DNA of 64,000 nt from positions 1,927 through 65,926 of the forward strand of contig JAQUKY010000006.1 in the NCBI GenBank assembly GCA_028718805.1. Reading direction: 5' to 3'. Under the pieces are notes generated by a model, which saw only the letters and a list, made by a program, of their open reading frames with translations, was not told where the DNA came from and searched no databases. Numbering within the stretch: position 1 is the first letter of the stretch; every line of letters begins with the position of its first letter. Below, one piece after another: positions 1-64,000 of the stretch. Origin of the DNA: Candidatus Nanoarchaeia archaeon. Lineage in GTDB: Archaea > Nanobdellota > Nanobdellia > Pacearchaeales > GW2011-AR1. A program made the translations under genes and the position numbers.

Positions 1-10124: not shown

Positions 10125-10835
10125 ATGAGTGAACAAGAATTGACAGAATTGAAAACAGAAGCTAAAAATCCAAAACATGTAGGAATAATTCTAGATGGAA
10201 ATAGAAGATTTGCAAAAAGACTTGTGATGGAACCTTGGAAAGGGCATGAATTAGGTGCAGGGAAAGTGGAAAAATTGATTGATTGGTGTAAGGAATTGGG
10301 AATAAGGGAGATAACTTTATATTGTTTTTCTTTAGAAAATTTTAACAGGCCTAAAAAAGAGTTTGATTTCCTGATGAAGATTTTTAAAAAAGAATTTTCA
10401 AGGCTAAAACAAGATAAAAGAGTCAGGGATAATAAGATAAAATTGAAGTTTATTGGAAAAACTGAGCTTTTTGACAAAGAGCTGCAAAAAATTATTAAAG
10501 AATTAGTTGAAATGACAAAAGATTATGATAATTACAAGGTTAATTTTGCATTTGCGTATGGTGGAAGGCAGGAAATTTTGGATGCTGTTAAAAAGTTAGT
10601 TGAAAATAGAGAAGAAATTAATGAAGATAATTTAAAAAAGAATTTATGGCTTGAGAGCGAGCCTGATTTAATCATAAGAACGGGTGGAGAGAAAAGAACA
10701 AGCAACTTTTTGCCATGGCAATCTACTTATTCTGAATGGATTTTCCTGGATAAAATGTGGCCTGAGTTTGAAAAACAGGATTTGGTTGACTGCGTTAATG
10801 AGTTTAGGGAAAGAGAAAGAAGATTTGGGGAATAA
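10125..10835 (+). CDS. uppS: cis-polyprenyl (undecaprenyl-type) diphosphate synthase
   Basis: HVGIILDGNRRFA, FSLENFNRP, PDLIIRTGGEKRTSNFLPWQ; probable ATG at 10125. Confidence 0.95.
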   Translation: MSEQELTELKTEAKNPKHVGIILDGNRRFAKRLVMEPWKGHELGAGKVEKLIDWCKELGIREITLYCFSLENFNRPKKEFDFLMKIFKKEFSRLKQDKRVRDNKIKLKFIGKTELFDKELQKIIKELVEMTKDYDNYKVNFAFAYGGRQEILDAVKKLVENREEINEDNLKKNLWLESEPDLIIRTGGEKRTSNFLPWQSTYSEWIFLDKMWPEFEKQDLVDCVNEFRERERRFGE

Positions 10836-10961
10836 AAAAGGTTTATTAATCAATTTTTCTTATAATAATTGATAACTTACAAACTACGACGCAAGGATTA
10901 CTCTTCTCAAGCGTTTATTAGTTATCGATAGCCCAGAGATAAATTAATAAAAAAGAGCAAA

Positions 10962-12158
10962 ATGAAAGAACCTGAATTTTACAGAAAAAAGTTAGATAAT
11001 GGAGTTACTGTTTTATTCGAAAGAAGGCAAGTTCCTGTTGTGGCTGTAGCTAGCAGTGTGAAATCTGGTGCTCAATACGAGTCTGCAGATATAAAAGGAA
11101 TTTCTCATTTTTTAGAGCATCTTGTTTTTAAGGGAACTAAAAAAAGGACAGTACAGGAAATCCCCAAGGAAATAGAAAGCAAGGGAGGGATTATTAATGC
11201 ATTTACAGGAGAAGAGATTACTACTTATTGGAATAAGCTGCCTAGTAAATATTTTGAGTTAGGAGCAGATATTTCCAGGGATTTGGTTTTAAATCCCATA
11301 TTTGAAAAAAATGCTTTGGAGAGGGAAAGAAAAGTTATCTTAGAAGAGATAAAAATGTATCATGATAATCCCAGCACACATGTCTTGGAAAAAGTAAAAG
11401 AGATGCTTTATAGAAAGCCATTTAATATTTCTATAGCAGGTACTGCTGGAACTGTTGGAAAATTGTCAAGAGAAAATATCATCCATTTATTTAATTCATT
11501 TTATTCTACAAACAATATGGTTTTCAGTGTTGTTGGAAAGTGCGAATGGGAGCAGGTTTTAGAAGAAGCTAAAAAATTTTCAAAAACTCAAAAGCAAATT
11601 AAAAAGATACCGATAATATTAAGAAATGGAAACATTGTTGAAAAAAGAAAAGGGATTGATCAGGCTCATTTGGTTTTTGGTTTTCATATACCTAAACTAA
11701 TTGATAAGAACAGGTATGCTGCTGAAATCTTTGATTCTGTATTAGGCGGGGGAATGAGTAGCAGGCTTTTTCAAGAAGTTAGAGAAAAAAAAGGGTTATG
11801 TTACGCAATTAAAAGTGATATGGAACAATCTAAGGATTATGCCTATGAGATAATCTATTCTGGTACTGTTAAGGAGAAAATTGATGAAATCAAAAAAATA
11901 ATACTAAAAGAAATAAAAAAATTAGGGAAATTTGAAAAAGTGGATTTAAATGAAGAAAAAGAAAAATTGATTGGATTAAATCAGATAAATAAGGAAAAAT
12001 GCGATTTAACAATGATAGACTTGCTTCAAGAAGAAATCGGGGGAGATGCAAGAAATTATTATAAATATGAAGATAATATTAATTCAATTAAGCTAGAAGA
12101 AGTAAGAAAATTAAGTAAATTAAAGGGTTATAGCTTTGTTTCTTTAATTCCTGAGTAA
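10962..12158 (+). CDS. M16 family zinc peptidase (insulinase-like)
   Basis: Inverted zinc motif HFLEH, downstream EEI glutamate, GMSSRLFQEVRE. Confidence 0.9.
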   Translation: MKEPEFYRKKLDNGVTVLFERRQVPVVAVASSVKSGAQYESADIKGISHFLEHLVFKGTKKRTVQEIPKEIESKGGIINAFTGEEITTYWNKLPSKYFELGADISRDLVLNPIFEKNALERERKVILEEIKMYHDNPSTHVLEKVKEMLYRKPFNISIAGTAGTVGKLSRENIIHLFNSFYSTNNMVFSVVGKCEWEQVLEEAKKFSKTQKQIKKIPIILRNGNIVEKRKGIDQAHLVFGFHIPKLIDKNRYAAEIFDSVLGGGMSSRLFQEVREKKGLCYAIKSDMEQSKDYAYEIIYSGTVKEKIDEIKKIILKEIKKLGKFEKVDLNEEKEKLIGLNQINKEKCDLTMIDLLQEEIGGDARNYYKYEDNINSIKLEEVRKLSKLKGYSFVSLIPE

Positions 12159-12313
12159 GATTACGCAATCTCTTCAATTTTATATTCTCTTTTCTCAGTT
12201 TGGTGGATAGTTTAAGCTTTGTTTGAGTAGCTTAAAATTATAAGTATTACTAAGGAGATTCTTTTGAAGATATGAATATTATTAATTAAAAAATAAAAAA
12301 ATTAAAACAAGAC

Positions 12314-12475
12314 TTATTTTTTAAAATTTCTTATTAACTTTGCAATTCCAATAATCAAAACACCTATTGCAATTAACCAGCCATTATAGTCAGTTATCAC
12401 ACTCAAAATTGCAAGTTCCTTAAGTATCAATAATATACCTATTATTGTTACTACAATTGCAGTTATTTTTGCCAT
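12314..12475 (-). CDS. Small two-TM membrane protein (53 aa), not in ORF track
   Basis: MAKITAIVVTIIGILLILKELAILSVITDYNGWLIAIGVLIIGIAKLIRNFKK with an AGGAGGT ribosome-binding site just upstream. Confidence 0.7.
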   Translation of the reverse strand: MAKITAIVVTIIGILLILKELAILSVITDYNGWLIAIGVLIIGIAKLIRNFKK

Positions 12476-12541
12476 TTTTAACCTCCTTTTCTTATTTCAT
12501 CAAGGAAAAACTTATTTAAATAGGTTTTCTTTTTGTTTCTT

Positions 12542-13333
12542 ATGCAAATCATAAGAGTAAGACTAATTGATGGATTGGGAAAAACAAAAGGATGCGAAAA
12601 AGCTCCTTTAAGTATTTTAGAGGCATTTAAGCATATAGGAAGCAGCGAAGGCGGAAGATTAATAGAGTTTGATAAGCTTAACTTAGAGGAAATTCATGTT
12701 AATTTAGATAACATTAAAGAGGCTAATCATTTGATTTTTGAAAATAGCAAGGAAGCATTTGAAAAAAATAATAAAACCTTTTTTATTGGGGGGGATCATT
12801 CTATAAGCTATTCAATTGGGGAAGCTTTTACTAAAGTTGAGGTAAATCCTCTTCTTATTGTATTTGATGCACATGCTGATTGTATGAAGACTAATGATGA
12901 ACCGAATCATGAGGAATGGCTAAGAAGGTTAGTTGAGGAGGGATTTCCTGGTAGTAAAGTAATTTTAATATCTGCAAGAAATTTATGGGACGAGGAAATT
13001 GAATTTATCAGGGAAAATAATATTTTATGGATTAAGATGGATGTTCTACAGGAAGAGTTGACAGAGATATGCGATATGATTATGGAAAGAGTAAGGCAGG
13101 CTTCTGGGTTTTATGTCAGTATTGATATTGATTGTGTTGATCCCAGCCATGCTCCTGGAACAGGAGTTTTAGAATCTGGGGGATTATCAAGCAGGGATTT
13201 GATTTATTTTTTAAAGAGATTAAAATTATTGAATAATTTTAAAGGAGCAGATATTGTTGAAATAAATCCTGATAAGGATGTTAATGGAATGACTGTTAAG
13301 TTGGGAGCTAAATTGCTTGCTGAAATGATTTGA
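12542..13333 (+). CDS. Arginase/agmatinase (ureohydrolase) family protein
   Basis: GGDHS, DAHAD and SIDIDCVDP metal-binding motifs. Confidence 0.9.
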   Translation: MQIIRVRLIDGLGKTKGCEKAPLSILEAFKHIGSSEGGRLIEFDKLNLEEIHVNLDNIKEANHLIFENSKEAFEKNNKTFFIGGDHSISYSIGEAFTKVEVNPLLIVFDAHADCMKTNDEPNHEEWLRRLVEEGFPGSKVILISARNLWDEEIEFIRENNILWIKMDVLQEELTEICDMIMERVRQASGFYVSIDIDCVDPSHAPGTGVLESGGLSSRDLIYFLKRLKLLNNFKGADIVEINPDKDVNGMTVKLGAKLLAEMI

Positions 13334-13448
13334 GAGATAAACTGGTGATAACAAAAAACGAATTAAGATGGGATTGAGTAGCTTAATCTTTTGAATTAAA
13401 GCTTAACTAGATCCGTAGATTATAGATGAAAATTATGAAAAAATAAAA

Positions 13449-13856
13449 ATGGAAGAAGAATATGAAGGGATAATGGGCAGGAAGAGCAAATTTTATTCTA
13501 CATTCTTTTTTATAATAGGTTTAATCGGAGCAGTTGGGTTTAGAATTGTTTTAATTGTAAACAAATGGAGTACCTTATCAGCAAGTTTAATATGGTATAT
13601 CGCGGTTACCTCTTATATCCTCTTTTATCTTTATAGATATTATATTGAACAAAAAAGAAGGCAAATTTTAGTATCTGGTAGATTGAAATATAAATTAGAT
13701 AATGGAATTGAATTAAATGAACAGGACAGAAAAAATATTAAGCTGATTATAGATTCTCTAATGGTTTCTAAACAAAATTTGAACTTAATTATATTGGTTA
13801 TTGTGTCAATTGTATCCTTAATAATCCAGATAGTATTGGATTTTATAATTAGGTAA
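13449..13856 (+). CDS. Hypothetical membrane protein (3 TM)
   Basis: Three hydrophobic segments; coupled to the next gene. Confidence 0.6.
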   Translation: MEEEYEGIMGRKSKFYSTFFFIIGLIGAVGFRIVLIVNKWSTLSASLIWYIAVTSYILFYLYRYYIEQKRRQILVSGRLKYKLDNGIELNEQDRKNIKLIIDSLMVSKQNLNLIILVIVSIVSLIIQIVLDFIIR

Positions 13857-13858
13857 AA

Positions 13859-14425
13859 ATGGAAGAAAAAATGGGAGCTAGATGTTTTATTGCAATTGAT
13901 TTGTCTAGAGAAGCAATCAATTCAATTAAAGAAATTCAAAAATTATTGAAAAAACAGAGTTTATTTAATGGAAAATTCACAGAGCCTGAAAATTTGCATT
14001 TAACTTTAAAGTTTTTAGGAGAAATTAGCGACGATAAAATTAAAGAAGTCAAAAAAAAGCTGCAAGAGGTTAGTTTTGAAGAATTTGAAGCTGGATTAGG
14101 AGAAGTTGGTGTTTTTTCTAAGAAGTTTATTAAAATTATCTGGATTAAGCTGAAAGGAAATGGAATTTTTGAGTTGCAGAAACAAATAGATGAGAAATTG
14201 ATGGATTTATTTCCTGTTGAAGATAGGTTTATGAGCCATATCACAATTTCAAGGGTAAAAACTGTTGGAGACAAAAAAGCATTGTTAGACTATGTCAGTA
14301 AAGTTAAGACCGAGAATATTAAGCTTAAAGTTGATAAGTTTTTTCTAAAGAAATCTGAGTTAAAGCCTGAGGGACCGGTTTATGAAGATTTAGGGGCATA
14401 TCTTATAAAGAGAAAATATAGTTAA
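13859..14425 (+). CDS. thpR: RNA 2',3'-cyclic phosphodiesterase (2H family)
   Basis: RCFIAIDL, two H-x-T motifs (HLTL, HITI), GPVYE. Confidence 0.9.
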   Translation: MEEKMGARCFIAIDLSREAINSIKEIQKLLKKQSLFNGKFTEPENLHLTLKFLGEISDDKIKEVKKKLQEVSFEEFEAGLGEVGVFSKKFIKIIWIKLKGNGIFELQKQIDEKLMDLFPVEDRFMSHITISRVKTVGDKKALLDYVSKVKTENIKLKVDKFFLKKSELKPEGPVYEDLGAYLIKRKYS

Positions 14426-14519
14426 GAAAGCAAATCTGGTTTTAAATATCTATTGTTTTTGATTGATTATATTTTATTATCATCTTGCTTTTAAAGTTAA
14501 GATAATAAATTATATTTTA

Positions 14520-14762
14520 ATGAAGAAAACATTAAACAGGAAATTAACTAGAGAAAAGGCTAAAAGTTTTCTTGAAAGTCTTGCTGGAAATTACAGAACT
14601 TTCTCAGGATTTGAGGATTTTGCACGACAATATAAAGGAGAGCATAAGTCTTATTTAACTAGGGTTGTTGGTTATTTAAGAAAAGCAAACCAGGGTTCGA
14701 ATAGAATCTACGGGTTGGGTGATTCAGAGATAGAGCAAATCTTAGATGCAACTTTCCTATAG
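14520..14762 (+). CDS. Hypothetical protein
   Basis: ORF with probable ATG at 14520; no recognisable motif. Confidence 0.45.
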   Translation: MKKTLNRKLTREKAKSFLESLAGNYRTFSGFEDFARQYKGEHKSYLTRVVGYLRKANQGSNRIYGLGDSEIEQILDATFL

Positions 14763-14767
14763 TAATC

Positions 14768-15070
14768 ATGGAAGATTCATTGAAAAAACTTCTTGAAGAG
14801 CTTGTTGGTGGTGATGTTAAAACCTTAAAAGCTAATAATCTAGGAATTAAAAGAATTGTTCTTTTTAGTTCCGGGAATATTACAGATTCTATGAGAGAAG
14901 CTTTAAATTACACTGAAAATTGTTTTTTAAGCACCCAGTTTAAAATAGGCCATGGAGAGATTAAAGTAGAGATTATTCCTTGGTATAATTGTGGCAGATA
15001 TTTTCAAGAAGGAGATTATAGGATTGATGTAGGAGCTTATTTAAAATCTAATTTTCTAAAATCCTCTTGA
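14768..15070 (+). CDS. Hypothetical protein
   Basis: ORF coupled to the previous one. Confidence 0.45.
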   Translation: MEDSLKKLLEELVGGDVKTLKANNLGIKRIVLFSSGNITDSMREALNYTENCFLSTQFKIGHGEIKVEIIPWYNCGRYFQEGDYRIDVGAYLKSNFLKSS

Positions 15071-15707
15071 AATCTTTTGTTCTATTTTTTAGTATCTTTT
15101 CTAAGTCTTCTTCTTTTGCGTTTATTGTATTGCTGAGAGTTTTAAATTCTTTTAAAAGCTTTTTAGCTGTTGCAGGTCCTATTCCTGGAAAGGCCTCTAA
15201 AATATACTGTTTTTGTTCTGAAATTGTCTTTGGTATTCTTGAATGAAGGGAAATTTCTGCTGGTTTTTTTAACTGCTGTTTAGCAAATGTAATTAAATAT
15301 TTAGAAGTGTCTTCATAATCTTGAGTGAATATTATTGGGATTTGATAATTGGTTATTATTGAAAGAATAAATCCCCGAATTGCATTTTGATTGAAATCAA
15401 CATCATTTAAATCGCCTTCGAGAATAAGCAGCTGATTTTTATACTGCCTCATTTGTTTTAATTGTTCAATAATTCTTCTGCTTATCATAGATGAAACAAA
15501 ATCCTGAATAGTTTTTCTTTCAATTATTGTATTGCCTATAAGATAATCTCCTATTTTTAATGGCCGAATAATAAGTTCTATTTCTTTATTTTCTGAAAGT
15601 TCAGCAAGAATCATAGAATCTTTTTCATGAATATCTGCGATTATTTTTGATCTAATATGGGGCTTTTCTTCTATTTTGCTTTTTTTGAAAATGTTGTGGA
15701 ATGGCAT
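15048..15707 (-). CDS. ERCC4/XPF nuclease with HhH domain (nuclease half of Hef)
   Basis: GDY...IERKT.QDF nuclease motif; FPGIGPATAKKLL HhH. Confidence 0.9.
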   Translation of the reverse strand: MPFHNIFKKSKIEEKPHIRSKIIADIHEKDSMILAELSENKEIELIIRPLKIGDYLIGNTIIERKTIQDFVSSMISRRIIEQLKQMRQYKNQLLILEGDLNDVDFNQNAIRGFILSIITNYQIPIIFTQDYEDTSKYLITFAKQQLKKPAEISLHSRIPKTISEQKQYILEAFPGIGPATAKKLLKEFKTLSNTINAKEEDLEKILKNRTKDFKRILEN

Positions 15708-15766
15708 TTTATTTTTTGTTTAATTCCTTTAAAAAAGATTTGTTTATTCCTACTTTCATACAATTT

Positions 15767-17350
15767 TTAAAATAACCTCTCCTGTTTTTCTTTTTTATCA
15801 TTTAAATTTAGTGTTCCGTTATCTAAATCATCTTTGATTGAGCTTATCGCCTTGTACATTCTTTTTTCTTTTGCAATTGCTGCATAATAAAATATTTCAT
15901 CTAAGGTGTCTTTTGTTATTAGGATTGTCAGTTTTCCTTTCATTAATCTTGCGGTTCTTCCTGCTCTCTGGATTTTTCTTATTGCAGAGGGAATTGGCTC
16001 ATAGAAAATTACAGAATTTACTTCTGGTATGTCTAATCCTTCTTCTCCAATTGAGGTGGATATAATTATATTTATTTTTCCTTGTTTGAATTCTTCTATA
16101 ATCTCATGTTGTTCTTTTTGATTTAACCCACTCACAACTCCTTTATCACTTGTTTTTTTAGCCTGCCCGACAAAAACTTTTGCGTTAATATTTGGAATTG
16201 AATTAAGTTCTTTGCAGATTCTTGTTCCAGTTTCCCTATATTGAGAAAAAACGATAATTTTTGTTTTTGGATTTTCTTTTATTGCTTCTTCTACAATTGA
16301 TTTTAATTCCAAGAGCTTAGGATGTTCTATGTTTTTTGCAAGCAATTCATTTATTTTTATATAAGCCTGGTTGAATTCAGGATTTTTTGCTATTTGTTTT
16401 GCTGCTTTTGATTTATTCTGAGCAGATTGCTGGAAAATTGATTTGATATATTCTAAAGAAGTATGAAGGGTTTGGGTTTGTATTAATTCTATTAAATGAG
16501 ATAGTTTTATTGCCTGGGCGCATGCAGACGCTCCTGACAGATAATTAAAATTCCTGTTTCCTGAAAGAATTGATTTCATAATCCTCCCCTGGGTTTCTAA
16601 AAGAGTTATTTTGTTTGCAGGCCTGAAAATAAGTTTTCTGTTTTTTAATTCCTCAACCTTTTTTTCATACAGCTTTTTTATTATTGCAGTTATTTCTTTA
16701 AATTCAGGGGGAAATTCAAGTTTGATTACATTGAATTCTAATTTTTGAAGATATTCTTTAACATCTTCGCTTTCTCTTGTCCTTAATTCAATTGTTTCAA
16801 TCCCTAAATTATTTGCAATTTTTTTAATTGTTTCTTTGTCTGAACCTGGGCTTGCTGTTAATCCCAAAATCCTTGGATTTTTTGATTGTTCTTTGTATTT
16901 TTGTGCAACATAAGTGTAAGAATAGTTTTTCAGGCAGCGATGGCATTCATCTTCAATTAGTAAGCTTACTTCATTTAAGTCATAAAGTTCATTTTTTATA
17001 TCATTTCCAATGCACTGAGGTGTTGAGAAAATTATATCTGCCTTTTCCCATAATTTTCTCCTATTTTGGGCATTTACTTTTCCTGTAAATAACTCCATAT
17101 GGGCAAATAGTTCAGGAAGATGCTTTTTAAAATAGGCAAGATGCTGTTCTGCTAAAGGGCGGGTTGGTGCAAGAAAAAGAGTTTTTGTTCCAGGATGTTT
17201 TTTTTGAGTATGGATTGAAAGCATTAATGCAATCAAGGTTTTTCCAATTCCTGTTGGAAGAACAACAAGACAGTTTTTATCCTTGCAATTTTCGTAAATA
17301 TCACTTTGATATTTTCTTGGCTTTATTGTTTTAAGAACTTTGTCTGACAT
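15767..17350 (-). CDS. hef: Hef/FANCM-type SF2 helicase (helicase half)
   Basis: LPTGIGKT, DECH, TASPG, STSIGEEGLDIP, QRAGRTAR. Confidence 0.9.
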   Translation of the reverse strand: MSDKVLKTIKPRKYQSDIYENCKDKNCLVVLPTGIGKTLIALMLSIHTQKKHPGTKTLFLAPTRPLAEQHLAYFKKHLPELFAHMELFTGKVNAQNRRKLWEKADIIFSTPQCIGNDIKNELYDLNEVSLLIEDECHRCLKNYSYTYVAQKYKEQSKNPRILGLTASPGSDKETIKKIANNLGIETIELRTRESEDVKEYLQKLEFNVIKLEFPPEFKEITAIIKKLYEKKVEELKNRKLIFRPANKITLLETQGRIMKSILSGNRNFNYLSGASACAQAIKLSHLIELIQTQTLHTSLEYIKSIFQQSAQNKSKAAKQIAKNPEFNQAYIKINELLAKNIEHPKLLELKSIVEEAIKENPKTKIIVFSQYRETGTRICKELNSIPNINAKVFVGQAKKTSDKGVVSGLNQKEQHEIIEEFKQGKINIIISTSIGEEGLDIPEVNSVIFYEPIPSAIRKIQRAGRTARLMKGKLTILITKDTLDEIFYYAAIAKEKRMYKAISSIKDDLDNGTLNLNDKKEKQERLF

Positions 17351-17387
17351 TTTCTATGGAAGAATAAAGGGTTATTAAAATTTAGCT

Positions 17388-18935
17388 TTATTTTGCAAGC
17401 TCAAAAACAATATCAGGTCCTGACATCCCAACCATTTCTATTGTACCATCACCACCATTATCTTCTAAGTTTTTTCCTGAGCTGTAAACCTTGAACCCTT
17501 CCCCTCTTTTTTGGTATAAGTACGCCTTTCCAGTAAAGGGATCTGTTGGTAAATTCGCAATATTTTGGGGGACAAGCTGCTCGAGTGAATCTGCATATTT
17601 CCCATTTTCTTTTTTGTAGAGCCTATTTGATATTGCAATTTCTGCAGCTCCTAAAACAGCATCCAAAACCGCTTCCTTTTCATAAGTATTATAATATACT
17701 TCAATTATCATTGGGCTAAGATAAATTCCTTTGCTGGTTAATTGCTTATTGTTGTCAGGGAATGATTTGTTAGTTTCATCTAACATTGATTTTATTTTGT
17801 TTCCAGATTCAAAAAATTGCTTTTCTGCTAATGGAACTATTTGGAACATAGAGTCAGCATATAAAGTAAAGTCAATTTTCCATTGATTAAGGCCAAACTT
17901 TAGAGGGTCTGTTCCAAAAAACTTTTTTGCTTCCTTTTTTTCCTTATCACCTGCTTTAAAGTACTCTTCGGGAAAGTTTGTTCTTGACAGGAAAAAAGGT
18001 AAACCTATTGAAACTATCTCTCCTTTTATTGCATAAGCAGAGATATTTTTTTGTCTAATATTTTTTAGTTCATCAAGTATTGCCTGATATGTTCCAATAT
18101 CATTAGGATCTTGCTTTTCCATAAGCTCCTTTATTATTGGTACAGTTTGTAAAACCGCAGAGTTGATTGGAATTTGATATCTTAATAACGGTTCATTTGA
18201 TAATGATTTGGCAAATTTTATTGAGGTGAGGCAAGTGTCATATGATTCTTTAATCTTATTATTTTTCAGTTCAACTTGTGCCCTGCTTATTAGAAAACTA
18301 CTTGCTTCCATTAGCTGATTTAACTGATCTATAAAAAGAGAGTTTGGGCTTGAGCCCAGTTGAGCATATTCTTCATCAGACAAAAATCTGCAATTCATAC
18401 CAGATGCTTTTTTTAGAGTTTCGTATAATTTATCTGAGTTTGGGTCAGAAAAAAGTTTTTTCAATCCTTTTTTTGTTGTTTCTGGAATATTTTCCCATGT
18501 ACGAAATTTGCAGACATTTTCTCCGCAAAATTTACGGATAGGAGGGATACACTCCCATTCTTTTGGATATTCTTGTTGTGATATTTCTAATTGCTGGAAA
18601 GCTTTTTTATAAACAAGCACTCCATTTTCAGTATCTGGAATTTTTATAAGCAATTGTTCTAATGAAGTTGGTATCCCTGCATCTTTTAGCTCTTGAACTT
18701 TTTTTTCATATATTAACTGCATTTCTTGTTTTGTTTTGCATACAGAAATAATTTCTTTTATTAATTCGTTAGGGTCTTGTGTTAGTTCATCAACAATATT
18801 TGATGAAATTGTTGCAGTTGTAACTTCATTCTCTAATGTTTTTTCTTCTCCTTTAATTGGATTAGCAATATAAAGAATTCCTGCTAGCGCTCCAACACCC
18901 AGGACATTCCTTATGCATTTCCAGAGTTTTCTCAT
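17388..18935 (-). CDS. Hypothetical exported protein with pseudopilin-like C-terminal motif
   Basis: N-terminal hydrophobic segment; C-terminal YADSLEQLVP..LPTDPFTGKAYLY..GFKVYSSG.N..DNGG. Confidence 0.6.
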   Translation of the reverse strand: MRKLWKCIRNVLGVGALAGILYIANPIKGEEKTLENEVTTATISSNIVDELTQDPNELIKEIISVCKTKQEMQLIYEKKVQELKDAGIPTSLEQLLIKIPDTENGVLVYKKAFQQLEISQQEYPKEWECIPPIRKFCGENVCKFRTWENIPETTKKGLKKLFSDPNSDKLYETLKKASGMNCRFLSDEEYAQLGSSPNSLFIDQLNQLMEASSFLISRAQVELKNNKIKESYDTCLTSIKFAKSLSNEPLLRYQIPINSAVLQTVPIIKELMEKQDPNDIGTYQAILDELKNIRQKNISAYAIKGEIVSIGLPFFLSRTNFPEEYFKAGDKEKKEAKKFFGTDPLKFGLNQWKIDFTLYADSMFQIVPLAEKQFFESGNKIKSMLDETNKSFPDNNKQLTSKGIYLSPMIIEVYYNTYEKEAVLDAVLGAAEIAISNRLYKKENGKYADSLEQLVPQNIANLPTDPFTGKAYLYQKRGEGFKVYSSGKNLEDNGGDGTIEMVGMSGPDIVFELAK

Positions 18936-19011
18936 GTTAAGCTGAAAAGGTTTAGGATATAAAAGTATTTCTGCATTTAATTATGTTTATTAAACATAGC
19001 AAAAATAGAGA

Positions 19012-19635
19012 TTATATTAATACAATCACCAAAGAGATAATATAAACAATCACCAATAATATCCAGTTAGTTAAACTTCCAAAGAAGATTTTTGTTCCGT
19101 CAAGATTGCCAAAAGGGATAAGATTCCAGATTCCATAATAAATTGCATATCTTGATATTTCTGGTTGCTTTAAGAAAGAACAGAGTATTGCTAATGCAAT
19201 TAATGCCCAAAATCCCCAGGCAGCAGTAAATGCTAAATCAGATTCATTAATTTCAGAGTATCTATATGTTCCTCTTTTCCTTAATACTCTTTTCTTAGTA
19301 AAATTTTCTGCATCAAATTGAAGTAGGGTTAGTGGTTTTATTATTGCTAATGATAGTACTGAAAGGAAAAAAGGCAGGATTATTCCTAAGGGGATTGGTT
19401 TTTTAAACTGGCTTCTTTCGTACCACCCCCATCTTTTCCAACCCCATGATTTATGTTCTATTTTTAAACTGTAAAAGGGAGCAGCTATTTTTTTAGCGAT
19501 TACAGAAACAAGGATTATTATAGAAGCCCAAAGAAGACCTATTAAAGAGGGTTCTAATTTGGAGGATAATCCTATTACAAATCCTCCTATTAATATTGCG
19601 ATTATTATCCAAATTACCTCTTTTCCTGAAAACAT
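19012..19635 (-). CDS. Site-2-protease (M50)-like membrane protein lacking HExxH
   Basis: Multiple TM segments and NLIPFGNLDG motif; no HExxH anywhere in the protein. Confidence 0.65.
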   Translation of the reverse strand: MFSGKEVIWIIIAILIGGFVIGLSSKLEPSLIGLLWASIIILVSVIAKKIAAPFYSLKIEHKSWGWKRWGWYERSQFKKPIPLGIILPFFLSVLSLAIIKPLTLLQFDAENFTKKRVLRKRGTYRYSEINESDLAFTAAWGFWALIALAILCSFLKQPEISRYAIYYGIWNLIPFGNLDGTKIFFGSLTNWILLVIVYIISLVIVLI

Positions 19636-19837
19636 AATTTAATTAGCTTTTTAGAAGTTATAAATTTATCTTTTATACTTCAGTAATTTGATAAACCATT
19701 TTAAAATATGATTTAGAAGATTAAGATTTTTGGGTTTTGGGTGATTATTATCCTAATATTATCCCTTGTACCTATACTTTTCTGTATATAATTCACACTA
19801 TAGAAAAGTATTTAAATGAAATCTATTTTTCTTAGGC

Positions 19838-20155
19838 ATGTTAAAGATAAAAAAGATAAGTGAAACAATTGGAAGGAAGGTTTATACTGATACTGGCGAT
19901 TACTTCGGAGAGGTAGAAGAAGCTAATCTGATTGAGAATAAAGTTGATTCTTGGAGGATAAGAATTGCTAGTTCAATGGGCAGTTTTTTGGGTGGCGCAA
20001 GAGGAGTCATAATCCCCCACCAGTTTGTGAAAGCTGTCGGCGATGTTATAGTCGTTAGCAGGGCGAGTTTACCTTTAGAAGAGGGTGAAGAGACAGTTGA
20101 GGAAACAGTTGATTTATCTGATAAAGGCAGGGATGCTGAAGTTACTGTATTGTAA
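19838..20155 (+). CDS. PRC-barrel domain protein
   Basis: IGRKVYTDTGDYFGEVEE...IIPHQFVKAVGDVIVV; acidic tail. Confidence 0.8.
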   Translation: MLKIKKISETIGRKVYTDTGDYFGEVEEANLIENKVDSWRIRIASSMGSFLGGARGVIIPHQFVKAVGDVIVVSRASLPLEEGEETVEETVDLSDKGRDAEVTVL

Positions 20156-20261
20156 TTTAAGTAAAAAAGATGGGATTTGACAGCTTAAAATTGACTTACT
20201 CATCTGCAAAAAGTTTAAAAGTTAAGGATTATTAATAAAAATAAGTTGAAATAAAAAGAGT

Positions 20262-20759
20262 GTGAAAATGGTTGAACCTATACTTATATCTCCGTTTTTT
20301 ACAAGCTATGTATTGCCGTTTGTTTTAGTGTTTACTTTAATTTTTGCTTTGCTTCAGAAGACTCAACTTTTGGGTGAGGGAAAAAAACAGATTAATGCAA
20401 TTATAGGATTGATTATAGGATTGATTTTAATAGCTTTTCCTACTGCGAGAGATATTGTTGTTCAATTAATGCCCTTTTTAGCTGTTTCTGCAGTTATCTT
20501 ATTTGTTTTTATGCTGATCTATGGATTTATTATGGGTAAGAAAGAAGATGTTTTGCATAAAGGAACTAAGATAGCATTGGGGATTATTTTTGCTCTGGCT
20601 TTTATCACTGTTCTTTTATATGTCTCTGGCTGGTGGGACCCTATATACAATTTTATGTTTAATCGGGAAACAGGTTCGCAGATCTGGATTAATCTGCTTT
20701 TAATTGTTATAATTGGCGGAGCAATTGCTGCTGTTGTCGCTACTAAGGATAAAGCTTAA
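20262..20759 (+). CDS. Membrane protein, paralog 1 of triad
   Basis: LPFVLVFTLIFALLQKTQLLGE..INAIIG block shared with the next two genes. Confidence 0.7.
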   Translation: MKMVEPILISPFFTSYVLPFVLVFTLIFALLQKTQLLGEGKKQINAIIGLIIGLILIAFPTARDIVVQLMPFLAVSAVILFVFMLIYGFIMGKKEDVLHKGTKIALGIIFALAFITVLLYVSGWWDPIYNFMFNRETGSQIWINLLLIVIIGGAIAAVVATKDKA

Positions 20760-20905
20760 TCGTTTTATTTTCTGATAATATTAATAATACTCTTAGTTTT
20801 ATATTTGAGGTTTTATAGTAGCCTAAATATATTTCTTTGTGAAACAGAAATATATTTAAAGTCATTTAACGAAATATATGTAAGTTAAAAAGAGGTTAAT
20901 AAAAA

Positions 20906-21391
20906 ATGGCATATGTTGTATCATCTTCGATAACTAATATATTAAATGTATGGGCAGATATGGGCGTATTTGCTTATTTATTGCCTTTCTTAATGATTTT
21001 TGCATTAGTATTTGGGCTTATTAGCAAGTCAAAAATGCTTGGAGAGAATAAAGGGGTCAATGCTATAATTGCAGCTGCGGTTGGTTTGATGGCACTTCAA
21101 TTTGATTATGTTGCAACATTTTTTGCAACAATTTTCCCATTTGCAGGAATAGGAATGTCTGTTTTATTAGTTGCTCTGATATTAATGGGAATGATAACAG
21201 ATAATGAGAAAGCAACAAAATGGATTTTTTTTGGGATAGGAGCCGTAATATTCATATTTGTTATTGGCTATACTTTTTATAATGTACCCTGGCTTGGGAG
21301 TTATGCAGGGGAAGATTGGGCTCCTCTTTTAGTTTTGCTTTTGTTTATAGGCGGAGCTGTTGTTGCAGTAGTAATGGGAAAAAATAACTAA
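20906..21391 (+). CDS. Membrane protein, paralog 2 of triad
   Basis: LPFLMIFALVFGLISKSKMLGE..VNAIIA; AGAGGT ribosome-binding site. Confidence 0.7.
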   Translation: MAYVVSSSITNILNVWADMGVFAYLLPFLMIFALVFGLISKSKMLGENKGVNAIIAAAVGLMALQFDYVATFFATIFPFAGIGMSVLLVALILMGMITDNEKATKWIFFGIGAVIFIFVIGYTFYNVPWLGSYAGEDWAPLLVLLLFIGGAVVAVVMGKNN

Positions 21392-21557
21392 TTTCGATTC
21401 TGGTAATATTAAGATTATTATTTCTATAATATGCAAAACTTAAGAGAGCTCGGAAATTCAAGCTTAATCTTCTTAAGGAGAGCTTAAAATCGTTTGTGAG
21501 ATTAATGATAAGAAATATCCCAAAGGAAATGTTTATAAATTGCAAAGGATTTTTTAA

Positions 21558-22067
21558 TTGATGACAATTGATGTATCTGGAATAAACTTTTTTATGCCCA
21601 TATTCAGTTTTCTATTCGTATTTGTAATTGTTTATGCATTATTAGCCAAGACAAAAATTATAGGGGATAACAAGTTTGTTCTTTTGGTAATAAGTTTTAT
21701 TATTGCAGTTGTTTTTATTAGCTTTTCTTCTTTGGAATTATTTTTAAGAACAAGTATTGCTTGGTTTATTGTTTTGCTTGTAGCTGTTTTCTTGATTTTG
21801 TTAATAGGCATGTTTTCTGGCAAGGATTGGGTTCCAAAATCAGGATTTGCCTGGGTAGTCATTATTATCTTATTAGTTATTTTTTTAATATCTGCGATAT
21901 ATGTATTTAATCCTGTCTTTCATCCTGACTTAGGTATCGCTTCTGGAGAAGGGACAGGTACAAGTCTTTTACAGCAAATTAGGGGGTATATGAGCGGAGG
22001 AGTTGTTGGTAGTGTAATACTTATTGTTATTGCGATAATTGTTGCTTGGATTATTACTAAAAAATAA
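21558..22067 (+). CDS. Membrane protein, paralog 3 of triad
   Basis: FSFLFVFVIVYALLAKTKIIGD block. Confidence 0.7.
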   Translation: MMTIDVSGINFFMPIFSFLFVFVIVYALLAKTKIIGDNKFVLLVISFIIAVVFISFSSLELFLRTSIAWFIVLLVAVFLILLIGMFSGKDWVPKSGFAWVVIIILLVIFLISAIYVFNPVFHPDLGIASGEGTGTSLLQQIRGYMSGGVVGSVILIVIAIIVAWIITKK

Positions 22068-22112
22068 TCTATTTTACCAAACCTTTTTAAATACCCCGCA
22101 TTTGACTAAAAA

Positions 22113-22274
22113 ATGGTTGACAGTTTTTCAAAAATTCATGAAACAGAATTATTTAAGAAATATGAATTGGAAATCAAATGCCCTAATTGCAGAAGCGAAG
22201 AGATAGTTGTAAGTATGAAATGTAATGGATTATTTTTTGTTTCTAGCTGCAATAAATGCGGGTATAGGGGTTAA
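22113..22274 (+). CDS. Small zinc-ribbon protein (53 aa), not in ORF track
   Basis: MVDSFSKIHETELFKKYELEIKCPNCRSEEIVVSMKCNGLFFVSSCNKCGYRG; two CxxC pairs. Confidence 0.6.
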   Translation: MVDSFSKIHETELFKKYELEIKCPNCRSEEIVVSMKCNGLFFVSSCNKCGYRG

Positions 22275-22406
22275 ATTTTTTAATCAATTGTTTTGGTAAT
22301 TTAATGAACTATTTTGCTTTTTGCAGGTGGGTGGATTAAGATTTTTTTTGAGTTTGCAGCATTAGTTTAGTTGAAGAATTATATTTTGAAGATTAAAATC
22401 TTGGAT

Positions 22407-23165
22407 TTATCTTAAATAATCTTCAAAATTAGATTTATCAGATTTTTTTTCAGTTTTTGTTTTAGGTCTTGGCCGTGTTGCTTCTTCATTACCATTAATT
22501 CCCTGCATCTGCCTGATGTTATCTGTTAATGGATTTAAAATCTTTGAAAAAGAATCCTGAGTTGCATGCATTTCTTTTGAGATATTCTTTATGTCTCTTC
22601 CATATTCTCCTATTTTTCCTATAATCGCCATCTGAAGTTCATTTAAAGTATTCTCTATTCTTAACAACCTTTCATTTATTTTTTCTATTTCTAATCCTAT
22701 ATCCTCTTTGAATTTTGTGAAAAAGTCCATTTGTTTTTTTAACTGGGCGGTTTTTTCTTCTACTATTTGGTCTGCTATTTCATTTACAGTTTCCATATCA
22801 GAACCAGGAGTATATTCAGGGTAATACGCTTGATAAGATTCATTAGCTTGAGAATAATAATCTGAGGTTGATGGTTGGTATGAAGATGGAATTTGTTGGA
22901 TAGGCTCCTCTATTTGTTGGGCAAATTGTTGTGGTTCTTGAGTTTGCATCATGCTTGGTTGCATTTGCTGAAAATTTTGTCCTTCTTGCTCATAAGCTGC
23001 TGCTTCATTTATTGTCTCTTGAGATAATGCAGACTTGATTTTTGACTGAGATAAAGATTCATGTATCTCTTTAGGAGAAACCCCCTCTCTTCTTAGAGCA
23101 TCTATTATTTGAGAGTCTGATTGACCCACTTGCCTCATTTGCATCACTCTTTCTAAAGTCCCCAT
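22407..23165 (-). CDS. Hypothetical protein with Gln-rich linker and coiled coil
   Basis: Q/P/Y-rich middle; heptad-like C-terminal half. Confidence 0.7.
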   Translation of the reverse strand: MGTLERVMQMRQVGQSDSQIIDALRREGVSPKEIHESLSQSKIKSALSQETINEAAAYEQEGQNFQQMQPSMMQTQEPQQFAQQIEEPIQQIPSSYQPSTSDYYSQANESYQAYYPEYTPGSDMETVNEIADQIVEEKTAQLKKQMDFFTKFKEDIGLEIEKINERLLRIENTLNELQMAIIGKIGEYGRDIKNISKEMHATQDSFSKILNPLTDNIRQMQGINGNEEATRPRPKTKTEKKSDKSNFEDYLR

Positions 23166-23400
23166 TTTTTTGTTTATTAGTAATTTATTTTGGTAATACT
23201 TAACTTATTCCGCTTTGGCTTCTGTTTCCATAGCGTTTTAGTTTGATTTTTATTGATTAGTATTTATTATCTATAATCTTCAAAACGATTTTAAGGCGGG
23301 TTTCAGCAGATTAAACTCTGATTGCCGTGGCTTATTTCGTTTTGTTTGATTACCTGTTTTTTTTCTTGTTATTTATGTTTTGATAAGTTATTCACGGTTT

Positions 23401-23772
23401 TTATTTCTTTTGTTTATTTATTTCTTCTTTTACTATGTCTTTTACATCTTTTATTCTTGCAAGCTCTAATGGCTGAAAAATCTGCGCTTGCCTTTCTAAA
23501 ATTTCTAATTCAGACTTTTTTGCAAGATTAGGCATCTCGTTTACCACTCTGCTCATTAATTGTTTGAGATATGAGATTTCAGAACTTATTTGTTTTAATT
23601 GCCTTTTGATTTCAAACTCATGTTTTGCATAATCCTCTTTAGTAGAAATAAGGTTTTCTCCAACCAATAAAATTCTGTCTTTGATTAGTCTTTGTTTTTC
23701 CTCTATTTCATTTAAACGGGTGCTAAATTCAGAAAATAATGAACTTATTGGGTCTTGTTGAGGTTCTGCCAT
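23401..23772 (-). CDS. Hypothetical coiled-coil protein
   Basis: Helical, charged 123-aa ORF, co-oriented with its neighbour. Confidence 0.65.
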   Translation of the reverse strand: MAEPQQDPISSLFSEFSTRLNEIEEKQRLIKDRILLVGENLISTKEDYAKHEFEIKRQLKQISSEISYLKQLMSRVVNEMPNLAKKSELEILERQAQIFQPLELARIKDVKDIVKEEINKQKK

Positions 23773-23826
23773 CTTTTTATAATTATATCAATCTTAGGTG
23801 ATTTAAATAAGTTTTGTTGAACTAAT

Positions 23827-24540
23827 TTACGATTTAGAAAATTTCCACAATGCCCCGAAATATTTTCTAAACGAATTAGCAATATCTTTATTCTCAACAA
23901 CCATCCCGATAGGAAGTTCAGACCATATAATAATGGCTACTTTGCTGCCATATATAAAAGTAGAAGTAGGAATAGAATAGGGTTCTGGGATAAACTTATA
24001 TGTTGTAAATGCCTCTTTTAGTACTGATTTACCTTTCATTGAGATGCTCATAATTGTTTTACTTTTAATTTTGAGTTCTTTTTTTCTCTTTTGAAATATG
24101 CTAAAATCATGTTGCATTACATCAGGGAAATTCTCATTTGAGCCGAAGACAACATATTCTTTTTGTTTAAGTATATCATTTAGTATTGATCTTACGCCCT
24201 TTCTCCCTCTGTAAATATTTGCTTCTTGTTCTTCTTTTGTTGTTTCATAAGTATTTTTTAATTGAGGAAGAAGATTCTGAGCTTGTTTTTCAATTGCTTT
24301 GATTTTTTCAATAATAAAATCAGGGTTTGAAGCTTTGAAAACGCGTTTATTTGCAATAATGCTATAGGAAATATACCCTTTTTCTATTAGTCTTTCAATA
24401 GTATCATATATAGTTCTTCTGTTTATTTGGGTTTTTTTGCTTATTTGTCCTGCTTGCAGTGAACCATACTCTAATAAAATAAGGTAAATTTTAGCTTCAT
24501 TTAAATTAAATCCAATCTCCCGTAGGTCTTCTGCTTTCAT
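23827..24540 (-). CDS. TrmB-family transcriptional regulator
   Basis: IGFNLNEAKIYLILLEYG wHTH; IYRGRKG linker; FGALWK end; paralog of 37486 and 58400. Confidence 0.85.
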   Translation of the reverse strand: MKAEDLREIGFNLNEAKIYLILLEYGSLQAGQISKKTQINRRTIYDTIERLIEKGYISYSIIANKRVFKASNPDFIIEKIKAIEKQAQNLLPQLKNTYETTKEEQEANIYRGRKGVRSILNDILKQKEYVVFGSNENFPDVMQHDFSIFQKRKKELKIKSKTIMSISMKGKSVLKEAFTTYKFIPEPYSIPTSTFIYGSKVAIIIWSELPIGMVVENKDIANSFRKYFGALWKFSKS

Positions 24541-24580
24541 GATATAAGGATTATTTTAGAGTATTAAAACTCTTCTATAT

Positions 24581-24602
24581 TGTGGTAAGTATATTTACCA
24601 CA
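24581..24602. promoter_or_regulatory. Perfect palindrome TGTGGTAA-N6-TTACCACA, putative TrmB operator
   Basis: 8-bp inverted repeat in the divergent intergenic region between trmB and the lipoprotein gene. Confidence 0.6.
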
Positions 24603-24647
24603 GAAATATAAATAATCCTCAAACTTACTGTTATTAACTAAATTAAT

Positions 24648-24953
24648 ATGGAGAAAAAAATGAAAATGAAAATAAAAAATGCTTTAGTAACTCTAGCTTG
24701 TACGGGAGTTTTAGCTTTAGCTGGATGTAAAGATAAACCAAGGGAGGCTATGTTTCCTTACAGAGAGTGTTTTGGCTGTAAAGGAGAACAAGCTTATTCT
24801 TCTCAAGAAGTGATCCTGTGGAAGAGCAGAGGATATCAGCTGCCTGGGGTGAATCAACTTACAGAATGGGAACTGGCGGAAATGAATAGTTGTAAAGAAT
24901 TTGCAGAACATGAATATAAATCAAAATATGGTGTTCCATTTAAACACAATTAA
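24648..24953 (+). CDS. Small putative lipoprotein
   Basis: VLALAGC lipobox; CxxC. Confidence 0.55.
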   Translation: MEKKMKMKIKNALVTLACTGVLALAGCKDKPREAMFPYRECFGCKGEQAYSSQEVILWKSRGYQLPGVNQLTEWELAEMNSCKEFAEHEYKSKYGVPFKHN

Positions 24954-25004
24954 GTTTTTAATATAGCATGTTTTATTATTTTAATATAAAAGAGGTAAAT
25001 AATC

Positions 25005-27290
25005 ATGCTATTCAAACCAGGAACACCCTTATATTCTTATGAGGTTCAAAGGGAAGCAGGGGGACAGGCAGTTTATGTTAATTATTTAGGGGCTAGTTTT
25101 GTTCCCAACCTAGCAGATAATCCTGATATAATGAACAGGACCTTTGACTTACTTATAGAAAGCCCAGATGTTTCAAGGATAGTTTTTGTGCAGCAAAGGA
25201 ATTATAATTATAGTTCAAGTCAGATTTTTATGCTGCAGGAAATAGCTAATCTTTATATTTTTTTAACAAAACAGGAAAAAGTATTATCTCCTGTAAAATT
25301 ATCTATTTCAAATACTGAATATTTAAGCCATAGATACAATGATGTTGCATATTTGTTAATAACATTAAAAAGAGACCCTCTTGCCTGTTATTTTGAGTTA
25401 GAGAGGTTTATTGGTGAAGAAAAAGCAAATATGAGCAGTACGCCCCCTGAATTAAAATTTGATAAGGTTAGTTATATCAGGGTGCTGGAAAGATTTTATT
25501 CTCTTTTAGGGAATACGAGGCTGATTATAGAATCTGAGAAATATTTTGGGGAGTACAGATTTGGCAGCAGAAACATATATTTTCATTTTTTTAGGCCAGA
25601 TATAATCCCTAATTTTACTTTTACTAGACTTGCAGCGAGCTTGCCTGAAGATGCAGAAATTGTTCATCAGTATGAAATAGGCGAAGAGGAAGATATCTCT
25701 GTTGTTACTATTTTAAAAAAAGAAGAAGATACTAAATATTTTTATCATTTAATGCCTCCGGAATATTCTTTGGATGAAAATAAACAAAATTTGCTTAATC
25801 TGGCTAGAAATGTTTTAATTGAGCATCAGCCAAAAGCAGAAGAGTTTACAGACCCTGAAAAAACAAGGCAGGTTTTTTTTAATGTTTCAAGGGATTTGTT
25901 AAGTGAGTTAAGCGAGAATAAGGGAGTGAAATTAACCTATAATGAGTTGAATAAGTTAGCAAGAATTTTAGTAAGGCATACTATTGGATTTGGTCTGATA
26001 GAAGTTTTGTTGTATGATACTAATCTGCAGGATATTGTTTTAAATGCTCCTATTTCAGCTAATCCGGTTTATCTTAGACATGGGCAGTATGATGAATGCA
26101 GCACTAATATAATTCCTAGCAGAGAAGATGCTGATTCTTGGGCAGCTAAATTTAGAATGACTTCTGGCAGGCCGTTGGATGAAGCGAATCCTATTTTAGA
26201 CACAGATTTATCTTTAGGAAAGATAAGAGCAAGAATCTCTGTTATTCAGCAGCCCTTATCTCCAAATGGTCTGGCATATGCAATAAGAAGGCATAGAGAA
26301 GATCCTTGGACCTTAAGCCTGTTTATTAAGGATAAAATGTTAAATAGTTTTTCTGCAGGACTTTTAAGTTTTCTGATTGATGGAAGCAGGACAATGCTGA
26401 TTGCAGGAACAAGAAGTTCTGGAAAAACCTCTTTATTAGGAAGTTTAATGTTAGAAATCATGCCTAAATACAGAGTAATTGTTATTGAGGATACTCTTGA
26501 ACTTCCAGTTGATGCTTTGAGAAAACTAAAATATGATATCTTAAGAATGAAGGTCAGGAGCAGCTTGTTAAAAACAACAACAGAGATTGGAGCAGATGAA
26601 GGAATAAGAACAAGTCTAAGGCTGGGGGATAGTTGCTTGATTGTTGGTGAGGTAAGAAGTTTAGAAGCACAGGCATTATACGAAGCTATGAGAGTTGGTG
26701 CTTTGGCAAATGTTGTAGCAGGGACTATTCACGGAGCAAGTCCTTATGGTGTTTTTGACAGAGTTGTTAATGATTTGCAGGTTCCTGTAACTTCTTTCAA
26801 AGCAACAGATTGCATTGTTGTTGCTAATCCTGTTAAAACTCCTGATGGAATGAAAAGTATGAAGAGAGTTATTCAGCTAACAGAGGTAAGAAAACACTGG
26901 AATAAAGACCCTGAAGAAGAGGGAGGATTTGTTGATTTGTTAAAATATAATGTTGAAAAAGATAATTTAGAAGCAAGCGAGGAGTTAATTAATGGAGATT
27001 CTGAAGTTATAAAGTCAATTGCTTCAGGAGTAAAAGGATGGGCTGGAAACTGGGATGCGGTTTATGATAATATAGAACTCAGAGGCAGGATAAAACAAGA
27101 AATAGTTGATGTAAGTGAAAAATTAAAAATGCCTGAGATTTTGGAGTCTAAGTTTAATGCACTTTCAAATAATATGTTTCACCAGTTTTCACAAAAGATA
27201 AGAGAAGAAGTTGGGCTTCCAACAAGCGACAGAGTTTTTCCGGTCTGGCAGGAATGGCTGAAAACGGAAGTAAAGAAGTTTAGGGTTTAA
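25005..27290 (+). CDS. Type IV pilus/T2SS assembly ATPase (VirB11/TadA/ArlI-like)
   Basis: Walker A GTRSSGKT, IEDTLEL, IVGEVRS Walker B, GTIHG His box. Confidence 0.9.
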   Translation: MLFKPGTPLYSYEVQREAGGQAVYVNYLGASFVPNLADNPDIMNRTFDLLIESPDVSRIVFVQQRNYNYSSSQIFMLQEIANLYIFLTKQEKVLSPVKLSISNTEYLSHRYNDVAYLLITLKRDPLACYFELERFIGEEKANMSSTPPELKFDKVSYIRVLERFYSLLGNTRLIIESEKYFGEYRFGSRNIYFHFFRPDIIPNFTFTRLAASLPEDAEIVHQYEIGEEEDISVVTILKKEEDTKYFYHLMPPEYSLDENKQNLLNLARNVLIEHQPKAEEFTDPEKTRQVFFNVSRDLLSELSENKGVKLTYNELNKLARILVRHTIGFGLIEVLLYDTNLQDIVLNAPISANPVYLRHGQYDECSTNIIPSREDADSWAAKFRMTSGRPLDEANPILDTDLSLGKIRARISVIQQPLSPNGLAYAIRRHREDPWTLSLFIKDKMLNSFSAGLLSFLIDGSRTMLIAGTRSSGKTSLLGSLMLEIMPKYRVIVIEDTLELPVDALRKLKYDILRMKVRSSLLKTTTEIGADEGIRTSLRLGDSCLIVGEVRSLEAQALYEAMRVGALANVVAGTIHGASPYGVFDRVVNDLQVPVTSFKATDCIVVANPVKTPDGMKSMKRVIQLTEVRKHWNKDPEEEGGFVDLLKYNVEKDNLEASEELINGDSEVIKSIASGVKGWAGNWDAVYDNIELRGRIKQEIVDVSEKLKMPEILESKFNALSNNMFHQFSQKIREEVGLPTSDRVFPVWQEWLKTEVKKFRV

Positions 27291-27483
27291 AATTCTTAAT
27301 TAAAGAATCTAATCTCAATAATGCATAAAACCGATAAGTTGTGCTGATGAGAAGCTTGATGCTGTTGTGTATAGCTGATATAGAAATAAGATATTGATAG
27401 AGTATAAGAGTTTTGGTGTTTGTTTATTATAAGAAGATTTTGAGAACAATAATATTTATAACTACTCTTTGATTAATTAAAAA

Positions 27484-27798
27484 ATGGGATTTGGAACAGA
27501 TATAAAGAGGGATGCAGGTGAAATGGAATTTTATCTTAGAACAGGATGTGTTCATCAAAAATACCTGAATGAGATTTTAGGAGATCAAAGTGTCGGAGTG
27601 AGTGCGTTTAAAACTATGCCAAAAGAATTATTAAATCTCAAAGAAGCTGATTGGGTTAGAGAGATGAGAGAGTTTTATAATGAAAATGGTTTTTACAGAA
27701 CAGAAGATTTAAACAGGCTTTTAGGAGATCCTATTAGAGGAGTTACAATCAGTGAAGAAGGATTAATAGAAAGTTTAAAGAGATGCTCTGAAAACTGA
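27484..27798 (+). CDS. Hypothetical protein
   Basis: 104-aa ORF without a recognisable motif. Confidence 0.5.
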   Translation: MGFGTDIKRDAGEMEFYLRTGCVHQKYLNEILGDQSVGVSAFKTMPKELLNLKEADWVREMREFYNENGFYRTEDLNRLLGDPIRGVTISEEGLIESLKRCSEN

Positions 27799-27862
27799 TG
27801 TTTTTCTGATAAATATATCTTACCTTAACAATCCTTTTAAATCAGGAGTTTTAATTGATTTA

Positions 27863-29293
27863 ATGGATATAAAAGAGATACTGAATAATTTTTCTAAAGC
27901 AAAAATTGCTGTTATTGGGGATATAATGTTAGATAATTTTATTTATGGAATCGTTGATAGAGTTAGCCCAGAGGCACCGGTAATTATTGTTAAAGAGACA
28001 GGAAGTGATTGTAAGCTGGGTGGTGCTGCAAATGTTGCTGCAAATATTAGTTCTTTAAATGGAAAAGTTTCTTTATTTGGTTATACTGGCGATGATGAAT
28101 ACAGAAAAATTCTGATGAAACAATTTGAAGATAAAAATATTGATTCTTTCTTGCTTCCAGTTTTAGAGAAAACAACTAAAAAAACTAGGATTATTGGGAT
28201 TATTGGGGAAGACAAGCGGCAACAAATTGTAAGAATTGATCAAGAATGTTATGCAGGAGTTACAGAAGAAGTAGAAGAAAAATTAGCAAAAGCAGTTTGT
28301 AATAGGAACCCAGATATAATTATTGCTTCTGATTATGCAAAAGGAGGTTTAACCAACAGTTTATTTTCAAAAATCAGAGAATACAGCAATAAAACAAGGA
28401 TTATTATTGATCCAAAGCCAAAGAATAAGGAAAATTATTATGGAGCTTATTTAATAACTCCAAATACAAAAGAAGCCAGGGAAATGAGCCAGTTAGACTC
28501 AAATAATGTCGAAGAAATAGGAAGATATTTACAGAATAGGTTCAGAAGCAATATTTTAATAACAAGGGGAAAAGAGGGGATGAGTTTATTTGAAGGCGGT
28601 AAAATTATTGATCTTCCAACACAAGCAAGAGAGGTTTATGATGTAACTGGTGCAGGAGATACTGTAATTGCAGTTATGGGTTTGGGTCTGGCTTCTGGAC
28701 TGAATTTAGAGGAATCTGCTGATCTGGCAAATCATGCAGCAGGGATTGTTGTTGGGAGAGCAGGAACTGCAACAGTTTCTGCAAGTGAATTAGAGCAGAC
28801 AATTGAATCAGAGAATAAAAAAATAAAAAGTTTAGAAGATTTGAAGATCATCAGGGAAGATTATCATAAAAAAGGCAAGAAGGTTGTGTGGACAAACGGG
28901 TGTTTTGATTTAATCCACATTGGGCATATAGATTATCTGAAAAAAGCTAGGAAATTAGGAGATTGCCTTTTTGTGGGATTGAACAGTGATAATTCAATCA
29001 AAAAGTTGAAAGGAGAAGGCAGACCTATTAATAATGAAAAACACAGAGCTGAAACTTTATCTTCTTTGGAATTTGTTGATTATACCACTATATTCCCTGA
29101 ATTAACTTCTGAAAATTGTTTAAGGGAATTAAAACCTGATTTTTTTGTGAAAGCAGGCGATTACAATTTTGAAAGTATGAACCAGAAAGAAAGAAAAATT
29201 GTTGAAAATTATGGGGGAAAAATTGTGTTTATTCCTATTATTTATGATACTTCAACAACTGATATAATCAACAAGATAAAGAACGGCAGATAA
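27863..29293 (+). CDS. hldE: Bifunctional heptose-7-phosphate kinase / heptose-1-phosphate adenylyltransferase
   Basis: GDIMLD..YG..RVSPEAPV, GGAANVA, DVTGAGDTV (PfkB domain); TNGCFDLIHIGH and GLNSD (nucleotidyltransferase domain). Confidence 0.93.
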   Translation: MDIKEILNNFSKAKIAVIGDIMLDNFIYGIVDRVSPEAPVIIVKETGSDCKLGGAANVAANISSLNGKVSLFGYTGDDEYRKILMKQFEDKNIDSFLLPVLEKTTKKTRIIGIIGEDKRQQIVRIDQECYAGVTEEVEEKLAKAVCNRNPDIIIASDYAKGGLTNSLFSKIREYSNKTRIIIDPKPKNKENYYGAYLITPNTKEAREMSQLDSNNVEEIGRYLQNRFRSNILITRGKEGMSLFEGGKIIDLPTQAREVYDVTGAGDTVIAVMGLGLASGLNLEESADLANHAAGIVVGRAGTATVSASELEQTIESENKKIKSLEDLKIIREDYHKKGKKVVWTNGCFDLIHIGHIDYLKKARKLGDCLFVGLNSDNSIKKLKGEGRPINNEKHRAETLSSLEFVDYTTIFPELTSENCLRELKPDFFVKAGDYNFESMNQKERKIVENYGGKIVFIPIIYDTSTTDIINKIKNGR

Positions 29294-29362
29294 AAGATAA
29301 CCTCTCTTTACATAATGTTTATTAATTGTTATTTGATTATATAATTATAAAAAAGAGGAAAA

Positions 29363-31534
29363 ATGGACAAAGATGTTGATGAAATCCTGAAAAAATATTC
29401 CAGGAAAATAGAAGAAGAGATTAATAACCCTTACGCAAACACTAATGCGAGCGGGGGTCAAGGGGATAGTAATATTGAAGGTTCAAAAGATTATCTGCAA
29501 TTTAAACAGGATATGATGCCAGAATTATCTAAATATGAAAGATGGGCGAGAGGTTTAGGGAATTTTGTTAAAATCAAACTTGCTATTAAAGACGAAGAGA
29601 AAATAAGAAAACAATTGGAAACAGCTCACCTGGAAGCAAGTCCGAGCGAGGTTGCGGGCTTGGCTATTATCAGTTTTTTAATTACTTTTTTTGTTGGTAT
29701 TTTAATAAGTTTTGCAGCCTGGTTATTGGGGTTTGGCTTTCCATTTTTATTTTTATTTTTGATGTTTGTAGCATCTTTCTTTTTATTTTATTATTTTTAT
29801 ACAATGCCAAGCAGGTTGGCTGTAAAATGGAGATTAAAAGCAGGAAGCCAGATGGTTCCTGCTATTTTGTATACTGTTGTTTATATGAAACACACCAGCA
29901 ATTTGGAAAGAGCAATTAGTTTTGTTGCACAGCATATTGACCCGCCCCTTGCTTTGGATTTGAAAAAAGTTATATGGGATGTTGAAACAGGAAAATATTC
30001 GAATATTAAGGATAGTTTAGATGTTTATCTTGATTCTTGGAGAGAAAACAGCATGGAGTTTGTTGAAAGTTTTCACTTAATTGAATCAAGTTTGTATGAG
30101 CCAGAGGAAGTAAGAAGAGTTGAGATCTTGGAAAGGGCATTAAGAGTTATTTTAGACGGAGTTTATGAAAAAATGCTGAAATATACCCATGAGATTAAAT
30201 CTCCTTTGACTAATTTGTATATGCTTGGGATTGTGTTGCCTACTCTTGGTCTGGCTTTGCTTCCATTAGCATCTACTCTTTTAACAGGCATGATTAAATG
30301 GAGCCATGTCTTTGTTTTATTTAATTTAATAATTCCTTTTTTTGTGTTTTATTTAACTGCTAATGTAATGATGAGAAGACCAGGAGGACACGGAGAAAGC
30401 AGTTTATTAGAAAGAAATCCTCTTTATTATCAGTATGTTAATAAGGGTGTTTATGTTAAGGCAGGATTAATTTGTCTGCCTTTTTTATTGCTTGGGCTTC
30501 TCCCTTTGTATTATCCTTATCTTGCAAATTTAGTTGGCTGGCAAACAGATATTCCACTGTCAAGCATTGGGATGGGATTATTTGGAACAGGTGATTTTTT
30601 TGGTTATATAAAAGGAAACGGACCTTTTGGTTTTGGAGCATTAATACTCAGCTTATTTGTTCCTTTTTCTATTGCGATGTTTTTTGCACTTTCATTTTCA
30701 CTTAGGACAAAAGAATTAATTAAGACAAGAGATCAGTCAAGAGAATTAGAAAAGGAGTTTAATAATTCTCTGTTTAGCTTGGCAAATAGATTGGGAGATG
30801 GGACTCCTGCTGAACTTGCTTTTTCAAAAGTTGCAGAATCAAGCAAAGGACAGAAGACAGAGAATTTCTTCAGAATTGTCCATACAAACATACAATCTAT
30901 GGGGATGGGATTAGAAGAAGCTATTTTTAGTCCAAAGAGAGGAGCATTAGTTTATTATCCTTCAAATTTAATTGCAATAAGCATGAGGATTCTAATAGAG
31001 TCTGTTAAAAAAGGATTAAAAGTAGCTGCACAAAGCTTGATGTCAATTTCAGAATACGTTAGGAATATTGAGAAAATAAATGAAAGGTTAAGGGATTTAT
31101 TGGCAGATGTTGTAAGTGATATGAAGAGTAATATGACTTTTTTAGCTCCCTTACTGGCAGGAATTGTTGTTGGCCTTGCTGCAATGATTACTGGAATTTT
31201 AGGGCAGTTAAATGCAATGGTTGGAGAAGGGTTAGGAGAAACCTCAATTGCAGATTTTGGAAATGTATTGAGTATAACTAGTCTTTTTGATATAGTTTAT
31301 ATGATTCCTCCTTATTTTATGCAGGTTGCAATTGGTATCTATATTGTGGAGATAATTTTTATTTTAACAGGAACATTGGTTGTTGTTGATGCAGGTGAAG
31401 ATAAATTAAGAAAAACTCATGAAATTGGCAGGAATCTGATAAGAGGAAGCATATTATATCTGATAACTGCCTTAATTTCAATAGTTGCTTTATCTTTATT
31501 AGCCAGTGTTGCTTTAGGTGGATTGGCTGGATAA
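29363..31534 (+). CDS. Type IV pilus membrane platform protein (fused TadB/TadC, ArlJ-like)
   Basis: Two T2SSF-like cytoplasmic domains each followed by TM segments; downstream of the ATPase, upstream of the pilins. Confidence 0.8.
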   Translation: MDKDVDEILKKYSRKIEEEINNPYANTNASGGQGDSNIEGSKDYLQFKQDMMPELSKYERWARGLGNFVKIKLAIKDEEKIRKQLETAHLEASPSEVAGLAIISFLITFFVGILISFAAWLLGFGFPFLFLFLMFVASFFLFYYFYTMPSRLAVKWRLKAGSQMVPAILYTVVYMKHTSNLERAISFVAQHIDPPLALDLKKVIWDVETGKYSNIKDSLDVYLDSWRENSMEFVESFHLIESSLYEPEEVRRVEILERALRVILDGVYEKMLKYTHEIKSPLTNLYMLGIVLPTLGLALLPLASTLLTGMIKWSHVFVLFNLIIPFFVFYLTANVMMRRPGGHGESSLLERNPLYYQYVNKGVYVKAGLICLPFLLLGLLPLYYPYLANLVGWQTDIPLSSIGMGLFGTGDFFGYIKGNGPFGFGALILSLFVPFSIAMFFALSFSLRTKELIKTRDQSRELEKEFNNSLFSLANRLGDGTPAELAFSKVAESSKGQKTENFFRIVHTNIQSMGMGLEEAIFSPKRGALVYYPSNLIAISMRILIESVKKGLKVAAQSLMSISEYVRNIEKINERLRDLLADVVSDMKSNMTFLAPLLAGIVVGLAAMITGILGQLNAMVGEGLGETSIADFGNVLSITSLFDIVYMIPPYFMQVAIGIYIVEIIFILTGTLVVVDAGEDKLRKTHEIGRNLIRGSILYLITALISIVALSLLASVALGGLAG

Positions 31535-31737
31535 TTCGATATTATACCAGTGCACAAAACAGTGATAAATAGCAGTATCTATAAATTTATGAAGCCCGTA
31601 TTTGTCTGTCGGGTCTTCTATTTTTTTGATAACCTCCTCTAGTTTTTTTAAAGGATTTTCTTCAGCTTTATAATTTTCCGAATCCACATTATTAATATTT
31701 TAGTTAAGTTTATTAATATTTATTCTGTGAGATATAT

Positions 31738-31899
31738 ATGAAAAAAGAGGATAAGAAAGGAATTGCTATTGAAGGCTTAGTTTGGTGGATAATTGCAGTT
31801 GCAGTGCTTGTTATCATAGTTATTTTAGCAGTTGTTTTAAGGGATAAATTAGGAGGAATTGCAGGATATTTGAAAAGTCTTTTTAGATTTAGAAGTTAA
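31738..31899 (+). CDS. Micro-pilin (53 aa) with class III signal peptide, not in ORF track
   Basis: MKKEDKKG|IAIEGLVWWIIAVAVLVIIVILAVVL. Confidence 0.8.
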   Translation: MKKEDKKGIAIEGLVWWIIAVAVLVIIVILAVVLRDKLGGIAGYLKSLFRFRS

Positions 31900-32046
31900 A
31901 ATTAAATTGGTGATAAAAATATTGAACGGGTAATAAATAAACACGAGTTAAGGCGTATGAGAGATGCTTAAGCTATCAAATCAGAACTTAATGAAAACTC
32001 AAAACCCCCAGAATCATTTAATAAATTACTGATAAAAAAATAAAAA

Positions 32047-32478
32047 ATGGAATTAACAACAGAAAATATAATCAAGATAGCATTAGGGGTTTTTGTCATA
32101 GTCATGCTTATTTTAGGAATATATCTTGCAATGAGATCTTACATAATCCCTTATTTTTCTGGGATTGGTTTTGAAGAGCCAAAAGTAGATATTAACAGCC
32201 AGTTTGGAAAAGAATTAGTCCAGGAAAAGAATTTGGTTGGAACAGTTGATGAAAAAGGTTATTTTGTCTATAAGGGAGTCAAGACAGAGATTTATTTTCA
32301 AAAAGATAAGATTTATGTGAAAGAGTATGGCGTGTTTAATTGGGACTGGACTAATCCGGACGAGGAGATTGGAAAATTAGACAGTGAAGGAAAAATTACA
32401 ATTAAGATAAATTCCCAGTACTCAGATAATTTAAAAGAGGCATATAAAGTTGGAAAAGAGATTTATAAAATAAAATGA
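32047..32478 (+). CDS. Pilin-like protein without basic leader
   Basis: Starts MELTTENIIKIALGVFVIVMLILG; in-frame TAA two codons upstream. Confidence 0.65.
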   Translation: MELTTENIIKIALGVFVIVMLILGIYLAMRSYIIPYFSGIGFEEPKVDINSQFGKELVQEKNLVGTVDEKGYFVYKGVKTEIYFQKDKIYVKEYGVFNWDWTNPDEEIGKLDSEGKITIKINSQYSDNLKEAYKVGKEIYKIK

Positions 32479-32963
32479 ATAAAAAAGGAGAGTTTATGCT
32501 TGGAGAGTATACTTTAAAAGTTATAATTGCGGTTTTGTGCATACTCCTTTTATTGTATATGCTTTTTAATTTTTATTCTAGTTTTACAGATAAAAAAAAT
32601 TTTGCAAGAGCAGAAGCTACGCTTAATTCTTTAAGTGAAAAGATGATTGATGCAAAAAATGCACAAGATACTGCTGTTTCTCTGCCTTTATTAGAGCCCA
32701 ATGGATGGAGATTGATAAGTTATTCAGAAGCAGAGAAACCAAAACAATGCACACGAAATTGCATATGCTTATGCGAAGATGTTAATTGGAAGGACAGAGC
32801 TCAGTTTTGGGGTGGAACTACTCAATTAGATAAATGTGAAATGAGAGGGGCTTGCAAGAATTTTGAAGAGAAAATTAATGATTTTAATATTAAAATAAGA
32901 ATAGATGTTAATGTCGAATATAAAAATAGAGGATATCTAATAAGTGAGAAAGAAGTTAGTTAA
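32475..32963 (+). CDS. Pilin-like protein, class III signal peptide
   Basis: MNKKG|EFMLGEYTLKVIIAVLCILLLLY; Cys-rich domain. Confidence 0.8.
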   Translation: MNKKGEFMLGEYTLKVIIAVLCILLLLYMLFNFYSSFTDKKNFARAEATLNSLSEKMIDAKNAQDTAVSLPLLEPNGWRLISYSEAEKPKQCTRNCICLCEDVNWKDRAQFWGGTTQLDKCEMRGACKNFEEKINDFNIKIRIDVNVEYKNRGYLISEKEVS

Positions 32964-33029
32964 TAATAAGATAAATCAGAAATAAATAAAGATGTAATAA
33001 AGAGGATTAAGAAGCTTAAAGGGTTAAAA

Positions 33030-33146
33030 ATGAAAAACAAAAAAGCAGATATGGAAGAATTAATGAAGATAATCTTATGGATTATATTTTTTGGAATGGT
33101 TTTATTAGCTTTATATTTTTTATTTAAAAGATTTGGAGTAATGTGA
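33030..33146 (+). CDS. Micro-pilin (38 aa) with class III signal peptide, not in ORF track
   Basis: MKNKKA|DMEELMKIILWIIFFGMVLLALYFLFKRFGVM; stop abuts the next ATG. Confidence 0.75.
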   Translation: MKNKKADMEELMKIILWIIFFGMVLLALYFLFKRFGVM

Positions 33147-33147
33147 A

Positions 33148-34035
33148 ATGAAAATAACAAAAAGAGCAGAGTTAACGTCAAATCAGTTGATCACAATTAT
33201 AATTTTAATTATAAGTTTTGCTATTATTTTAGCTTTCTTTTTTATATTAAATTTGCATTCAACAATAGACAAAGAAACTTGCAGAAATTCTGTTATAACT
33301 AGGGGAGCTTTGCCAATGGGAAAAGATGCTGTTCAGTTAAAGTGTAAAACTCAAGATGTTTGTTTAAGCATGGGAGGGGATTGTAATGTGCAGAGAAAAG
33401 ACATGGTTACAGTTAAGGTTAGTGATGAAAGCGAGTTAACCAAGGAAATGGTTAATTTGTTATGGGACTGCTGGTGGATGATGGGAGAAGGGAAAGTAGA
33501 TTATATGTCCAGTGGAATGGGTTTTGATGAAACTTATTGTTCAATCTGTAATAAAATTTATTTTGACTCGAAAATTAAAGAAAAATATAAGGATGGAATT
33601 ACTTACAGTTTAATATACAGATATATGCAGTCAACTAAGATACCTGATAAAGATGAAACTTATTTATTTAGTATTTATAAGGTCAACTCATTAGACTCTG
33701 TGAGGAATGGTTTGTTAGAGGGGAAAAATCCTGTTGATATTTATGCTTATAAGATAGACCCATCAAAAGAATATGTTAGTGTTACTGCTATGATTAAAAC
33801 AACAAGCAACTGGGAGATAGCAGGTACTACTATAGGAGGTTTAATTGGAACAGTTGTTGGTTTTTCTGTTCCGGGTTCTCATTGGGTTACTGTGCCTGCC
33901 GGGATAAGTATAGGATCTTCTGTAGGTATGTGGCTTGGGCCTGCAGATATAAAATATATGGTACCAAAATATTTAGAATTTAATGGAAAAGAACTGGAAG
34001 CACTTAACTGCAAGGAATATGTTTCTGAGGGATAA
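33148..34035 (+). CDS. Larger pilin-like protein with C-terminal Gly-rich hydrophobic segment
   Basis: MKITKRA|ELTSNQLITIIILIISF; IGGLIGTVVG...GISIGSSVG. Confidence 0.8.
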   Translation: MKITKRAELTSNQLITIIILIISFAIILAFFFILNLHSTIDKETCRNSVITRGALPMGKDAVQLKCKTQDVCLSMGGDCNVQRKDMVTVKVSDESELTKEMVNLLWDCWWMMGEGKVDYMSSGMGFDETYCSICNKIYFDSKIKEKYKDGITYSLIYRYMQSTKIPDKDETYLFSIYKVNSLDSVRNGLLEGKNPVDIYAYKIDPSKEYVSVTAMIKTTSNWEIAGTTIGGLIGTVVGFSVPGSHWVTVPAGISIGSSVGMWLGPADIKYMVPKYLEFNGKELEALNCKEYVSEG

Positions 34036-34055
34036 AGGGGTTTTGATAAAATAAA

Positions 34056-34433
34056 ATGTTAAGAAAAAATAAAAAAGCAGAATTATTACAGGAAAATGTT
34101 ATTTTTATTGTTTTAAATGTAGCTTTTTTTTCAATTATGATTTTGTTTTTGTATCTGCAATCTTCTTCAATCCACATAAAAGAAGAAGAGACCGCTAAGC
34201 AAATTGCATTATTAATTGATGCAAGTAAGCCTGGAAGCGAGATTGAATTGAATTTGGAAAATTTTTTTGAAAAAATAAAAATAAACAAAGAAAGGTCAAT
34301 TACCATAGATAACAACAAAAATATAGTTGTTGTAAGAGGAACTGAAAATAGTCTTTATGAGTATTCTTATTTTAATGAGGTTAATGTTGAGTACAATCTC
34401 AAGGAAAATAAACTGATTTTGATTGTAAAATAA
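34056..34433 (+). CDS. Pilin-like protein, class III signal peptide
   Basis: MLRKNKKA|ELLQENVIFIVLNVAFFSIMILFLY. Confidence 0.8.
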   Translation: MLRKNKKAELLQENVIFIVLNVAFFSIMILFLYLQSSSIHIKEEETAKQIALLIDASKPGSEIELNLENFFEKIKINKERSITIDNNKNIVVVRGTENSLYEYSYFNEVNVEYNLKENKLILIVK

Positions 34434-34554
34434 AATGGGAAATAAACCAATAATAAATAAAAAACGATATAAGATATGGCAATTGAGACTAGGTCATTGA
34501 TGATTGCTTCATATTAAAATCGTTCAATAAATTACTGATAAAGAACACAAAAAT

Positions 34555-35085
34555 ATGTTAATGAAAAACAAAAAAGCAGATGAAAGAGTTTTAAGCATAT
34601 ACCTATTTTTAATTTATATCATAGTCTGCATTGGGATTGTTTCAGGAGTTGTATTATTTTTTGGTTCGGGGCTTGATGTTAGAGTTGCTGAAGCAGGGGT
34701 TTTAAGCGATAAGGTTATTGGTTGTTTAACAGAACAGGGAAAATTAAATGAAAATGTTTTGAAAGACGATTTTGATTTATTAAAATCATGTAATTTTAAT
34801 TTTAAAGATAATTCTGAGGCGTATAAAGAAGATGAACAGTATGGGGTAAGAGTTGAGTTATATAATTTTGATTCCTGCATTAAAGAAGGAGAACCAAAAG
34901 TTATAAACTGCTCAAATGAGGTTAAAAGAATAGAATCAGGAAGAGAGGATTATCTGGAGTTTTGCGGATTGAGTGGAGATAAAATTCCTAAATGTGATAT
35001 AAAAGAGGCATATCTTTTATCTAATAGAACCCGGGTTTTTATGAGGGTTACGAGTTCAGTCGGAAAGGTAAACAAGAATATTTAA
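34555..35085 (+). CDS. Pilin-like protein, class III signal peptide
   Basis: MLMKNKKA|DERVLSIYLFLIYIIVCIGIVSGVVLFF. Confidence 0.8.
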   Translation: MLMKNKKADERVLSIYLFLIYIIVCIGIVSGVVLFFGSGLDVRVAEAGVLSDKVIGCLTEQGKLNENVLKDDFDLLKSCNFNFKDNSEAYKEDEQYGVRVELYNFDSCIKEGEPKVINCSNEVKRIESGREDYLEFCGLSGDKIPKCDIKEAYLLSNRTRVFMRVTSSVGKVNKNI

Positions 35086-35086
35086 A

Positions 35087-35530
35087 ATGAAAAATAAAAA
35101 TGCAGTTATTGGGGCAACAATGACTTGGGTAGTTGCAACTATGATAATTTTAGTTGTTGTTATTGTTTTTATTTATTCATCTTATGCACTTGCAAAAGAA
35201 AAGAAGATTATTGGTTTTAGTCCCTTAACTTTAGAAGGCGAGCAGTCTTCAAGCATAGATTCAGAGCAGATCTTGTTAGCTTTAATGGAAACAGAATTAG
35301 ATGAGAAAAAAGTAAAAGATTATGTTTCGGCCGGGAATTATGAGGTTTTAAAAGAGAAAATAACCCCTCTTTTAGATGGAATGTCCAATAAAGATAACTG
35401 GAACATGTATATTTATGATTCAAATAAGATTATTAAAATTAAGGGAAATGAACTAGCCAGAACATCAAAATCCTCAATTGTTTTTATTGGAAACAAAAAA
35501 GTTAAATTATTTTCAGATTTAACAGGTTAG
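35087..35530 (+). CDS. Pilin-like protein, class III signal peptide
   Basis: MKNKNA|VIGATMTWVVATMIILVVVIVFI. Confidence 0.8.
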   Translation: MKNKNAVIGATMTWVVATMIILVVVIVFIYSSYALAKEKKIIGFSPLTLEGEQSSSIDSEQILLALMETELDEKKVKDYVSAGNYEVLKEKITPLLDGMSNKDNWNMYIYDSNKIIKIKGNELARTSKSSIVFIGNKKVKLFSDLTG

Positions 35531-35672
35531 AGAGGTAAAATCATTGATAAATAAAACGAAAATCAATAATAACAAAAACTAATGCGCCATGGATGAAAAG
35601 AGTAAGCTTAATCAATTCATCTGCAAGGCGGATAAGTTATGGGGTTATTGAGACAATAAACAATAAATAAAG

Positions 35673-35960
35673 ATGAAAAACAAAAAAGCAGATATTGCAA
35701 TAACCATATTAGTAACAGGAGTCATAGCTCTCTGTATTTTAGCATTATTAATTTTTTATGTCTCTGAAAAAAGACAGGAATCAGAGGGGATTAATTCATT
35801 TTTTTATTTGCAGGAAGTTTATAATCAGGCTGAATCTGCGAGATACTCAGGAGAGGATAATATTGATAATTATGAAAATGTCAGGTATGATAGTGGATTT
35901 GTAGTGGAAAAAGAGTTCCTGGATGGAAATTTAAAGGTAAGATACACCCTTAATCCGTAA
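35673..35960 (+). CDS. Pilin-like protein, class III signal peptide
   Basis: MKNKKA|DIAITILVTGVIALCILALLIF. Confidence 0.8.
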   Translation: MKNKKADIAITILVTGVIALCILALLIFYVSEKRQESEGINSFFYLQEVYNQAESARYSGEDNIDNYENVRYDSGFVVEKEFLDGNLKVRYTLNP

Positions 35961-36002
35961 AAACATTTAAAAAGTATAGTTAATTAATTTATACAAGAAA
36001 AG

Positions 36003-36455
36003 ATGGTGAATAAAAAAGCTCAGGAGATGTCAGTAACCGCGATTATCCTTATTGTCTTGGGAGTGTTTGTCTTAGTTGTTCTTATACTTGGATTTACAAT
36101 TGGTTGGGATAAACTAAAAGAATTGATTATGCCTAGCAATAATATTGCTTCTATTAAAGATTCCTGCAAAATAGCCTGCGCAACTGACCAGACATATAAC
36201 TATTGTTCTGAAAAAAGAGAATTAAAATCTAAAGAAGAAAATTTAAAAGATGTAACTTGTTATTCACTTAATAAAAAGAAGCCTGTTTATGGAATAGAGG
36301 ATTGTAGTGTTGATTGCGGTATTTATGATGACCTTGCTGAAGCAACAGCTGCATGTGCTGAAGAGGGCGAGGAAATGATGTATCTTGATGGAGTTAATGT
36401 AAAGAGCTATGTCTGTAAACTTGGAGATATTAGTGCTAATTCTCCAATGCCTTAA
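36003..36455 (+). CDS. Pilin-like protein, class III signal peptide, Cys-rich
   Basis: MVNKKA|QEMSVTAIILIVLGVFVLVVLILG. Confidence 0.8.
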   Translation: MVNKKAQEMSVTAIILIVLGVFVLVVLILGFTIGWDKLKELIMPSNNIASIKDSCKIACATDQTYNYCSEKRELKSKEENLKDVTCYSLNKKKPVYGIEDCSVDCGIYDDLAEATAACAEEGEEMMYLDGVNVKSYVCKLGDISANSPMP

Positions 36456-36505
36456 TAAGGTTTAAAAAATATCGTGTTTTATACTTTTGGGAGTTGATTG
36501 TTAAA

Positions 36506-36631
36506 ATGGATTATGCATGTGCTGAAAGAAGAAGAACCAAAAATGATAAAAAGGCTAAAAGAAGATATAATAAATATAAGAAGGGTGGGAAGTGGCGAGC
36601 AGAGAAAAAAGGTAATTCCCTGAATCATTGA
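36506..36631 (+). CDS. Possible small basic peptide (41 aa)
   Basis: MDYACAERRRTKNDKKAKRRYNKYKKGGKWRAEKKGNSLNH; GGGAG upstream. Confidence 0.3.
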   Translation: MDYACAERRRTKNDKKAKRRYNKYKKGGKWRAEKKGNSLNH

Positions 36632-36644
36632 GAGGTTATAACCC

Positions 36645-36656
36645 TGGCGGGGCTAT
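36645..36656 (+). repeat. att-like core TGGCGGGGCTAT, copy 1
   Basis: Exact match; preceded by AGGTTATAACCC, resembling a degenerate T-arm. Confidence 0.9.
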
Positions 36657-36692
36657 CCCCTAGAATGTGATTTTACAGGGCATCCGATTTTT

Positions 36693-37373
36693 TTAGGATG
36701 CAGGTACGGCTTGTTCATTTAGTTCTACTGCTTTTTCTATTAATTTTTTAAAATCCTTTTCAGTTTTATAAAAATCAAGTAGAGGGTCTATGATCCTATT
36801 TACTTCTGGATAAGAGTTTCTAACTTTGTCTAAAGTAATATCAGACCATAATTTACTTAATTCAGGATTAGCAACCATTAAAAGTATGGGGATTGATTCG
36901 TTTACTCCTGTTGATACTGCTTTCGCAGACATTTTCCCTTTTTTGCATACATTAAAATAATGCAAATGAAATAATTCATGAGCGAGTACATATTTCATAA
37001 TTTTTGCAGGCAAAATATTGCTTAAGATCATTTTATTGTATTTTCCATCAAAAATATCTCCTAATCCGGGAACACTCAGGCTAATGTAACATGTATAAGT
37101 TTTATATTTCCAATCAAATCCGGTAAATTCCTTAATCTTTTGGAAATATTCCCCTTCTATATTTTTCCATTCTTTTTTCAATTGCTTTACAAATTCAATA
37201 AATTCTTGTTTTTTATAGCCTTCTTCTATAGCTTTAATTGCAACATCTTTGTCTAGACTTAGTAATCCTAAATGTTCTGGCTTAATTTTTGAAGTCCCAC
37301 AAACTTTGGCAAACTGATGGAGATATTCTAATTCTTTCTCTGTATTTATTTTAAATTTTACAGTTGTTGCCAT
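36693..37373 (-). CDS. Hypothetical zincin-like protein (C1 cargo)
   Basis: AHELFH HExxH motif with downstream NES glutamate. Confidence 0.6.
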   Translation of the reverse strand: MATTVKFKINTEKELEYLHQFAKVCGTSKIKPEHLGLLSLDKDVAIKAIEEGYKKQEFIEFVKQLKKEWKNIEGEYFQKIKEFTGFDWKYKTYTCYISLSVPGLGDIFDGKYNKMILSNILPAKIMKYVLAHELFHLHYFNVCKKGKMSAKAVSTGVNESIPILLMVANPELSKLWSDITLDKVRNSYPEVNRIIDPLLDFYKTEKDFKKLIEKAVELNEQAVPAS

Positions 37374-37446
37374 CTTTTATTAAATAAGGCGCATATTATA
37401 ACCTTTTCTAGGATGCCCATCCTTATCACATTATGGGCTAGTTATC

Positions 37447-37458
37447 TGGCGGGGCTAT
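37447..37458 (+). repeat. att-like core, copy 2
   Basis: Exact TGGCGGGGCTAT. Confidence 0.9.
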
Positions 37459-37485
37459 CTATCATTAGGGTATATTGACGGAACT

Positions 37486-38244
37486 TTATTTTTTTGCGAG
37501 TTTCCACATCATTTGAAAATAAGCTTCGAAAGCTTCTTTTGCATTCCTACTTTTTAAAACAAAAAAAGTCATCTCTTTGGCAAGATTGATTATAACCTTA
37601 TCAGAATAAATGAGGAATATTGCAGGAGTGAGCATATTCTCTGGCATAAACTTAATTTCTACAGGAGGATATCTCTTAAATTCTTTTGCTAAATTTTTAG
37701 CATGATCATTAATAAGAAATTTAGCTTTAATCTTCTTGTCGGATCTTATTTTTTGAAAATAAAGTGCTAGAGGTAAAAACTCTTTTCCAAAATCATAAAC
37801 TCCCATAATATGAACTTCGTCTCCATTATTTAATTCATCAACTAGATTTGTAAATGCAGTCCTTATGCCCCTGTACCCCGAAAAGATAAATGATTCTTTT
37901 TCATCTTCTTTTTCCTGAGAAAAAGCCAAAAGGCTCGGTAAAAGCTCATTTACTTTTTTTTCTTGTTGTTCTATCTCTTTTTTCTTTTCATTAAGAAAAT
38001 TTAATATCATTTTGGGATTTGTTGCTTTGTAATGCTTAACATTTTCTTTTGTAAAATAACTCACTAACCCTTTTTGGATTAGCTTTTCTAAAACTTCGTA
38101 TACTTTAGAGTTAGCGGTTTTTGATTCGTTGATTATTGGCCCAGTTGAGGAAGAACCTAATTTTAGTAAAGAAAGGTACACTTTAATCTCAGACTGGTTT
38201 AATCCAATCTCTTCTAATTGTAATTCTATTTGTGATATGTCCAT
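37486..38244 (-). CDS. TrmB-family transcriptional regulator (C2)
   Basis: IGLNQSEIKVYLSLLKLG wHTH; FQMMWKLAKK end. Confidence 0.85.
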   Translation of the reverse strand: MDISQIELQLEEIGLNQSEIKVYLSLLKLGSSSTGPIINESKTANSKVYEVLEKLIQKGLVSYFTKENVKHYKATNPKMILNFLNEKKKEIEQQEKKVNELLPSLLAFSQEKEDEKESFIFSGYRGIRTAFTNLVDELNNGDEVHIMGVYDFGKEFLPLALYFQKIRSDKKIKAKFLINDHAKNLAKEFKRYPPVEIKFMPENMLTPAIFLIYSDKVIINLAKEMTFFVLKSRNAKEAFEAYFQMMWKLAKK

Positions 38245-38366
38245 AGATAAGTATCTTGTTATTGATATATAAACCTTTTCTTATTACCCCTACCTAAGGA
38301 GGGGATAATATATAAAAAGAAGGAGGTTGTTACTGTATCATAATAAATAAAACAGACAAAAACAAA

Positions 38367-39029
38367 ATGACAAGAGGAATACAAATATTGAAAGAAAATT
38401 ACGGAATGCCTTATGTACTTTTGAAAACATTCTACCAAGTTGGAGAAGGAATGCCAACAAGAGTTACTATCCATGGAAAATATAACATCCAAAATGAAAA
38501 GATAATTATTCCAAAGCCATTCTATGACTTACATGAGGATATTCTTAGAAGAGATGTTAAACCTAAAATTGCAGATTCTATCATAAAAAAAGGTTTCAAT
38601 GTTGCAACAGGGTTGGATGTATATGCTAAGCTTTACTTTATGTCTGAAACAATGAGTGGTAGTTTTCCAATGAATAGTTCTTATGTAATAAAACTGAATG
38701 AAGTTAAGGGATTGGGATTTCTTACAGAAGAAGGATATGCTGGAATGTTTAAAGAAGGTGCATTTACCTGGAGATTTGATAAAGAACATGTTGAGTATAT
38801 TGGAAAATCTTTAAACTTGCTTGATGAAAATTCAAGGGATAAATGGCCCGATTACAGGAGAATTGTTGAATTGCAAGAAAATTTGAAAAAGAGCGATTAT
38901 AAAGCACATGATTTACATAAAGATTTGTCTAATTTAACAACTAAAACCTCTATTCCCTCAAGAATTATAAGATTAGGAGACAATTCTGATTTAGCAAGCA
39001 GAGGACAGCTAGGCATATTCTCTTTTTAA
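38367..39029 (+). CDS. Hypothetical protein (C2 cargo)
   Basis: 220-aa ORF divergent from trmB. Confidence 0.6.
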   Translation: MTRGIQILKENYGMPYVLLKTFYQVGEGMPTRVTIHGKYNIQNEKIIIPKPFYDLHEDILRRDVKPKIADSIIKKGFNVATGLDVYAKLYFMSETMSGSFPMNSSYVIKLNEVKGLGFLTEEGYAGMFKEGAFTWRFDKEHVEYIGKSLNLLDENSRDKWPDYRRIVELQENLKKSDYKAHDLHKDLSNLTTKTSIPSRIIRLGDNSDLASRGQLGIFSF

Positions 39030-39052
39030 CTTATAGTCTATAAAATTAAATA

Positions 39053-39169
39053 TTTGTCACAGCAAGGTGGTCAGATGATTTTATATATAATCCAGAACTA
39101 AGATAATCAACTGAAATAAAAAAAGTTCTGGATTATACCAAGATGGTAGCAAGTCCTGGCGGGGCTATT
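39053..39169 (+). repeat. Shared cassette right-end module, copy 1 (includes core copy 3 at 39157-39168)
   Basis: 113/117 identical to 60910-61026; internal perfect 14-bp inverted repeat at 39086-39099 / 39124-39137. Confidence 0.93.
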
Positions 39170-39227
39170 ATTGAAAAGTAGTGTGCTCTTAATCGTGGTT
39201 TAATAGCAAGCCACAATAAGAAAGAGC

Positions 39228-39540
39228 ATGACTGACATACACAATTTAAATAGAAGATTAGAAGCAACATTGAGGAAAGTGGAAAATTCTTCTATTTCTG
39301 ATAAGAATAAAAAAGCAATTTTTGAGTTTCATAATTTTTGTTTTAGCGAGGGAATTGGGGCTGGAAAAATCCAAAGATATGTTTTTGACCTGGAGAAAAT
39401 AGTTAATCTTCTTAAGAAAGATTTTGATAAATGTAAGAGAGAAGATATTCAGAAAGTTTGTTGGTTTAATAGAAAAGCAAGGTTTCGAGCGACAAGGCTT
39501 TAGCCAGCGAGAAACCTTTAGGAGATTAATTGTGAAATGA
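39228..39540 (+). pseudogene. Truncated, frameshifted tyrosine integrase N-terminal domain
   Basis: DIHNLNRRLE...ISDKNKKAIFEF..FCFSEGIG..KIQRYVFDL...DFDKCKREDIQKV resembles archaeal XerA-like integrase N-termini as I recall them; removing one T near 39457 continues it as VGLIEKQG; no catalytic R-H-x-x-R-Y region follows. Confidence 0.7.
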
Positions 39541-40115
39541 GAGATAAAAATTATTTTCAACTGGATTTTTATGAAGATAAGGAAAGATTTGCAGATTGTT
39601 ATTCTTTAAACCAAATTAAAGACCATGCTAGAATTCAGTATCTTATAAAAAGAGGTTACAGCTTAACAAAACATTATGATTTAAGAATGAAAGAAGAAAT
39701 ATATTTAACAAAAAACCAGAAAACAGAAACTCCACAACATGCATTTTTGGTTTGGGCTTTACTAAAGTATCTAAGAGAGCAAAATTTTCAGGTCTGGAAT
39801 TACAAGACAATTAAGCCAGATATTATTTTTGAAGTTCAAAATAGAAAAATTGCTATTGAAATTGAGACTGGCAAGAATTTAAGGAATAATAGAAAGCAAT
39901 TTTTGGAAAAAATCAATTCACTTTATAAAAATTTTGGCTATAACTGGTTTTTTGTTGTGACAAACAGGGATTTAGTCAAGAAATATAAGAAGTATGGCAG
40001 GACTTACACAAGAAAAAATGTCATAAAAGCAATCTGGAGGTATGTTAATTTTAAGCCAAGAAATTACATGTTAAAACATCGGTTTTGGAAGGGGGGGATG
40101 CAATGGCATTTATAG
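39537..40115 (+). CDS. PD-(D/E)xK-like nuclease-fold protein
   Basis: KPDIIFEVQNRKIAIEIETG; ATGA overlap with the upstream frame. Confidence 0.55.
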   Translation: MRDKNYFQLDFYEDKERFADCYSLNQIKDHARIQYLIKRGYSLTKHYDLRMKEEIYLTKNQKTETPQHAFLVWALLKYLREQNFQVWNYKTIKPDIIFEVQNRKIAIEIETGKNLRNNRKQFLEKINSLYKNFGYNWFFVVTNRDLVKKYKKYGRTYTRKNVIKAIWRYVNFKPRNYMLKHRFWKGGMQWHL

Positions 40116-40177
40116 ACGGAAGAACTTTAAAAAAATACCGCAATTGACACCACATATAATAAAGGGCTAATTTTAAA

Positions 40178-40471
40178 CTAAAATCTCCTTGATATCCCCC
40201 ATTTTTTGCAAATATGGCAATTATTGCTGAAATCTCTTTTTTCAAATTTGCAAAACGTGCTGTTCTTTATAATATTGTTAAAATCCCTAAATTTCATTTC
40301 CTTTATTTCTAAATTATCAATTATTTTTTGAATGTTATCCTCGCACCTTTGTTTATATTCTTCTACAGGAAGCTCAAATTTTTTGCATTTCCAGCAATGC
40401 ATGGCAAAATACATCCCCTTAAGCCTTTTCAATGGCCATTTTGGCCTTTCTTTTATTTCTTGATTAGCCAT
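40178..40471 (-). CDS. Hypothetical Cys-containing protein
   Basis: CWKC and CHIC motifs; overlaps the dubious 5' extension of the opposite-strand ORF. Confidence 0.4.
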   Translation of the reverse strand: MANQEIKERPKWPLKRLKGMYFAMHCWKCKKFELPVEEYKQRCEDNIQKIIDNLEIKEMKFRDFNNIIKNSTFCKFEKRDFSNNCHICKKWGISRRF

Positions 40472-40504
40472 AAAGAATATATATCTATCAGGATATATAA
40501 ATTT

Positions 40505-41497
40505 ATGAGAGATATAATCCAGAGGCTTTTAGCAACAGATAACTCAAAGGAAAGAACAAAACTTCTGGAAAAATTTAGGGAATTTCAATTTGGCAAGAGT
40601 AGAAGAGAGACAGAAAATATTTTATTTGAGATATTTAAGGATGCCAAGCAAATGCTTGAAAATACTAAAGATAATGAGGAAAAAAGAGTTGCCCTAAGAA
40701 CATTAAATGCAATATTTCTTATTTACCCCTCTGAAACCATGGCAGAATTGCTCCAAGTTAAGGCTAAAGAAACTCCGGTTAAAGACAGGGATGTCATGGA
40801 AATAATTGACATTTGTTTGGAATTGCTGGAAGATAATGATGGAAATTTAAGGCTATCAGCTGCATATTTAATTGATCATTTAAGGGGATATATGCCTGAT
40901 TATAATTATGTTGATTTGTTTTATAATCTGCTTTCTTTAAAGAACTCTCCAAAAAACAAAGGCAAAAATAAGAAAACAATTGAATTTTGTTTAAGTAAAA
41001 TATTTTCTCCATTCCTTGAAGCAATTTTGGACGCAAGTTATCCTCTAGAGGTTAAAAAGATGAAAATAAGAGTTCATTCAAAAAATGAGAAGGTTATTAA
41101 CACTGCTATAGATGTCGAACATTTAGCAAATCAAATGGTATCTGAAACTGAAAAATATATTCAAAAAATTCTGGCAATAAGAGGAGAATATCTTCTTGAA
41201 GGCAATTTTATCCCTTACATAGAAAATATTGGTATTTTTCAGATCTTCTATGAAATGCAAAGGCTAAGAGAACTTTATTTAAAAGGAGAAATAAATAAAG
41301 AATTAATGAAAAATTATCTGAACAGCCGAATTTCTATTTTTGCGAATAATAGAATTGATATGCTTGATGGTCTTTCAGAAAGAGAAGAATTCTCATTGGT
41401 TTTAATGGATTTTAATAAGAATCTTGTTGTTAAAGATCTGCAGGAAACATATGATTTTTTAATAAAAATAAATTCTGTAATAGAAAATCTGAGTTGA
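40505..41497 (+). CDS. Hypothetical HEAT-repeat-like protein
   Basis: Probable ATG at 40505; helical repeats such as DNDGNLRLSAAYLI. Confidence 0.55.
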   Translation: MRDIIQRLLATDNSKERTKLLEKFREFQFGKSRRETENILFEIFKDAKQMLENTKDNEEKRVALRTLNAIFLIYPSETMAELLQVKAKETPVKDRDVMEIIDICLELLEDNDGNLRLSAAYLIDHLRGYMPDYNYVDLFYNLLSLKNSPKNKGKNKKTIEFCLSKIFSPFLEAILDASYPLEVKKMKIRVHSKNEKVINTAIDVEHLANQMVSETEKYIQKILAIRGEYLLEGNFIPYIENIGIFQIFYEMQRLRELYLKGEINKELMKNYLNSRISIFANNRIDMLDGLSEREEFSLVLMDFNKNLVVKDLQETYDFLIKINSVIENLS

Positions 41498-41625
41498 AAC
41501 ATATAAATTTTAATGCACATATCCAATAAATTACCTTCATATTCTTTGTTGCTAATGTGTTATCAGGATAATCCAAAGCTTTATATACCTCTGGTGTATA
41601 TTTATACAATAAAGGTGTATAATAA

Positions 41626-42213
41626 ATGATAACTAATAATGAGAGAAAGGTATTGAAGATGCTGTTGTATGCATTTGGCGAGAGTTATTCAATAAACCGC
41701 ATTGCAAAAGAATGTAAGCTAGCTCCAAATGGAGCATTAAAAATATTAAGAAAATTTGAAAAAGAGGGCATATTAGACTTTGAGAATATTGGAAATATGA
41801 AATCCTATAGCTTAAACTTTGAAGATGAAAAAACAAAGAATATTCTAAGATTAGCTTTAATTCCTGAGTTAAAAGCAAGGCTCAAATATCGGGCTGAGGA
41901 TTTAAAGCATTTGAAGGAATTTACAGAGGCTTGCATTATTTTCGGCTCCTATGCTGATTTAAGAAAAGAGCCAAATGATATAGATTTGTTTTTTATTGTT
42001 AAAAACAAAAAATTTAATGATTATAAAAAAGAAAGCCCTTTGGTTTATAAGACAATGCCTATTAAAGTTCATGATATCCTGCAGACAAATAAAGATGTTG
42101 CTGAAAATCTTAAGAAAAAAGATAAGGTAATTATAGAAATACTTAAAACAGGAATAATCCTATGGGGATATGACAAGATAATTAATATTATTGAAAATGG
42201 CTATAAAAAATAA
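41626..42213 (+). CDS. wHTH + minimal nucleotidyltransferase (MNT) antitoxin
   Basis: N-terminal HTH (SINRIAKECKLAPNGALKIL); IIFGSYA...NDIDLFFI GS-DxD motif. Confidence 0.8.
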   Translation: MITNNERKVLKMLLYAFGESYSINRIAKECKLAPNGALKILRKFEKEGILDFENIGNMKSYSLNFEDEKTKNILRLALIPELKARLKYRAEDLKHLKEFTEACIIFGSYADLRKEPNDIDLFFIVKNKKFNDYKKESPLVYKTMPIKVHDILQTNKDVAENLKKKDKVIIEILKTGIILWGYDKIINIIENGYKK

Positions 42214-42697
42214 GTTAAAAGAATGCATGAAAGAAGGCAAAAAGGGAGAAAGGCATAAAGGATTGAGGGAGATAGAACCTTCAATGAAAATTGCACAAGG
42301 ACATATCAGCAAGGCAATACATAACCTTAATGCAATAGACACTTTTCATGATGATGGATATTCAGACTGGAGTGCATCAGCTGCTTTTTACTGCTTGTAC
42401 CATTGTTTGCTCGCTGTAATCTCCAAAAAAGGCTTTGAGTCTAGAAATCAATCCTGTACTTTTGCATTGATTGAAAACATGATTGAGAATAATGGAATAA
42501 GCCTGACAAAAGAAGAGCTTAAAGAAATATTTGACAAAGATGTGACAGAAGATTTGAGCCATAGCGACAAAATTTTAGATATAAGGGAAAATATGCAGTA
42601 TTCAATTAAAACTGCATTAGAAGAGAAAGAGTTCCAGTTTTTAAAACAGAGAACAAAGTTCTTATTTGATAAATTAAGAAAAGAAGTTGAAAAGTGA
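42191..42697 (+). CDS. HEPN-domain protein (toxin partner)
   Basis: DWSASAAFYCLYHCLLA, SRNQSCT, IRENMQY; overlaps the MNT gene. Confidence 0.8.
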   Translation: MKMAIKNKLKECMKEGKKGERHKGLREIEPSMKIAQGHISKAIHNLNAIDTFHDDGYSDWSASAAFYCLYHCLLAVISKKGFESRNQSCTFALIENMIENNGISLTKEELKEIFDKDVTEDLSHSDKILDIRENMQYSIKTALEEKEFQFLKQRTKFLFDKLRKEVEK

Positions 42698-42790
42698 CAT
42701 CACCAAAAAATATAAATACAAGTGCCACTTTAGATAATTTTAATTGATTAATAACTAAAAAAAGAACACGCTACTTTCTGCCCTAGGCAC

Positions 42791-43870
42791 TGGCGGGGCT
42801 ATATACCTTTTTGGCAGATTTTGGGGATATGGACTTACCTTGAATTTATTATTCTCCTCGAGATTCAAGGCTATTTAAAGACTGCTACGGTGAGAGATAG
42901 AATATATTGTGTTGTTAATCATCTATTCGGAGAGCAGATATTGCTTGAAAATCTGGCTCGAACTCTAAGGATTTTTCATCTTCTCCCATATCAATCTTGG
43001 GATTTATCAAGAACTTAGCTATCTCCTTGCGAGCACATTTAGGTTTCATGTTTTTGACTTGGGGTGCTAGAGAAACCAATGCCTTGTAAGCATCATTTGT
43101 AAATGCAGCAAGATAATCCCACGCAGATTCAAACCTACCTAGGGAATCATAATTTTCAGAATGGCAAGTGGTAGTGGCTATTGAATACAATGCTCTAATT
43201 TTCTGGTCACCAGGCAATTTTTCTATTACACATATAAAACCGCTTATATAATCTGCAATTAAACTGTCTTCACGAACTTTGTCATCTTCTTCAATGTAAT
43301 CAAAGTGATAACGCCAAATATTGTTAAATTTTCTTAGCCAGCCATTTGACTCTGGAGAAGATACTGCCATTTGTAAAACTGAAGCAAGATTTGATATATA
43401 TTCAAATGAATGCACTCTTGTATCTATTTCCCTAAGCCCTTCTTTAACTTTTTTATTAAAGTAATCAACCGTATTAGAGAAATTTATATCTGCATTTTCA
43501 TTTGGTTTTACTGGAACAACTGATTTGGAAAAATCTTCTCCATTTGAACAAAGACCTTCAAGCCCTTTGTAACATAATACTCGCTGGCTCATATTGATAT
43601 TAGGGAATTAAGTTAGACTATTTAACATTTATTATAATCAAATAATACATTCAAATAGTTCTGTGTTTTACCCTGTTAATATTTCCTAACGATATATTTT
43701 TTAGATTTTTCCTTCTAGGATTGTCATCTCTCATTGCTTTTATGGGGGTGTATCTTCATATTTATCGATGGTAAACTAAGCTTTTATATCTCTGGTATAA
43801 GAGCTATATCATAGCCCCTTGAATCTGTTTAAAAGTTCTAGTCTTGGCGGGGCTATATACCTTTTTGGCA
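42791..43870. mobile_element. Cassette C4, bounded by a 26-bp direct repeat
   Basis: TGGCGGGGCTATATACCTTTTTGGCA at 42791-42816 and 43845-43870; weak inverted repeat (21/30) at 42803-42831 / 43810-43839. Confidence 0.75.
42915..43592 (-). CDS. Hypothetical protein (C4 cargo)
   Basis: 225-aa ORF without a recognisable motif. Confidence 0.6.
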   Translation of the reverse strand: MSQRVLCYKGLEGLCSNGEDFSKSVVPVKPNENADINFSNTVDYFNKKVKEGLREIDTRVHSFEYISNLASVLQMAVSSPESNGWLRKFNNIWRYHFDYIEEDDKVREDSLIADYISGFICVIEKLPGDQKIRALYSIATTTCHSENYDSLGRFESAWDYLAAFTNDAYKALVSLAPQVKNMKPKCARKEIAKFLINPKIDMGEDEKSLEFEPDFQAISALRIDD

Positions 43871-43919
43871 TAAAATTCTTTCATAAGTTTTATAAGCATT
43901 CTAAGTTTAATCTTATAAA

Positions 43920-44789
43920 ATGGTGAATGAATTATTTTTAGCAGAGAACTGGTTTTTGATTATCTTAGGATTAATTTGGGTTATTGGGGCAGTTCTCCAA
44001 GATATGAAGAGGAGGGAAGTTGATAACTTATGGAATTTTAGCTTAATTGCTTTTGCACTTGCTTACAGAATTGCTGTCTCTATTTTTATTAATAATTATT
44101 GGTTTGCTTTTAATGGTTTAATTGGATTGTTAATATTTTTGGCTTTAGGCAATCTATTCTATTATGCAAGATTATTTGCAGGGGGAGATGCCAAGCTTAT
44201 GATTGCTTTAGGAACAATCCTTCCTCTAAGTTATTCGTGGATTATTAATTTTAAAATTTTTGGATGTTTTATTTTATTGTTTTTGTTAGGAGGAAGCATT
44301 TATGCTTTGATATACTCTTTTTGTCTGATAATAATTAATTGGAAGAGTTTTAAAAAGGAATTTGTAAAACAATGGAATAATTATAAAAGATTGTTTTTGA
44401 TAGCATTAATTTTTGCTTTAGCCTGGGTTTTAATTGCTTTTTTTATTAGTCAGACAATTATGGTTTTAATTGGATTAATTGTTTTATTATTCCCTGTTTT
44501 GTATATTTTTGCAAAAGCTGTTGAAGAAAGCTGTATGATAAGATTAGTTAAGCCAAACAAGGTTACAGAGGGGGATTGGCTGTATAAAGATATTAGAATT
44601 GGAAACAGATTAATAAAAGCAAATTGGGAGGGTGTTACTAAAAGAGAATTAGAATTAATAAAAAAAGGCAATAAAAAAGTTTTGATTAAATATGGAATAC
44701 CATTCACCCCAAGCTTTTTATTTGGGTTGGTTGGTTTGTTGTTTTTAGCTTGGATGTGGTTCTTTATTCTAAATTTAATCTTTTGGTAA
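43920..44789 (+). CDS. Prepilin peptidase (A24, PibD/ArlK/EppA-like)
   Basis: QDMKRREVDN and GGDAKL catalytic Asp motifs; C-terminal EGDW...EG...PFTP domain. Confidence 0.88.
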   Translation: MVNELFLAENWFLIILGLIWVIGAVLQDMKRREVDNLWNFSLIAFALAYRIAVSIFINNYWFAFNGLIGLLIFLALGNLFYYARLFAGGDAKLMIALGTILPLSYSWIINFKIFGCFILLFLLGGSIYALIYSFCLIIINWKSFKKEFVKQWNNYKRLFLIALIFALAWVLIAFFISQTIMVLIGLIVLLFPVLYIFAKAVEESCMIRLVKPNKVTEGDWLYKDIRIGNRLIKANWEGVTKRELELIKKGNKKVLIKYGIPFTPSFLFGLVGLLFLAWMWFFILNLIFW

Positions 44790-44805
44790 TCTGATAAACG
44801 ATTTT
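44781..44805 (+). repeat. Dispersed intergenic repeat family, representative copy
   Basis: TTTTGGTAATCTGATAAACGATTTT identical to 61272-61296; related copies at 8171, 19682, 23283, 47933, 51274, 55397, 56855, 61758 (+) and 21481, 32012, 34514 (-). Confidence 0.75.
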
Positions 44806-44868
44806 AGCACTTCCTTTTATTTAACTCGAAGATTATAGGATTATTAGTGAGATAAAAATTTTTATCCT

Positions 44869-45525
44869 TTAAGGTATTCTGAAAGAAATTTTTTGCAGAC
44901 TTTTTATAGATTCTTTTGTAATCGCGGTTTTATCTGTTGTTTTCTTCTGCCTTGGGCTTCTCTTTTTTGTTTCTAATATCAACTGCAGCTCTTTTAATTC
45001 TGATTCCTCTGCCTTATGTTTTTCTAATTTTTTATCTTTATAAAAAGGTATGACATTAATTATAGCGTGTCCCTGAGCTGATGCAGTTTCTATTTTAACA
45101 TCCTCTGCATTTAATTTCTTTTTTATTTTTTTTGCTGTTCTTTGAGCCAAGCTTAATGAGGATTTTGGAAGTTTTTCTATTGTAGTGTGTTCGTTTGGGA
45201 TTACTATGGTATGCCCCCTTGATATTGGATTTATTTCAAGGATTGCAGTTGCCTTTTTGTTCTCTGCTATTCTGTAAGAAGGCACATGGTTGCTTATGAT
45301 AGAGCAAAAGATGCATTGGGTTGCCTGTCCTCCTTGAGCAGTCTGATTTAATTGTCCTTCTTCTGAAAGCTGTATCTTATTTTGTTTTAAGAATTCTTCT
45401 AATTGTTCTTCGTCGAGATTTGTTACATACTCTTTAATCTGCTCTTTATTCTCCATTTCAGAGGATTCTATCTGCTGGAGAAGCTGTTTTTTTATTTCTT
45501 CTGCTTGTTCAGGGGTTATTGCCAT
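44869..45525 (-). CDS. HIT-family protein with degenerate histidine triad and acidic N-terminal extension
   Basis: CIFCSII, EINPISRGHTIVIP; triad region reads QGHAIINVIP. Confidence 0.75.
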   Translation of the reverse strand: MAITPEQAEEIKKQLLQQIESSEMENKEQIKEYVTNLDEEQLEEFLKQNKIQLSEEGQLNQTAQGGQATQCIFCSIISNHVPSYRIAENKKATAILEINPISRGHTIVIPNEHTTIEKLPKSSLSLAQRTAKKIKKKLNAEDVKIETASAQGHAIINVIPFYKDKKLEKHKAEESELKELQLILETKKRSPRQKKTTDKTAITKESIKSLQKISFRIP

Positions 45526-45655
45526 AAATAAGTTAAATAAAAGGGTTTTTTATATTTATCTTAACTTAAAATAATGATTTAATTATAATATATTTTTGAT
45601 TAGTAGTAAAAAAATAGCAAATATGTTTATATATTCTCTTTTTTAAGTTATTTTC

Positions 45656-45928
45656 ATGGGAATTGAGAGTTTACCTTTAATAAGGAATTTAGAAAATTTT
45701 GCTCAGGGATTACCTAAAGAGTGCAGAGCTAAAGCGTATGAGTTTGCAAAGAGTTTTTATGTAGTCGGGGTAGGGGATGGAGCAGCGCAGGGAGTTGTTT
45801 CTGACGCATCAATGATTGCAGGGATGTTTAGTGGAAAAAAATCAAAAGATTCTTCTTCATCATACTTTGGGGATAAAGAAAAAGAGTTAAAAGATTACCT
45901 AGACAAAAAAATTCAGGAATCAAAATAA
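45656..45928 (+). CDS. Hypothetical protein
   Basis: 90-aa ORF. Confidence 0.45.
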   Translation: MGIESLPLIRNLENFAQGLPKECRAKAYEFAKSFYVVGVGDGAAQGVVSDASMIAGMFSGKKSKDSSSSYFGDKEKELKDYLDKKIQESK

Positions 45929-46004
45929 TTTAAATAGTAATTCTCAAAACTTTGGATTATCAAATAATCAATAAGTTTATAAATAAACCTTTCAAAATCT
46001 AAAT

Positions 46005-46277
46005 ATGGGAACCGCACTTGTAAAAATTAAAATAATGCCTGAAAGTCCTAAAGTTAATTTAAAGGAAATTGAAAAACAGGCAGTAGATATTGCAAAAAAG
46101 AACAAGGCACAGAATCCAAAAACAGAGATAGAGCCCATAGCTTTTGGGTTAAATGCAATAATCCTACAGTTTGCTATAGATGAATCAGAATCCATTGATA
46201 ATGTTGAAATCCCATTAAGAAAAATCAAAGGTGTTAGTTCTGCAGAAGTTGCTGATTTTAGAAGGGCTTTTGGTTGA
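46005..46277 (+). CDS. ef1b: Translation elongation factor aEF-1beta
   Basis: KIKIMPESP.V.L, EPIAFGLNAI, VSSAEV. Confidence 0.92.
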   Translation: MGTALVKIKIMPESPKVNLKEIEKQAVDIAKKNKAQNPKTEIEPIAFGLNAIILQFAIDESESIDNVEIPLRKIKGVSSAEVADFRRAFG

Positions 46278-46380
46278 TTTAATTTTTATAATTATGTTTG
46301 ATAAGCATAATACTTATAAGCAAGGTATTTTTTTAATGAATATTAAAAAAGGAGAAATTTAAATAAGAGAAGTTTATATA

Positions 46381-47310
46381 ATGGGCGGGAATTATGAACA
46401 ATTAGTTGAACTGATTTCTCGGACTTCGGGCATGTCTGTAGGAGAGATTCAGAGAAAAATAGAGGCTAAACAGGCTAAGCTTTCCTGGCTGATAAGTAAA
46501 GAAGGGGCTGCCCAGGTTGTTGCAGCAGAATTAGGAGTAAATCTTGACAAACAGGTAATAAAAATTTCCCAGATTGTTCCTGGAATGAAAAAAATTAACC
46601 TGATAGGGAAGATAATTACCCTGTTCCCAATAAGGGAATATAATAAAAACGGGAGGAGTGGGAGGATTGGCAGTTTTGTCTTGGCAGACGATACAAGCAA
46701 TATAAGGGTTGTATTATGGGATGAAAATCATATAGATTTAATTGTAAAAAATCAGGTCAGGGAAAATATGGTTGTAGAGATAAATAACGCAGGCATCAGA
46801 AATGGAGAGTTGCATTTAACTAATTTTTCTGAAATTAAAAATTCAAATAATGTACTTAATTCTATTGTTATGGAAAAACCTGTTTTTAACAAAAAAATAG
46901 CAGAGTTTAATATGAATGATGCAGTAAGTACAAGAGCATTTATTGTTAATATCTTTGAACCAAGGTTTTTTGAGGTTTGTCCTGCATGCAAGAAAAAAGT
47001 TGAAAATATGGAATGTCAGCAGCATGGCAAAGTTGTTCCAGAAAGAAGAGCATTGCTAAATTTTGTTATGGATGATGGAACAGATTCAATCAGAGCAGTT
47101 ATGTTCTCAGATAATATCGGGAAGTTAATAGAAAAAGATGAATTAGAAAATCCTGAAATTTTCTCTTTAAAAAAACAGGAGTTGTTAGGCAAGGAGCTGG
47201 TTGTTTTAGGCAAGGTAAGAAAAAATAAGGTTTTTGATAATAATGAGTTTATTATAGAAGATGTAAGGGCAGTTGACATTGATAAGCTGATTAATGAATT
47301 GGAAAAATAG
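46381..47310 (+). CDS. rpa: Replication protein A (OB folds plus zinc finger)
   Basis: LADDTSNIRVVLWD, CPAC..CQQHG, DDGTDSIRAVMF. Confidence 0.82.
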   Translation: MGGNYEQLVELISRTSGMSVGEIQRKIEAKQAKLSWLISKEGAAQVVAAELGVNLDKQVIKISQIVPGMKKINLIGKIITLFPIREYNKNGRSGRIGSFVLADDTSNIRVVLWDENHIDLIVKNQVRENMVVEINNAGIRNGELHLTNFSEIKNSNNVLNSIVMEKPVFNKKIAEFNMNDAVSTRAFIVNIFEPRFFEVCPACKKKVENMECQQHGKVVPERRALLNFVMDDGTDSIRAVMFSDNIGKLIEKDELENPEIFSLKKQELLGKELVVLGKVRKNKVFDNNEFIIEDVRAVDIDKLINELEK

Positions 47311-47464
47311 AGATAATTTTATTTTTTAAGATTTGATAATGTTAAACTCATAAACGCTTTGGCAATTATGTCTATAAAATTGTTTCGGTGTTTGCAGTTA
47401 CTTATTTTAGATAATGTTTATTAAGTATATCCGTTTATTTTGGATGTAAAAAAGAGGAAATAAA

Positions 47465-47917
47465 ATGTTATTAAGAACTCATTTGGCTTTTGCATTTCTG
47501 ATGATAATTTTGTTTGTAAAACATGTCAATAACCAGTGGGTTTTTATCCTGATGGTTTTGGTTGCAACTGTTCTACCTGACTTGGATACTGGTTTTTCAA
47601 GTTGGGGAAGACATTGGATATTCAGACCTCTTCAGTTTTTTGTTAAACATAGGGGAATATTTCACAGCCTTACAACTGCCACACTCCTTTCTATTTTGCT
47701 TGCTGTTTTTTGGCCTGTTGGAAGCCTTGGATTTTTTATTGGTTATTCTGTTCATATATTTCTAGATAGTTTTACAAGAGAAGGAGTACAGCCTTTTTGG
47801 CCATTGAAACATAAAACCTATGGGTTTATTTCAACAGGAGGAAGAATAGAAGATAGCTTTTTTGTATTTCTAATTATCTTTGATGTTGCTCTGATTATTA
47901 TCACCTTTGTTTTTTAA
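47465..47917 (+). CDS. Metal-dependent membrane hydrolase (YdjM-like)
   Basis: RTH, LPDLD, HRGIFHS, HIFLD. Confidence 0.8.
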   Translation: MLLRTHLAFAFLMIILFVKHVNNQWVFILMVLVATVLPDLDTGFSSWGRHWIFRPLQFFVKHRGIFHSLTTATLLSILLAVFWPVGSLGFFIGYSVHIFLDSFTREGVQPFWPLKHKTYGFISTGGRIEDSFFVFLIIFDVALIIITFVF

Positions 47918-48052
47918 TTGTTTTTTTGTTTTAGTAATCTCATAAACGATTTAAGCTTTATTTAATATTTCAGCAGCTATAATTTGATTTTTTCTATTTT
48001 TAATTTAGAATATTCATTATCACTAATTATAGATTAATTCCTGATGATTATT

Positions 48053-48223
48053 TTACACTACCTTAACTGAAAAGTCTAATATCCCTTCTTCTTGCCACTC
48101 TCTTAAAGTTTGTCTATTGAATCCTTTTAAAAAACCTACTATGTACATTTCTTCTGGGCTTAACTGGGTGGAGAGTATTTCTATTTCATCTTGCGCATTA
48201 AAATTTTGATATGTGTTTCTCAT
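48053..48223 (-). CDS. Small hypothetical protein (56 aa), not in ORF track
   Basis: MRNTYQNFNAQDEIEILSTQLSPEEMYIVGFLKGFNRQTLREWQEEGILDFSVKVV with AGGAGGT ribosome-binding site. Confidence 0.65.
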   Translation of the reverse strand: MRNTYQNFNAQDEIEILSTQLSPEEMYIVGFLKGFNRQTLREWQEEGILDFSVKVV

Positions 48224-48330
48224 TTTGACCTCCTAAACATTTTAAGTCAGGGGTTTATAAATCGATTGCGAAGCCCTTGTATGAAACTTTAATTCATAAG
48301 GCTTATAAAGGAAATCAGATAAATTCTAAT

Positions 48331-49059
48331 ATGCAACTTGCACTCTCTCTTGGAAAATTCTATGGAATTGATTCTTTAGTTGAGATTCTCATAATAATAG
48401 TATCTTTTATAATCTCCTACTATAGTAATAAAATTTATAGATTGGTAAAAGATAAAAATTACAGGCTTTTTTCCTTTGCTTTTTTAGCAATAGCGATATC
48501 GTTTATATTCAAAATTTTAAGTAATTTAACTATTCTGCATAAAACCAATATTCATGTTACTAATTTTGTGTTAGTTGTTTTAACTGAGTTTGAATTTATA
48601 GAAGTTGTCAATTTTATCAGCCTTATTTTGTACAAGTCTTTTTATCTAGTTGGTTTTTTAATTTTGTTTCTTATATTAACAAAAACAAGCAATAAAGAAA
48701 AAATTTTCCTGTTTTTTTATCTTAGCCTTATTACGATTTTATTTAGCATTTATTTTGACTTTGTTTTTCATATAACACTTATATTAATACTTCTATTCTT
48801 AACCTATAATTTTTTTATAAATTATAACAAAAGGAAAAGTATAAATTCGTTTTTAGTATTTTTTGCCTTTTTATTATTATCAGTAGACCATTTATTTTTT
48901 ATTCTTGAGGATATTAATCTAATTTTATATCTAATCGGAGAGATTTTATCCTTAATTGGATTTTTATGCCTTTTAGTAAACCAGATTAAAATAAAAAATG
49001 AAAAAACGAACACGGTTAGAAGTAATAAAAGATATTTTAGAGATAATAAGAGAAAATAA
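48331..49059 (+). CDS. Polytopic (about 7 TM) membrane protein
   Basis: Probable ATG at 48331; seven hydrophobic segments; overlaps the wHTH gene. Confidence 0.65.
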   Translation: MQLALSLGKFYGIDSLVEILIIIVSFIISYYSNKIYRLVKDKNYRLFSFAFLAIAISFIFKILSNLTILHKTNIHVTNFVLVVLTEFEFIEVVNFISLILYKSFYLVGFLILFLILTKTSNKEKIFLFFYLSLITILFSIYFDFVFHITLILILLFLTYNFFINYNKRKSINSFLVFFAFLLLSVDHLFFILEDINLILYLIGEILSLIGFLCLLVNQIKIKNEKTNTVRSNKRYFRDNKRK

Positions 49060-49264
49060 GCAGGTTAAGATAACCCATCTTATTTACAAATCTAATCTTT
49101 CAAACAACAGTATAAAACCCTACTTAAAGGATTTACTCGAAAATAATATGATAGAAGAGTTAGTTGAAAATGAAAGAAAATTGTTTAAAATAACAAAAAA
49201 AGGAAATGAATTCTTAGAAGAATTTAACAAAATCAGGATTTTTTCAGAATCTTTTGGGTTGTGA
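48998..49264 (+). CDS. Winged-helix DNA-binding protein
   Basis: RTRLEVIKDILE..KITHLIYKSNLS...FKITKKGNEFL. Confidence 0.8.
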   Translation: MKKRTRLEVIKDILEIIRENKQVKITHLIYKSNLSNNSIKPYLKDLLENNMIEELVENERKLFKITKKGNEFLEEFNKIRIFSESFGL

Positions 49265-49330
49265 TTTCTAGGTTATTTTTAGATATATATAACCCTTTTA
49301 GATAATCCTTATAAATGAAAATGGGCTGGT

Positions 49331-49663
49331 TTGGTTATGGCTGAAGTTACTAAAGAAGACGTACTTGAGGAAAAAATTTGTTTTGAAGGAGATAGAAAAC
49401 AAGTTTCTATATCTTATGATGAAGTTAAATTTTTTTTAGACAATCAGTGTGCAGAGAAAAAGGCTGTTGAGATTTATAATCATAATGAGGGAAATGCCGT
49501 TGTTCATAAATTCTTAGATATATATCATACTTCAAATTGCACACTTAAATTAGAGTGTGAGTATATAAAATTACATGGAAAATTAGATGTTATGGTTTAT
49601 GGAGAAAAATCTTTAGAGGTTATTGGGCATTTAAAGGCGTTGATAGGAGAAGGTGAAATTTAA
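49331..49663 (+). CDS. Hypothetical protein
   Basis: 110-aa ORF coupled to radA. Confidence 0.5.
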   Translation: MVMAEVTKEDVLEEKICFEGDRKQVSISYDEVKFFLDNQCAEKKAVEIYNHNEGNAVVHKFLDIYHTSNCTLKLECEYIKLHGKLDVMVYGEKSLEVIGHLKALIGEGEI

Positions 49664-49665
49664 AA

Positions 49666-50664
49666 ATGGCTGAAGAAAAAGAAAAAAAGAAGGAAAAAGA
49701 TAAAGGAGCAGAAAAAAAGATATCTGATTTGCCTGGAATAGGCCCTGCTGCTATTGAAAAATTAGAAGCAGCGGGAATATTTGACTTAATGGGAATTGCA
49801 GTTCTTGGGCCTAAGGAACTATCTGAAATGGCTGGGATGGGGGAGGCAGTTGCCAGAAAAGCTATTCAGGCAGCAAGGAAGATGATGGATTTAGGATTTC
49901 AGGATGGGTTAGAGTTTGCTGAAAAAAGAGAAGAAATTCTTCATATTACTACTGGAAGCAAGGCTTTTGATAGTCTTTTAGGAGGCAGAGGCATAGAAAC
50001 AAAGGCGATTACTGAGGCTTTTGGAGCTTATGGAAGCGGAAAAACTCAATTAGGATTAAGTCTTGCTGTTAATGTTCAGTTGCCTATTGAAATGGGCGGT
50101 TGTGAAGGGAAAGCTGTTTATATTGATACAGAAGGAACCTTCAGGCCAGAAAGGATAAAACAGATTGCAGAAGCAAAAGGTGCTAATCCTGAAAAAGTTT
50201 TAAAAAATATTTTGGTTGCAAGAGCATTTAATTCTGACCATCAGATATTATTAATTGATAAGGTAGGAGAGTTGATAAAAAATGGAGAATCAATTAAAAT
50301 AGTTATTATTGATAGTTTAACTGCTCATTTCAGAGCTGAATTTTCAGGAAGAGGGCAGTTAGCAGACAGGCAACAAAAATTGAATAAGTATCTTCATGCT
50401 TTGATGAAAATGGCAGAGCAGTTTAATCTTGCGGTTTATGTCACAAACCAGGTCATGGCAAACCCTGCAATGATGTTTGGAGATCCAACAACTGCAATAG
50501 GAGGGAATATAGTAGGCCATGCTTCAACTTATAGATTATATCTGAGAAGGAGCAAGAAAAATTCAAGAGTTGCCAAATTGATTGACAGCCCTAATCTGCC
50601 TGATAATGAGTGTGTTTTTTATGTAGGAAACAAAGGGATAACTGATGAAGAAGGGGCGGAATGA
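49666..50664 (+). CDS. radA: DNA repair and recombination protein RadA
   Basis: N-terminal HhH, GAYGSGKTQ, YIDTEGTFRPER, IIDSLTAHFRAE. Confidence 0.96.
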   Translation: MAEEKEKKKEKDKGAEKKISDLPGIGPAAIEKLEAAGIFDLMGIAVLGPKELSEMAGMGEAVARKAIQAARKMMDLGFQDGLEFAEKREEILHITTGSKAFDSLLGGRGIETKAITEAFGAYGSGKTQLGLSLAVNVQLPIEMGGCEGKAVYIDTEGTFRPERIKQIAEAKGANPEKVLKNILVARAFNSDHQILLIDKVGELIKNGESIKIVIIDSLTAHFRAEFSGRGQLADRQQKLNKYLHALMKMAEQFNLAVYVTNQVMANPAMMFGDPTTAIGGNIVGHASTYRLYLRRSKKNSRVAKLIDSPNLPDNECVFYVGNKGITDEEGAE

Positions 50665-50725
50665 GTTTAATGCCCCCAGAGATTATTAATATATTTTCAA
50701 AAAGGTTTATAAGTTTATTATTTGT

Positions 50726-51256
50726 TTGTTACTTATGGAAGAAGAGGTAAAAGAGCAGATATGGAAGATTTTTATGATTGCAAGCTTTCTTTTTGTAACT
50801 ATATTTTTTATCCTTCCTTACCTGGTTCAAATTTCAACTTTTTTCCATGAAAGAGCGCATCAGAAAGCTTTAGATAAATATGGCATTGAAAATTCCTATA
50901 AGGTTAATTTACTTGAAACAATACATAATTTTTATAACCCCAATGTACAAAAATTAGGAGTTACAAGGTTCGATTTAAATAAATATGAACAGTTGGACAA
51001 GTACAAGAAAGCAGAAGTTAATATTGCAGGAATTGTTTCTGATTTAAGGTTTTTATTTTTAATTGGAATTTATCTTAGCTTCGTGAATATCTATCTTTTC
51101 TATAAAATAAGATTCAAAAAAGAATATAATGTGAAATGGATTCTTGCCATTGACTGGGTTTTGTTTATGTGGCTTCTGGCTTTAATCCAGATTACAGTAG
51201 CCAATATTACTTACTCTTCCGGGGATGTTTATCAACTTGTGAGATTTATCCCTTAG
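50726..51256 (+). CDS. Membrane protein with HExxH (putative zinc peptidase)
   Basis: FFHERAH next to a TM segment; NIAG; GD near C-terminus. Confidence 0.55.
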   Translation: MLLMEEEVKEQIWKIFMIASFLFVTIFFILPYLVQISTFFHERAHQKALDKYGIENSYKVNLLETIHNFYNPNVQKLGVTRFDLNKYEQLDKYKKAEVNIAGIVSDLRFLFLIGIYLSFVNIYLFYKIRFKKEYNVKWILAIDWVLFMWLLALIQITVANITYSSGDVYQLVRFIP

Positions 51257-51493
51257 AAATTATTATTTTTATTAGTAATTTATTAGACGATTTTAAGTCC
51301 TAAAAAATCTTTGAGATTTTTTGGAACTTCAACTTTAAAAAGATTGAAGTCTTTGCAGATGAGTGCCTAAGACACCCATGGTTTCTTGTGGCTTCAACTT
51401 CCTTTTATTTTGTTTGATCGCTCTTGCTTACTTAGTTTATTTTATTAATTTGGTTTCCATTATAATAATCTATAAAAAGCTGTTTTTTGTTCT

Positions 51494-52720
51494 GTGTTAA
51501 TGGAAGAACAAAAAGAGATTATTGCAGATTTACACATACATTCGAGATTTTCAAGAGCATGTTCTAAAAGTATAACTATTCCTTATTTAGCTAAATGGGC
51601 AAGAGTTAAGGGCTTGAATCTGCTGGGAACAGGCGATTTTCAGCATCCGGAATGGTTTAAGGAATTAGATGTTCTTGAGGAAGGAGAGGGGATTATTTAT
51701 TATGAAGGATTTCCTTTTCTTTGGCAGACAGAAATCAGTTTAATGTATACTAAAGATGGAAAAGGGAGAAGGATACATTATGTTATATTAGCACCAAATA
51801 AGGAGGTTGTTAAGCAAATAACAAAATTTTTTGGAAGCAAAGGAAGATTAGATTATGATGGGAGGCCTATTTTTGGTTTTTCTTCTATTGAACTAGTTGA
51901 GGCAATGGAGAATATAGATAAAGATATAGAGATAATCCCGGCTCATGTGTGGACTCCCTGGTTTGGTATTTTTGGAAGCAGGTCAGGATTTAACAGTTTA
52001 AAGGAAGCTTTTGAAGATAAGGCAGACAGAATTCATGCAATAGAAACAGGCATGAGTTCAGATCCTGAAATGAACTGGAGAATTAAGGGATTAAATAAAA
52101 AAAGTATAGTTTCATTTTCAGATTCTCATTCTTTTTGGCCCTGGAGAATTGGAAGAGAAGCAACTATTTTTTTAGGAGAATTAAGCTATAAAAATATTTT
52201 AAAACAGATAAGAGAAAATTCTTTTAAAGCAACAGTTGAAACAGATCCTGGTTATGGTATTTATCACTGGGATGGACACAGAGATTGTAATTTTTCATGT
52301 TCTCCTAATAAAAGCAAGGAAATTAATAATATCTGCCCTGTTTGTAATAAATCCCTGACAATTGGGGTTGAGAACAGGGTGGAGCAGTTGGCAGATAATC
52401 CTTTAGGGTTTATGCCTCAAAATGCAAAACCTTATTATAAAATTTTACCTTTGCATGAATTAATAGCATTGGCAAAAGCTTCTACTCTTGCATCTAAAAA
52501 AACCTGGCAGGTTTATAATTCGTTAATTGAAAAGTTTGGAAATGAGTTTAATATTCTGTTATTCGTTGATAAAACAGAATTAGCCAAGTTTTTGCCAAAT
52601 GACGCATTGTTAGTTGAATTAATAATCAAAAACAGGATAGGAAACATAAAAGTCAAACCAGGCTATGACGGTGTTTATGGAGAAGCCTTGATGCCTGAGA
52701 AACAGGTGAAGTTGTTTTAG
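51494..52720 (+). CDS. PHP-domain endonuclease Q family protein
   Basis: DLHIHSRFS, GTGDF, PAHVWTPW, SDSHS, YHWDGH..C, CPVC, PGYDGVYG. Confidence 0.8.
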   Translation: MLMEEQKEIIADLHIHSRFSRACSKSITIPYLAKWARVKGLNLLGTGDFQHPEWFKELDVLEEGEGIIYYEGFPFLWQTEISLMYTKDGKGRRIHYVILAPNKEVVKQITKFFGSKGRLDYDGRPIFGFSSIELVEAMENIDKDIEIIPAHVWTPWFGIFGSRSGFNSLKEAFEDKADRIHAIETGMSSDPEMNWRIKGLNKKSIVSFSDSHSFWPWRIGREATIFLGELSYKNILKQIRENSFKATVETDPGYGIYHWDGHRDCNFSCSPNKSKEINNICPVCNKSLTIGVENRVEQLADNPLGFMPQNAKPYYKILPLHELIALAKASTLASKKTWQVYNSLIEKFGNEFNILLFVDKTELAKFLPNDALLVELIIKNRIGNIKVKPGYDGVYGEALMPEKQVKLF

Positions 52721-52722
52721 AT

Positions 52723-53016
52723 TTATTTTTGAATTTTTATAAACCCTTTAGAAGTCAATAAATCAGAAAGCTCTTTTGGAACCTTTATTTCTTTAGATGA
52801 AATTTGAATATCAACAATTTTATCATGGCAGATATCTTCTCCATATCTTATTACCATTAATGAACCTTGTTCTTCATGTAAATATTGCATAGAATTAATA
52901 GGTTCTAATTCAAGATAATTTCTTATTAAAAATTCATTAACTTCTCGACCGATAATTCTTTCTTCGTCAGTTCCTTTTAATTTAGAGGGAAGTTTGTATA
53001 CTTCTCTTCTTTTCAT
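52723..53016 (-). CDS. Hypothetical protein, paralog of neighbour
   Basis: C-terminus PKELSDLLTSKGFIKI. Confidence 0.5.
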   Translation of the reverse strand: MKRREVYKLPSKLKGTDEERIIGREVNEFLIRNYLELEPINSMQYLHEEQGSLMVIRYGEDICHDKIVDIQISSKEIKVPKELSDLLTSKGFIKIQK

Positions 53017-53096
53017 ATAGGTTACCCTAGTTATTTGTTTATATATTTAATTATAATTCAAAGTAGATATTAATGTTTATGGGTAAGCGTTTATTT

Positions 53097-53357
53097 CTAA
53101 AGAATTTTTGTGAATTCATTATCTTCTAATAATCGAATTAGTTCTTTAGGAGCTGGACCTTTAGGGTTTACTTCGGTCCTAACAAGAGTCCTTTTTAATA
53201 GATCATCGTAATATATTTTTACGGAAATTAATGAATTATTATTTATTATTGAATAATAATCTTTGCCTATTCTTTCAAAACCTTTTTGAATTTTTGCTTC
53301 TACTGCGGAATCTTTCCCTTCTTTTTTCCAAAGTCCATGCGCATTATTGTAATCCAT
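53097..53357 (-). CDS. Hypothetical protein, paralog of neighbour
   Basis: C-terminus PKELIRLLEDNEFTKI. Confidence 0.5.
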   Translation of the reverse strand: MDYNNAHGLWKKEGKDSAVEAKIQKGFERIGKDYYSIINNNSLISVKIYYDDLLKRTLVRTEVNPKGPAPKELIRLLEDNEFTKIL

Positions 53358-53410
53358 GAGGGAGGGATTACTAAGTGATTTAAAAGCCTTGTTGTAAGAG
53401 AAAATATATT

Positions 53411-54136
53411 TTAATGTTTAACTTTTTCAAGCTCAAACTCGCAGTTTTGCTTTTTTGCCTGCTGTTCAATTTCTTCTGTTACTTTGTTAATATCTGATTT
53501 TATCTGCTTAAAATCTGGTCCGTGTATTTTTAGATTATATTTTCCTGCTGCAATGTAAGAAACATCGCATTTTGAATTTTTGCATGCATTATCTATTATC
53601 TCTTTTACAATCTTCATGCCATTGGAAGATTTGCTTGAGAGTTTTATTATATTCTTTACCTCTTTTGGTTTTTCTTTTTTTGATTCGATAATCTTTATTA
53701 TCTTTTCAGCATCTTCTTTTTTGAAATACTTGTTTAAAATTTTAGGATTCTCCCTTAATTCTTCAAAAAAATTTGTTAAGCTTTGTTCTTTAGTTATTTC
53801 TTTCACTATTTTTTCAGCTTCTTCTTTTCCTATAACTGTTTTTATTATTGCCTTATAATTATTTTCTTTTTCTATTTTATCCAAAAGTTCCTTTCTCTCA
53901 TTTTGCTTGACTCTTCTTAAGGACAATTGAATTCTTCCATTTTTCAAACTTATTATCTTGCAAACAATTTTCTTTCCAGGAACAACATAATCCCTTAAAT
54001 TTCTTATTCTTCCAGGAGCTATTTCTGAGGTGGTTATTGTCCCTTCCCAATTATCTTCGATTTTTACAAATACGGTTGTTCCAACTACTTTATCTACAGT
54101 ACACAATAAGATTTCTCCTTCTTCGAATTCTTCCAT
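53411..54136 (-). CDS. eif2a: Translation initiation factor aIF2 alpha
   Basis: S1 domain EEGEILLCTV...SEIAPGRIRNLRDYV...LSLRRV; YIAAGKY; probable ATG at 54136. Confidence 0.9.
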   Translation of the reverse strand: MEEFEEGEILLCTVDKVVGTTVFVKIEDNWEGTITTSEIAPGRIRNLRDYVVPGKKIVCKIISLKNGRIQLSLRRVKQNERKELLDKIEKENNYKAIIKTVIGKEEAEKIVKEITKEQSLTNFFEELRENPKILNKYFKKEDAEKIIKIIESKKEKPKEVKNIIKLSSKSSNGMKIVKEIIDNACKNSKCDVSYIAAGKYNLKIHGPDFKQIKSDINKVTEEIEQQAKKQNCEFELEKVKH

Positions 54137-54228
54137 ACTGGAAGAATTAGGTTTTATTTTATAAAGGTTGCTATTCTTTCTTTTCACAAAAGAAATATAG
54201 ATTAGAAGTTTTGAAGTTAAAAAGTTGG

Positions 54229-55041
54229 TTATTTTTTTATCTCTTTTAATATTTTATCTATTATCTCAGAATAAGAATATACTGGAAGACCCAATTCTTT
54301 TAATTTATCTTGTTTTCCTATTACTACGGGGGATTTATCTTTATTATCTACAGAAACAACTTCAATATTAAATTTAGATAATATATCTTTTGCAATATCA
54401 AATCTTGTTTTTAACTCAGGAGCTGAAATAGGTATAATCTCCTTATTTATCTTATTTTTGATTATAAGTTCTATAGTTTCAGAGATATGCCCCAAATATG
54501 TTGGCTGAAATTTCCAAGAGGTATCATAAATAGCGGGAGTTTTTTCTGTGATATTCTTTAATATCCTGTTAAATGGCCGGTCATTAGTTGTATTTGGACT
54601 CAGCCCCATAACTAAAGAAGGTCTTAGAATAACAAATCCTTTTTTTGTATTTTTAACATAATTTTCAGAGGCTAATTTTGTTTTCCCATAGACATTTATG
54701 GGGGCAGCCACTCTGTCTGAAGATATAAATATTATTTTCGCGTTTATTAAATTAGCAGCCTCAACAATATTTTTTGTTCCATTTTCATTAATACCTTTTG
54801 CAAGCTTTTGATTTTGTTCACACCAACGGGCGTTAGGATTTGCAGCCACATGAATAATTATCTCTGGTTTAATCTTTTTAATAATTTCAATAACTTCTTT
54901 AGAATTAGTTATATCTAATTTAATTAATTCCTTGAATAATTTGTTTTTATTATAAGTTCCAGTAACATTAAACTTATTTCTTAAATCGCTATATATTCTT
55001 GCACCAACATAACTGCTTGCCCCAATGATTAATATCTTCAT
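54229..55041 (-). CDS. RmlD-like NAD(P)-dependent sugar-nucleotide reductase (extended SDR)
   Basis: MKILIIGASSYVG, LDIT, IIHVAA, ISSD, YGKTK; the upstream extension in the ORF track overlaps S27e and is probably not translated. Confidence 0.82.
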   Translation of the reverse strand: MKILIIGASSYVGARIYSDLRNKFNVTGTYNKNKLFKELIKLDITNSKEVIEIIKKIKPEIIIHVAANPNARWCEQNQKLAKGINENGTKNIVEAANLINAKIIFISSDRVAAPINVYGKTKLASENYVKNTKKGFVILRPSLVMGLSPNTTNDRPFNRILKNITEKTPAIYDTSWKFQPTYLGHISETIELIIKNKINKEIIPISAPELKTRFDIAKDILSKFNIEVVSVDNKDKSPVVIGKQDKLKELGLPVYSYSEIIDKILKEIKK

Positions 55042-55188
55042 TTTAGGTAAATCTATTTGTTTTTCCATTTCTTCTTTGAATTTATCTCTCTTGATAATTA
55101 TTCTTTTCGCTTTTAAATACCTTTGTTTGATAATTTGAATATTAGTCATTTTCGAAGGTTTTAAAAACCCCTCTCTATCTATTTTCTT

Positions 55189-55362
55189 ATGAAAGCTAAA
55201 ACTAGATTCATTAAAGTAAGATGCCAGAGTTGTAAGAATGAGCAAATTATATTTGAAGGGGCAACAACAAAAGTTCAATGCTTAGTTTGCAATGCAATAA
55301 TCGCAGAACCAAAAGGCGGTAAAGCAGATATAAAAGCAAGAATTGTTGAGGTTCTGAACTGA
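55189..55362 (+). CDS. rps27e: 30S ribosomal protein S27e (57 aa), not in ORF track
   Basis: RFIKVRCQSCKNEQIIFEGATTKVQCLVCNAIIAEPKGGKA. Confidence 0.93.
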   Translation: MKAKTRFIKVRCQSCKNEQIIFEGATTKVQCLVCNAIIAEPKGGKADIKARIVEVLN

Positions 55363-55491
55363 TAATACCCTTTCTCATTAATTTCTAATTTATCTCAGTA
55401 ATTTATTAAACGATTTTAAGCTTTGCAGACGAGCAGATTTTGTTGGGGGTATTATCCATTTAGAATTATTAATATCCATTTGAACTGATTC

Positions 55492-56823
55492 TTACACCTT
55501 TATCACTTCAAACTCCAGTTTTCTTTGGATTAACTCTATGAATTTATCTTCGTCATCTTTTTTTATTGTGCAGCCTGCAGCATTGTGATGCCCGCCTGAT
55601 TTCCCACCTATTGTTTTGATTATCGAATCTATTATTTCTTTTAAATTTCTATTTGATCTTGTTCTTCTTCCTGCTATTCTTGTTGATACTTTTATTTTAT
55701 CACCGTTGTATGCCATTGCTACAATTACTGTTCCTTGCTTGTATATTGATGAAAATGAGAGGATGCTTGCAAGGGTTCCTATTAATGTATCTTTGATATT
55801 ATCTTTTGCGTTTATTATTACATATTCTCTGCCTTCTATTTTGTCATTTTGGTCAATAAACCTCAGGCCAGAAATTATATGCTGCCTGTATTTCAAATAG
55901 ATTCTTTCTGCTTTTTTTCTTGCATACGGATTTCCCATGCAGAACAAGAATGCTATCTGCGGGAAACCCATCCTGCTGCAGGCATTTATTATAGCTGACA
56001 ATTCCCTTGCATCTTCAATTTTGTTGAAGAATTTGACAAGATAAAGATTCCCTATGCATTCTGTAGCATCTTCCTGAGAAAGTCTAAGCAAAAAAACGGT
56101 AGTTAATCTTTTCATTTCTTCATCATTTAGATCTATCAAGGACTTGTAACATTTTCCGATTTTTTCAATTCCTGCTTCTTCTAGAAGACTTATCGCGCCT
56201 AGGTAGTTCCCCGTTGCTCCGGGTATAAAAGGTCTTGAGCTAAATTCAATTATTTTATCTAGGGGTCTTGTTGAAGGATAGAGCAAAAGCCCCTTTTTTA
56301 CTTTTACAGTGGACTCTTTTATTATTATGTCTCTTGTTTTATTTATTTCTTTTTCCATTGTGTCTCCTACCATACCTATAATTGCCAGATAAGCAAGAGA
56401 GGCATTTTCTTTTGAAATCTCCCTTGATATAAGATATACAAGTTCTGAAGTGCATAATTCCTCATAATTCTTTAATAAATGGGGGTTGATTATATTCATA
56501 TTCTCTGGGACTTCTGTTATTTCTATTTCGTGATGATCAACTACAAAAATATTAGTTTTTAATTTGGATAAGTTTTCTATGTTGTTTGAACCTAAATCTA
56601 ATAAAAGGATTGTTCTATCTTCTGGGAATAAATTGATTTCTTCTTCATTAAGTTGCTTGATAATCTTGATTGAGAATTGCTTGTTTAACTTCCTTAAGGT
56701 TTTCGAAAAAATTGCTGCAGAAGTAATTCCGTCTGTGTCATAATGACTGATCAGGTGTATTTTTTTGTCATCAATTTTTCTTAAAAATTCTTTTGTAAAT
56801 CTTTCCACTTCTTTTAGTATCAT
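55492..56823 (-). CDS. RecJ-like DHH/DHHA1 phosphoesterase
   Basis: HYDTDG, LLDLG, VVDHH, GGHHNAAG; next to rps15 as is common in archaea. Confidence 0.85.
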   Translation of the reverse strand: MILKEVERFTKEFLRKIDDKKIHLISHYDTDGITSAAIFSKTLRKLNKQFSIKIIKQLNEEEINLFPEDRTILLLDLGSNNIENLSKLKTNIFVVDHHEIEITEVPENMNIINPHLLKNYEELCTSELVYLISREISKENASLAYLAIIGMVGDTMEKEINKTRDIIIKESTVKVKKGLLLYPSTRPLDKIIEFSSRPFIPGATGNYLGAISLLEEAGIEKIGKCYKSLIDLNDEEMKRLTTVFLLRLSQEDATECIGNLYLVKFFNKIEDARELSAIINACSRMGFPQIAFLFCMGNPYARKKAERIYLKYRQHIISGLRFIDQNDKIEGREYVIINAKDNIKDTLIGTLASILSFSSIYKQGTVIVAMAYNGDKIKVSTRIAGRRTRSNRNLKEIIDSIIKTIGGKSGGHHNAAGCTIKKDDEDKFIELIQRKLEFEVIKV

Positions 56824-56950
56824 CTTCAGTCTCTTTTTGTCACTAATCTTTTTTAGTAATATAATAAACGATTTTGAGTTATGTTTGAGCAGCTTAACCC
56901 TCTCAATATCCCTTTAATTCGTTTTGTTTATTATCAATATAAGGGGCTAT

Positions 56951-57307
56951 TTAAGCTTCTAGATAGTCTTTTACTTTCTTTAATTTGGCCTTTGCTCTTA
57001 TTAAAGATATATCCGCTTTCTTGTCTTGTTTGTTGTTTTTATAGTGTCCTTCTATTCTATCTGCTCTTTTTTGCAGATTTATCAATGAAGGTTCTGTAAA
57101 TTTGTTTTTTTCTTTTAAAACCCTGCCTATCTTTATATTGTAGATTTTTGTTTTCGGTATTCCATACTGGTCTCTTAAAGTTAAGCCTATTTTTTCAGAA
57201 GTTAATCCTTTGTCAGCTAGTTTTAAGATTATTTCTTTTACTTCTTCTTCAGTATATTTAAGCCACACGGGCTTTTCTATTTTTTCTGTTTTCTTTGCTT
57301 TTGGCAT
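56951..57307 (-). CDS. rps15: 30S ribosomal protein S15 (uS15)
   Basis: PVWLKYTEEEV..II..L..KG...KIGLTLRDQYGIP; H.KNNKQDK. Confidence 0.9.
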   Translation of the reverse strand: MPKAKKTEKIEKPVWLKYTEEEVKEIILKLADKGLTSEKIGLTLRDQYGIPKTKIYNIKIGRVLKEKNKFTEPSLINLQKRADRIEGHYKNNKQDKKADISLIRAKAKLKKVKDYLEA

Positions 57308-57411
57308 GATAATTGGTTGTAATTTTGGTTTTTAAACTTATTTATTACAGATATAAATATGCCGTTTAGTGGTCAAGATAAATTTATAAACTTTAGAGTT
57401 TAATCTTTTAA

Positions 57412-58308
57412 ATGAGATTGTTGATGGAAAAAGGAAAGCAGAAAGAATTGCTTAAAAAAGAAAAAGAAAAACGCAAATTAACCTGGAGCAAATTTGCTTT
57501 AATATTGAATATAAGACCCTCTAAGCTAAAAACTTTCTTTAATGAGGAGGTTTTAATGGACAGTTTAACTTTTAATAAATTATTTTTAAAAAAAGAATAT
57601 AAAAAGTTTATTGTGAAAAAATTAGAGAATAACTGGGGGCAATCAAAAGGCGGAAAAAATTCAGATGGTAATTTAAAAGAGATTAAAATTCCGAAGAGAG
57701 CAGAAGAATTAGCAGAGCTTTGGGGAATTCTGCTCGGAGATGGAAATATACAAAAAACTTCTGGATATAAGCTAGGAACATATACTATAAAGGTTACTGG
57801 ACATTCTATATTAGATAGAGAATATCTTATTAAATTTGTTGAACCTTTAATCAAAAATTTGTTTAATGTTAAGATAAGAATATATGAATCAAAGGTTAGT
57901 AACGCACTTAATGTTATTGCAGATAGCAGGAGAATTATTGACTTTTTTGAGGAGAATGAGTTCAAAGCAGGAGATAAAATAAGAAATCAGGTTACAATTC
58001 CTAGTTGGATAAGAAGTAACCATAAATTTTTAGCTGCCTGTTTAAGAGGGCTGTATGATACTGATGGATCTTTTTATAGATTAGGAAACCAGAATAGTTA
58101 CCAGATTAATTTTAAAAATCTTAATAAAACTCTTTTAAAAGACGTTCATGATAGTTTAATTAGTTTGGGTTTAAGCCCTTCAAAAATTAGTGGAAGTATC
58201 CAGATATATATAACAAAAAAATCTGAAATAGCAAAATTTTATAAATTGATTGGATTTCACAATCCTAAGCACCTTAACAAAATAAGAGCTTATTTTAAAG
58301 CCCTGTAG
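57412..58308 (+). CDS. Stand-alone double-motif LAGLIDADG endonuclease-like protein
   Basis: LWGILLGDGNI and LRGLYDTDGSF motifs; N-terminal HTH-like segment; stop codon lies within the tRNA. Confidence 0.8.
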   Translation: MRLLMEKGKQKELLKKEKEKRKLTWSKFALILNIRPSKLKTFFNEEVLMDSLTFNKLFLKKEYKKFIVKKLENNWGQSKGGKNSDGNLKEIKIPKRAEELAELWGILLGDGNIQKTSGYKLGTYTIKVTGHSILDREYLIKFVEPLIKNLFNVKIRIYESKVSNALNVIADSRRIIDFFEENEFKAGDKIRNQVTIPSWIRSNHKFLAACLRGLYDTDGSFYRLGNQNSYQINFKNLNKTLLKDVHDSLISLGLSPSKISGSIQIYITKKSEIAKFYKLIGFHNPKHLNKIRAYFKAL

Positions 58309-58371
58309 TGTAGCGGTCAAGCATTCGGCCCTTTGGAGGCTGAGACCTCGGTTCGAATCCGAGCAGGGCTA
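58299..58371 (+). tRNA. trnQ: tRNA-Gln(UUG), no encoded CCA
   Basis: Cloverleaf: acceptor AGCCCTG/CAGGGCT (A1-U72), anticodon arm CGGCC-CTTTGGA-GGCTG, T arm CTCGG-TTCGAAT-CCGAG. Confidence 0.97.
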
Positions 58372-58399
58372 TCTATCATTATGATATATTGACGGAACT

Positions 58400-59116
58400 T
58401 TATTTCTTTGCGAGTTTCCATAAAGCATTAAACTGGCTTCTAAGAGAATTCGCAATTTCCTTATTTTCGGTAAGTATTGCATAATAAGGAGAAGTCCATA
58501 TAAAATTAGCTACTTTATTTCCATAGACCGCTATTGTTACAGGAGACAGGTATTCTTTAGGCAAATATCTAAACTCAGAATTCTTTGAACTTACTACTAT
58601 TCCTCTTAAATCTTCCCTAACCAAGACTTTTTCATGGATATTATTTTTTACAATTTGATTTAGGAACTGGTGTATGTCTATAGGAAGAACCTGCTGAAAT
58701 CTTCCCTCTTCTCCAAATGCAACATAGTCTTTTTTTGTCCTGATAAGGTCTTTTAATACTGCTTTTAATCCTTCCTTGCCTCTGAATATCTCAACTCTTG
58801 TTTCTTCTTCTTTGGCTTTTGTTAAATTAATAAGCTCTGGCATTACCTCTTGCAATTTTAATTCTTTTTCTTTTAAGTCCTGCAATAATTTTTTGGGATT
58901 AGCAGAAGAAAAGTATTTTACATTATTCTTAATAATGTATGAAACCAATCCTTTTTCAATCAGCTTATTTGTTAACTGATAAATTAAAGTTCTGTCTAAA
59001 TTTGTCTTTTCTGATATTTTTGTAGCAGTGGTTTCTCCTAGCTGAAGAAGGGCAAGGTAAACCTTGCATTCTTTTTCTTCCAATCCCAAATCCTGCAAAA
59101 GCTTTGTCAGTTCCAT
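58400..59116 (-). CDS. TrmB-family transcriptional regulator (cassette B)
   Basis: LGLEEKECKVYLALLQLG; IFRGKEG; FNALWKLAKK. Confidence 0.85.
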   Translation of the reverse strand: MELTKLLQDLGLEEKECKVYLALLQLGETTATKISEKTNLDRTLIYQLTNKLIEKGLVSYIIKNNVKYFSSANPKKLLQDLKEKELKLQEVMPELINLTKAKEEETRVEIFRGKEGLKAVLKDLIRTKKDYVAFGEEGRFQQVLPIDIHQFLNQIVKNNIHEKVLVREDLRGIVVSSKNSEFRYLPKEYLSPVTIAVYGNKVANFIWTSPYYAILTENKEIANSLRSQFNALWKLAKK

Positions 59117-59153
59117 TATAACAATAGAGAATCCTTATTTATAAATTTATTTA

Positions 59154-59176
59154 TTGTTGTTATTTAATCACAACAA
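59154..59176. promoter_or_regulatory. Palindrome TTGTTGT-N9-ACAACAA, putative TrmB operator
   Basis: 7-bp inverted repeat in the divergent promoter region. Confidence 0.5.
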
Positions 59177-59208
59177 ATCTTTAAGTAGTATCTCGTTACT
59201 ATTGGTTT

Positions 59209-59874
59209 ATGGTAAATACAAGAAGTTCGTGTTGTTATGCAAGCGAGAGAGAAGCCACACTATATGGGGCTTTGGCAGAATTAGATGTAAATAAAAAAAG
59301 AGAGCCTGCTCTTATTAAAGTAGTCAAATCTTTTGACTTGTCAATTCTTGATTATGTTAAACCAATCAATAGAAGTCTTCTAGAAATTCAGAATAATTAT
59401 TTACAAAGCGGGAAAAAGGCTAAACATAGAATTGAGGATTATTGGGACAGCAAAGAAATTGATTCTTTTAATGGGTTAGTTAATTGCCTAAATCTCGAAT
59501 CTGACGATTGTGATGCAGTTAGAAAAGGCAAGGTCTTCATAAAAAAGGGAAAAGTGAATGTAATTCCTACTTGCGGTTGGGGGGGAGGAAAATCAAGCGA
59601 TGAGGCAATTAATGGAATGATTTTTGGGGCCGTGTTGGGCGGGGTTTTTTCGTCATTAGGTCAGGCATTTTACCAGATAATCAAAGGAAACTCTATTGAT
59701 ACTTTTAATGTTTATTCTATAGGAAGAACAGCATTGATTGGGGGTTTGATTGTAGGATATATTTTTAGTAGAGGGATGTATATAGAGAGTGCTTTAGTAA
59801 ATCCCTTTGAAAGGATTGCATCAGGACTTGAACAAAGAGCAGATTATGTTTCTAAAAATATATTGGAGTATTAA
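59209..59874 (+). CDS. Hypothetical membrane protein (cassette B cargo)
   Basis: Two Gly-rich hydrophobic segments near the C-terminus. Confidence 0.6.
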   Translation: MVNTRSSCCYASEREATLYGALAELDVNKKREPALIKVVKSFDLSILDYVKPINRSLLEIQNNYLQSGKKAKHRIEDYWDSKEIDSFNGLVNCLNLESDDCDAVRKGKVFIKKGKVNVIPTCGWGGGKSSDEAINGMIFGAVLGGVFSSLGQAFYQIIKGNSIDTFNVYSIGRTALIGGLIVGYIFSRGMYIESALVNPFERIASGLEQRADYVSKNILEY

Positions 59875-59876
59875 AA

Positions 59877-60443
59877 ATGAAATTTAAAAAATTAGTTATA
59901 GGAACTGGAATTGCAGGAGGGCTTGCAGCAATAGTTTTAGGAGGAATTTCTTTGTTTGGGGGGTGGGGGAGTAGGGGAACAAGTGTTGAAAAATGTATTG
60001 GACATTTTAATAGAAAATCTATAGATATTGTAAAAGAAGACATAAGGTTTGGACCAGATCATAAGTATGTGATGATTGATAATAGAGACATAATAGTAGA
60101 TGGTATCATAAAATCAGATGAGGGAAAATATCTTAACATCAGTTCTGGTGCCAGAGTTTTAGTATCTTATGAACCTCGGATATATTCGTTTGTTGAGTAT
60201 TATAAAAAACAACGACTTGAGTCTTTTAAATATTTAGAAAGCAAGGCTGAAATTGATATTTGGGAGAGTACGAGTACGGGATATCCAGCTTATCTATTTG
60301 AAGTAGGACTTGGGTGCATGTGTGTTAAAAAAGGAGCAATAACAAATGATGCGGGAGATAGAGTCTATATTGGAGATGGGTATTTTATAAGACCTGGCAG
60401 TCAAAATAAAGATTCTAATTCTGTTAAGGAGAAAGTAAAATGA
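59877..60443 (+). CDS. Hypothetical exported protein (cassette B cargo)
   Basis: N-terminal signal/anchor. Confidence 0.6.
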   Translation: MKFKKLVIGTGIAGGLAAIVLGGISLFGGWGSRGTSVEKCIGHFNRKSIDIVKEDIRFGPDHKYVMIDNRDIIVDGIIKSDEGKYLNISSGARVLVSYEPRIYSFVEYYKKQRLESFKYLESKAEIDIWESTSTGYPAYLFEVGLGCMCVKKGAITNDAGDRVYIGDGYFIRPGSQNKDSNSVKEKVK

Positions 60444-60751
60444 ACAAAGAAGATATGATTAGTTTTGGGGTGCTTACAGTTATAGCCTTGGCCACATCTA
60501 TGGGTTTTGTCTCGGTTATGAAATATGCCTTAAATCGTAATGGAAAAGAGGCTTTAAATCTTCCACAAAACTCTAACATTAAACAGATTTCACGGCCTGA
60601 AGATTATAATAATGATGGAATATTAGATTATATTGTAAAATATAGAGATGGTAAATCTAAAATTTTTTATGGTAGAGGGTATGATGAAAGAGATATTGAA
60701 GGTAAGGTAGAATGGTACGACTTTGGATCTAGGGCGAGAATCTTAAAATAG
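60440..60751 (+). CDS. Hypothetical membrane-anchored protein with DxNxDG loop
   Basis: N-terminal TM; DYNNDGILD Ca-binding-like motif; ATGA overlap. Confidence 0.6.
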   Translation: MNKEDMISFGVLTVIALATSMGFVSVMKYALNRNGKEALNLPQNSNIKQISRPEDYNNDGILDYIVKYRDGKSKIFYGRGYDERDIEGKVEWYDFGSRARILK

Positions 60752-60770
60752 AATTAAAATTATTTTAAAA

Positions 60771-60908
60771 ATGCAATCAAAACAATTCACCATCACAGAA
60801 AGAATAGCTAAACATGGCAGTCAAGCTATAATTGTAATTCCAAAGATTCTAGAAGATAATCTAAAACCGGGAATTTTGACTCAAGTAACTATTGAAATAC
60901 TAAGTTGA
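60771..60908 (+). CDS. Small AbrB/SpoVT-like (swapped-hairpin) protein (45 aa), not in ORF track
   Basis: MQSKQFTITERIAKHGSQAIIVIPKILEDNLKPGILTQVTIEILS; G-x4-IVIPK pattern. Confidence 0.6.
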   Translation: MQSKQFTITERIAKHGSQAIIVIPKILEDNLKPGILTQVTIEILS

Positions 60909-60909
60909 T

Positions 60910-61026
60910 TTTGTCACAGCAAGGTGGTCGGATGATTTTATATATAACTCAGAACTGAGATAATCAACTGAAATAAAAAAAGTTCTGGATTATACCAAGA
61001 TGGTAGCAAGTCCTGGCGGGGCTATT
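60910..61026 (+). repeat. Shared cassette right-end module, copy 2 (includes core copy 6)
   Basis: 113/117 identical to 39053-39169. Confidence 0.93.
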
Positions 61027-61027
61027 T

Positions 61028-61738
61028 TTAATGTTTCTTATATCTACCTCTTGATTCAACTTTTTCTAATTGTTTGAGGATTTTATCTTTATCTTTGCTG
61101 TTGTAGCCCTTAATTATATGTTCAAAAAGAGATTTCCAATATAAAAAATGTTTTGCTTCCAAGGCTTGTCTTATTAAATGCAGATCAACTGCTTTGTCCT
61201 CGATTCTTTTTGAATGGAATCCTAGTCCGAAATCTATAAAATAGATTTTGAAATTTTTGTCTGATATTTTATTTTGGTAATCTGATAAACGATTTTTAAG
61301 TTTGTTTTGAGTAGCATAAGCTGTTTTAGAATTATTGATATCGGTTTTATTTTTTGAGTCTTCTTCTACATAGATCATATTAGAAGTTGTTAAGTCCCCG
61401 TGGATTATGTCTGAATCATGAAGTTTTGCTATTTCCTGGCCTATTTGCTCTGCAATTTGGTTTTTATTTTCTAAATTATCTAGGTAATCTGAGAGTTTTT
61501 TCCCTTCGATAGGCTCCATTATTATTTTATTATCTTTTGTCTCAATTACTTTTGGTACATTTACTAGCTTAGAAACTTTTTCAAGAATTTTTGCTTCTGA
61601 TTTTGTTCTTTTTTTCCTTAGGTTTTCATCTAGAACAGGGATTCTGTAGGATTTTTTTGTTCTATCCTTTATTATTTGATTACCTTTTAATGAGATGATT
61701 GCTTCTGCGCCTTGTGCGATGATTTTTTGTTTTTGCAT
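61028..61738 (-). CDS. bud32: KEOPS kinase Bud32, with long loop insertion
   Basis: QGAEA, RTKSEAKIL, HGDLTTSNM, DFG, EDKAVDL. Confidence 0.93.
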   Translation of the reverse strand: MQKQKIIAQGAEAIISLKGNQIIKDRTKKSYRIPVLDENLRKKRTKSEAKILEKVSKLVNVPKVIETKDNKIIMEPIEGKKLSDYLDNLENKNQIAEQIGQEIAKLHDSDIIHGDLTTSNMIYVEEDSKNKTDINNSKTAYATQNKLKNRLSDYQNKISDKNFKIYFIDFGLGFHSKRIEDKAVDLHLIRQALEAKHFLYWKSLFEHIIKGYNSKDKDKILKQLEKVESRGRYKKH

Positions 61739-61777
61739 TTTAATTTTGGATATTATCAGTAATCTCTAACTCATAAA

Positions 61778-61809
61778 CGCTTTGGCTTCTGTTCTCATAG
61801 CGTTTTAGT
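61778..61809 (+). repeat. 32-bp intergenic repeat (hairpin subfamily)
   Basis: 30/32 identical to 23211-23242; here within AAACGCT-N17-AGCGTTT. Confidence 0.8.
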
Positions 61810-61861
61810 GTTGCTTATTAATGATTTAGTCTATTTTTCTATTAATTTGCTCCTTATCATA

Positions 61862-62374
61862 TCACCATTTGTGAAGCTCTTTTTTCATTTCAAAAACCAC
61901 ACTGCTGCCAAGAGCATTTAAGTACTTTAATTTATTTTCTAAATTTTCCATAACTTCTTCTTGTTTATCTGCATTAATCTTTGTTAATTTTTCAAATTCC
62001 CTGAAAATATCCTTTTCTGTATTCACAAATGCGATTATTCTTTTAGATAGATTGTGAATGTTAAAATATAAAGGGCTGGCGGTTATAAAGAAATTAGCTC
62101 TTTGTTTTTTTAGTTCTATAAAAATCCTTCGAATATCTTTCTTGCTTTTTTTACACTCTGCTTCATGAACTGAGTTTTTGTAGGCTCTGATGTTTTTTTC
62201 TATTTTTTCAGCTAATTTTTCAAAATATTCTAATTTTCTCTTGAAAATTATGTCTTTTCTTGTATTCTTTATGCTTAGCCTGTGGTTTATGTAAGGGCCT
62301 ATTAGACTTCCAATAAGAACCCCTGATAACCCAACTAGGGCAGTTAATGCACCAGAACTCATATTTATTGCCAT
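61862..62374 (-). CDS. Hypothetical membrane-anchored helical protein
   Basis: N-terminal TM then coiled coil. Confidence 0.6.
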   Translation of the reverse strand: MAINMSSGALTALVGLSGVLIGSLIGPYINHRLSIKNTRKDIIFKRKLEYFEKLAEKIEKNIRAYKNSVHEAECKKSKKDIRRIFIELKKQRANFFITASPLYFNIHNLSKRIIAFVNTEKDIFREFEKLTKINADKQEEVMENLENKLKYLNALGSSVVFEMKKELHKW

Positions 62375-62454
62375 TTTTTGTTTAATAAAAACCTATTTAA
62401 ATATTTATTCGTAATCATAACATTATTTAAAAAGCTAATTAATAACAGAGGTTT

Positions 62455-62712
62455 ATGGGCGAATATAAACCTCTTGATGAGGTAATTAGCAATGAAAATG
62501 TCATTAAGGTACTTAGAAGTTCAATGCTTCCTGATGAGGATTCTTTGTTAGCTGAAGTTTCAGAAAAAAATGAGCTTGAATCTGCTATTAAGATATATGT
62601 TACTTCTAAACTTAAAGATGAAATGACTTATTTAGCAGAGGTTATTAGAAAAAAGGATAAATTGGGAATAAATAACTGGTATGTGAACTTTAAAGAAAGC
62701 TGTAAAAGTTAA
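62455..62712 (+). CDS. Hypothetical protein
   Basis: 85-aa ORF with AGAGGT upstream. Confidence 0.5.
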   Translation: MGEYKPLDEVISNENVIKVLRSSMLPDEDSLLAEVSEKNELESAIKIYVTSKLKDEMTYLAEVIRKKDKLGINNWYVNFKESCKS

Positions 62713-62718
62713 TGATTT

Positions 62719-63999
62719 TTATATCCTCATCTTCTTGCCAAACTTCTTGGCAAGTTTCATCATTTGCTTCTGGCTTAAACCCTGAGAGGGATCGAAATCT
62801 GAAATTTCCCCTCCCTGTGTCATTTCTTTTAATAATTTGTATTGCTTAAGAAGCTGACGGATGTCACTTGTGCTTGTTCCGCTTCCTTTTGCAATTCTTC
62901 CAAGGCGGGTTGTTTGTTTTTCCAGGATTTCTGGATTATTAATTTCTTCTTCTGTCATGCTGTTTATAGCATGCTGCCATTTTTTCATTTTATCTTCCTG
63001 GGTTCCTAGAAGATTATCTGGGATTTTTGCTTTTCCCAAGCCAGGAATCATTTCTGCAATCTTGGATAATGAGCCCATTCCTGACATTGATTTTAATTGC
63101 TCTTGCAAATCTCTAAGGTTAAATGAGCCCTTTTCTAATTTTTCCTTTAGTTTTTTCTGGGATTTTTCATCTGTTGCAGACTGTACTTTTTCTAATAAAC
63201 CTTCTAAATCCCCAAGCCCTAAAAGTCTTGATATAAATGATTTAGGATTAAAACTTTCAAAGTCATTCATTTTTTCTCCTGTCCCTATAAAGTAAACCGG
63301 AGCCTTTGTTTCATTGCAGGCAGTTAAAGCTCCTCCTGCTTTTGCAGTAGAGTCCATTCTTGTTATTATAACTCCATTAATATCTGCTGCTTTTTGAAAT
63401 TCAGAAGCCTGGGTTTTCGCAGCCTGGCCAATATCTGCCTGAATTGTTAATAACTTATAATCAGGCTTAATTGTTTTTGTCAAAGTTTTAATTTCAGAAA
63501 CTAGTTCTTTATCTAAGGAATGCCTTCCTGCTGTGTCAATTATTATTAAATCAAAATTGTCTAATTCTGGTTTGTATTCATTATAGATTCTAATTGGGTT
63601 TTTTTCTGTTTTATTTGTAAATACCTGGATTTTTGTTTGTTCACCTAATTGTTCCAGCTGGTCTGTGGCTGCTGGGCGATGAACATCTAAGCCTAACATT
63701 GCAACTTTAAATCCTCTTTTCTGGTAATAAAGAGATAGCTTTGCTATTGTGGTCGTTTTTCCTGCCCCATACAATCCAATAAGCATTATTTTTGTCTGCT
63801 TGTCTTTTTGCACTGAGAGCTCATGCTTTTCATTTCCCAGAAGATTTAGGATTTCGTCATGAAGCAACTTGATTAGGTGCTCTTTTCTTTCAACTCCTTT
63901 AATTTTCTCATCTTCAGCTGCTTTTTTTATCCTGTCACCTAATTCTTTTACAAGATGAATATTAACATCTGCCTGAATCAATGCTCTTTGCAGGTCTTT
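62719..63999 (-). CDS. srp54: Signal recognition particle protein SRP54 (5'-partial)
   Basis: LIQADVN, GLYGAGKTTT, DTAGR, TRMD..AKAGG, M-domain RIAKGSG. Confidence 0.96.
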   Translation of the reverse strand, partial: KDLQRALIQADVNIHLVKELGDRIKKAAEDEKIKGVERKEHLIKLLHDEILNLLGNEKHELSVQKDKQTKIMLIGLYGAGKTTTIAKLSLYYQKRGFKVAMLGLDVHRPAATDQLEQLGEQTKIQVFTNKTEKNPIRIYNEYKPELDNFDLIIIDTAGRHSLDKELVSEIKTLTKTIKPDYKLLTIQADIGQAAKTQASEFQKAADINGVIITRMDSTAKAGGALTACNETKAPVYFIGTGEKMNDFESFNPKSFISRLLGLGDLEGLLEKVQSATDEKSQKKLKEKLEKGSFNLRDLQEQLKSMSGMGSLSKIAEMIPGLGKAKIPDNLLGTQEDKMKKWQHAINSMTEEEINNPEILEKQTTRLGRIAKGSGTSTSDIRQLLKQYKLLKEMTQGGEISDFDPSQGLSQKQMMKLAKKFGKKMRI

Positions 64000-64000
64000 T

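Follow-up and report, generated by a model that had tools for sequence, protein, structure and literature searches.

Tandem accretion of elements at tRNA attachment (att) sites and att-flanked elements devoid of an integrase are known from both bacteria and archaea (PMC6563490, PMC8371274, 10.1101/2020.12.28.424599). As in the array described here, the direct repeats of archaeal iMGE arrays (Krupovic et al. 2019, PMC6563490; review PMC8371274) correspond to tRNA 3′ ends and the att core is short, with a median of 17 bp in Thaumarchaeota and some cores of only 8 bp (PMC6563490, PMC8371274). Further shared features are the build-up of arrays by re-use of the site, the loss of integrases after integration, and a cargo of defence and toxin-antitoxin genes. 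The term DPANN does not occur in the review PMC8371274. The CIMEs (cis-mobilizable elements) known, along with site-specific accretion, from streptococci (PMC5704250, PMC7563491) resemble our units in that they are att-flanked, have no recombination genes and are found close to, or in tandem with, an integrase-bearing element that shares their att site; their excision in trans is thought to occur and was in some cases shown (PMC5704250, PMC7563491). Tycheposons and tRNA-seeded islands of Prochlorococcus (10.1101/2020.12.28.424599) likewise occupy a streamlined genome, are tyrosine recombinase elements found at few tRNAs, and share successive integrations that push older elements outward, scattered partial tRNAs and plug-in cassette cargo.

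The locus compared with these systems lies in a window of 64 kb, i.e. the whole stretch of DNA analysed, and comprises an array of four units, a further unit at a tRNA gene and, on another contig, the intact tRNA gene whose 3′ end is repeated:

36003 to 36455, + strand: 150-aa gene of the pilin-like gene cluster, the last chromosomal gene before the array; a homologue lies directly upstream of the peptidase gene in relative G028
36645 to 36656, + strand: core copy 1 (TGGCGGGGCTAT), left edge of the ectopic array
36657 to 37446, + strand: unit C1, 790 nt, absent from relatives
37447 to 37458, + strand: core copy 2, exact match to the 12-mer
37459 to 39156, + strand: unit C2, 1698 nt, family A, arms like those of the tRNA-Gln(TTG) unit
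39157 to 39168, + strand: core copy 3, exact match
39169 to 42790, + strand: unit C3, 3622 nt, integrase stub at its start
42791 to 42802, + strand: core copy 4, exact match
42803 to 43844, + strand: unit C4, 1042 nt, member B1 of family B, B-type arms
43845 to 43856, + strand: core copy 5, right edge of the array
43920 to 44789, + strand: prepilin peptidase (Peptidase_A24 by Pfam), first chromosomal gene past the array, syntenic in 7 relatives
58299 to 58371, + strand: tRNA-Gln(TTG), 3′ end GAGCAGGGCTA, acting as attL of a family A unit
58372 to 61013, + strand: family A unit at tRNA-Gln(TTG), 2.6 kb, absent between the S15 and RIO kinase genes in relatives
61014 to 61025, + strand: core copy 6, attR of this unit, CTG-type sequence with 3 differences from the end of the tRNA itself
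contig C10, complement of 43683 to 43758: intact tRNA-Gln(CTG), reading AGCCCCG...GGTTCGAATCCTGGCGGGGCTA

The six exact copies of the 12-mer in the window, all on the + strand, compare with 0.05 expected, and none of 100 shuffled sequences reached six; variants with one mismatch were not found in the window beyond these copies. The positions given in the initial annotation were reproduced and every copy is intergenic on the ORF map, while the proposed division into four units was recovered with the lengths listed above. A scan of the whole 1.18-Mb genome, as had been recommended, revealed 12 exact copies confined to three contigs (six on contig C6, which is the window, two on contig C8 and four on contig C10), and the 12-mer is thus not scattered. 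It consists of the final 11 nt of tRNA-Gln(CTG) plus one nucleotide, and among the tRNA-derived 12-mers of the genome only that of tRNA-Gln(CTG) is present in multiple copies. The core was thus correctly interpreted earlier as the 3′ terminus of an A1-U72 tRNA-Gln, since the intact gene on contig C10 ends in it. The extended form CAAGTCCTGGCGGGGCTA does not characterise the core in general; it is found only at 39157 and 61014, where it represents the right arm of one unit family; the stretch common to all core copies is only 12-14 nt.

The array is located neither at a tRNA nor beside an integrase. Its position, with pilin-like genes on one side and the prepilin peptidase gene on the other, is ectopic, and no tRNA was detected at its head by Rfam and ARAGORN; the array on contig C8 is likewise headless. 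Anchoring at an intact target tRNA is present for the contig C10 array and for the tRNA-Gln(TTG) unit. At the syntenic site of seven relatives, the pilin-like genes directly adjoin the prepilin peptidase gene, the genes of all four units are absent, and no tRNA or core-like site was found at the corresponding locus, which corroborates that the units are insertions. The array junctions are spanned in three further assemblies, which represent the same strain or one nearly identical to it (GCA_028713455.1, Logan SRR22315506 and Logan SRR22315509; 99.97-100% identical), so that the array is no assembly chimera; its structure is identical in all three. Core copy 1 is preceded by CTGAATC...ACCC, similar to the right arm of B-type units, and core copy 5 is followed by ATACCTTTTTGGCA, the start of the B-type left arm, and then by the prepilin peptidase gene. 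The likeness of these outer flanks to B-type arms is loose, and as inverted repeats of one another they do not reach significance.

Unit C1 carries one 226-aa ORF (36693-37373, minus strand) for which no family match was found. Unit C2 encodes a TrmB-like wHTH protein (37486-38244, minus strand; PF01978, 7e-15) and a 220-aa ORF (38367-39029, plus strand), unit C4 one 225-aa ORF (42915-43592, minus strand), and the tRNA-Gln(TTG) unit a TrmB-like protein (58400-59116, minus strand) together with ORFs at 59209-59874, 59877-60443 and 60440-60751. Neither tblastn nor Pfam revealed an integrase match in these four units, and the earlier description of units C1, C2 and C4 as recombinase-free stands; in being bounded by att sites and devoid of recombination genes, all four resemble CIMEs. 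The same description does not apply to unit C3, which begins with an integrase N-terminal stub (39228-39503) followed by a 192-aa ORF (39537-40115), a 389-aa ORF (40328-41497) and a nucleotidyltransferase/HEPN pair (41626-42213 and 42191-42697; Polbeta/HEPN by Pfam). Window positions 39234-39458 match residues 2-77 of an integrase at contig C4 11328-12506 (tblastn, 41% identity, E 3e-11), and a 701-nt stretch (39465-40164) shows 91% DNA identity to the gene that follows the tRNA-Arg integrase, part of another integrase element of the same genome, on contig C4. The P′ arm of unit C3 matches the arms of a second integrase lineage. Because of the stub at its start, we regard unit C3 as a decayed autonomous element; this 77-aa N-terminal remnant is the only recombination gene sequence inside it, and apart from it no integrase gene was found in the window or on contig C8. 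An SSV-type element that splits its own integrase was considered for this unit and rejected, as the stub starts 60 nt past the core, reads away from it and breaks at 39458-39503, where no core is located.

Unit-specific terminal inverted repeats (TIRs) were detected in all nine small integrase-less units of the genome (at most 2 of 300 shuffles), beginning 1-7 nt past the left core and ending 6-13 nt ahead of the right core. Within the window, TIRs are located at 36659-36685 and 37411-37437 in unit C1 (score 11, 0 of 300 shuffles), 37459-37495 and 39114-39149 in unit C2, 39175-39190 and 42762-42777 in unit C3, 42807-42831 and 43810-43835 in unit C4, and 58373-58409 and 60971-61006 in the tRNA-Gln(TTG) unit. 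When ends were scored against each other, the best partners were cognate or same-family ends. In family A, unit C2 shares its left 58 nt (93% identity) and its right 120 nt (96% identity) with the ends of the tRNA-Gln(TTG) unit; identity between the TrmB proteins of the two units is only 30%, and their second ORFs are unrelated. In family B, unit C4, contig C8 42631-44447 and contig C10 17055-15210 share a left arm of ~112 nt (85-92% identical) and a right arm of ~45 nt, and their cargo is unrelated. Ends of the same type are joined to different cargo in both families, which supports the initial interpretation.

The tRNA and the intact integrase that the initial annotation had proposed to look for were both found on contig C10. 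A 384-aa tyrosine integrase (PF00589, 33.8 bits versus a cut-off of 27.1) starts ~100 nt downstream of the intact tRNA-Gln(CTG), with residues R189, R287-H288 and Y318/319 readable in the sequence, in accordance with the suggested use of the tRNA-Gln 3′ end as an att site. The spacer between tRNA-Gln(CTG) and tRNA-Glu, ~95 nt long in relative G012, measures 29.9 kb here and accommodates four small units besides a defence island of 20 kb. Homologues of the integrase lie 78-343 nt from tRNAs in 25 foreign loci, which represent 12 tRNA species. Past several cores we identified the motif that also occurs past tRNA genes beside this integrase family in other Pace/Woesearchaeota genomes: a matrix built from the foreign integrase loci yielded 11-15 bits at the same +2 offset (background 99.9th percentile 11.6), including 13.9 bits for TACCTTTTTGGC at +2 in unit C4. 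The integrase element has the same motif, inverted, 8 nt ahead of its right core, and the A-type and C1 arms match it weakly. A metagenome contig combines core, motif and a 69%-identical integrase without a tRNA, a sequence arrangement consistent with a possible attP.

These results make it likely that the units are att-flanked non-autonomous integrative cassettes which accreted in tandem and were probably mobilised in trans, a mode of movement that we infer indirectly from the conserved paired arm repeats and from the integrase-family motif at +2. The 12-mer would be the attachment-site core of tyrosine-recombinase elements aimed at the tRNA-Gln 3′ end, and each core copy would mark a junction between units that entered successively by conservative site-specific recombination. 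A circular unit would present one core between two inverted arm sites (attP), which may be bound by an integrase supplied in trans. The candidate enzyme is the contig C10 integrase for units with the TACCnTTTTGGC motif and a second lineage for unit C3; given this separate lineage, a single enzyme acting in trans may be insufficient for the whole set of units. Strand exchange is predicted to take place inside GGGCTAT, common to both tRNA-Gln genes, which would explain the unequal flanking repeats of the tRNA-Gln(TTG) unit (GAGCAGGGCTAT versus TGGCGGGGCTAT); this mismatch between attL and attR also fits a core that is carried by the element. As the window array is located at a non-tRNA site, the core must have been seeded there first, either by secondary-site integration or by a multi-unit circle, and later units may have used the seeded core.

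That the array is instead a fossil, with units being immobile remnants of once-autonomous elements that lost their own integrase and no longer move in trans, appears unlikely to us. The integrase stub in unit C3 points in this direction, as do the lack of structural variation among the three assemblies and the restriction of B-type arms to this genome, as a search of 48 further genomes of the genus did not recover them; archaeal and bacterial islands are reported to lose the integrase once integrated and to contain scattered partial tRNAs (PMC8371274, 10.1101/2020.12.28.424599). However, matched inverted repeats with fixed spacing are kept at both ends of 9 of 9 small units and cognate ends co-vary, while three B and two A units share arms of 85-96% identity around cargo that is unrelated or 30% identical. 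Independent decay would have to delete the integrase at the same boundary every time, and gene-less units of 70-155 nt consisting mostly of arm sequence occur in relatives.

TIRs together with a short direct repeat are the classical signature of a transposon, and casposons use tRNA 3′ ends as targets and form tandem insertions (PMC6563490), so that miniature derivatives of cut-and-paste or casposon-like transposons were considered, with the 12-mer as target-site duplication rather than att core. We judge this very improbable, as no Cas1 was found in the genome (87% complete), the flanks at tRNA-Gln(TTG) are unequal, tRNA sequence is present in ectopic arrays where relatives have nothing similar, 6-13 nt separate the right inverted repeat from the core, and the left-arm motif is linked to a tyrosine integrase family at the 25 foreign loci. 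Short conserved sites between small gene units also have the appearance of an integron cassette array, and split tRNA genes are a known trait of Nanoarchaeota. There is nevertheless a next to negligible probability that the array is a true integron or that its cores reflect structured RNA, be it the 3′ halves of split tRNAs or tRNA-like elements at the 3′ ends of neighbouring genes: no integrase gene adjoins the array, whose ORFs use both strands, the integrated sites are no self-contained palindromes, Rfam matched nothing tRNA-like at any of the cores at thresholds up to E = 10, and just 11 nt of the tRNA are present although a complete tRNA-Gln(CTG) gene exists.

As an analogy, the term 'integron-like' chosen in the initial annotation is nevertheless apt. 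In both systems a shared site accumulates small gene units that are mostly promoter-poor and would be served by a recombinase encoded outside them, and the recombination site of each unit is palindromic with variable sequence and constant architecture. As a classification the term fails: unlike integrons, the array has no IntI subfamily enzyme, attI or Pc beside it, its palindrome is split by integration and whole only in the circle, so that the array contains no whole attC, and the core is tRNA-derived and constant in sequence, with genes in both orientations. By comparison, the array is better regarded as analogous to CIMEs and to island accretion of the tycheposon type. CIMEs differ in being bacterial, tied to conjugative transfer and usually read as decayed ICEs or IMEs, and same-arm families with swapped cargo and gene-less mini-units distinguish the present system from them. 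Tycheposons normally possess their own integrase and replication module (10.1101/2020.12.28.424599), and the term-matched passages of that source do not mention ectopic arrays or an inverted-repeat arm architecture. In contrast to archaeal iMGE arrays, most units measure only 0.8-1.7 kb, are recombinase-free and carry next to the core a pair of inverted repeats specific to the unit; moreover, arrays occur at two non-tRNA loci. The unusual parts are thus the ectopic location and the co-varying ends.

On a more speculative level, which we consider possible but doubtful, DPANN of the Pace/Woesearchaeota type may own an independently evolved integron-like capture system of minimal cassettes, a single chromosomal integrase acting in trans and platforms at any locus with a core. 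Cassettes with or without cargo would carry a split palindromic site around the constant tRNA-derived core, with arms that differ between cassette families and co-vary within each cassette, and could seed arrays away from tRNAs, turning a locus with one core into a capture platform.

Little is understood of the way in which DPANN archaea, with their tiny genomes, gain and reshuffle accessory genes. Here, the genome of a symbiotic-type archaeon provides a full set of parts that can be put to the test, namely the tRNA that is targeted, a candidate integrase, an autonomous island of 20 kb and nine small cassettes with defined ends, together with relatives that have empty sites. The non-tRNA arrays illustrate a way for such cores to spread, and cores could become substrates of chromosomal rearrangement. 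If the cassettes were moved in trans, a simple recombination system composed of a core of ~20 bp and two inverted arm motifs would become available for archaeal genetic tools, and the cassettes would represent a compact gene-capture mechanism that would explain strain-level variation in gene content.

The 12-nucleotide core TGGCGGGGCTAT was found as six exact copies in the window, all on the + strand (36645, 37447, 39157, 42791, 43845 and 61014), where 0.05 copies are expected by chance, and no one-mismatch copy was found in the window beyond these six. All six cores are intergenic on the ORF map, and the window has a G+C content of 29-35%. The initial annotation had thus correctly described cores lying between genes of AT-rich DNA in a single orientation. 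Its four units of about 0.8, 1.7, 3.6 and 1.05 kb measured 790, 1698, 3622 and 1042 nt. The core-flanked units of the window are:

36657-37446, between + strand cores, unit C1
37459-39156, between + strand cores, unit C2
39169-42790, between + strand cores, unit C3
42803-43844, between + strand cores, unit C4
58372-61013, ending at a + strand core, unit following tRNA-Gln(TTG)

A scan of the whole assembly (1.175 Mb, 18 contigs) revealed 12 exact copies, six on contig C6, which carries the window, two on contig C8 and four on contig C10, together with a few degenerate cores (contig C8 44446, contig C10 15196, contig C5 38327). ARAGORN identified 37 tRNAs in the genome. As tRNA-Gln(CTG) on contig C10 (c[43683-43758]) ends in ...GGTTCGAATCCTGGCGGGGCTA, the 12-mer is made up of the 3'-terminal 11 nt of this A1-U72 tRNA and the base that follows, in agreement with the origin first proposed. 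The window's own tRNA-Gln(TTG) (58299-58371) has the 3' end GAGCAGGGCTA. None of the other tRNAs of the genome showed an amplified terminal 12-mer; no more than one additional copy accompanies any of them, nearby and on the same strand, the pattern expected of a single integration. For tRNA-Arg(GCG) (contig C4 42607-42678), the sole second copy of the 3' 12-mer is located on another contig (C5 103802) and represents either an element across a contig break or another ectopic core. At the window cores, no tRNA-like Rfam match was obtained, even at E = 10.

No relative keeping the array genes in synteny without the cores was seen among the seven whose flanks are conserved. There, homologues of the pilin-like genes at 33148-35960 directly abut the prepilin peptidase gene (homologue of 43920-44789); homologues of the ORFs at 36693-43592 were absent from this site in all seven, and the corresponding gap contained neither a tRNA nor a core-like sequence. 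Judged by gene order, the window array was inserted where there is no tRNA. Likewise, the 2.6-kb unit after tRNA-Gln(TTG) is absent from the interval between the S15 and RIO kinase genes of relatives. In the comparison for the contig C8 array, the PRPP synthase and Lhr genes did not adjoin in relatives, so that this array may be either an insertion or a breakpoint. The array is real, because one GenBank assembly and two per-run Logan assemblies, with contigs 99.97-100% identical, span its junctions. An exact-protein look-up yielded no strain variants, the same structure being present in these three assemblies (99.97-100% identity).

Several other features of these regions were observed. The orientation of tRNA-Gln(TTG) relative to its S15 and RIO kinase neighbours in four relatives (G005, G004, G028, G019) is opposite to that in three others (G016, G010, G034), which suggests local inversions at this att-bearing gene. 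A 298-aa LAGLIDADG-domain ORF (57412-58308) overlaps the start of tRNA-Gln(TTG) with its end; relatives lack it at this place, and it may be an insertion of the homing-endonuclease type. At 34426-34575, where a pilin-like gene begins, the sequence is 93% identical to a contig C8 segment and matches about ten other loci at 72-90%; it is probably a class III signal-peptide region conserved within a multigene family.

At tRNA-Gln(CTG) itself, the array on contig C10 is a case of classical tandem accretion. In relatives of the same genus this tRNA is followed by tRNA-Glu(CTC), with a gap of 95 nt in genome G012 and 0.9-5.1 kb in four others; the distance in this genome is 29.9 kb. The interval contains a 20-kb unit with an integrase, an Eco57I-type methyltransferase, a SNF2/PLD helicase and a PD-(D/E)XK nuclease, beyond which lie cores at 23542, 19317 and 17056 and the degenerate core at 15196. 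Between the array end and tRNA-Glu, a sequence of about 167 nt (contig C10 14284-14450, locus L056 2284-2450) is MITE-like: seven contigs carry at least 12 copies, of which about ten are 96-99% identical. In four relatives (loci L002, L003, L004 and L001 of G036, G031, G023 and G016, respectively), the tRNA is immediately followed by repeated tRNA-Gln cores that enclose gene-less units of 70-155 nt; the 70-nt unit of G036 consists essentially of two inverted repeats alone, and others carry a T-loop-like GGTTCGA and a long hairpin. The tRNA-Gln of several relatives (L002, L003, L004, L006, L008) pairs a 5' acceptor AGCCCTG with a 3' CGGGGCT; the resulting U6-G67 wobble would be compatible with element-borne cores having replaced the 3' end of the tRNA.

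Gapped comparison of the first with the last 45 nt of each unit revealed imperfect inverted repeats (16-37 nt) at the ends of all nine small units of the genome; an ungapped exact-seed search overlooked most of these repeats. They begin 1-7 nt beyond the left core and stop 6-13 nt before the right core, and the observed score was reached by at most 2 of 300 shuffles. In an all-against-all matrix, each left end paired best with the right end of its own unit or family, and hence the unit ends co-vary. Integrase-bearing units showed no extended terminal repeats. The outer flanks of the two non-tRNA arrays (window, contig C8) loosely resemble the arms of family B described below; a split attP landing pad was considered for these arrays and rejected, since the likeness is by eye and the flanks form no significant inverted repeats.

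Shared arms, the unit sequences beside the core, define two families. Family A comprises unit C2 and the tRNA-Gln(TTG) unit, with a common left arm of 58 nt (93% identical) and right arm of 120 nt (96%). Both open with a TrmB-like gene on the - strand, yet the two proteins are just 30% identical and the next ORFs are unrelated. These winged-helix genes (37486-38244 and 58400-59116) have about 23 paralogues in the 1.18-Mb genome, many on contig C5, and close to many paralogues there is a copy, 74-87% identical, of a segment of about 130 nt (60768-60898); the paralogues look like a modular family of regulator plus small-protein operons, mostly without flanking cores. Family B comprises unit C4, contig C8 42631-44447 and contig C10 17055-15210, with a common left arm of about 112 nt (85-92%) and right arm of about 45 nt. 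Its cargo differs, being a 225-aa orphan, an AAA_14/DUF4143 ATPase, and a 285-aa orphan with a NYN nuclease, respectively. In 48 other genomes of the genus, the B-type arm gave just one partial match of 37 nt. The motif ATAGCCCC in the B right arm, considered as a tRNA 5' end, is better read as the inverted partner of GGGGATAT in the left arm. Unit C3 starts with a 91-aa ORF that aligns with another tyrosine integrase encoded in this genome (residues 2-77 of the latter, 41% identity, E 3e-11), shares 701 nt (39465-40164) at 91% DNA identity with the region after the tRNA-Arg integrase on contig C4, and has a nucleotidyltransferase/HEPN pair at its end. The left arm of C3 is similar to arms that relatives carry at tRNA-Asp and tRNA-Ser, next to homologues of this second integrase lineage. 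On the basis of the integrase stub, the integrase-element DNA and this arm, unit C3 is an autonomous element that has decayed and belongs to a different lineage. PHROGs and PADLOC searches of the cargo proteins returned nothing except a nucleotidyltransferase/HEPN-type match.

The intact tRNA with a core end and the intact integrase which the initial annotation had proposed to look for were both found on contig C10, where about 100 nt separate tRNA-Gln(CTG) from the start of a downstream 384-aa ORF (42427-43581). This ORF, missed by the genome-wide PF00589 scan, is a tyrosine recombinase: it has PF00589 (33.8 bits, cut-off 27.1), weak similarity to the XerC-like recombinase structure 4a8e, and identities of 31% to a PF00589-positive contig C2 protein and 68% to a paralogue adjoining tRNA-Arg(GCG) on contig C4. 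Genome assemblies provided 80 homologues (59-77% identity), most labelled Woesearchaeota, Pacearchaeota or Nanoarchaeota; in 25 cases a tRNA (Asp, Glu, Ser, Gln, Gly, Tyr, Leu or Met) precedes the homologue by 78-343 nt, and two of these 25 loci carry more tRNA-end copies downstream. A position matrix built only from the sequence after the tRNA in foreign integrase loci has a consensus of about TACCTTTTTGGC at +2 or +3. Five core matches share one offset, against background percentiles of 8.6 bits (99th) and 11.6 bits (99.9th):

Matrix scores of sequences beside cores
Core at window 42791: 13.9 bits
Core at window 43845: 13.9 bits
Core at contig C8 42619: 15.3 bits
Core at contig C8 44448: 11.1 bits
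Core at contig C10 19317: 8.0 bits

A-type and C1 arms scored weakly. In the 20-kb element, an inverted copy of the short motif lies 8 nt before the right core (8.7 bits). The tRNA T-arm was dropped as left integrase half-site, with a matrix score of just 3.3 bits. Free elements with core and motif were absent from IMG/VR; a metagenome scan for both gave two contigs, one of which looks like an attP with integrase; on the other, an arm of B-like type accompanies a tRNA-Gln. Integrase N-terminal stubs recur in the window (39228-39503), G006 (L191), G022 (L192) and G012 (L008, L195). Those of the window, G006 and G022 are ORFs of 91-106 aa matching about residues 2-78, both G012 stubs match just about 50 residues, and those of G006 and G022 begin about 60 nt after a tRNA. 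They could represent a stand-alone DNA-binding protein instead of random decay.

The flanks of the tRNA-Gln(TTG) unit are unequal, GAGCAGGGCTAT on the left and TGGCGGGGCTAT on the right. A target-site duplication cannot account for this; an element-borne core with crossover within the shared GGGCTAT would explain it. Cas1 was not found in the genome (87% complete). With flanks pointing to an element-borne core, no target-site duplication and no Cas1, each unit would be a former circle, whose attP would read right inverted repeat, T-loop-like sequence of about 7 nt, 12-nt core and left inverted repeat. From the retained co-varying ends, the families with the same arms and different cargo, and the gene-less mini-units, we infer that the small units may still be moved by an integrase in trans. 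The cassette interpretation is thus partly supported: the tRNA-derived core and the insertion stand, an identity as integron does not. IntI/attI/Pc, intact attC and co-oriented ORFs, the defining features of integrons, were looked for in this array and are lacking, so that the integron-like layout holds as a functional analogy only.

For archaea, the literature documents arrays of elements that re-use a single tRNA att site, att cores of short length and the loss of integrases (PMC6563490, PMC8371274); for bacteria, it documents integrase-less att-flanked CIMEs, streptococcal site-specific accretion and tRNA-seeded islands built by tycheposons (PMC5704250, PMC7563491, 10.1101/2020.12.28.424599). 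DPANN are unmentioned in a 2021 review of archaeal tyrosine recombinases (PMC8371274). The DPANN setting, the minimal unit size, the paired inverted repeats that are specific to each unit and adjoin a constant core, and the ectopic, non-tRNA arrays all appear to be new.

Follow-up and report, generated by a model that had tools for sequence, protein, structure and literature searches.

DPANN archaea have tiny genomes in which few mobile elements are recognised, and for this reason their gain of accessory genes is poorly known. In the integron attC site, both halves of the inverted repeat (R''-L''...L'-R') are located at the 3' end of the cassette and the crossover takes place in R', while the dif-like site of Xer/dif and IMEX systems consists of 11-nt inverted repeats around a 6-nt spacer. 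Tandem ("accretive") integration of islands at the 3' ends of tRNA or tmRNA genes has been described for the tycheposons of Prochlorococcus (bioRxiv 10.1101/2020.12.28.424599) and the ssrA islands of Dehalococcoides (PMC3146451). Tycheposons are stacked elements with partial tRNA copies between them, and fragmented integrases and orphan partial tRNAs represent older events (bioRxiv 10.1101/2020.12.28.424599). CIMEs and other recombinase-less, att-flanked derivatives of integrative elements have been reviewed (PMC5704250). The attP/attB cores of tyrosine integrases, such as lambda C-O-C' and the archaeal SSV-type sites, are the subject of a further review, which also cites the sublocation rules of Williams 2002, taken here in the form cited there (PMC8371274).

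The window (the whole 64,000-nt stretch of DNA that was analysed) contains cassettes bounded by a 12-nt core, TGGCGGGGCTAT, which corresponds to the last 11 nt of tRNA-Gln(CTG) followed by a T. This core occurs in 12 copies, distributed over three arrays of the 1.18-Mb genome, and one of the arrays begins at the matching tRNA-Gln(CTG) gene (G000 C10 c[43683,43758]). In many genomes of the genus the core is likewise the 3' end of tRNA-Gln. Six exact copies were found in the window, where 1.2 would be expected with up to two mismatches allowed. Cores, arms and associated features, all on the forward strand, are as follows.

36645-36656, +, core 1, att repeat identical to the tRNA-Gln(CTG) 3' end
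36664-36685, +, C1 left arm, AATGTGAT-N6-GGGCATCC, gap of 7 from core 1
37411-37432, +, C1 right arm, GGATGCCC-N6-ATCACATT, gap of 14 to core 2
37447-37458, +, core 2
37459-37495, +, C2 left arm (ctatcattagggtatattgacggaacttt...), gap 0, 93% identity with the left end of B
39114-39149, +, C2 right arm, gap 7, within a 116-nt right-end module common to C2 and B
39157-39168, +, core 3
39175-39190, +, C3 left arm, AAAGTAGTGTGCTCTT, gap 6
39228-39503, +, N-terminal remnant (~77 aa) of a tyrosine integrase in C3, beginning 60 nt past core 3
42762-42777, +, C3 right arm, AAGAACACGCTACTTT, gap 13
42791-42802, +, core 4
42803-42831, +, C4 left arm (atacctttttggcagattttggggatatg), opening a 97-nt left-end module also present in two other cassettes of the genome
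43810-43839, +, C4 right arm, containing ATAGCCCC (43811-43818), the inverse of the core's GGGGCTAT
43845-43856, +, core 5, distal end of the array
58299-58371, +, tRNA-Gln(TTG), left anchor of cassette B, 3' end GAGCAGGGCTA with 3 differences from the core
58373-58409, +, B left arm, gap 0
60971-61006, +, B right arm, gap 7 to core B
61014-61025, +, core B

An earlier note on this DNA had reported that each cassette possesses its own terminal inverted repeats and that the right arm of C1, C2, C3 and B lies exactly 7 nt farther from the core than the left arm. Its arm and core coordinates all agreed with the sequence, the gaps being 7/14, 0/7, 6/13 and 0/7, and such repeats were also found beyond the window, on other contigs and in relatives and metagenomes. 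The C2 arm pair, 37459-37487 against 39122-39149, aligns with one indel and the C3 arms match at 14 of 16 positions; perfect complements of the C3 left arm occur in the right ends of three metagenome loci (L051, L061 and L064). The C4 pair is weak, and its right arm looks like a degenerate tRNA-Gln 5' end. Cassette B extends from tRNA-Gln(TTG) to core B (58373-61013).

The significance of the repeats was evaluated by an ungapped inverted-repeat scan over 33 offsets, with 5000 random genomic pseudo-cassettes as the null. Six of the ten cassettes of the genome scored best at exactly +7, C2 and C4 at +6. For offset 7, where the null scores had their 99.9th percentile at 8, the observed scores were 8 (C1), 11 (C3), 17 (E1-E2), 15 (T2-T3) and 9 (T3-T4). 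In a gapped local alignment, the probability of reaching the observed score among 3000 random pseudo-cassettes was 0.028 for C1, <0.0004 for C2, 0.012 for C3, 0.040 for C4 and <0.0004 for B. A set of 19 core-bounded cassettes was then assembled from this genome, other contigs, relatives and metagenomes. In 15 of them the best inverted repeat had its right arm at a core distance exceeding that of the left by 5-8 nt (usually 7), a class with a null rate of 8.7% (binomial P = 3e-13); no such arms were found in T0-T1 (20 kb), T1-T2, L065_2975 and L051_41. The terminal inverted repeats are real and highly non-random. Most of the mini-inserts of 82-143 nt behind tRNA-Gln in relatives are without arms too.

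Most arms fit the template nTAYCWTTTTG-N10-GGG, which C1 and C3 do not. The view that arm sequences differ between cassettes was correct for the outer parts, which are family-specific, and has to be amended for the inner part, where a consensus is shared. Since most arms share it, even non-cognate end pairs are enriched at offset 7 (27/186 against ~6 expected). Within families the arm sequence is conserved, and the differences are uncompensated (C2 versus B left arm; L062 versus L065). The bipartite arms in related families suggest recognition by related integrases.

Conservation of the ends extends beyond the arms. C2 and B have common ends of 58 nt (93%) and 116 nt (97%), while their TrmB-like genes are only 30% identical, and C4, E2-E3 and T3-T4 share ends around unrelated cargo; overall, ends are 85-97% identical between cassettes of unrelated cargo. 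The units measure 0.07-3.6 kb and nearly all are without an integrase; the 70-nt cassette L015 is nothing but two arms, and T3-T4 contains a decayed internal junction. The cargo includes regulators, a nucleotidyltransferase/HEPN pair and genes of no known function, and the C1 gene, the C4 gene and both TrmB-like genes (C2, B) lie on the minus strand. What comes after a C3-type right end differs between genomes: here it is a C4-type cassette, in L051, L061 and L064 a GAAGA-type one. Arrays are located at tRNA-Gln and at a secondary site within a pilus locus. A related organism (L065) holds a different array at the corresponding site upstream of the prepilin peptidase gene. One resident core copy lies upstream of this gene.

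The integrase remnant of C3 shows 41% identity to residues 2-77 of a 392-aa integrase of the same genome (G000 C4:11328-12506), with an HMM match of 1.5e-23. The 60-nt left end of C3 is homologous to the tRNA-integrase interval of the same family, in which the gene starts ~60 nt (up to ~95 nt) past the tRNA end in 11 of 12 tRNA-linked loci; the exception is a tRNA-Gln locus (L091) with a start at 282 nt. The spacing of the remnant after its core equals that between tRNA and integrase in the homologous loci. Four integrase-bearing elements with both att sites, at other tRNAs, display element-specific inverted repeats with a constant 5-nt offset: L085 (tRNA-Gly, 4.0 kb, intact integrase, 14/15 matches, gaps 3/8), L074 (tRNA-Glu, 6.5 kb, intact integrase, 14/17, gaps 8/13), L089 (tRNA-Ser, 1.9 kb, truncated integrase, 10/11, gaps 14/19) and G000 C2 (tRNA-Ser, 11.7 kb, a different integrase subfamily, 10/10, gaps 7/12). 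The 5-nt value at these tRNAs places the dyad one base away from its position in tRNA-Gln. Elements at tRNA-Gly, -Glu and -Ser that still carry an integrase of the DPANN family represented by the C3 remnant have the same arm-core-arm layout as the cassettes. With the family HMM, no intact integrase was detected in or beside the three arrays or in 21 related loci of other genomes and metagenomes (L047-L067). Many contigs of the surveyed loci are short. C1, C2, C4, B and the other arrays are without an integrase, the C3 remnant being the only trace, and PF00589 matches above the Pfam cut-off lie outside the arrays (C8:16 kb, C4, C13 and C2). The search for a cognate autonomous element gave none. 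Closest to one come the C3 remnant and, in the relative G034, an element at tRNA-Gln that bears an integrase and has a different arm type.

These cassettes are probably small integrative elements, mostly integrase-less, whose inverted repeats represent both arms of a tyrosine-integrase attachment site around a crossover in the tRNA-Gln end. Site-specific recombination would have inserted them successively, each time at a copy of the 11 nt that end tRNA-Gln, with the repeats serving as arms P and P' of each element. In the excised circle the arms would flank the crossover as an imperfect palindrome, the arrangement expected if a tyrosine-recombinase dimer binds there. We infer integrase binding, the crossover position and the mobility of the cassettes from sequence patterns. 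The earlier proposal that a circularised cassette would form an imperfect palindrome centred on N7 plus core holds, in agreement with the folds of the junctions.

The arms are symmetric about core nt 3 and are putative inverted binding sites. Strand exchange would cover ~7 bp, C-TGGCGG, which run from position -1 to core nt 6 with core nt 3 in the middle, where the T-stem meets the acceptor stem. On the right of the crossover the element would carry GGCTA(T) and so rebuild the tRNA 3' end upon integration; six unconstrained bases on the left would mirror the six on the right. The conserved block would be lopsided because the element must carry GGCTA(T) to restore the tRNA, and the extra 7 nt (1 + 6) between the 12-nt core and the right arm would arise because the dyad sits at core nt 3 and not at the core centre. 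The offset can be explained without invoking structure, since what the dyad marks would be the crossover rather than the centre of the conserved stretch. On the left, the identity block shares its edge with a 7-bp window that has the dyad at its centre. Among 32 distinct non-tRNA cores, 29 have C at position -1, with position -2 mixed, and in L085 and L074 the repeat begins exactly at the predicted edge. An intact target tRNA is present at one end of cassette B (tRNA-Gln(TTG), 58299-58371) and of the C10 array. Evidence of excision or integration is indirect: relatives have empty sites, and L065 holds a different array at the same site. The integrase-less cassettes would be decayed elements, with C3 in mid-decay, or non-autonomous passengers moved in trans; the truncated integrase of C3, the decayed junction of T3-T4 and the arms-only L015 form a decay series. 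Some observations, among them the four of 19 cassettes without arms and the failure to find an intact integrase in or beside the arrays or in the 21 related loci, count against the attachment-site explanation. No tRNA gene adjoins the window array (36645-43856) or the C8 array, the six bases beside the crossover are asymmetric, and between the proposed crossover and the start of the symmetric arms lie 6 bp (C2-type) to 13 bp (C1, C3), with arms 11-27 nt long; classical core-type sites are shorter and closer in. In addition, decay of whole elements alone would not predict nearly identical ends around unrelated cargo.

The conserved ends could point instead to a platform mobilised in trans, in which the end modules (arms plus core) are the sole mobile-element function, the cargo is swapped and the recombinase is encoded elsewhere, as in an integron; possible sources are the integrase of a transient virus or plasmid and the XerA-like enzyme that the host encodes on contig C8. 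The divergent TrmB-like genes within the C2 and B ends, the shared ends of C4, E2-E3 and T3-T4, the arms-only 70-nt cassette, a cassette order that varies between genomes, the different array at the peptidase-gene site and the 21 pattern-matched loci without an integrase all agree with it. However, none of the arrays has a linked candidate recombinase, many of the contigs are short, mosaic cargo within conserved ends is also common among ordinary integrative elements, and C3 and L025 show that integrases were once present. This alternative is unlikely. The platform and the attachment-site explanation have the arm-binding mechanism in common and differ on origin and autonomy. It is conceivable, if doubtful, that Pacearchaeota-type DPANN archaea possess an integron-like but unrelated cassette system, in which the end modules are the only element function, one to five genes are exchanged as cargo and a tyrosine integrase acting in trans inserts cassettes at tRNA-Gln and at resident core copies.

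Recognition of structure, as in integron attC or CTX-type IMEX attP, had been suggested earlier: the arms would pair as a hairpin stem with the core in the loop, and the recombinase would read the shape. When the circular junctions were rebuilt and folded, DNA hairpins of -10.5 to -21.7 kcal/mol were obtained, with z of -1.5 to -6.2 against shuffled flanks. Outer arm parts diverge between families yet stay complementary, a break in the arms recurs at about the same distance, 16-20 nt out, and loosely resembles the unpaired spacer of attC, and most cassettes lack an integrase of their own. The fold is nevertheless not independent evidence, because any inverted repeat folds, and the unpaired core would offer no duplex for cleavage by a tyrosine recombinase. 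Because the two arms are at opposite ends of the cassette, the hairpin is impossible in the array and unusable for excision, and in-situ junctions fold no differently from shuffles. Moreover, arms are kept as sequence families with a common motif and uncompensated changes, and ordinary integrase-bearing elements have the identical layout. Hairpin recognition has no specific support, is unnecessary here and seems slightly less probable even than the platform. The other earlier suggestion, a cognate enzyme for each cassette, fits better, given the element-specific arms of integrase-bearing relatives and the C3 remnant with its homologous left end.

Inverted repeats with a flanking direct repeat are also the formal signature of transposons or MITE-like elements, the 12-nt core then being a target-site duplication at a favoured target, and the 70-nt cassette could be a miniature form. 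This is very improbable: the direct repeat does not vary from copy to copy and matches a tRNA 3' end, the inverted repeats abut it unequally (0/7, 6/13, 7/14), one cassette has a tyrosine-integrase remnant at the canonical position, the scanned products of C1-C4 include no transposase (Pfam), and no copies were seen at unrelated targets with different 12-nt duplications. Chance matches in AT-rich flanks, to which the singly weak C4 (P about 0.04) and C1 (P about 0.03) might point, deserve next to no credence and were refuted by the pseudo-cassette controls, both by the 15/19 in the 5-8 class and by scores of 15-19.5, reached by 0 of 3000 pseudo-cassettes except a single control at 15.0.

On the attachment-site explanation, the arrays would provide a concrete route of accessory-gene gain in DPANN archaea, through small units with a tRNA-end core and defined arms. 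The fixed offset predicts where the integrase would cut (C-TGGCGG, at the T-stem/acceptor-stem junction) and which bases it would read. If integrase-less cassettes were moved in trans, they would be an archaeal tyrosine-integrase counterpart of integron cassettes.

With integron cassettes, including archaeal ones, they share arrays of small cassettes, diverse cargo, a short core with variable imperfect inverted repeats and the occurrence of "empty" cassettes. In contrast to integrons, no IntI-type integrase with attI and Pc was found here and PF00589 matches lie elsewhere in the genome, the arms are at opposite cassette ends with the crossover placed between them, the core is a tRNA 3' end, and genes are on both strands and not co-oriented with the array. 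Unlike IMEX, the arms are 19-33 nt apart and do not have the dif-like format. Tyrosine-integrase att cores resemble these sites in the imperfect inverted repeats around a short overlap and in an identity block from the crossover to the tRNA 3' end that rebuilds the gene; the arms here differ in being bipartite, 11-27 nt long and 6-13 bp outside the putative overlap, with asymmetric bases beside it. CIMEs are similarly att-flanked, without recombination genes, in tandem with relatives and presumably mobilised in trans by a cognate integrase, but they are defined by a known ICE/IME partner in the species, whereas the cassettes here belong to many arm families and no active partner for them was found. 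In accretive islands, as here, successive elements are separated only by a partial tRNA copy and carry accessory cargo such as toxin-antitoxin pairs and regulators. The differences are the DPANN (Pacearchaeota-type) host, the 0.07-3.6 kb units almost all integrase-less, the position of two of the three arrays away from a tRNA gene, and end modules conserved around unrelated cargo. The DPANN cassette stacks are best read as a variant of this known route of genomic-island building.

The 12-nt core, TGGCGGGGCTAT, was found in six exact copies in the window, all on the + strand. Five of them are the boundaries of four cassettes, and the sixth closes a further cassette, B, which begins at a tRNA-Gln(TTG) gene:

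36645-43856, + strand, five core copies bounding cassettes C1 to C4
within 36645-43856, cassette C1, 790 nt
within 36645-43856, cassette C2, 1698 nt
within 36645-43856, cassette C3, 3622 nt
within 36645-43856, cassette C4, 1042 nt
58299-58371, tRNA-Gln(TTG), left boundary of cassette B
61014, + strand, sixth core copy, right boundary of cassette B

The 1.18-Mb source assembly, a MAG of 86.7% completeness, holds 12 exact core copies and four with one mismatch. Aragorn places one core copy at the genuine 3' terminus of tRNA-Gln(CTG), encoded on contig C10; the core therefore spans the acceptor strand together with the three T-stem bases before it, followed by the discriminator base and one extra T. 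This gene heads a second array, with cassettes of 20 kb, 4.2 kb, 2.2 kb and 1.8 kb (T0-T1 to T3-T4), and a third array (E1-E2, E2-E3) lies on contig C8; two of the four one-mismatch copies close these two arrays. An Rfam scan of 35500-62000 (E <= 0.1) returned tRNA alone, and the tRNA-like right end of C4 was not scored as a tRNA.

The earlier note had described inverted repeats at the cassette ends, with the right arm 7 nt farther from the core than the left, and all its coordinates proved correct against the sequence. In an ungapped scan, the 50 nt that follow each core were compared, at 33 offsets, with the 50 nt leading up to the next core, reverse-complemented. The best offset was exactly +7 in six of the ten cassettes of the source genome and +6 in C2 and C4, both of which carry an indel. 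Relative to 5000 random genomic pseudo-cassettes of matched length, the offset-7 scores of C1, C3, E1-E2, T2-T3 and T3-T4 were at or above the 99.9th percentile. Gapped local alignment covered 19 cassettes, some of them independent cases taken from relatives and from metagenome contigs; the metagenome loci had been chosen by left-arm motif, with right arms no part of the selection. The alignment started at an offset of 5-8 in 15 of the 19, against 8.7% of controls (binomial P = 3e-13). The repeats are thus non-random, and the offset of about 7 nt recurs in other genomes; the highest scores all lay beyond the window, in E1-E2 (19, 27-nt arms), T2-T3 (19.5), L065 (18) and L062 (17). Arms were absent from the remaining 4 of the 19 cassettes, and also from most of the inserts, 82-143 nt long, that follow tRNA-Gln in relatives and have another end type.

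It had also been stated that the arm sequences differ between cassettes. This holds for C1 and C3, whose arms are distinct sequences placed 6-7 nt farther out, but most arms belong to families with a common motif. The motif nTAYCWTTTTG directly follows the core at most left ends, and its inverse sits 7 nt before the core at many right ends. About 11 nt beyond it comes a second common box, GGG/GGGG; the bases around the two boxes are specific to each family. Offset 7 was enriched among non-cognate end pairs too (27/186). Since nTAYCWTTTTG was not found downstream of the empty tRNA-Gln sites of relatives, the motif is part of the elements.

The favoured reading of the arms is that they are the attP arms of a tyrosine integrase. 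A 91-aa ORF located 60 nt past core 3 was 41% identical to the N-terminal part of a tyrosine integrase of 392 aa encoded elsewhere in the genome. Domains recognized in the latter are Phage_integrase, a zinc ribbon and, weakly, a SAM-like N-domain. Homologues of this integrase are present in Pace-, Woese- and Aenigmarchaeota. In 11 of 12 tRNA-linked loci (tRNA-Ser, -Asp, -Glu and -Gly), the integrase starts about 60 nt, and up to about 95 nt, past the tRNA 3' end in the same orientation, and at the tRNA-Gln locus L091 an integrase fragment begins 282 nt downstream. Several of the tRNA-linked homologues are N-terminal stumps, as in C3. Where both att sites are known, element-specific inverted repeats lie on either side of the tRNA-end repeat, always at an offset of 5.

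Integrase-linked elements with both att sites known (locus, target, length, arm match, left/right gaps to the core)
L085, tRNA-Gly, 4.0 kb, 14/15, 3/8
L074, tRNA-Glu, 6.5 kb, 14/17, 8/13
L089, tRNA-Ser, 1.9 kb, 10/11, 14/19

An 11.7-kb tRNA-Ser element of the source genome, with an integrase of another subfamily, carries an inverted repeat of 10 nt with no mismatch and gaps of 7/12. Because integrase-linked tRNA elements have the same layout, arm-core-arm appears as their normal attP design, and the arms would differ because the elements, and presumably the enzymes too, differ.

The attP reading also offers a reason for the fixed offset. An element inserting into a tRNA gene would have to supply the sequence from the crossover through the tRNA 3' end, so that the repeat shared by attL and attR would extend rightwards from the crossover's left edge. 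Of 32 distinct non-tRNA cores in the Gln cassettes, 29 have C at position -1, and the base at -2 varies, so the identity block begins at -1. A 7-bp overlap from this position would be C-TGGCGG, centred on core nt 3, which we infer to coincide exactly with the dyad implied by gaps 0/7, 6/13 and 7/14. Offset 7 would then consist of one overlap base plus the mirror image of GGCTAT. In the offset-5 elements the dyad lies at nt 4, and the repeat begins at nt 1 in L085 and L074, three bases to its left. The unequal cores of cassette B have just GGGCTAT in common. A crossover within GGGCTAT, considered on this basis, was not decisive, because the same core pair is expected from a heteroduplex overlap and selection for an intact tRNA. 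These cores would agree with the C-TGGCGG overlap, as the expected segregant of a mismatched overlap that leaves tRNA-Gln(TTG) intact.

The window array has no tRNA anchor. It splits a conserved gene cluster that comprises pilin genes, a small basic ORF (MDYA...KKGG, 36506-36631) and a prepilin peptidase gene (36456-36644 | 43857-43919). In 13 relatives these genes adjoin with no core between them, and no attB-like core was found at the empty site. In relatives a GAGGT box stands ahead of the peptidase start; in the source genome the array separates the two, with the box on its far side. In L065 (Ga0315293_10023277), a different three-core array lies 54 nt upstream of a 69.5%-identical peptidase gene, which makes the site a recurrent landing pad.

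Cassette ends are far better conserved than contents: those of C2 and B are 93-97% identical, against just 30% for their TrmB-like genes. C4, E2-E3 and T3-T4 have ends of about 45-105 nt in common and unrelated cargo. Loci with shared cassette ends are recorded as Pacearchaeota/Nanoarchaeota MAGs, and in one relative a 70-nt cassette consists of two arms and nothing else. The suggestion of a cognate enzyme for each cassette fits the element-specific arms of integrase-linked elements; ends shared by cassettes of unrelated cargo would not be predicted by simple decay of whole elements. No intact integrase was detected near any array or in 21 pattern-matched loci of other genomes and metagenomes (L047-L067). 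When 21 related loci and contigs C6, C8 and C10 were searched with tblastn and a family HMM, the sole matches were the C3/L025 remnants, the L022 integrase and a XerA-like gene; a search of genome contigs for full-length relatives of the C3 fragment found none. The lack of a nearby integrase, the conserved ends, the arms-only cassette and an unanchored array at a recurrent landing pad leave room for a second, less probable reading, in which the cassettes may form a trans-mobilised, integron-like system. Among IMG/VR sequences, searched for episomal forms, the core+arm pattern gave 0 matches. A looser pattern gave 33, none resembling cassette junctions; most were in contigs of 44-66% G+C, and three at 37-38% G+C had unrelated flanks. 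Terminal overlaps were not found in the short metagenome contigs checked for circularity.

Some cargo recurs. In C2 (37486-38244, -), B (58400-59116, -), E1-E2 and L058, the first gene lies on the minus strand, stops about 30-100 nt short of the left arm and encodes a TrmB-like protein with a winged helix, about 240-250 aa long; genes for such a protein are located elsewhere within L062 and the 20-kb T0-T1. These proteins are 27-46% identical to each other and may be cassette-borne regulators or recombination accessory factors. C3 carries at 41626-42697 a nucleotidyltransferase (Polbeta/NTP_transf_2, N-terminal winged-helix domain) paired with a HEPN protein, an arrangement typical of toxin-antitoxin or defence modules, with related pairs in T1-T2 and L051. 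The last gene of B is a 45-aa AbrB/SpoVT-like ORF (60771-60908), with homologues at the end of E1-E2, just before core E2, and in T1-T2 (77-82% nucleotide identity over about 120-135 nt); the cassettes sharing it have different ends.

All three arrays are closed by C4-type cassettes (42803-42899 with 43811-43844; contig C8, 42631-42727; contig C10, minus strand), and the distal core has one mismatch in two of the three. The 97-nt left module contains CCTTGAAT plus its inverse, and the right end has CCTTGAAT again within a degenerate tRNA-Gln-like stretch (ATAGCCCCTTGAATCTG...core); these copies could be extra binding sites. In T3-T4, an internal C4-type right end about 1040-1110 nt from the left core precedes a heavily degraded core, TAACGGATATAT, indicating two cassettes fused through junction decay; E2-E3 has an internal left-end piece too. 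The C3 integrase remnant breaks at 39465-39503 in an imperfect palindrome, ggtttcgagcgacaaggctttagccagcgagaaacc, which recurs on contig C4 (44073-44108, 11/12 codons) and may be a small dispersed repeat with a part in the truncation. Gene-less inserts of 123-143 nt lie behind tRNA-Gln in L015, L016, L018 and L047/L060, the last starting at a non-tRNA core. They share another end type, aaatattcgcc...ggttcgacgagc...gcgagc-core, which resembles the left end of an integrase-bearing tRNA-Gln element in a relative (L022), and they have the appearance of scars left by a second integrase subfamily with the same core.

The earlier note had further proposed that the recombinase reads structure, a hairpin, rather than sequence. 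Rebuilt circular junctions do fold as DNA, at -10.5 to -21.7 kcal/mol (z -1.5 to -6.2), but junctions as present in the array fold no differently from shuffles, and the arms fall into sequence families with shared boxes, which renders hairpin recognition improbable. A TIR transposon was rejected, and a dif-like site is ruled out by the 19-33-nt spacer between the arms. Unlike in integrons, IntI was not found, each cassette has one arm at either end and genes occur on both strands, which excludes that identity. The closest known systems are tandem islands at tRNA/tmRNA genes, such as tycheposons and ssrA islands, together with recombinase-less att-flanked CIMEs.

Follow-up and report, generated by a model that had tools for sequence, protein, structure and literature searches.

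The analyzed stretch of archaeal DNA (the window, 64,000 nt) contains two short cassettes, C2 (37447-39168, 1.7 kb) and B (58361-61025, 2.7 kb), each carrying a TrmB-family regulator gene divergent from its cargo (Table 1). Both regulators have the N-terminal winged-helix domain of the family and, at 238 to 252 amino acids, are similar in length to TrmBL2. The N-terminal half of the C2 protein is also TrmBL2-like (residues 5-118 match PDB TrmBL2, E of 7.5e-4), and neither regulator had a Pfam or NCBIfam match past about residue 118, where the C-terminal sugar-binding domain of TrmB proper was sought. No family matches were found for the cargo ORFs of B. A sequence-only reading had described three of them as membrane or exported proteins; the 188- and 103-aa products do have clear N-terminal membrane segments, but the 221-aa product has only weaker hydrophobic stretches. 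The fourth, a 45-aa ORF with 15 paralogues in the genome that had been called AbrB-like, matched nothing in Pfam, NCBIfam, or PDB sequences, the AbrB/MazE/SpoVT domain included. Its AF2 model (pLDDT of 83) gave dimeric RIFT-barrel proteins as best fold matches, and these were weak (E of 1.7, probability of 0.21).

Table 1. Coordinates of the cassettes' features (window positions unless a contig is named)
Feature	Position	Strand	Basis or remark
First array cassette: core and 226-aa ORF (- strand)	36645..37446	+	Own inverted-repeat arms
Core, left of C2	37447..37458	+	Identical to tRNA-Gln(CUG) 3′ end
Left inverted-repeat arm of C2	37459..37495	+	Conserved left end runs to 37506
TrmB-family regulator of C2, 252 aa	37486..38244	-	Pfam TrmB PF01978, E 7.2e-15
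Sole cargo ORF of C2, 220 aa, soluble	38367..39029	+	No known family
Conserved right end of C2	39053..39156	+	Arm 39114-39149, spacer CAAGTCC
Core common to C2 (right side) and next cassette (left side)	39157..39168	+	
Decayed integrase-bearing element	39169..42790	+	Truncated integrase, two unknown ORFs, nucleotidyltransferase/HEPN pair (Pfam)
Truncated integrase, 91 aa	39228-39503		In decayed element adjoining C2
Nucleotidyltransferase/HEPN pair	41626-42697		In decayed element adjoining C2
Fourth cassette, end family 2, 225-aa ORF (- strand)	42791..43856	+	Closed by last core, 43845-43856
tRNA-Gln(UUG), attB target of B	58299..58371	+	ARAGORN; Rfam tRNA 60.6 bits
Hybrid attL core GAGCAGGGCTAT of B	58361..58372	+	Read directly from sequence
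Left inverted-repeat arm of B	58373..58409	+	Conserved left end runs to 58420
TrmB-family regulator of B, 238 aa	58400..59116	-	Pfam TrmB PF01978, E 2.2e-16
Cargo operon of B: 221-, 188-, 103-, and 45-aa ORFs	59209..60908	+	ORF list
Conserved right end of B	60910..61013	+	96% identical to 39053-39156; arm 60971-61006, spacer CAAGTCC
attR core TGGCGGGGCTAT of B	61014..61025	+	Followed by chromosomal bud32-type kinase gene (kinase domain matches)
tRNA-Gln(CUG)	C10 43683-43758		3′ end identical to core

A repeat search and pairwise alignments reproduced the reported matches between the cassette ends, with 52 of 55 bases alike on the left (37452-37506 and 58366-58420) and 113 of 117 on the right (39053-39169 and 60910-61026). 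The full matches extend over 58 nt on the left (37449-37506 and 58363-58420; 93% identity) and over 120 nt on the right (39053-39172 and 60910-61029; 96% identity). Both boundaries of the right-end match are sharp: it starts at TTTGTCACAG, 1 base past the stop codon of the 45-aa gene of B, and ends with the 12-nt core described below. The left boundary falls within conserved 3′ codons of trmB. These last codons had been counted as part of the shared end; their likeness is explained in part by the C-terminal motif F..LWK.AKK, which is conserved across the whole TrmB paralogue family. Full copies of the ends occur only at C2 and B in the 1.18-Mb assembly, and one decayed left end of this type lies on contig C5 (~38311-38332). 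The ends were not found in the other species representatives of the genus, and the same ends with further cargo are therefore documented only within this genome.

Apart from the two regulators, the interiors of C2 and B are without similarity, as had been claimed for the 220-aa ORF of C2 and the four ORFs of B. The regulators were correctly recognized as distant paralogs (30% identity); they belong to different major clades of a 24-member tree, and TrmB phylogeny thus conflicts with the identity of the ends. A second end family (window 42791-43856, C8 42619-44459, and C10 17067-15196) shows ends matching at 83 to 93% around unrelated interiors. With unrelated cargo inside both end families, the conserved unit is the attachment site rather than the genes. 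The TrmB gene, which had been taken as part of a mobile chassis, lies outside it, because TrmB is missing from end family 2 and because TrmB-cargo-small-gene modules, found about 10 times in this genome and also in others, mostly lack the C2/B ends.

The 12-nt core, TGGCGGGGCTAT, is the tRNA-Gln(CUG) 3′ end, with 11 tRNA bases and 1 base beyond. Six exact copies are present in the window, every one on the plus strand. When up to 2 mismatches were allowed, 7 matches were obtained versus 1.2 expected, and none of 100 shuffles reached 7. About 14 cores are spread over three arrays in the genome, two of which have no intact tRNA at the edge. At the left edge of the C2 array there is no intact tRNA, and C2 is flanked by two 3′-end copies. 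B lies directly 3′ of tRNA-Gln(UUG) and combines the intact tRNA gene (58299-58371) with a 3′-end repeat (61014-61025), as tRNA-targeting elements do. Its junctions read GAGCA/GGGCTAT at attL and TGGCG/GGGCTAT at attR; GAGCAGGGCTAT and the element-borne core have only GGGCTAT in common. This hybrid left junction places the crossover inside GGGCTAT, indicates site-specific recombination, and excludes target-site duplication. The C2 and B ends are nearly identical because left and right ends are the halves of one attachment site, formed on the final bases of the tRNA-Gln gene. What stands of the mobile chassis is that the ends form a functional unit separate from the cargo, being near-identical around TrmB genes of different clades and unrelated cargo, with end family 2 behaving alike; what does not stand is a free-standing chassis, since the ends are the attL and attR portions of an integrase site directed to tRNA-Gln and the cassettes have no recombinase.

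C2 and B each have their own terminal inverted repeat around an ~19-nt tRNA-like segment. In B, 58373-58409 pairs with 60971-61006 as an imperfect 37-nt inverted repeat, and in the right ends a 7-nt tRNA-like spacer (CAAGTCC) separates the arm from the core. Inverted-repeat scores averaged 20 for arms of the same cassette compared with 13.6 ± 3.1 for cross pairs, where high scores were seen only between sister cassettes. Several observations count against the reading that we favor below, among them the lack of an intact tRNA at the left edge of the C2 array and the restriction of the C2/B ends to this genome. The core-type binding sites of characterized tyrosine recombinases are 6 to 8 bp apart, whereas the gap between arms across the core is wider and more variable here (19 to 28 nt, depending on the cassette). 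In addition, a left-arm profile built only from integrase-linked sites in other genomes gave 28 matches in the window, 6 of them directly beside cores in the correct orientation, which supports that reading, but the C2 and B arms were weak matches (ranks 17 and 27). The best match was the left arm of the fourth cassette of the C2 array, a tandem of four cassettes.

No recombinase was found among the ORFs and domain matches within C2 or B, so that neither has the integrase of its own that tRNA-targeting elements carry. They would be unable to move by themselves and would depend on an integrase encoded elsewhere. Two candidates were identified. One is the family of the truncated integrase adjoining C2, which shares 92% identity over 78 aa with an intact 396-aa integrase of GCA_030692865.1 that lies behind the same core; at the DNA level, identity to that genome is 90% over 332 nt, after which ~3.8 kb is missing. 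A TrmB-cargo-small-gene cassette is also present directly behind tRNA-Gln in GCA_030692865.1. The second candidate, an intact 384-aa tyrosine integrase on C10 (PF00589, 33.8 bits, above the cutoff), starts ~100 nt past tRNA-Gln(CUG) within the first element of its array, behind the tRNA. Of 301 related genomes, 87 have members of the C10 integrase family next to a tRNA gene or a 3′ fragment of one. The candidate family is 60 to 77% identical across many genera, yet even sister sequences are found at different tRNAs; if confirmed, this variety would suggest that target choice is encoded in the DNA, which bears on integrase specificity.

Comparison with related genomes showed that the C2 array is an insertion. 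The pilin and prepilin-peptidase genes are 7.5 kb apart here and enclose the four-cassette array, while in relatives with both genes in the compared stretch they are ~0.4 to 0.75 kb apart with no core between them. The neighborhood of LAGLIDADG and tRNA-Gln(UUG) genes at B is also present in relative G064, where another cassette, of 1 kb, occupies the tRNA-Gln(UUG)/bud32 site and a core is again followed by the Bud32 homologue. A search found no truly empty tRNA-Gln(UUG)/bud32 site, and two exact-pattern metagenome scans gave no evidence of excision, circles, or empty sites for C2 and B, a further point against the favored reading.

Taken together, these data make it probable that C2 and B are integrated cassettes of one attachment-site family, directed to tRNA-Gln and served by an integrase in trans. 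We classify them as integrative cassettes that lack an integrase and resemble CIMEs or satellites, stacked at sites of the tRNA-Gln type, and thus as a variant of a known element type. Each has direct copies of the terminal 12 bases of tRNA-Gln at its borders, inside which lie a cassette-specific terminal inverted repeat of ~37 nt and, at the right end, a further ~70 nt of conserved sequence. Excision as a circle would link the right end through the core to the left end and so create an attP-like site of ~166 bp, in which an inverted repeat surrounds an ~19-nt copy of the tRNA 3′ end; this joined site offers a defined substrate for biochemical tests. A tyrosine integrase acting in trans would recombine it with a tRNA-Gln gene or a core copy already in place, and repeated insertion would stack cassettes into arrays. 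If the cassettes are mobile today, either candidate might act on them. The cargo is a regulator-plus-operon module (TrmB, variable genes, and often the conserved 45-aa gene) of a kind common throughout the genome, and different members of this module family have come to lie between the same ends, which may be due either to recombination between paralogous modules or to different cassettes having been taken up from a pool shared by the population. Gain and turnover of accessory genes are poorly understood in DPANN archaea, which have tiny genomes and depend on hosts. The locus suggests a concrete route, in which att-bounded cassettes with regulated genes for surface proteins or of unknown function accumulate at tRNA-Gln-type sites. 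More speculatively, and with considerable doubt, in DPANN of the Pacearchaeota/Woesearchaeota group a cassette economy may fill the role of integrons with different parts: short, integrase-less cassettes, each with a complete attP in which its own inverted arms surround a tRNA 3′-end copy, would be inserted, stacked, and exchanged in trans by a highly conserved tRNA-adjacent tyrosine integrase, with the target set by the DNA core rather than the protein and the same ends reused for different modules.

An integron-like gene-capture platform, where a lineage-specific site is added to arbitrary genes and a resident integrase shuffles them through folded hairpin sites made of the cassette-specific inverted repeats, would also produce arrays of short one- to four-gene units with one core between units. 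As in chromosomal integron arrays, the recombinase lies outside the cassette and near-identical sites are found on unrelated genes. Chromosomal integrons have species-specific attC families, and the two end families, restricted to this genome and carrying unrelated cargo, resemble these. Arm sequence and spacing vary among the cassettes with complementarity kept, and genome G036 has an "empty" 70-nt hairpin-only unit between cores. We nevertheless regard an integron-like platform as unlikely. An integron cassette consists of a promoterless ORF with an attC (R″-L″...L′-R′, GTTRRRY) at its 3′ end, whereas here a tRNA 3′ end serves as the core, the inverted repeats surround the cargo without forming a compact attC, and C2 and B bring their own regulator and divergent promoter region. 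Neither an IntI-type integrase nor an attI/Pc arrangement was found, and the arrays in the window have no adjacent integrase of the kind that stands beside attI at an array head. Decayed and intact integrase-bearing elements within the same arrays fit ordinary tandem accretion.

C2 and B could instead be immobile relics of one ancient TrmB cassette, duplicated in the genome and overwritten inside by gene conversion, with the ends as nonfunctional leftovers. The cassettes contain no integrase, the left identity boundary falls inside trmB, the third left end on C5 is decayed, and many paralogous TrmB genes (23 in the genome) and 45-aa genes are possible donors. Conversion-like exchange does occur: a TrmB module duplicated between C10 and C5 is a mosaic (97% identity beside 87%), which shows ongoing recombination among TrmB modules. 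However, the genomic TrmB copies closest to the two regulators are 41% and 39% identical in amino acids, too distant for donors, and the ends have kept 93 to 96% identity over their full length along with their inverted-repeat geometry. B lies at a genuine tRNA gene, its junction is a hybrid of the recombination type, and the site holds different cassettes in other species; we judge the relic explanation rather improbable. We give hardly any credence to a transposon with terminal inverted repeats (TIRs) that duplicated a 12-bp target or to an assembly artifact in which one end module was duplicated at a second place. A direct repeat around terminal inverted repeats superficially resembles a target-site duplication, but no identical target abuts both TIRs: the copies flanking B are unequal (GAGCAGGGCTAT versus TGGCGGGGCTAT, 3 of 14 positions differ), the right copy is the element-type core, so that no target was duplicated, the right arm is set off from the core by the tRNA-like spacer, and there is no transposase. 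The repeats are in principle short enough to confuse an assembler, but the two copies of the ends show 4 + 4 differences and lie on one contig, and the outer flanks of both loci agree with synteny in other genomes.

The att-site reading places C2 and B among several known systems. Tyrosine integrases make tandem genomic islands at tRNA genes, the Islander signature (PMC4383910); as in those islands, the ends are recognizable by an intact tRNA gene together with displaced 3′ fragments, successive insertions stack, and the autonomous members (the C10 element and that of GCA_030692865.1) have an integrase beside the tRNA. In contrast to such islands, C2 and B are integrase-less at only 1.7 and 2.7 kb and keep a full two-sided site, and two of the three arrays have no intact tRNA at the edge. 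Streptococcal ICEs have cis-mobilizable elements (CIMEs) and other att-flanked elements without an integrase (reviewed in PMC5704250). Like them, C2 and B carry an att site at either end, lack genes for integration or transfer, would be expected to move only with help, and occur in tandem with an integrase-bearing element, here the decayed one adjoining C2. They differ from CIMEs in their archaeal host, unrelated integrase families, lack of conjugation, and use of one end pair with different cargo. In Thermococcales, the integrase of plasmid pTN3 acts on tRNA-gene fragments and rearranges the chromosome (PMC5495485). Recombination between scattered tRNA-type sites is thus a known route for moving or inverting segments and could, by analogy only, explain the arrays without a tRNA. 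Tycheposons of Prochlorococcus (bioRxiv 10.1101/2020.12.28.424599) bring cargo to tRNA genes in another streamlined genome; older elements are pushed inward, and partial tRNAs and fragmented integrases are left behind, as in the arrays described here. Tycheposons carry their own recombinase, whereas most units in the present arrays do not.

The assembly that includes the window (contig C6, positions 1927-65926) comprises 1.18 Mb in 18 contigs (31% G+C), and relatives labelled Nanoarchaeota, Pacearchaeota, or Woesearchaeota were used for comparison. By repeat search and pairwise alignment, C2, a cassette of the four-cassette array, and B, the cassette behind tRNA-Gln(UUG), are 93% identical over 58 nt at their left ends and 96% identical over 120 nt at their right ends, with sharp limits (see the table); the matches of 52/55 and 113/117 noted in a sequence-only reading of this DNA were reproduced over their exact spans. 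Alignment between the ends detected no DNA similarity. As that reading had described, each cassette starts with a minus-strand TrmB gene (Pfam E values of 7e-15 for C2 and 2e-16 for B), the two TrmB proteins are distant paralogs (30% identical), and the cargo is unrelated, with a single soluble ORF of 220 amino acids (aa) in C2 versus ORFs of 221, 188, 103, and 45 aa in B. Three B ORFs had been called membrane or exported; clear N-terminal membrane segments were found for the 188- and 103-aa ORFs. The 45-aa protein, AbrB-like according to that reading, is at most a putative member of that group. No cargo ORF of C2 or B matched a Pfam, NCBIfam, or PHROGs family, and neither cassette encodes a recombinase.

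The 12-nt core repeated at cassette boundaries, TGGCGGGGCTAT, consists of the 3′ acceptor strand of tRNA-Gln(CUG) (contig C10 of the same genome), its discriminator base, and the base after it. Approximately 14 copies, exact or with one mismatch, lie in three arrays of the genome; for every other tRNA of the genome, at most one additional copy of the 3′ end is present. B starts within the 3′ end of tRNA-Gln(UUG), which ends in ...CCGAGCAGGGCTA; the right boundary of B is ...GTCCTGGCGGGGCTAT. The left copy is native tRNA to GAGCA, the right copy is an element-type core, and they share only GGGCTAT, which places the crossover within those last 7 bases. Judged from the sequence, these junctions are what reciprocal exchange of a tRNA gene with an element-borne site would be expected to yield. 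Where arrays begin without a tRNA, in the window and on contig C8, the left edges are alike over ~30 nt and end in degenerate T-arm-like sequence (GGTTATAACCC and GTCTGAACCC) ahead of the first core. A LAGLIDADG-type ORF of 298 aa (PF14528) extends 9 nt into the 5′ end of tRNA-Gln(UUG), and its counterpart in the related genome G064 is 70% identical and has the same position.

Coordinates of cassette features in the window and on other contigs of the same genome
Feature	Sequence	Coordinates
Core copies	Window	36645, 37447, 39157, 42791, 43845, 61014
Core copies	C8	39366, 42619, 44448
Core copies	C10	43695 (tRNA itself), 23553, 19328, 17067, 15207
Left ends, C2 and B	Window	37449-37506; 58363-58420
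Right ends, C2 and B	Window	39053-39172; 60910-61029
Array left edges without tRNA	Window; C8	36612-36644; 39335-39365
Second end family	Window; C8; C10	42791-43856; 42619-44459; 17067-15196
tRNA-Gln(UUG)	Window	58299-58371
LAGLIDADG-type ORF	Window	57412-58308
Divergent intergenic regions (122 and 92 nt), C2 and B	Window	38245-38366; 59117-59208
Truncated integrase ORF	Window	39228-39503
Internally deleted integrase element	Window	39169-42790
GTGGTTTAATAGC element	Window	39195-39207
Polbeta/HEPN pair	Window	41626-42697
Intact integrase ORF	C10	42430-43581
Top arm-profile match	Window	42804-42828
TrmB module duplication, 97% part	C10; C5	25638-26518; 80163-81040
TrmB module duplication, 87% part	C10; C5	24373-25019; 79166-79812
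Third TrmB gene	Window	23833-24525
Run of pilin-like genes	Window	33025-36455
28-nt repeat of pilin-like 5′ ends	Window	33025, 34556, 35082, 35668
Pilin-like gene next to array	Window	36003-36455
Prepilin peptidase gene	Window	43920-44789
Direct repeats near window start, 290 nt	Window	1821-2110; 4086-4375
Direct repeats near window start, 194 nt	Window	2543-2736; 4766-4959

In both cassettes, the 37 nt behind the left core (CTATCATTAKGRTATATTGACGGAACTTTATTT...) form an imperfect inverted repeat with a 36-nt stretch that stops 7 nt short of the right core (AAATAAAAAAAGTTCTGGATTATACCAAGATGGTAG). The 7-nt spacer, CAAGTCC, is similar to CGAATCC of the tRNA, which extends the tRNA-like stretch to ~19 nt. 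Among 11 cassettes of the genome, the inverted-repeat score averaged 20 for a cassette's own left and right arms versus 13.6 ± 3.1 for cross pairs, and high cross scores were seen only between sister cassettes. In an excised circle, the joined ends of C2 or B would form a site of ~166 bp. The distance from arm to arm across the core varies with the cassette from 19 to 28 nt, a spacing hard to explain by the usual 6- to 8-bp core-site geometry. An Rfam scan of the whole window returned the tRNA as its sole match, indicating that the ends contain no known RNA.

Comparison with relatives bears on both insertion sites. In related species of the genus that have both genes inside the examined stretch, the homologue of the pilin-like gene lies ~0.4 to 0.75 kb upstream of the prepilin peptidase gene, and the interval contains no core-like sequence. 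The same genes are 7.5 kb apart in the window, and 7.2 kb of this is the four-cassette array. The array comes between a series of small pilin-like genes, whose 5′ ends are nearly identical, and the prepilin peptidase gene, so that the pilus locus is split by insertion. At the B site, G064 keeps the order DHH, S15, LAGLIDADG, tRNA-Gln(UUG), and then Bud32, with a different cassette, 1,033 nt long, separating the tRNA from a second core. Behind tRNA-Gln, other relatives have just short units of 70 to 143 nt bounded by cores, including a bare two-arm hairpin. Exact-pattern scans of metagenome contigs gave 0 matches to the right arm plus core and 0 matches to the reconstructed empty tRNA-Gln(UUG)/bud32 site.

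The sequence-only reading had taken C2 and B for a mobile chassis with conserved ends and a TrmB scaffold, and had proposed that TrmB phylogeny be compared with the ends. Among 24 TrmB proteins placed in a tree, the copies from C2 and B, cassettes with near-identical ends, were separated by the main split (support, 89/95), and a TrmB on contig C5 with a decayed left end of the C2/B type took a third position. A second end family, with members in the window and on C8 and C10, has ~100 nt on the left and ~46 nt on the right in common (83 to 93% identity) around unrelated interiors that lack TrmB. Shared ends with unrelated interiors in two end families indicate that the conserved unit is the attachment site. 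BLAST searches with both end families, suggested for DPANN MAGs and run on 48 to 60 relatives, yielded only trivial short matches; both families were absent from the other species of the genus searched. The idea of conserved ends with differing modules thus stands as conservation of the attachment site, and that of TrmB as part of the vehicle does not: the 1.18-Mb genome encodes 23 TrmB paralogues, none more than 41% identical to the C2 or B copy, in modules mostly outside cassettes.

These modules, ~10 divergent TrmB/operon units, also include a 45-aa gene with 15 copies in the genome, which are 70 to 80% identical to one another versus ≤41% for the partner TrmBs. Only 35 homologues of the 45-aa protein, all unnamed, were found among 5.8 billion proteins. 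Contig C5, for example, carries 13 copies of these genes, and the window has a third TrmB. Other genomes have similar TrmB modules too, some with tRNA-type repeats and some without. A C-terminal motif general to these TrmB paralogues covers the last six trmB codons, and this accounts for part of the left-end identity. One module is duplicated between C10 and C5; an 881-nt part is 97% identical and the adjoining 652 nt are 87% identical, a mosaic that shows recombination among modules. The duplication is recent, and one boundary falls exactly on the trmB stop codon. The differing cargo of C2 and B could reflect either such recombination or their arrival as different members of a cassette pool. 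In another lineage, loci L113 to L115 (~2640-2860) have a TrmB/two-ORF/small-gene module followed by two repeat units of ~115 nt, each with a GGTGGCTAT core and a common downstream arm; these units may represent a counterpart of the att-type repeat, built on another core.

Two tyrosine integrase families are relevant to these cassettes. The ORF that starts 60 nt past the core closing C2 encodes the first ~78 residues of a ~395-aa family, whose intact members in relatives start 60 to 75 nt behind tRNA genes. GCA_030692865.1 has an identical tRNA-Gln(CUG), behind which come a minus-strand TrmB, an ABC transporter, two methyltransferases, and the 45-aa gene, and then a second core and an intact integrase of 396 aa with 92% identity to the window fragment. 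Window DNA is 90% identical to this locus over 332 nt, core included, and lacks ~3.8 kb beyond, indicating an internally deleted integrase element. A scan of genome contigs with this family gave mostly tRNA-Ser-linked members and none at tRNA-Gln, and an integrase search of viral contigs gave no match. GTGGTTTAATAGC, often palindromic with CAC, lies 20 to 40 nt upstream of integrase starts of this family in many genomes and is likely a promoter or operator. The decayed element also contains an overlapping nucleotidyltransferase (Polbeta) and HEPN pair of toxin-antitoxin type, and the tRNA-Gln cassette of GCA_030692865.1 has one like it.

The second family has an intact member on C10, a 384-aa tyrosine recombinase whose ORF begins ~100 nt past tRNA-Gln(CUG). 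A six-frame PF00589 search of the genome misses it; it was detected by reading the ORF behind the tRNA, and it scores 33.8 bits with PF00589, above the cut-off, and weakly matches archaeal XerA (PDB 4a8e). Of 301 genomes in the taxonomic family, 87 have relatives with 60 to 77% identity beside a tRNA gene or tRNA 3′ fragment; these relatives span 70 of 191 genera, an unusual degree of conservation. Their targets differ (tRNA Gln, Asp, Glu, Ser, and Arg; loci L070 to L099), and sister sequences (support, 100/99) lie at tRNA-Glu and tRNA-Asp. A conserved integrase at different tRNAs, even between sisters, suggests that the element's own tRNA-like core, rather than the protein, sets the target. 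Elements of this family carry the motif T..TAYC.TTTTG, 5 to 8 nt, TGGG directly past the tRNA end. An arm profile made from 19 arms beside integrases of this family, exclusively from other genomes, gave 28 matches in the window, 6 of which adjoin cores in the correct orientation. The top match is among the six, and so, as weak matches, are the left arm of C2 and the right arm of B. The profile links cassette arms to the C10 integrase family, for C2 and B only loosely.

Other explanations of the cassettes were also considered. A TIR transposon with target-site duplication is ruled out by the hybrid junction of B, and C2 and B fall outside the definitions of both TIR transposons and integron cassettes. 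TrmB itself was rejected as the recombinase, given its paralogues outside cassettes and the second end family without it. A split or intron-containing tRNA half was likewise rejected as the identity of the 120-nt right end, which has no T-arm and no ARAGORN or Rfam match and whose internal hairpin is lost in copy B (z-score, −1.95 versus 0.07). The C2/B arrays have the same layout as tandem accretion at tRNA genes (PMC4383910), and they match that of islands built by tycheposons (10.1101/2020.12.28.424599); C2 and B also match the layout of integrase-less cis-mobilizable elements (PMC5704250). In full-text literature searches, no account of cassettes of this kind in DPANN archaea was found. 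Two pairs of direct repeats near the window start (93 and 100% identical for the 290- and 194-nt pairs), with copies ~2.2 kb apart, are unrelated to the cassettes.

Follow-up and report, generated by a model that had tools for sequence, protein, structure and literature searches.

A cassette without an integrase of its own, probably integrated at a secondary tRNA-Gln target in a nanoarchaeal genome

Between the tRNA-Gln(UUG) gene and bud32 of a Candidatus Nanoarchaeia archaeon lies an insert, here termed cassette B, whose two ends both resemble the 3' end of a glutamine tRNA without being the same. How does an element come to be bounded by unequal cores, and where within them were strands exchanged? 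We addressed these questions in the 64,000-nucleotide stretch of contig that holds the locus (the window; GCA_028718805.1, JAQUKY010000006.1:1927-65926), together with the remainder of the genome and its relatives in the genus. Positions are those of the window unless another contig is named.

The tRNA-Gln(UUG) gene (58299-58371, plus strand), which supplies the proposed attB (B arm and crossover core), forms a full cloverleaf according to ARAGORN and scores 60.6 bits against Rfam RF00005, relative to a gathering score of 29, indicating that the target gene is still intact. Of the 37 tRNAs found genome-wide, no other is a tRNA-Gln(UUG), and only the two Gln tRNAs of this set terminate in GGGCTA. 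Its 3' end consists of GAGCA followed by GGGCTA, and the left junction (58350-58380) reads ...GGTTCGAATCCGAGCAGGGCTA, then T, then CTATCATT. The left core (attL; 58361-58372, plus strand) therefore retains host-type GAGCA ahead of GGGCTAT. The right junction (61010-61033) reads ...AGTCCTGGCGGGGCTAT followed by TTTTAATG, with a core (attR; 61014-61025, plus strand) composed of TGGCG and GGGCTAT (TGGCGGGGCTAT). A direct repeat of the tRNA end, GGGCTAT at 58366-58372 and 61019-61025, bounds the insert. Two nucleotides beyond the right core is the stop codon (TAA, 61028-61030) of bud32 (61028-61738, minus strand), a RIO-type kinase gene with RIO/kinase Pfam matches that is convergent with the tRNA and forms the host flank B'.

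Left and right 12-mers agree at 9 of 12 positions and their uninterrupted identity is GGGCTAT alone, as the initial annotation of the region had stated. That annotation had also singled out the genome's tRNA-Gln(CUG) for comparison, and the right core indeed proved identical to its 3' end (contig C10, complement of 43683-43758, ending ...AATCCTGGCGGGGCTA), with homology that spans 12-13 nt. At all three positions where the isoacceptors differ, attL has the bases of the UUG tRNA and attR those of the element. The bare heptamer is not rare, with 11 copies in the window versus 5.9 expected. The 12-mer TGGCGGGGCTAT greatly exceeds chance, with 6 exact copies in the window relative to a shuffle mean of 1.2 even with 2 mismatches allowed, and none of 100 shuffles reached 7. 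Genome-wide it occurs 12 times versus 0-6 times in each of 60 relatives, and on three contigs its copies delimit the units of cassette arrays.

Cassette B occupies 2,653 bp (58373-61025). These limits are exact because both of its end modules recur, at 93-97% identity, in a sister cassette, C2 (37459-39168, plus strand), which belongs to an array at 36645-43856. C2 likewise has a TrmB-like gene but otherwise differs from cassette B in cargo, and a CUG-type core flanks it at either end. The left-end module (P' arm; 58373-58420, plus strand; CTATCATTATGATATATTGACGGAAC...) is 93% identical to window 37449-37506 over the 58 nt that follow the left core, and takes in the final 7 TrmB-like codons along with the left arm of an imperfect inverted repeat. 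The right-end module (P arm; 60910-61013, plus strand) is 96-97% identical to window 39053-39168 over the 116-120 nt that precede the right core; within it are a TATA-like box and the right inverted-repeat arm, which stops 12 nt short of GGGCTAT. This module was absent from every other genome of the genus searched. Homology between the two cassettes begins exactly at GGGCTAT on the left, and its right-hand limit is GGGGCTATT. The cores that flank sister cassettes are 12-13 nt long, not 7-mers, and one tRNA-derived core is common to the whole family.

Repeated end modules in a metagenome-assembled draft of 18 contigs raise the prospect of a mis-join, particularly as the right-end module has a long exact stretch in common with C2, located 22 kb away on the same contig. 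However, exact matches to C2 at the left junction extend for no more than about 21 nt and are broken by mismatches, making a repeat-induced error at the join of tRNA and cassette unlikely. A swap at the right end would merely exchange near-identical modules and leave the junction sequence unaltered, and occupied sites of the same kind are seen independently in relatives. We consider an assembly artefact the least credible account of the locus.

The locus is recognizable across the genus: in 25 of 29 loci from relatives, tRNA-Gln(UUG) adjoins the 3' end of bud32. Five of these, all convergent, are naturally empty, with gaps of -1 to 37 nt that start with T-runs. Other loci have inserts bounded by a tRNA-end repeat 8 nt from bud32, such as the exact 14-nt repeat of its own tRNA end at this distance in one relative (G016). 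No near-identical strain or tRNA was present in the collections searched (best tRNA match 65/73; bud32 protein identity at most 79%), and the empty-site comparison is one among genus-level relatives, none near enough for base-by-base comparison of junctions. The bud32 gene is not truncated, since its relatives align to within 0-8 residues of the protein C-terminus. With the stop codon at 61028-61030, the site rebuilt without the cassette would read tRNA...GGGCTA-TTT-(stop), with a run of five T residues. A second relative (G032) presents an arrangement like that of cassette B. Its UUG tRNA ends in CTGGTGGGGCTAG, and the right core of the insert, CTGGCGGGGCTAT, corresponds to the end of its own unoccupied tRNA-Gln(CUG), again placing a CUG-type right core at a UUG tRNA. 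A single-base difference within this 12-nt core could be a later mutation.

Collectively, these junctions are probably explained by site-specific integration into a secondary tRNA site, catalyzed by an integrase acting in trans, with an effective crossover in the last 6-7 bp of the tRNA gene. Cassette B is predicted to have had the attP of its family, in which the terminal 12-13 bases of tRNA-Gln(CUG) are present. Most likely, a circular copy of this integrase-less cassette was joined to the 3' end of tRNA-Gln(UUG), at that time 3 nt from the bud32 stop, by a tyrosine recombinase whose gene lies outside the cassette. The predicted products are a hybrid attL, comprised of host GAGCA, GGGCTAT and the element left arm, and a hybrid attR, comprised of element ...TCCTGGCG, GGGCTAT and host TTTTAA.... 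This pattern (attL as B-O-P' and attR as P-O-B') is that of heterologous-site integration by tyrosine recombinases, and would bracket the effective crossover by the A/G difference on one side and the element left arm on the other. Moreover, UUG and CUG ends differ at 3 of the 5 bases that precede GGGCTA, confining any strand exchange that preserves the tRNA to GGGCTA(T). We infer both the circular intermediate and the exact positions of cleavage. On contig C10, the junctions of element E4 contain TGGCG (left) and TAGCG (right), suggesting that its exchange also took place to the right of the variant base. The match of 6-7 bases at the "wrong" Gln tRNA would show roughly where the recombinase exchanges strands. 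Three proposals of the initial annotation are supported by these results: an ancestral site in which the tRNA and a T-run abut the bud32 stop, in agreement with the five empty loci; use of the UUG tRNA as a secondary target by an element with a tRNA-Gln-type core, since the right core is the CUG end at a UUG gene; and crossover in the terminal 7 bp, in keeping with the hybrid attL/attR pattern. The last is the most economical reading and not the sole one, because identical junctions would arise from a mismatch-tolerant recombinase if products with an intact tRNA were then selected.

In that second route, integration at the same secondary site would employ an overlap further 5', for example around CCTGGCG at the inverted-repeat centre; the overlap would span the mismatches, producing a heteroduplex that was then resolved by selection for a host-type attL and working tRNA. 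Arm placement is in its favour. In cassette B and 7 other small cassettes, one inverted-repeat arm follows GGGCTAT at a distance of 0-6 nt and the other precedes it by 11-18 nt, which puts the centre of symmetry near TGGCG and not in GGGCTAT. The arms of cassette B are centred about 9 nt left of GGGCTAT, unlike the symmetric core-overlap-core arrangement of lambda-type sites. Heterology-tolerant tyrosine recombinases exist, IntDOT being an example (PMC2817482), and with a single tRNA-Gln(UUG) gene, any integration product that damaged it would be lost. Nonetheless, most tyrosine recombinases would fail on a 7-bp overlap containing three mismatches (PMC8371274). Junctions of cassette B, E4 and the G032 insert all fit exchange within the terminal 6-7 bp, no element-type base is present at attL, and the alternative tRNA used is the only other one that ends in GGGCTA, as if identity at the hexamer were the requirement. 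We therefore view a 5' overlap as unlikely.

Still less likely is a history in which the two cores were once identical, with tRNA-Gln(UUG) then ending in TGGCGGGGCTA and its T-stem and acceptor changing since, or with the right core homogenised later by gene conversion. The stems of this tRNA differ considerably in sequence between members of the genus, and it ends in CCTGGCGGGGCTA in four relatives (G017, G010, G030 and G031). Potential conversion donors also exist: the genome's 12 cores are nearly the same, and the right-end module has a second copy at 97% identity. However, divergence after integration would mean that an essential tRNA with one gene copy acquired 3 substitutions in its 3' strand along with 3 that compensate for them in its 5' strand. 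Meanwhile the 12 nt of the right core would have had to stay the same, and the right module of 120 nt to keep 96-97% identity. The acceptor end CAGGGCTA is common to two relatives (G024 and G014) and T-stem CCGAG to a third (G008); both therefore look like old lineage features.

The cassette might alternatively represent a transposon-like element with terminal inverted repeats and a 7-bp target duplication (GGGCTAT). An imperfect inverted repeat of about 44 nt does join its ends, with a score of 17 versus 8.7 +/- 1.6 for shuffles, none of 300-500 of which reached it, and the flanking direct repeat is 7 bp. However, the right arm ends 12 nt before this repeat, and these 12 nt (CAAGTCCTGGCG) continue the homology to tRNA-Gln(CUG), meaning that the duplication is not flush with the ends. 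Sister cores are 12-13 nt long and tRNA-derived throughout the family, the insertion lies at a tRNA 3' end in an orientation typical of integrase elements, and no cassette copies were found at non-tRNA sites with differing 7-bp duplications. Neither a transposase nor a Cas1 gene was found among cassette B ORFs. Transposition of this kind is very improbable, in line with the initial annotation, which had contrasted strand exchange by tyrosine recombinases over about 7 bp with the exact target duplications of transposases and casposases; the homology to tRNA-Gln(CUG) continues for at least 5 bases beyond the heptamer, at the right copy only.

Cassette B encodes its own TrmB-family winged-helix regulator (238 aa; 58400-59116, minus strand; Pfam PF01978, 59.9 bits), transcribed divergently from the other cargo and 30% identical to its counterpart on C2; about 24 TrmB-like paralogues are present in the genome. 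Four ORFs follow on the plus strand. The first (221 aa; 59209-59874) has no family match and, as read from sequence, two glycine-rich hydrophobic segments near its C-terminus. The second (188 aa; 59877-60443), also without a family match, and the third (103 aa; 60440-60751) have N-terminal hydrophobic anchors; the third shows a weak, sub-cut-off FG-GAP-like match and has a 73%-identical paralogue on C2. The fourth is a conserved 45-aa ORF (60771-60908) with at least 15 paralogues in the genome, mostly near a TrmB-like gene. It had no match in Pfam and NCBIfam searches, and a resemblance to AbrB is only an impression. None of the five ORFs matched PF00589 or another recombinase family, tblastn with the C10 integrase described below was empty within the cassette, and no integrase gene adjoins it.

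An intact tyrosine recombinase of 384 aa is encoded roughly 100 nt downstream of tRNA-Gln(CUG) on contig C10. It scores 33.8 bits against PF00589 (cut-off 27.1), and its Arg and Arg-His motifs were aligned to those of the XerA structure 4a8e. A paralogue and orthologues adjoin the 3' ends of tRNA-Arg, Glu, Cys and Ser genes, indicating that this integrase family does switch tRNA targets. Following its core, the left arm of cassette B resembles left arms of integrase-bearing elements, and a left-arm consensus, T-n-T-A-y-C-w-T-T-w-T-G, is common to most cassettes behind a Gln core. From its location and this arm similarity, the two grounds available, we infer that the C10 integrase is the best candidate to have acted in trans on cassette B. 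The locus displays the features of an integrase-less, cis-mobilizable (CIME/IME-like) cassette: it is bounded by att sites and lacks a recombinase gene, while the primary att site, elsewhere in the genome, has an intact integrase beside it.

Phage lambda uses secondary attachment sites, into which it is integrated by its tyrosine recombinase. Archaeal integrases are documented to use secondary sites, to build tandem arrays and to capture genes, and SSV1 integrates into a site with two mismatches (PMC8371274). As in these cases and in SGI1, with its secondary site and tandem integration (PMC2297512), cassette B shows a partial attB match, hybrid attL and attR, and possible trapping ("gene capture"); its site differs in being a sister isoacceptor tRNA, with 9 of the last 12 bases matching and the terminal 7 contiguous, and is known from sequence alone. 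Elements at archaeal tRNA genes with non-SSV (intact-gene) tyrosine integrases, often in tandem (PMC8371274; PMC6563490), likewise target an intact tRNA 3' end, are bounded by a tRNA-end repeat, form one-core tandem arrays, and have a tyrosine recombinase beside the tRNA at the primary site. Cassette B is distinguished from them by its length of just 2.65 kb, absence of integrase and replication genes, a DPANN-type archaeal host, and bounding repeats that are non-identical because the target is a different isoacceptor. Bacterial cis-mobilizable and integrative mobilizable elements (CIMEs and IMEs), which grow through site-specific accretion beside an element that bears an integrase (PMC5704250; PMC6323972), are similarly att-bounded, recombinase-less, dependent on the integrase of another element with matching att specificity, and found in arrays. 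Those are conjugation-linked, whereas cassette B has no evident transfer functions and resides on another contig and tRNA than the integrase element. One literature search on integrases and tRNA in DPANN archaea retrieved no account of cassettes of this kind. Cassette B would illustrate how accessory-gene elements of this type can move to a new tRNA target.

Integron gene cassettes are mobilized by IntI through attC x attI recombination. Like cassette B they are small and integrase-less, with variable cargo, sequence-variable self-complementary recombination sites, and arrays. It is conceivable, albeit doubtful, that the small cassettes including B constitute a DPANN-specific integron-like system, in which cassette-specific self-complementary arms around a fixed tRNA-Gln core would be read by structure and not by sequence (for example as a hairpin or cruciform in the excised circle only) by one tRNA-adjacent integrase acting in trans, which would move the cassettes between several chromosomal sites. 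Targets would then be any GGGCTA site, for instance the other Gln isoacceptor or non-tRNA array sites on contigs C6 and C8. Membership in the integron cassette class itself is contradicted by several features. There is no IntI/attI/Pc platform or adjacent integrase, the core is tRNA-derived, and cassettes carry their own regulator, which in cassette B is divergent. In addition, the palindrome is split between the ends of cassette B with the crossover near its centre, in contrast to an attC site that lies whole at the 3' end, and the right end alone has no attC-like fold, its stability not exceeding that of shuffled sequences (z = -0.82). With the two ends of cassette B joined to each other, the cognate junction folds at -11.1 kcal/mol, versus a mean of -10.2 for non-cognate junctions, a weak signal.

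Within the window of this draft genome (contig C6, 1927-65926; G000; 1.18 Mb, 18 contigs, ~31% G+C), the sole tRNA detected by ARAGORN and Rfam is tRNA-Gln(UUG) at 58299-58371 (+), with a 3' end of ...GGTTCGAATCCGAGCAGGGCTA followed by TCTATCATTATG.... On the right side of cassette B, 2.65 kb beyond the tRNA, positions 61000-61033 read ...GGTAGCAAGTCCTGGCGGGGCTAT|TTTTAATG. Convergent with the tRNA is bud32 (61028-61738, -; RIO/kinase Pfam matches), with a stop codon at 61028-61030 that reads TTA on the plus strand. Deletion of 58373-61025 (2,653 bp) produces tRNA...GGGCTA-TTT-stop, with a T5 run against the bud32 stop. The initial annotation described two junctions sharing only GGGCTAT. Re-reading the sequence at both ends confirmed this observation in every detail, with the two 12-mers located at 58361-58372 and 61014-61025 and the 7-mer GGGCTAT as their common uninterrupted stretch.

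Bare GGGCTAT occurs 11 times in the window versus 5.9 expected, which is not significant; a chance 7-mer is discarded as an explanation, since the 12-mer and both end modules recur. The exact 12-mer TGGCGGGGCTAT is found six times in the window, with five copies punctuating the cassette array at 36645-43856. When up to two mismatches to the 12-mer were allowed, shuffled sequences gave a mean of 1.2 matches and 0 of 100 reached 7. This 12-mer is the exact 3' end of tRNA-Gln(CUG) on contig C10 (c[43683-43758]; ...GGTTCGAATCCTGGCGGGGCTA), to which the right core of cassette B proved identical on comparison. The whole genome contains 12 copies (contigs C6, C8 and C10) versus 0-6 per genome in 60 relatives. 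The 116-120 nt ahead of the right core show 96-97% identity to window 39053-39168, and the 58 nt that start at the left core show 93% identity to 37449-37506, the two ends of array cassette C2. Homology starts on the left exactly at GGGCTAT (further left, GAGCA versus TGGCG) and stops on the right at GGGGCTATT. Because homology with C2 begins and ends sharply at the cores, the limits of the mobile unit are defined to the base. Assembly error is improbable at the left junction, with its exact C2 matches no longer than ~21 nt, and an error on the right would leave the sequence of that junction unchanged. A search of 49 genomes of the genus found the right-end module only in G000. A third copy of the left-end module resides on contig C5 (38280-38335) behind another TrmB-like gene, preceded by a decayed core, TCAAGGCTAT instead of GGCGGGGCTAT.

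Tyrosine recombinase integration generates left and right junctions of the form attL = B-O-P' and attR = P-O-B', where B and B' are host arms, P and P' element arms and O the overlap. In cassette B, attL consists of TCCGAGCA (host), GGGCTAT and CTATCATT..., the element left arm as in C2. The attR consists of ...GTCCTGGCG (element, shared with C2 and every other core), GGGCTAT and TTTTAATG, the host bud32 end. The UUG and CUG tRNA ends have three differences (G/T, A/G and A/G), all just 5' of GGGCTA. At all three positions attL is host-type and attR element-type, and the element-specific sequence of the left arm opens with the C that follows GGGCTAT. Thus, effective crossover is confined to GGGCTA(T), and the hybrid junctions support the initial proposal of exchange in the terminal 7 bp. 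This interval represents the last 6-7 bp of the tRNA gene: five acceptor-stem bases, the discriminator base and possibly the next T. Two less restrictive cases agree, namely element E4 on C10 (TGGCG at the left junction, TAGCG at the right) and an insert in the relative G032 (UUG tRNA end CTGGTGGGGCTA|G, right core CTGGCGGGGCTA|T). Assuming that the G032 insertion was made by the same enzyme family, the shared interval would be the hexamer GGGCTA. Among 37 tRNAs found in G000, only the two glutamine tRNAs have a GGGCTA ending, which fits a required identity at the hexamer. Had the tRNA end been identical at first and diverged after insertion, an essential tRNA would have had to undergo six coordinated changes with no change at all in the right core.

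Cassette B would accordingly read as an insertion at a secondary tRNA site made by site-specific integration, with a predicted empty joint of ...CCGAGCAGGGCTAT|TTTTAATGTTTC..., and its excised circle would have a predicted junction of ...GCAAGTCCTGGCGGGGCTAT|CTATCATTATGATATATTG.... We consider this mechanism probable. The core and junctions also support the earlier interpretation that an element with a tRNA-Gln-type core used tRNA-Gln(UUG) as a secondary target.

The left and right ends of cassette B together make up an imperfect inverted repeat of ~44 nt (58373-58416 and 60963-61006), with a local alignment score of 17 versus 8.7 +/- 1.6 in shuffles, none of 300-500 of which reached 17. Its left arm begins directly after GGGCTAT and its right arm stops 12 nt before GGGCTAT. 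This offset, along with tRNA homology that extends on one side only and the lack of a transposase, does not fit a transposon-type duplication. The same arm geometry is displayed by array cassettes C1-C4 on C6, the C8 cassette at 39378-42630, and elements E3 and E4 on C10. In these eight small cassettes, cassette B included, the left arm starts 0-6 nt past GGGCTAT and the right arm ends 11-18 nt ahead of it. The geometry is absent from the 20-kb integrase-bearing E1 and from E2. Arm sequences are cassette-specific, matching within each cassette and differing between cassettes. Folded as single-stranded DNA, the rejoined cognate junction of the C8 cassette reaches -23.8 kcal/mol versus a non-cognate mean of -12.7, and C1 is also clearly better; the cassette B cognate junction is not (-11.1 versus -10.2 kcal/mol non-cognate). 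A broader reading, as a structure-guided, 'archaeal integron-like' system, is possible but unlikely. The symmetry centre of the arms lies near TGGCG, outside GGGCTAT, and because of this position we retain a second account of the junctions, in which the overlap covers the mismatches and identical sequences arise through segregation of a heteroduplex and subsequent selection for a single-copy tRNA that stayed intact. We rate it lower than exchange within GGGCTA(T): three mismatches in the overlap stop most enzymes of this family (PMC8371274), and restriction of target tRNAs to GGGCTA argues for identity there. In the right end, an attC-like hairpin was rejected, as folding was no better than in shuffles, and Rfam revealed no structured RNA, the tRNA being its only match. 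The right-end module also has a TATA-like box, TTTTATATATAA (60935-60951), pointing outward to the core and the bud32 3' end. If active, it would drive antisense transcription of bud32 or, in arrays, transcription into the next cassette.

The tRNA-Gln(UUG)/bud32 site was compared across genus- and order-level relatives, the closest tRNA match in exact-pattern scans being 65/73. An exact 37-nt pattern from the tRNA 3' half had no match in metagenome and genome collections, and the 22-nt tRNA 3' end retrieved 92 loci, the best with 65/73 tRNA identity and none a close strain. We found bud32 in 58 of 61 genomes. Among 29 loci fetched from relatives, 25 have tRNA-Gln(UUG) within 1.1 kb of the bud32 3' end. 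The two genes converge in 14, the arrangement of the window, and are co-directional in 11; in 17, ribosomal protein S15 is on the other side. At five convergent loci the site is naturally empty; the gaps there measure -1, 16, 25, 35 and 37 nt and mostly open with a T-run. At this genus and order level, relatives do not contradict the empty locus rebuilt in the initial annotation. The right core abuts the bud32 stop in the window, so the tRNA must have abutted bud32 when cassette B arrived. Four convergent loci have a tRNA-end repeat within the gap. G016 contains two ~100-nt units, and the last one closes, 8 nt short of the bud32 stop, with an exact repeat of 14 nt (CCGGGTGGGGCTAT). G032 contains a 679-nt insert with a 156-aa ORF and a right core, CTGGCGGGGCTAT, also 8 nt from the stop. 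This core differs from the G032 UUG tRNA end and equals the exact end of its own, unoccupied tRNA-Gln(CUG), a second case of a CUG-type core at the UUG tRNA, although the difference amounts to a single base, which may have mutated later. The other gaps contain small, unrelated genes without resemblance to the cassette B cargo; that cargo has no homology to inserts at the same site in relatives. In these reduced, host-dependent archaea, accessory genes have repeatedly landed in the tRNA-Gln(UUG)-bud32 interval.

Other features of this neighborhood were observed. A LAGLIDADG gene (57412-58308) overlaps the 5' end of tRNA-Gln(UUG); orthologues with 64-70% identity occupy the same place in three relatives (L005, L006 and L007), and the gene is therefore a conserved subclade neighbor of the tRNA rather than a recent arrival. 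In other relatives the distance from S15 to the tRNA is only ~110-150 nt. Behind both tRNA-Gln isoacceptors, several relatives carry mini-arrays built of 80-150-nt units that each terminate with the last 11-14 bases of the tRNA (L041 of G016, 1583-1865; L138 of G036, 961-1262; L139 of G031, 205-585; L140 of G023, 980-1220; L135 of G034, 1-120). Such units might represent empty cassettes or else the scars left by solo att sites. In the 35-nt gap of L009 (G008), a decayed second T-arm and acceptor fragment, GGATTTGAATCCCGGCAGGGACAT, sits directly against the bud32 stop and looks like the scar of a lost element with a longer tRNA piece in attP. Unrelated DPANN-type metagenome contigs (L100, L087, L060 and L085) contain a tRNA-Gln(CUG) ending in GAGCAGGGCTA with a second ...ACAGAGCAGGGCTAT 30-50 nt later; such short repeats are therefore widespread beyond the genus.

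A candidate integrase is encoded by an intact 384-aa ORF (C10 42430-43581) on the same strand as, and ~100 nt downstream of, tRNA-Gln(CUG) on C10. Missed by a whole-genome PF00589 scan, it was detected by reading the ORF beside the tRNA and confirmed with hmmscan, passing the Pfam phage-integrase threshold (33.8 bits versus a cut-off of 27.1). The protein can be aligned to the XerA structure 4a8e at the first catalytic Arg (GIRAPTEL versus GLRV-SEL) and the Arg-His box (FRHCS versus LRHSF). A paralogue with 68% identity adjoins tRNA-Arg(GCG) on contig C4. Orthologues are present in 20 of 61 related genomes, and a tRNA gene adjoins the integrase in five of 11 loci fetched (two tRNA-Glu(UUC) and one each of tRNA-Glu(CUC), tRNA-Cys and tRNA-Ser(UGA)); none of the 11 has tRNA-Gln directly beside it. 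Across related genomes, this integrase family adjoins Gln, Arg, Glu, Cys and Ser tRNA genes. Left arms after Gln cores share the consensus T-n-T-A-y-C-w-T-T-w-T-G, recognizable also behind both integrase-bearing elements. From its position and this arm similarity, we infer that the C10 integrase moved cassette B. A second integrase family, with a relative beside tRNA-Ser(UGA) on contig C4, is represented only by an N-terminal remnant in array cassette C3. The C4 paralogue (42607-44031) closely follows tRNA-Arg(GCG), with a similar left arm, TCTTCACATTTTGT...GTGGGAC, ahead of it; to size the core that this paralogue uses, the contig was searched for a further copy of the tRNA-Arg(GCG) end, and none was found. 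On C10 (15205-43758, -), tRNA-Gln(CUG) stands at the head of a four-element array (20.1, 4.2, 2.3 and 1.9 kb) that ends in a variant core, TAGCGGGGCTAT, and a T-rich flank. The first element encodes the integrase and a 1,114-aa protein that sequence motifs suggest is DNA methyltransferase/restriction enzyme-like. Behind the core at C10 23552 comes a degenerate sequence that resembles the start of a tRNA, AGCCTCGTAGTCTGGCGGTTAAGA.

Cassette B itself encodes no recombinase, transposase or Cas1. Its cargo comprises, in order, a TrmB-family regulator (58400-59116, -; 59.9 bits to PF01978), a trio of plus-strand ORFs (221, 188 and 103 aa) that have hydrophobic anchor segments and match no family, and a 45-aa ORF (60771-60908, +) for which the genome holds at least 15 paralogues. 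The 45-, 188- and 221-aa ORFs had no Pfam or NCBIfam match, with Pfam searched even at E = 10. The TrmB-like proteins of cassette B and C2 are only 30% identical and their other cargo is unrelated. The C8 cassette has the same layout as cassette B: core, TrmB (-), three ORFs (+), 45-aa ORF (+), core. Overall, the TrmB-like paralogues of G000 number ~24 and the 45-aa ORF is present in at least 15 copies; many of the two kinds are paired within 1-3 kb (examples of these modules are at C5 10052-11699, 39832-41195 and 82288-83851; C11 3170-4114; contig C2 39863-41137). For a genome of just 1.18 Mb, such a paralogous family of 'TrmB ... 45-aa' modules is very large, and most have no nearby Gln core.

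The literature describes integration of archaeal elements at tRNA 3' ends, tandem arrays, integrase gene loss, secondary attachment sites, element capture by mismatched att sites, and integrase-less, att-bounded elements relying on a neighbor's integrase (PMC8371274; PMC6563490, PMC5704250, PMC2297512). Cassette B works like a cis-mobilizable cassette at a secondary site. It lacks the integrase of its own that defines a self-sufficient integrative element, and it belongs with neither integron cassettes nor transposons. Its junction is a natural heterologous cross, in which the element site and the entered tRNA differ at three bases beside the exchange point, and in this uncultivated lineage the junction is the only positional information on exchange. 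What makes cassette B particularly valuable is its heterologous tRNA target, which locates the region of exchange and exemplifies a switch of target from one isoacceptor to another, a concrete path for a tRNA-specific integrase system to reach a new tRNA. Predicted attP, attB(CUG) and attB(UUG), along with a candidate integrase, are now defined. Elsewhere in G000, tRNA-Gly(CCC) (c[18281-18356]) and tRNA-Ile (c[14018-14094]) on contig C1 are followed by TCTATTACAATA and TCATAATAAATA, respectively, which resemble cassette left arms, unlike most tRNAs of the genome with their immediate downstream T-run; further integrated elements may reside at these two genes.

Follow-up and report, generated by a model that had tools for sequence, protein, structure and literature searches.

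The Bud32 gene and its neighbourhood

The window, by which we mean the whole stretch of 64,000 nucleotides analysed here, comes from a genome of 1.18 Mb (18 contigs, 31.8% G+C), and its genes were called with a simple heuristic based on open reading frames (ORFs). Judged by the names that its homologues bear, the genome belongs to the Pacearchaeota/Nanoarchaeota within the DPANN archaea. One of them encodes Bud32, the kinase/ATPase of the KEOPS complex (Table 1). The protein scores 185.1 bits against the NCBIfam profile TIGR03724 (arch_bud32), which has a curated cut-off of 125, and the match falls into two stretches, residues 10 to 126 and the C-lobe, with an insert between them. The catalytic loop HGDLTTSN, the DFG motif, and the basic C-terminal tail SRGRYKKH (R-G-R-Y-K) are intact and are invariant in the homologue alignment. 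The relatives found in the PDB (8UNK_B, 2VWB, and 3EN9, all KEOPS kinases of Methanocaldococcus) and human TP53RK also align to the protein in two pieces. Bud32 of M. jannaschii (2VWB/3EN9/8UNK) and TP53RK have the same family, catalytic residues, and C-terminal tail as the protein described here, but the turn is made up of 3 residues in M. jannaschii (NFIFDKD-LYIIDFG) and of about 40 here (NMIYVEEDSKNKTDINNSKTAYATQNKLKNRLSDYQNKISDKNFKIYFIDFG).

The gene order SRP54-Bud32-tRNA-rpS15-DHH is conserved in relatives, and a tRNA-Gln is the sole match in an Rfam search of the whole window. In the Pacearchaeote L043 (GCA_053535155.1), a convergent tRNA lies directly after Bud32. The Bud32 stop codon in the window is adjoined by a direct repeat of 120 nt, the two copies of which (60910-61029 and 39053-39172) are 96% identical and terminate in TGGCGGGGCTAT, a sequence similar to the 3' end of a tRNA. 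In a repeat module upstream of the gene (61740-61830), the hairpin AAACGCT-N17-AGCGTTT precedes GTTTATGAG..ATTACTGATAA; the latter resembles a degenerate 3' half of the repeat called motif A below and is found 20 nt ahead of the Bud32 ATG. The SRP54 gene beside Bud32 contains a LAGLIDADG intein in relatives (L043:4503-7643, L050:1608-4745, and L082:1499-4642) that is lacking from SRP54 in the window (62719-63981).

Table 1. Bud32, its expanded turn, and copies of the two repeat elements. Positions without a prefix are those of the window; the others carry the name of their contig or locus.
Feature	Position	Strand	Basis or remark
Bud32 (KEOPS kinase/ATPase) coding sequence	61028..61738	-	236 aa; ORF and TIGR03724 profile
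Expanded β-hairpin turn, residues 124-163	61250..61369	-	Alignments and AlphaFold2 model
Segment of 81 nt (27 codons) missing from the close genome representative G011 (YVEDKTNKNNFKVYF)	61262..61342	-	Codon-level comparison, L001 vs L006
Full-length sense-strand motif A (AGCTTA..CTCAAACAAAGCTTAAAATCGTTTAnnAnATTACnAAAA), read as (T)AYATQNKLKNRLSDYQN	61268..61322	-	nhmmer and model R1
Intergenic motif A copy before DHH-family gene (55492-56823)	56848..56897	-	25-nt core at 56851-56875, 27 nt upstream of gene start
Partial motif A copy (3' half) with identical 25-mer, facing a gene end	44779..44806	-	Model positions 25-52
Intergenic motif A copy	47926..47965	-	Family model match
Intergenic motif A copy	55390..55439	-	Family model match
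Intergenic motif A copy	19676..19725	-	Family model match
Intergenic motif A copy	21461..21510	+	Family model match
Intergenic motif A copy, about 15-20 nt ahead of ATG (34555/34561)	34510..34543	+	Family model match
Copies of hairpin E2	L044:10451-10523, L044:4251-4362, L084:1369-1407, L085:1880-1918, L047:535-573
Intergenic copies of E2 in the source genome	C5:54304-54375, C11:6420-6500		Upstream of unrelated genes

An expanded turn between the catalytic loop and DFG

The insert adds about 35 residues to the tip of a β-hairpin between the catalytic loop and DFG. A sequence-only reading of this DNA had counted 42 residues between SNMI and IYFIDFG, which is the exact number, while most orthologues have a turn of 3 to 5 residues there, e.g., NMIL-KNN-KVYLIDFG. 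Compared with the Bud32 gene of G011, to which it is 73 to 79% identical, the gene in the window has an extra segment, and it is this segment that contains motif A. As that reading had also proposed, the reverse complement of the repeat encodes TAYATQNKLKNRLSDYQNK, and it does so in the frame of Bud32; the insert is presumably translated as part of the kinase.

A single-chain AlphaFold2 model of Bud32, built from 23 sequences, contains a confident kinase core with pLDDT values of 80 to 97 in the C-lobe. Residues 129 to 159 have values of only 30 to 38 (i.e., <50) and are flanked by confident strands at residues 121 to 125 and 163 to 167, so that the model places the insert where a surface loop had been suspected, at the tip of the hairpin. 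Orthologues with and without an insert are otherwise 88 to 94% identical in their cores. The predicted picture is that of a disordered surface loop, rich in Lys, Asn, and Ser, that would be tolerated by the kinase fold.

The motif copy in Bud32 has no RNA structure by the measures used: its minimum free energy is -7 kcal/mol (z +0.71), and 154 of 200 shuffled sequences fold equally well. This lack of a fold speaks against both a bulge-helix-bulge intron and a palindromic element, and inverted repeats are found neither in the Bud32 copy nor in the family model of motif A. The flanks of the insert are A-rich (AAAAATAAAAC / CAAAATAAAAT), and their complexity is too low for a target-site duplication to be called. 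No terminal inverted repeats and no clear target-site duplication were found, and transposition is thus a candidate mechanism only.

Motif A is a dispersed, gene-proximal repeat

Motif A is 50 to 54 nt long, reads AGCTTAATCTnCTCA..CAAAGCTTAAAATCGTTTAATAGATTACTAAAA in promoter orientation, and is the commonest intergenic repeat of the genome. With an iterated nhmmer profile, 125 copies pass the threshold of E <= 0.01, while the shuffled genome yields none; a sequence-only covariance model from which the Bud32 copy had been left out recovers at least 139. Judged by the ORF-based gene set, all but three of the 125 copies are intergenic, with 92 of these 122 oriented toward a gene start and 30 toward a gene end. 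About half of the 92 start-facing copies have an ATG 5 to 40 nt past the end of the motif (median 39). It is because of this placement before gene starts that we call motif A a promoter-type, gene-proximal cassette. The copies show little palindromic pairing, as just 3 back-to-back pairs are found among 174 matches.

Generic genes of this genome have TATA boxes (of the TTTATAAA type) that peak very sharply near -27 from the ATG, which suggests that most mRNAs are leaderless. The TATA-like TTTA(A/T)nA(G/A) of motif A is more loosely placed than the generic box at -27. Judged by position, motif A probably provides the BRE/TATA sequence at a third to half of its copies. An upstream 10-mer, AAGAGTTCTG(A), is enriched as well, occurring in 24 to 27 upstream regions genome-wide.

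The source genome is by far the richest in motif A; some genomes of the same genus contain 3 to 14 weaker matches, and other genera have essentially none. No copy is present in the 198 kb sampled from the close representative G011. The copy that precedes SRP54 here has a counterpart at the orthologous position in L043. We had considered a family private to the species, given that an exact 19-nt pattern gave 35 matches here and 0 in 40 relatives, but the pattern was too strict; the profile search and the L043 contig show diverged motif A in some relatives, and this reading was therefore dropped. In L043, three tandem copies spaced about 110 nt apart (L043:10053-10326) precede the DHH-family gene, and the orthologous spacer in the window (56824-56950) contains a single copy.

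The copy inside Bud32

The Bud32 copy belongs to this family. It is found by nhmmer with an E value of 5.7e-8, and against model R1, which was built without it, it scores 42.6 bits (E 8e-11) over model positions 1 to 54. This puts it at about rank 31 of at least 139 copies, on par with ordinary intergenic ones. Relative to the consensus, it has an extra A in CAAAAC and in AAAAAT and has lost a G, with the frame preserved. Two of its three sense frames are open and none of the antisense frames is. The 5' half is closest to the copy at C7:63619 (86% over 52 nt), and the 25-mer is identical to two different copies.

Several claims of the sequence-only reading bear on this relationship. The reported identity of the 25-mer at 61272-61296 with 44781-44805 is complete, and a third exact copy lies on contig C2; three exact occurrences in the genome, with 0 expected from shuffles, argue against a unique or chance match. 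The copy at 44781 had been described as intergenic, and it is indeed a member of the family, but it amounts to a 3' half only, points toward a gene end, and has an overlap of 9 nt with the end of an ORF. The continuation of the 25-mer, TAAGTTTGTTTTGAGTAGCATAAG, had been likened to copies at 12211 and 56876; this holds at the level of the family (5 mismatches in 24 at 12213 and 7 in 24 at 56875), not as near-identity, and the continuation has no close ungapped twin.

Bud32 is the only coding sequence that contains the repeat. A genome-wide search with nhmmer relaxed to E <= 50 gave no other convincing copy within a coding sequence, contrary to the expectation of a repeat spread through many genes. 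Two further ORF matches of the first pass were rejected, one as a start-codon artefact and the other because its ORF is a shadow ORF of 84 codons. One or more sense frames are open in about half of the full-length copies, and stop codons alone thus cannot account for there being a single in-gene copy.

When the gene is compared with its orthologue in L041, the best-conserved 36-nt window of the entire gene is the 3' half of the motif, with 35 of 36 positions identical. This window lies in the most variable part of a protein whose gene is 77% identical overall and 60% identical at third positions. Other 36-nt windows reach 33/36, so the excess is modest.

Inserts in related Bud32 proteins

Bud32 was found in 39 of 40 related genomes, and in most of these the query aligns as two abutting pieces with residues ~125 to 160 skipped. 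The suspicion that the loop is an addition to the fold was thereby borne out: orthologues mostly have the short turn in place of a large loop, which makes the loop dispensable. A wider search of 5.8 billion proteins shows that about half of the 120 best homologues have inserts of 20 to 85 residues at the same site, and 70 of 147 homologues have a loop of 9 to 14 residues. The inserts of about 75 homologues are all in frame, multiples of three, and stop-free, and their borders vary between lineages.

A peptide pattern, NSKK.QAT.QNK[LA]KN.L.DNKIS.NNFK, is common to the source protein and to P0002 (recovered in two different runs), P0018, P0053, P0062, P0083, P0112, and P0100. At the DNA level, the inserts of L041, L043, and L081-L083 are collinear with that of the source gene. 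Jointly they restore the motif A consensus, as several keep AACAAAGCT where the source genome has AACAAACT. Taken one by one, the inserts are decayed, at 0 to 14 bits (about 0 to 4 bits for L043 and L081-L083), and L041 has kept only the 3' half of the motif. The shared peptide and the collinear DNA indicate that one cassette was captured in the ancestor of a sub-clade and has since been evolving as coding sequence. A fresh insertion private to the source species was rejected, as decayed homologous inserts are present in Bud32 of other Pacearchaeota. The inserts of L002, L003, L004, L005, and L012 gave no match to motif A.

Presence of the insert is very patchy on a Bud32 tree made without the loop, where it requires about 38 gains or losses, a rough sign of patchiness, given that this quick tree is based on a protein of 200 residues and leaves many forks open. 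Pairs of homologues whose cores are 88 to 94% identical differ by a whole insert. For one such comparison within a single metagenome, P0043 and P0106, the flanking DNA is about 93 to 95% identical and is more diverged right beside the indel, a pattern better explained by loss of the loop, or by its exchange between strains through recombination, than by fresh insertion. Two Bud32 alleles from JGI sample 3300069939, L047 and L048, are 94% identical in protein, the one with a 43-residue insert and the other with none. Their contigs end at the same upstream point, which resembles a strain-level assembly bubble, and divergence is raised beside the indel.

A second element in the same loop

The Bud32 loop is a recurrent site for intergenic elements, of which there are at least two kinds at the level of the clade. 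Two exact matches, a 17-19-mer (GCGAGCAAGAGGAGCTT) and a 21-mer (CAGCCGAGCGAAGCGAGGCTG, translated as AERSEA), link the insert of L044 (P0004) to a single intergenic element of its own contig, at which Rfam gives no match. At the left end of this second element, E2, stems of 6 to 9 bp form a hairpin around an 11-nt loop, GAGCA(A/T)GAGGA, that is invariant. Another hairpin, which is GC-rich (CAGCCGAGCGAAGCGAGGCTG), often comes after it. There are 1 to 2 intergenic copies of E2 per genome, upstream of unrelated genes, and copies are also present in the Bud32 inserts of several Pacearchaeota; Bud32 of the source window has none. The bare 11-mer GAGCAAGAGGA was tried as a marker of E2 and rejected, as it occurs 1 to 5 times in most relatives, mainly in ordinary coding sequence, and only stem-flanked copies represent E2.

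Ten copies of E2 from six genomes or contigs were compared, half of them in Bud32 genes and half intergenic. In the alignment, 91% of cells are paired, and compensatory changes are seen in 6 of the 7 stem pairs. The score for covariation is 0.78 versus 0.20 in shuffles, a value reached by none of 500, and it collapses when the partners are slid against each other. Two close relatives with collinear DNA, P0005 and P0012, read E2 in different frames (AEQASKRSLCS vs EAIEQEEIAKE), with indels of 22 nt and 2 nt that shift and then restore the frame, and two of their E2 stem pairs differ by double, compensatory changes. Covariation across two reading frames means that a coding loop can be under constraint at the level of the nucleic acid, and selection on the protein is hard to invoke for compensatory changes between collinear orthologues read in different frames.

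Origin and maintenance of the insert

The insert in Bud32 is probably the result of an old in-frame capture, or 'exonisation', of an intergenic promoter-type cassette at a permissive surface loop, in which it has been largely a passenger. An ancestor of one sub-clade within the Pacearchaeota would have captured a single motif A cassette in sense orientation and in a stop-free frame, either through a transposition-like insertion or through illegitimate recombination or repair. The cassette would since have been translated as a disordered loop that is readily lost, swapped, or extended, leaving relatives that range from no insert to 85 extra residues and that include a second captured element, hairpin E2. 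The loop itself may be neutral. Two observations sit uneasily with this account. The source copy is near the consensus while the orthologous inserts of L043 and L081-L083 have decayed, so simple neutral drift since a shared insertion is insufficient, and the conservation of the motif 3' half relative to L041 (35/36) is also left unaccounted for.

The near-consensus state of the source copy is addressed by two rival accounts, which are not exclusive of one another. Concerted evolution, in which gene conversion or re-insertion from intergenic copies recently replaced an insert that was old and decayed, is plausible but unlikely. The source genome offers at least 139 potential donors, the copy looks like a mosaic of a 25-mer identical to two other copies and a 5' half nearest to C7:63619, and L041 retains the motif 3' half only. 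However, the GCTACT sub-variant of the 5' half is common to L043 and the source, which suggests vertical descent, and the frame-preserving differences from the consensus (CAAAAC, AAAAAT, and the lost G) are mirrored in the ATQNK.KN peptide of other lineages. It is rather unlikely that the DNA is instead of dual use, with the cassette held in Bud32 by selection on the nucleic acid, as an internal sense promoter or factor-binding site, and the protein merely tolerating it. Such selection would suit a near-consensus copy among decayed orthologous ones, an island of conservation in the most variable segment of the protein, and the E2 element, which keeps its invariant loop and compensatory stems across two frames in the same loop of sister lineages. 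Yet none of the frames of the coding strand offers an ATG in the roughly 170 nt that follow the motif, and what comes next is an integrated cassette and a tRNA, both convergent, leaving nothing obvious to drive. In addition, the L043 genome keeps the motif A family while its Bud32 copy has decayed, and the 35/36 window stands only modestly above others at 33/36 in a segment where the peptide is partly conserved too. A broader version, which we consider unlikely, would make the Bud32 hairpin loop of Pacearchaeota a dual-use 'docking bay' under DNA or RNA selection, occupied by a promoter cassette here and by E2 with its GAGCAAGAGGA loop in sisters. Elements at such a site could act as an internal promoter, as a factor-binding site, or as an mRNA hairpin tuning the t6A gene or its neighbours.

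Two further accounts were considered. The insert is present in one allele and absent from another that is 94% identical, a superficial likeness to mobile intervening sequences, and it might be removed from the mature protein as a bulge-helix-bulge intron, a mini-intein, or by translational bypass. This is very improbable given the lack of secondary structure, borders that differ by lineage, and inserts that are all stop-free multiples of three; for an intein, the inserts of 27 to 60 residues, which lack intein motifs, are also too small, and the 27 to 40 residues of the source insert contain no Cys/Ser/Thr ... HN blocks. That an Asn/Lys-rich loop in a genome of 32% G+C should resemble an AT-rich repeat by chance, or that the insert is an artefact of assembly, is hardly credible: shuffles give 0 matches, the E value of 8e-11 comes from an independent model, and homologous inserts occur in independent assemblies, including P0002 with its recovery from two runs.

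Comparison with known repeats

Dispersed repeats captured in frame are a well-known peculiarity of Rickettsia, and our literature search found no description of such capture in archaea. Rickettsia palindromic elements (RPEs) insert in frame in conserved genes (reviewed in PMC10969869); they are palindromic, about 100 to 150 bp long, and occupy dozens of unrelated genes per genome. The sequence-only reading had proposed an archaeal analogue of these elements, and this survives in so far as a dispersed repeat lies in frame in a dispensable loop of a core protein; the repeat is not palindromic, occupies one gene, and is not a fresh arrival. As with RPEs, a dispersed non-coding repeat sits in an essential conserved gene, is in frame and stop-free, is tolerated by the fold, and has homologues that persist in relatives. 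Unlike RPEs, the Bud32 element is an oriented promoter-type cassette of 50 to 54 nt without a fold, is the one coding copy among at least 139, belongs to an archaeal host, and shows no terminal repeats or clear target duplication.

Motif A shares with Correia/ERIC/REP-type repeats and MITEs a short length, high copy number, gene-proximal position, sub-families, some tandems, and likely promoter content, but its family model has no inverted-repeat architecture, and it has no link to a transposase. It also differs from MITEs and other small repeats in that orthologous copies are stable between species, which leaves recent mobility unsupported. Eukaryotic exonisation, e.g., of Alu, offers a likeness in the fate of the sequence, as a non-coding repeat becomes a translated segment at a permissive position and then drifts. 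The event here differs from Alu exonisation in that the repeat entered the reading frame of a prokaryotic gene directly, with no splicing involved.

Significance

The Bud32 insert represents a promoter-type cassette that an ultra-small symbiotic archaeon (DPANN) has captured in an enzyme of tRNA modification that is both universal and essential. For annotators and phylogeneticists, the case is a warning that marker proteins of DPANN can contain inserts, long and variable, that derive from repeats and recombine between strains. Together with E2, the loop provides a natural experiment on how non-coding DNA becomes protein and on what the fold of a core kinase tolerates, and also on whether regulatory or structural nucleic-acid signals can persist within coding sequence.
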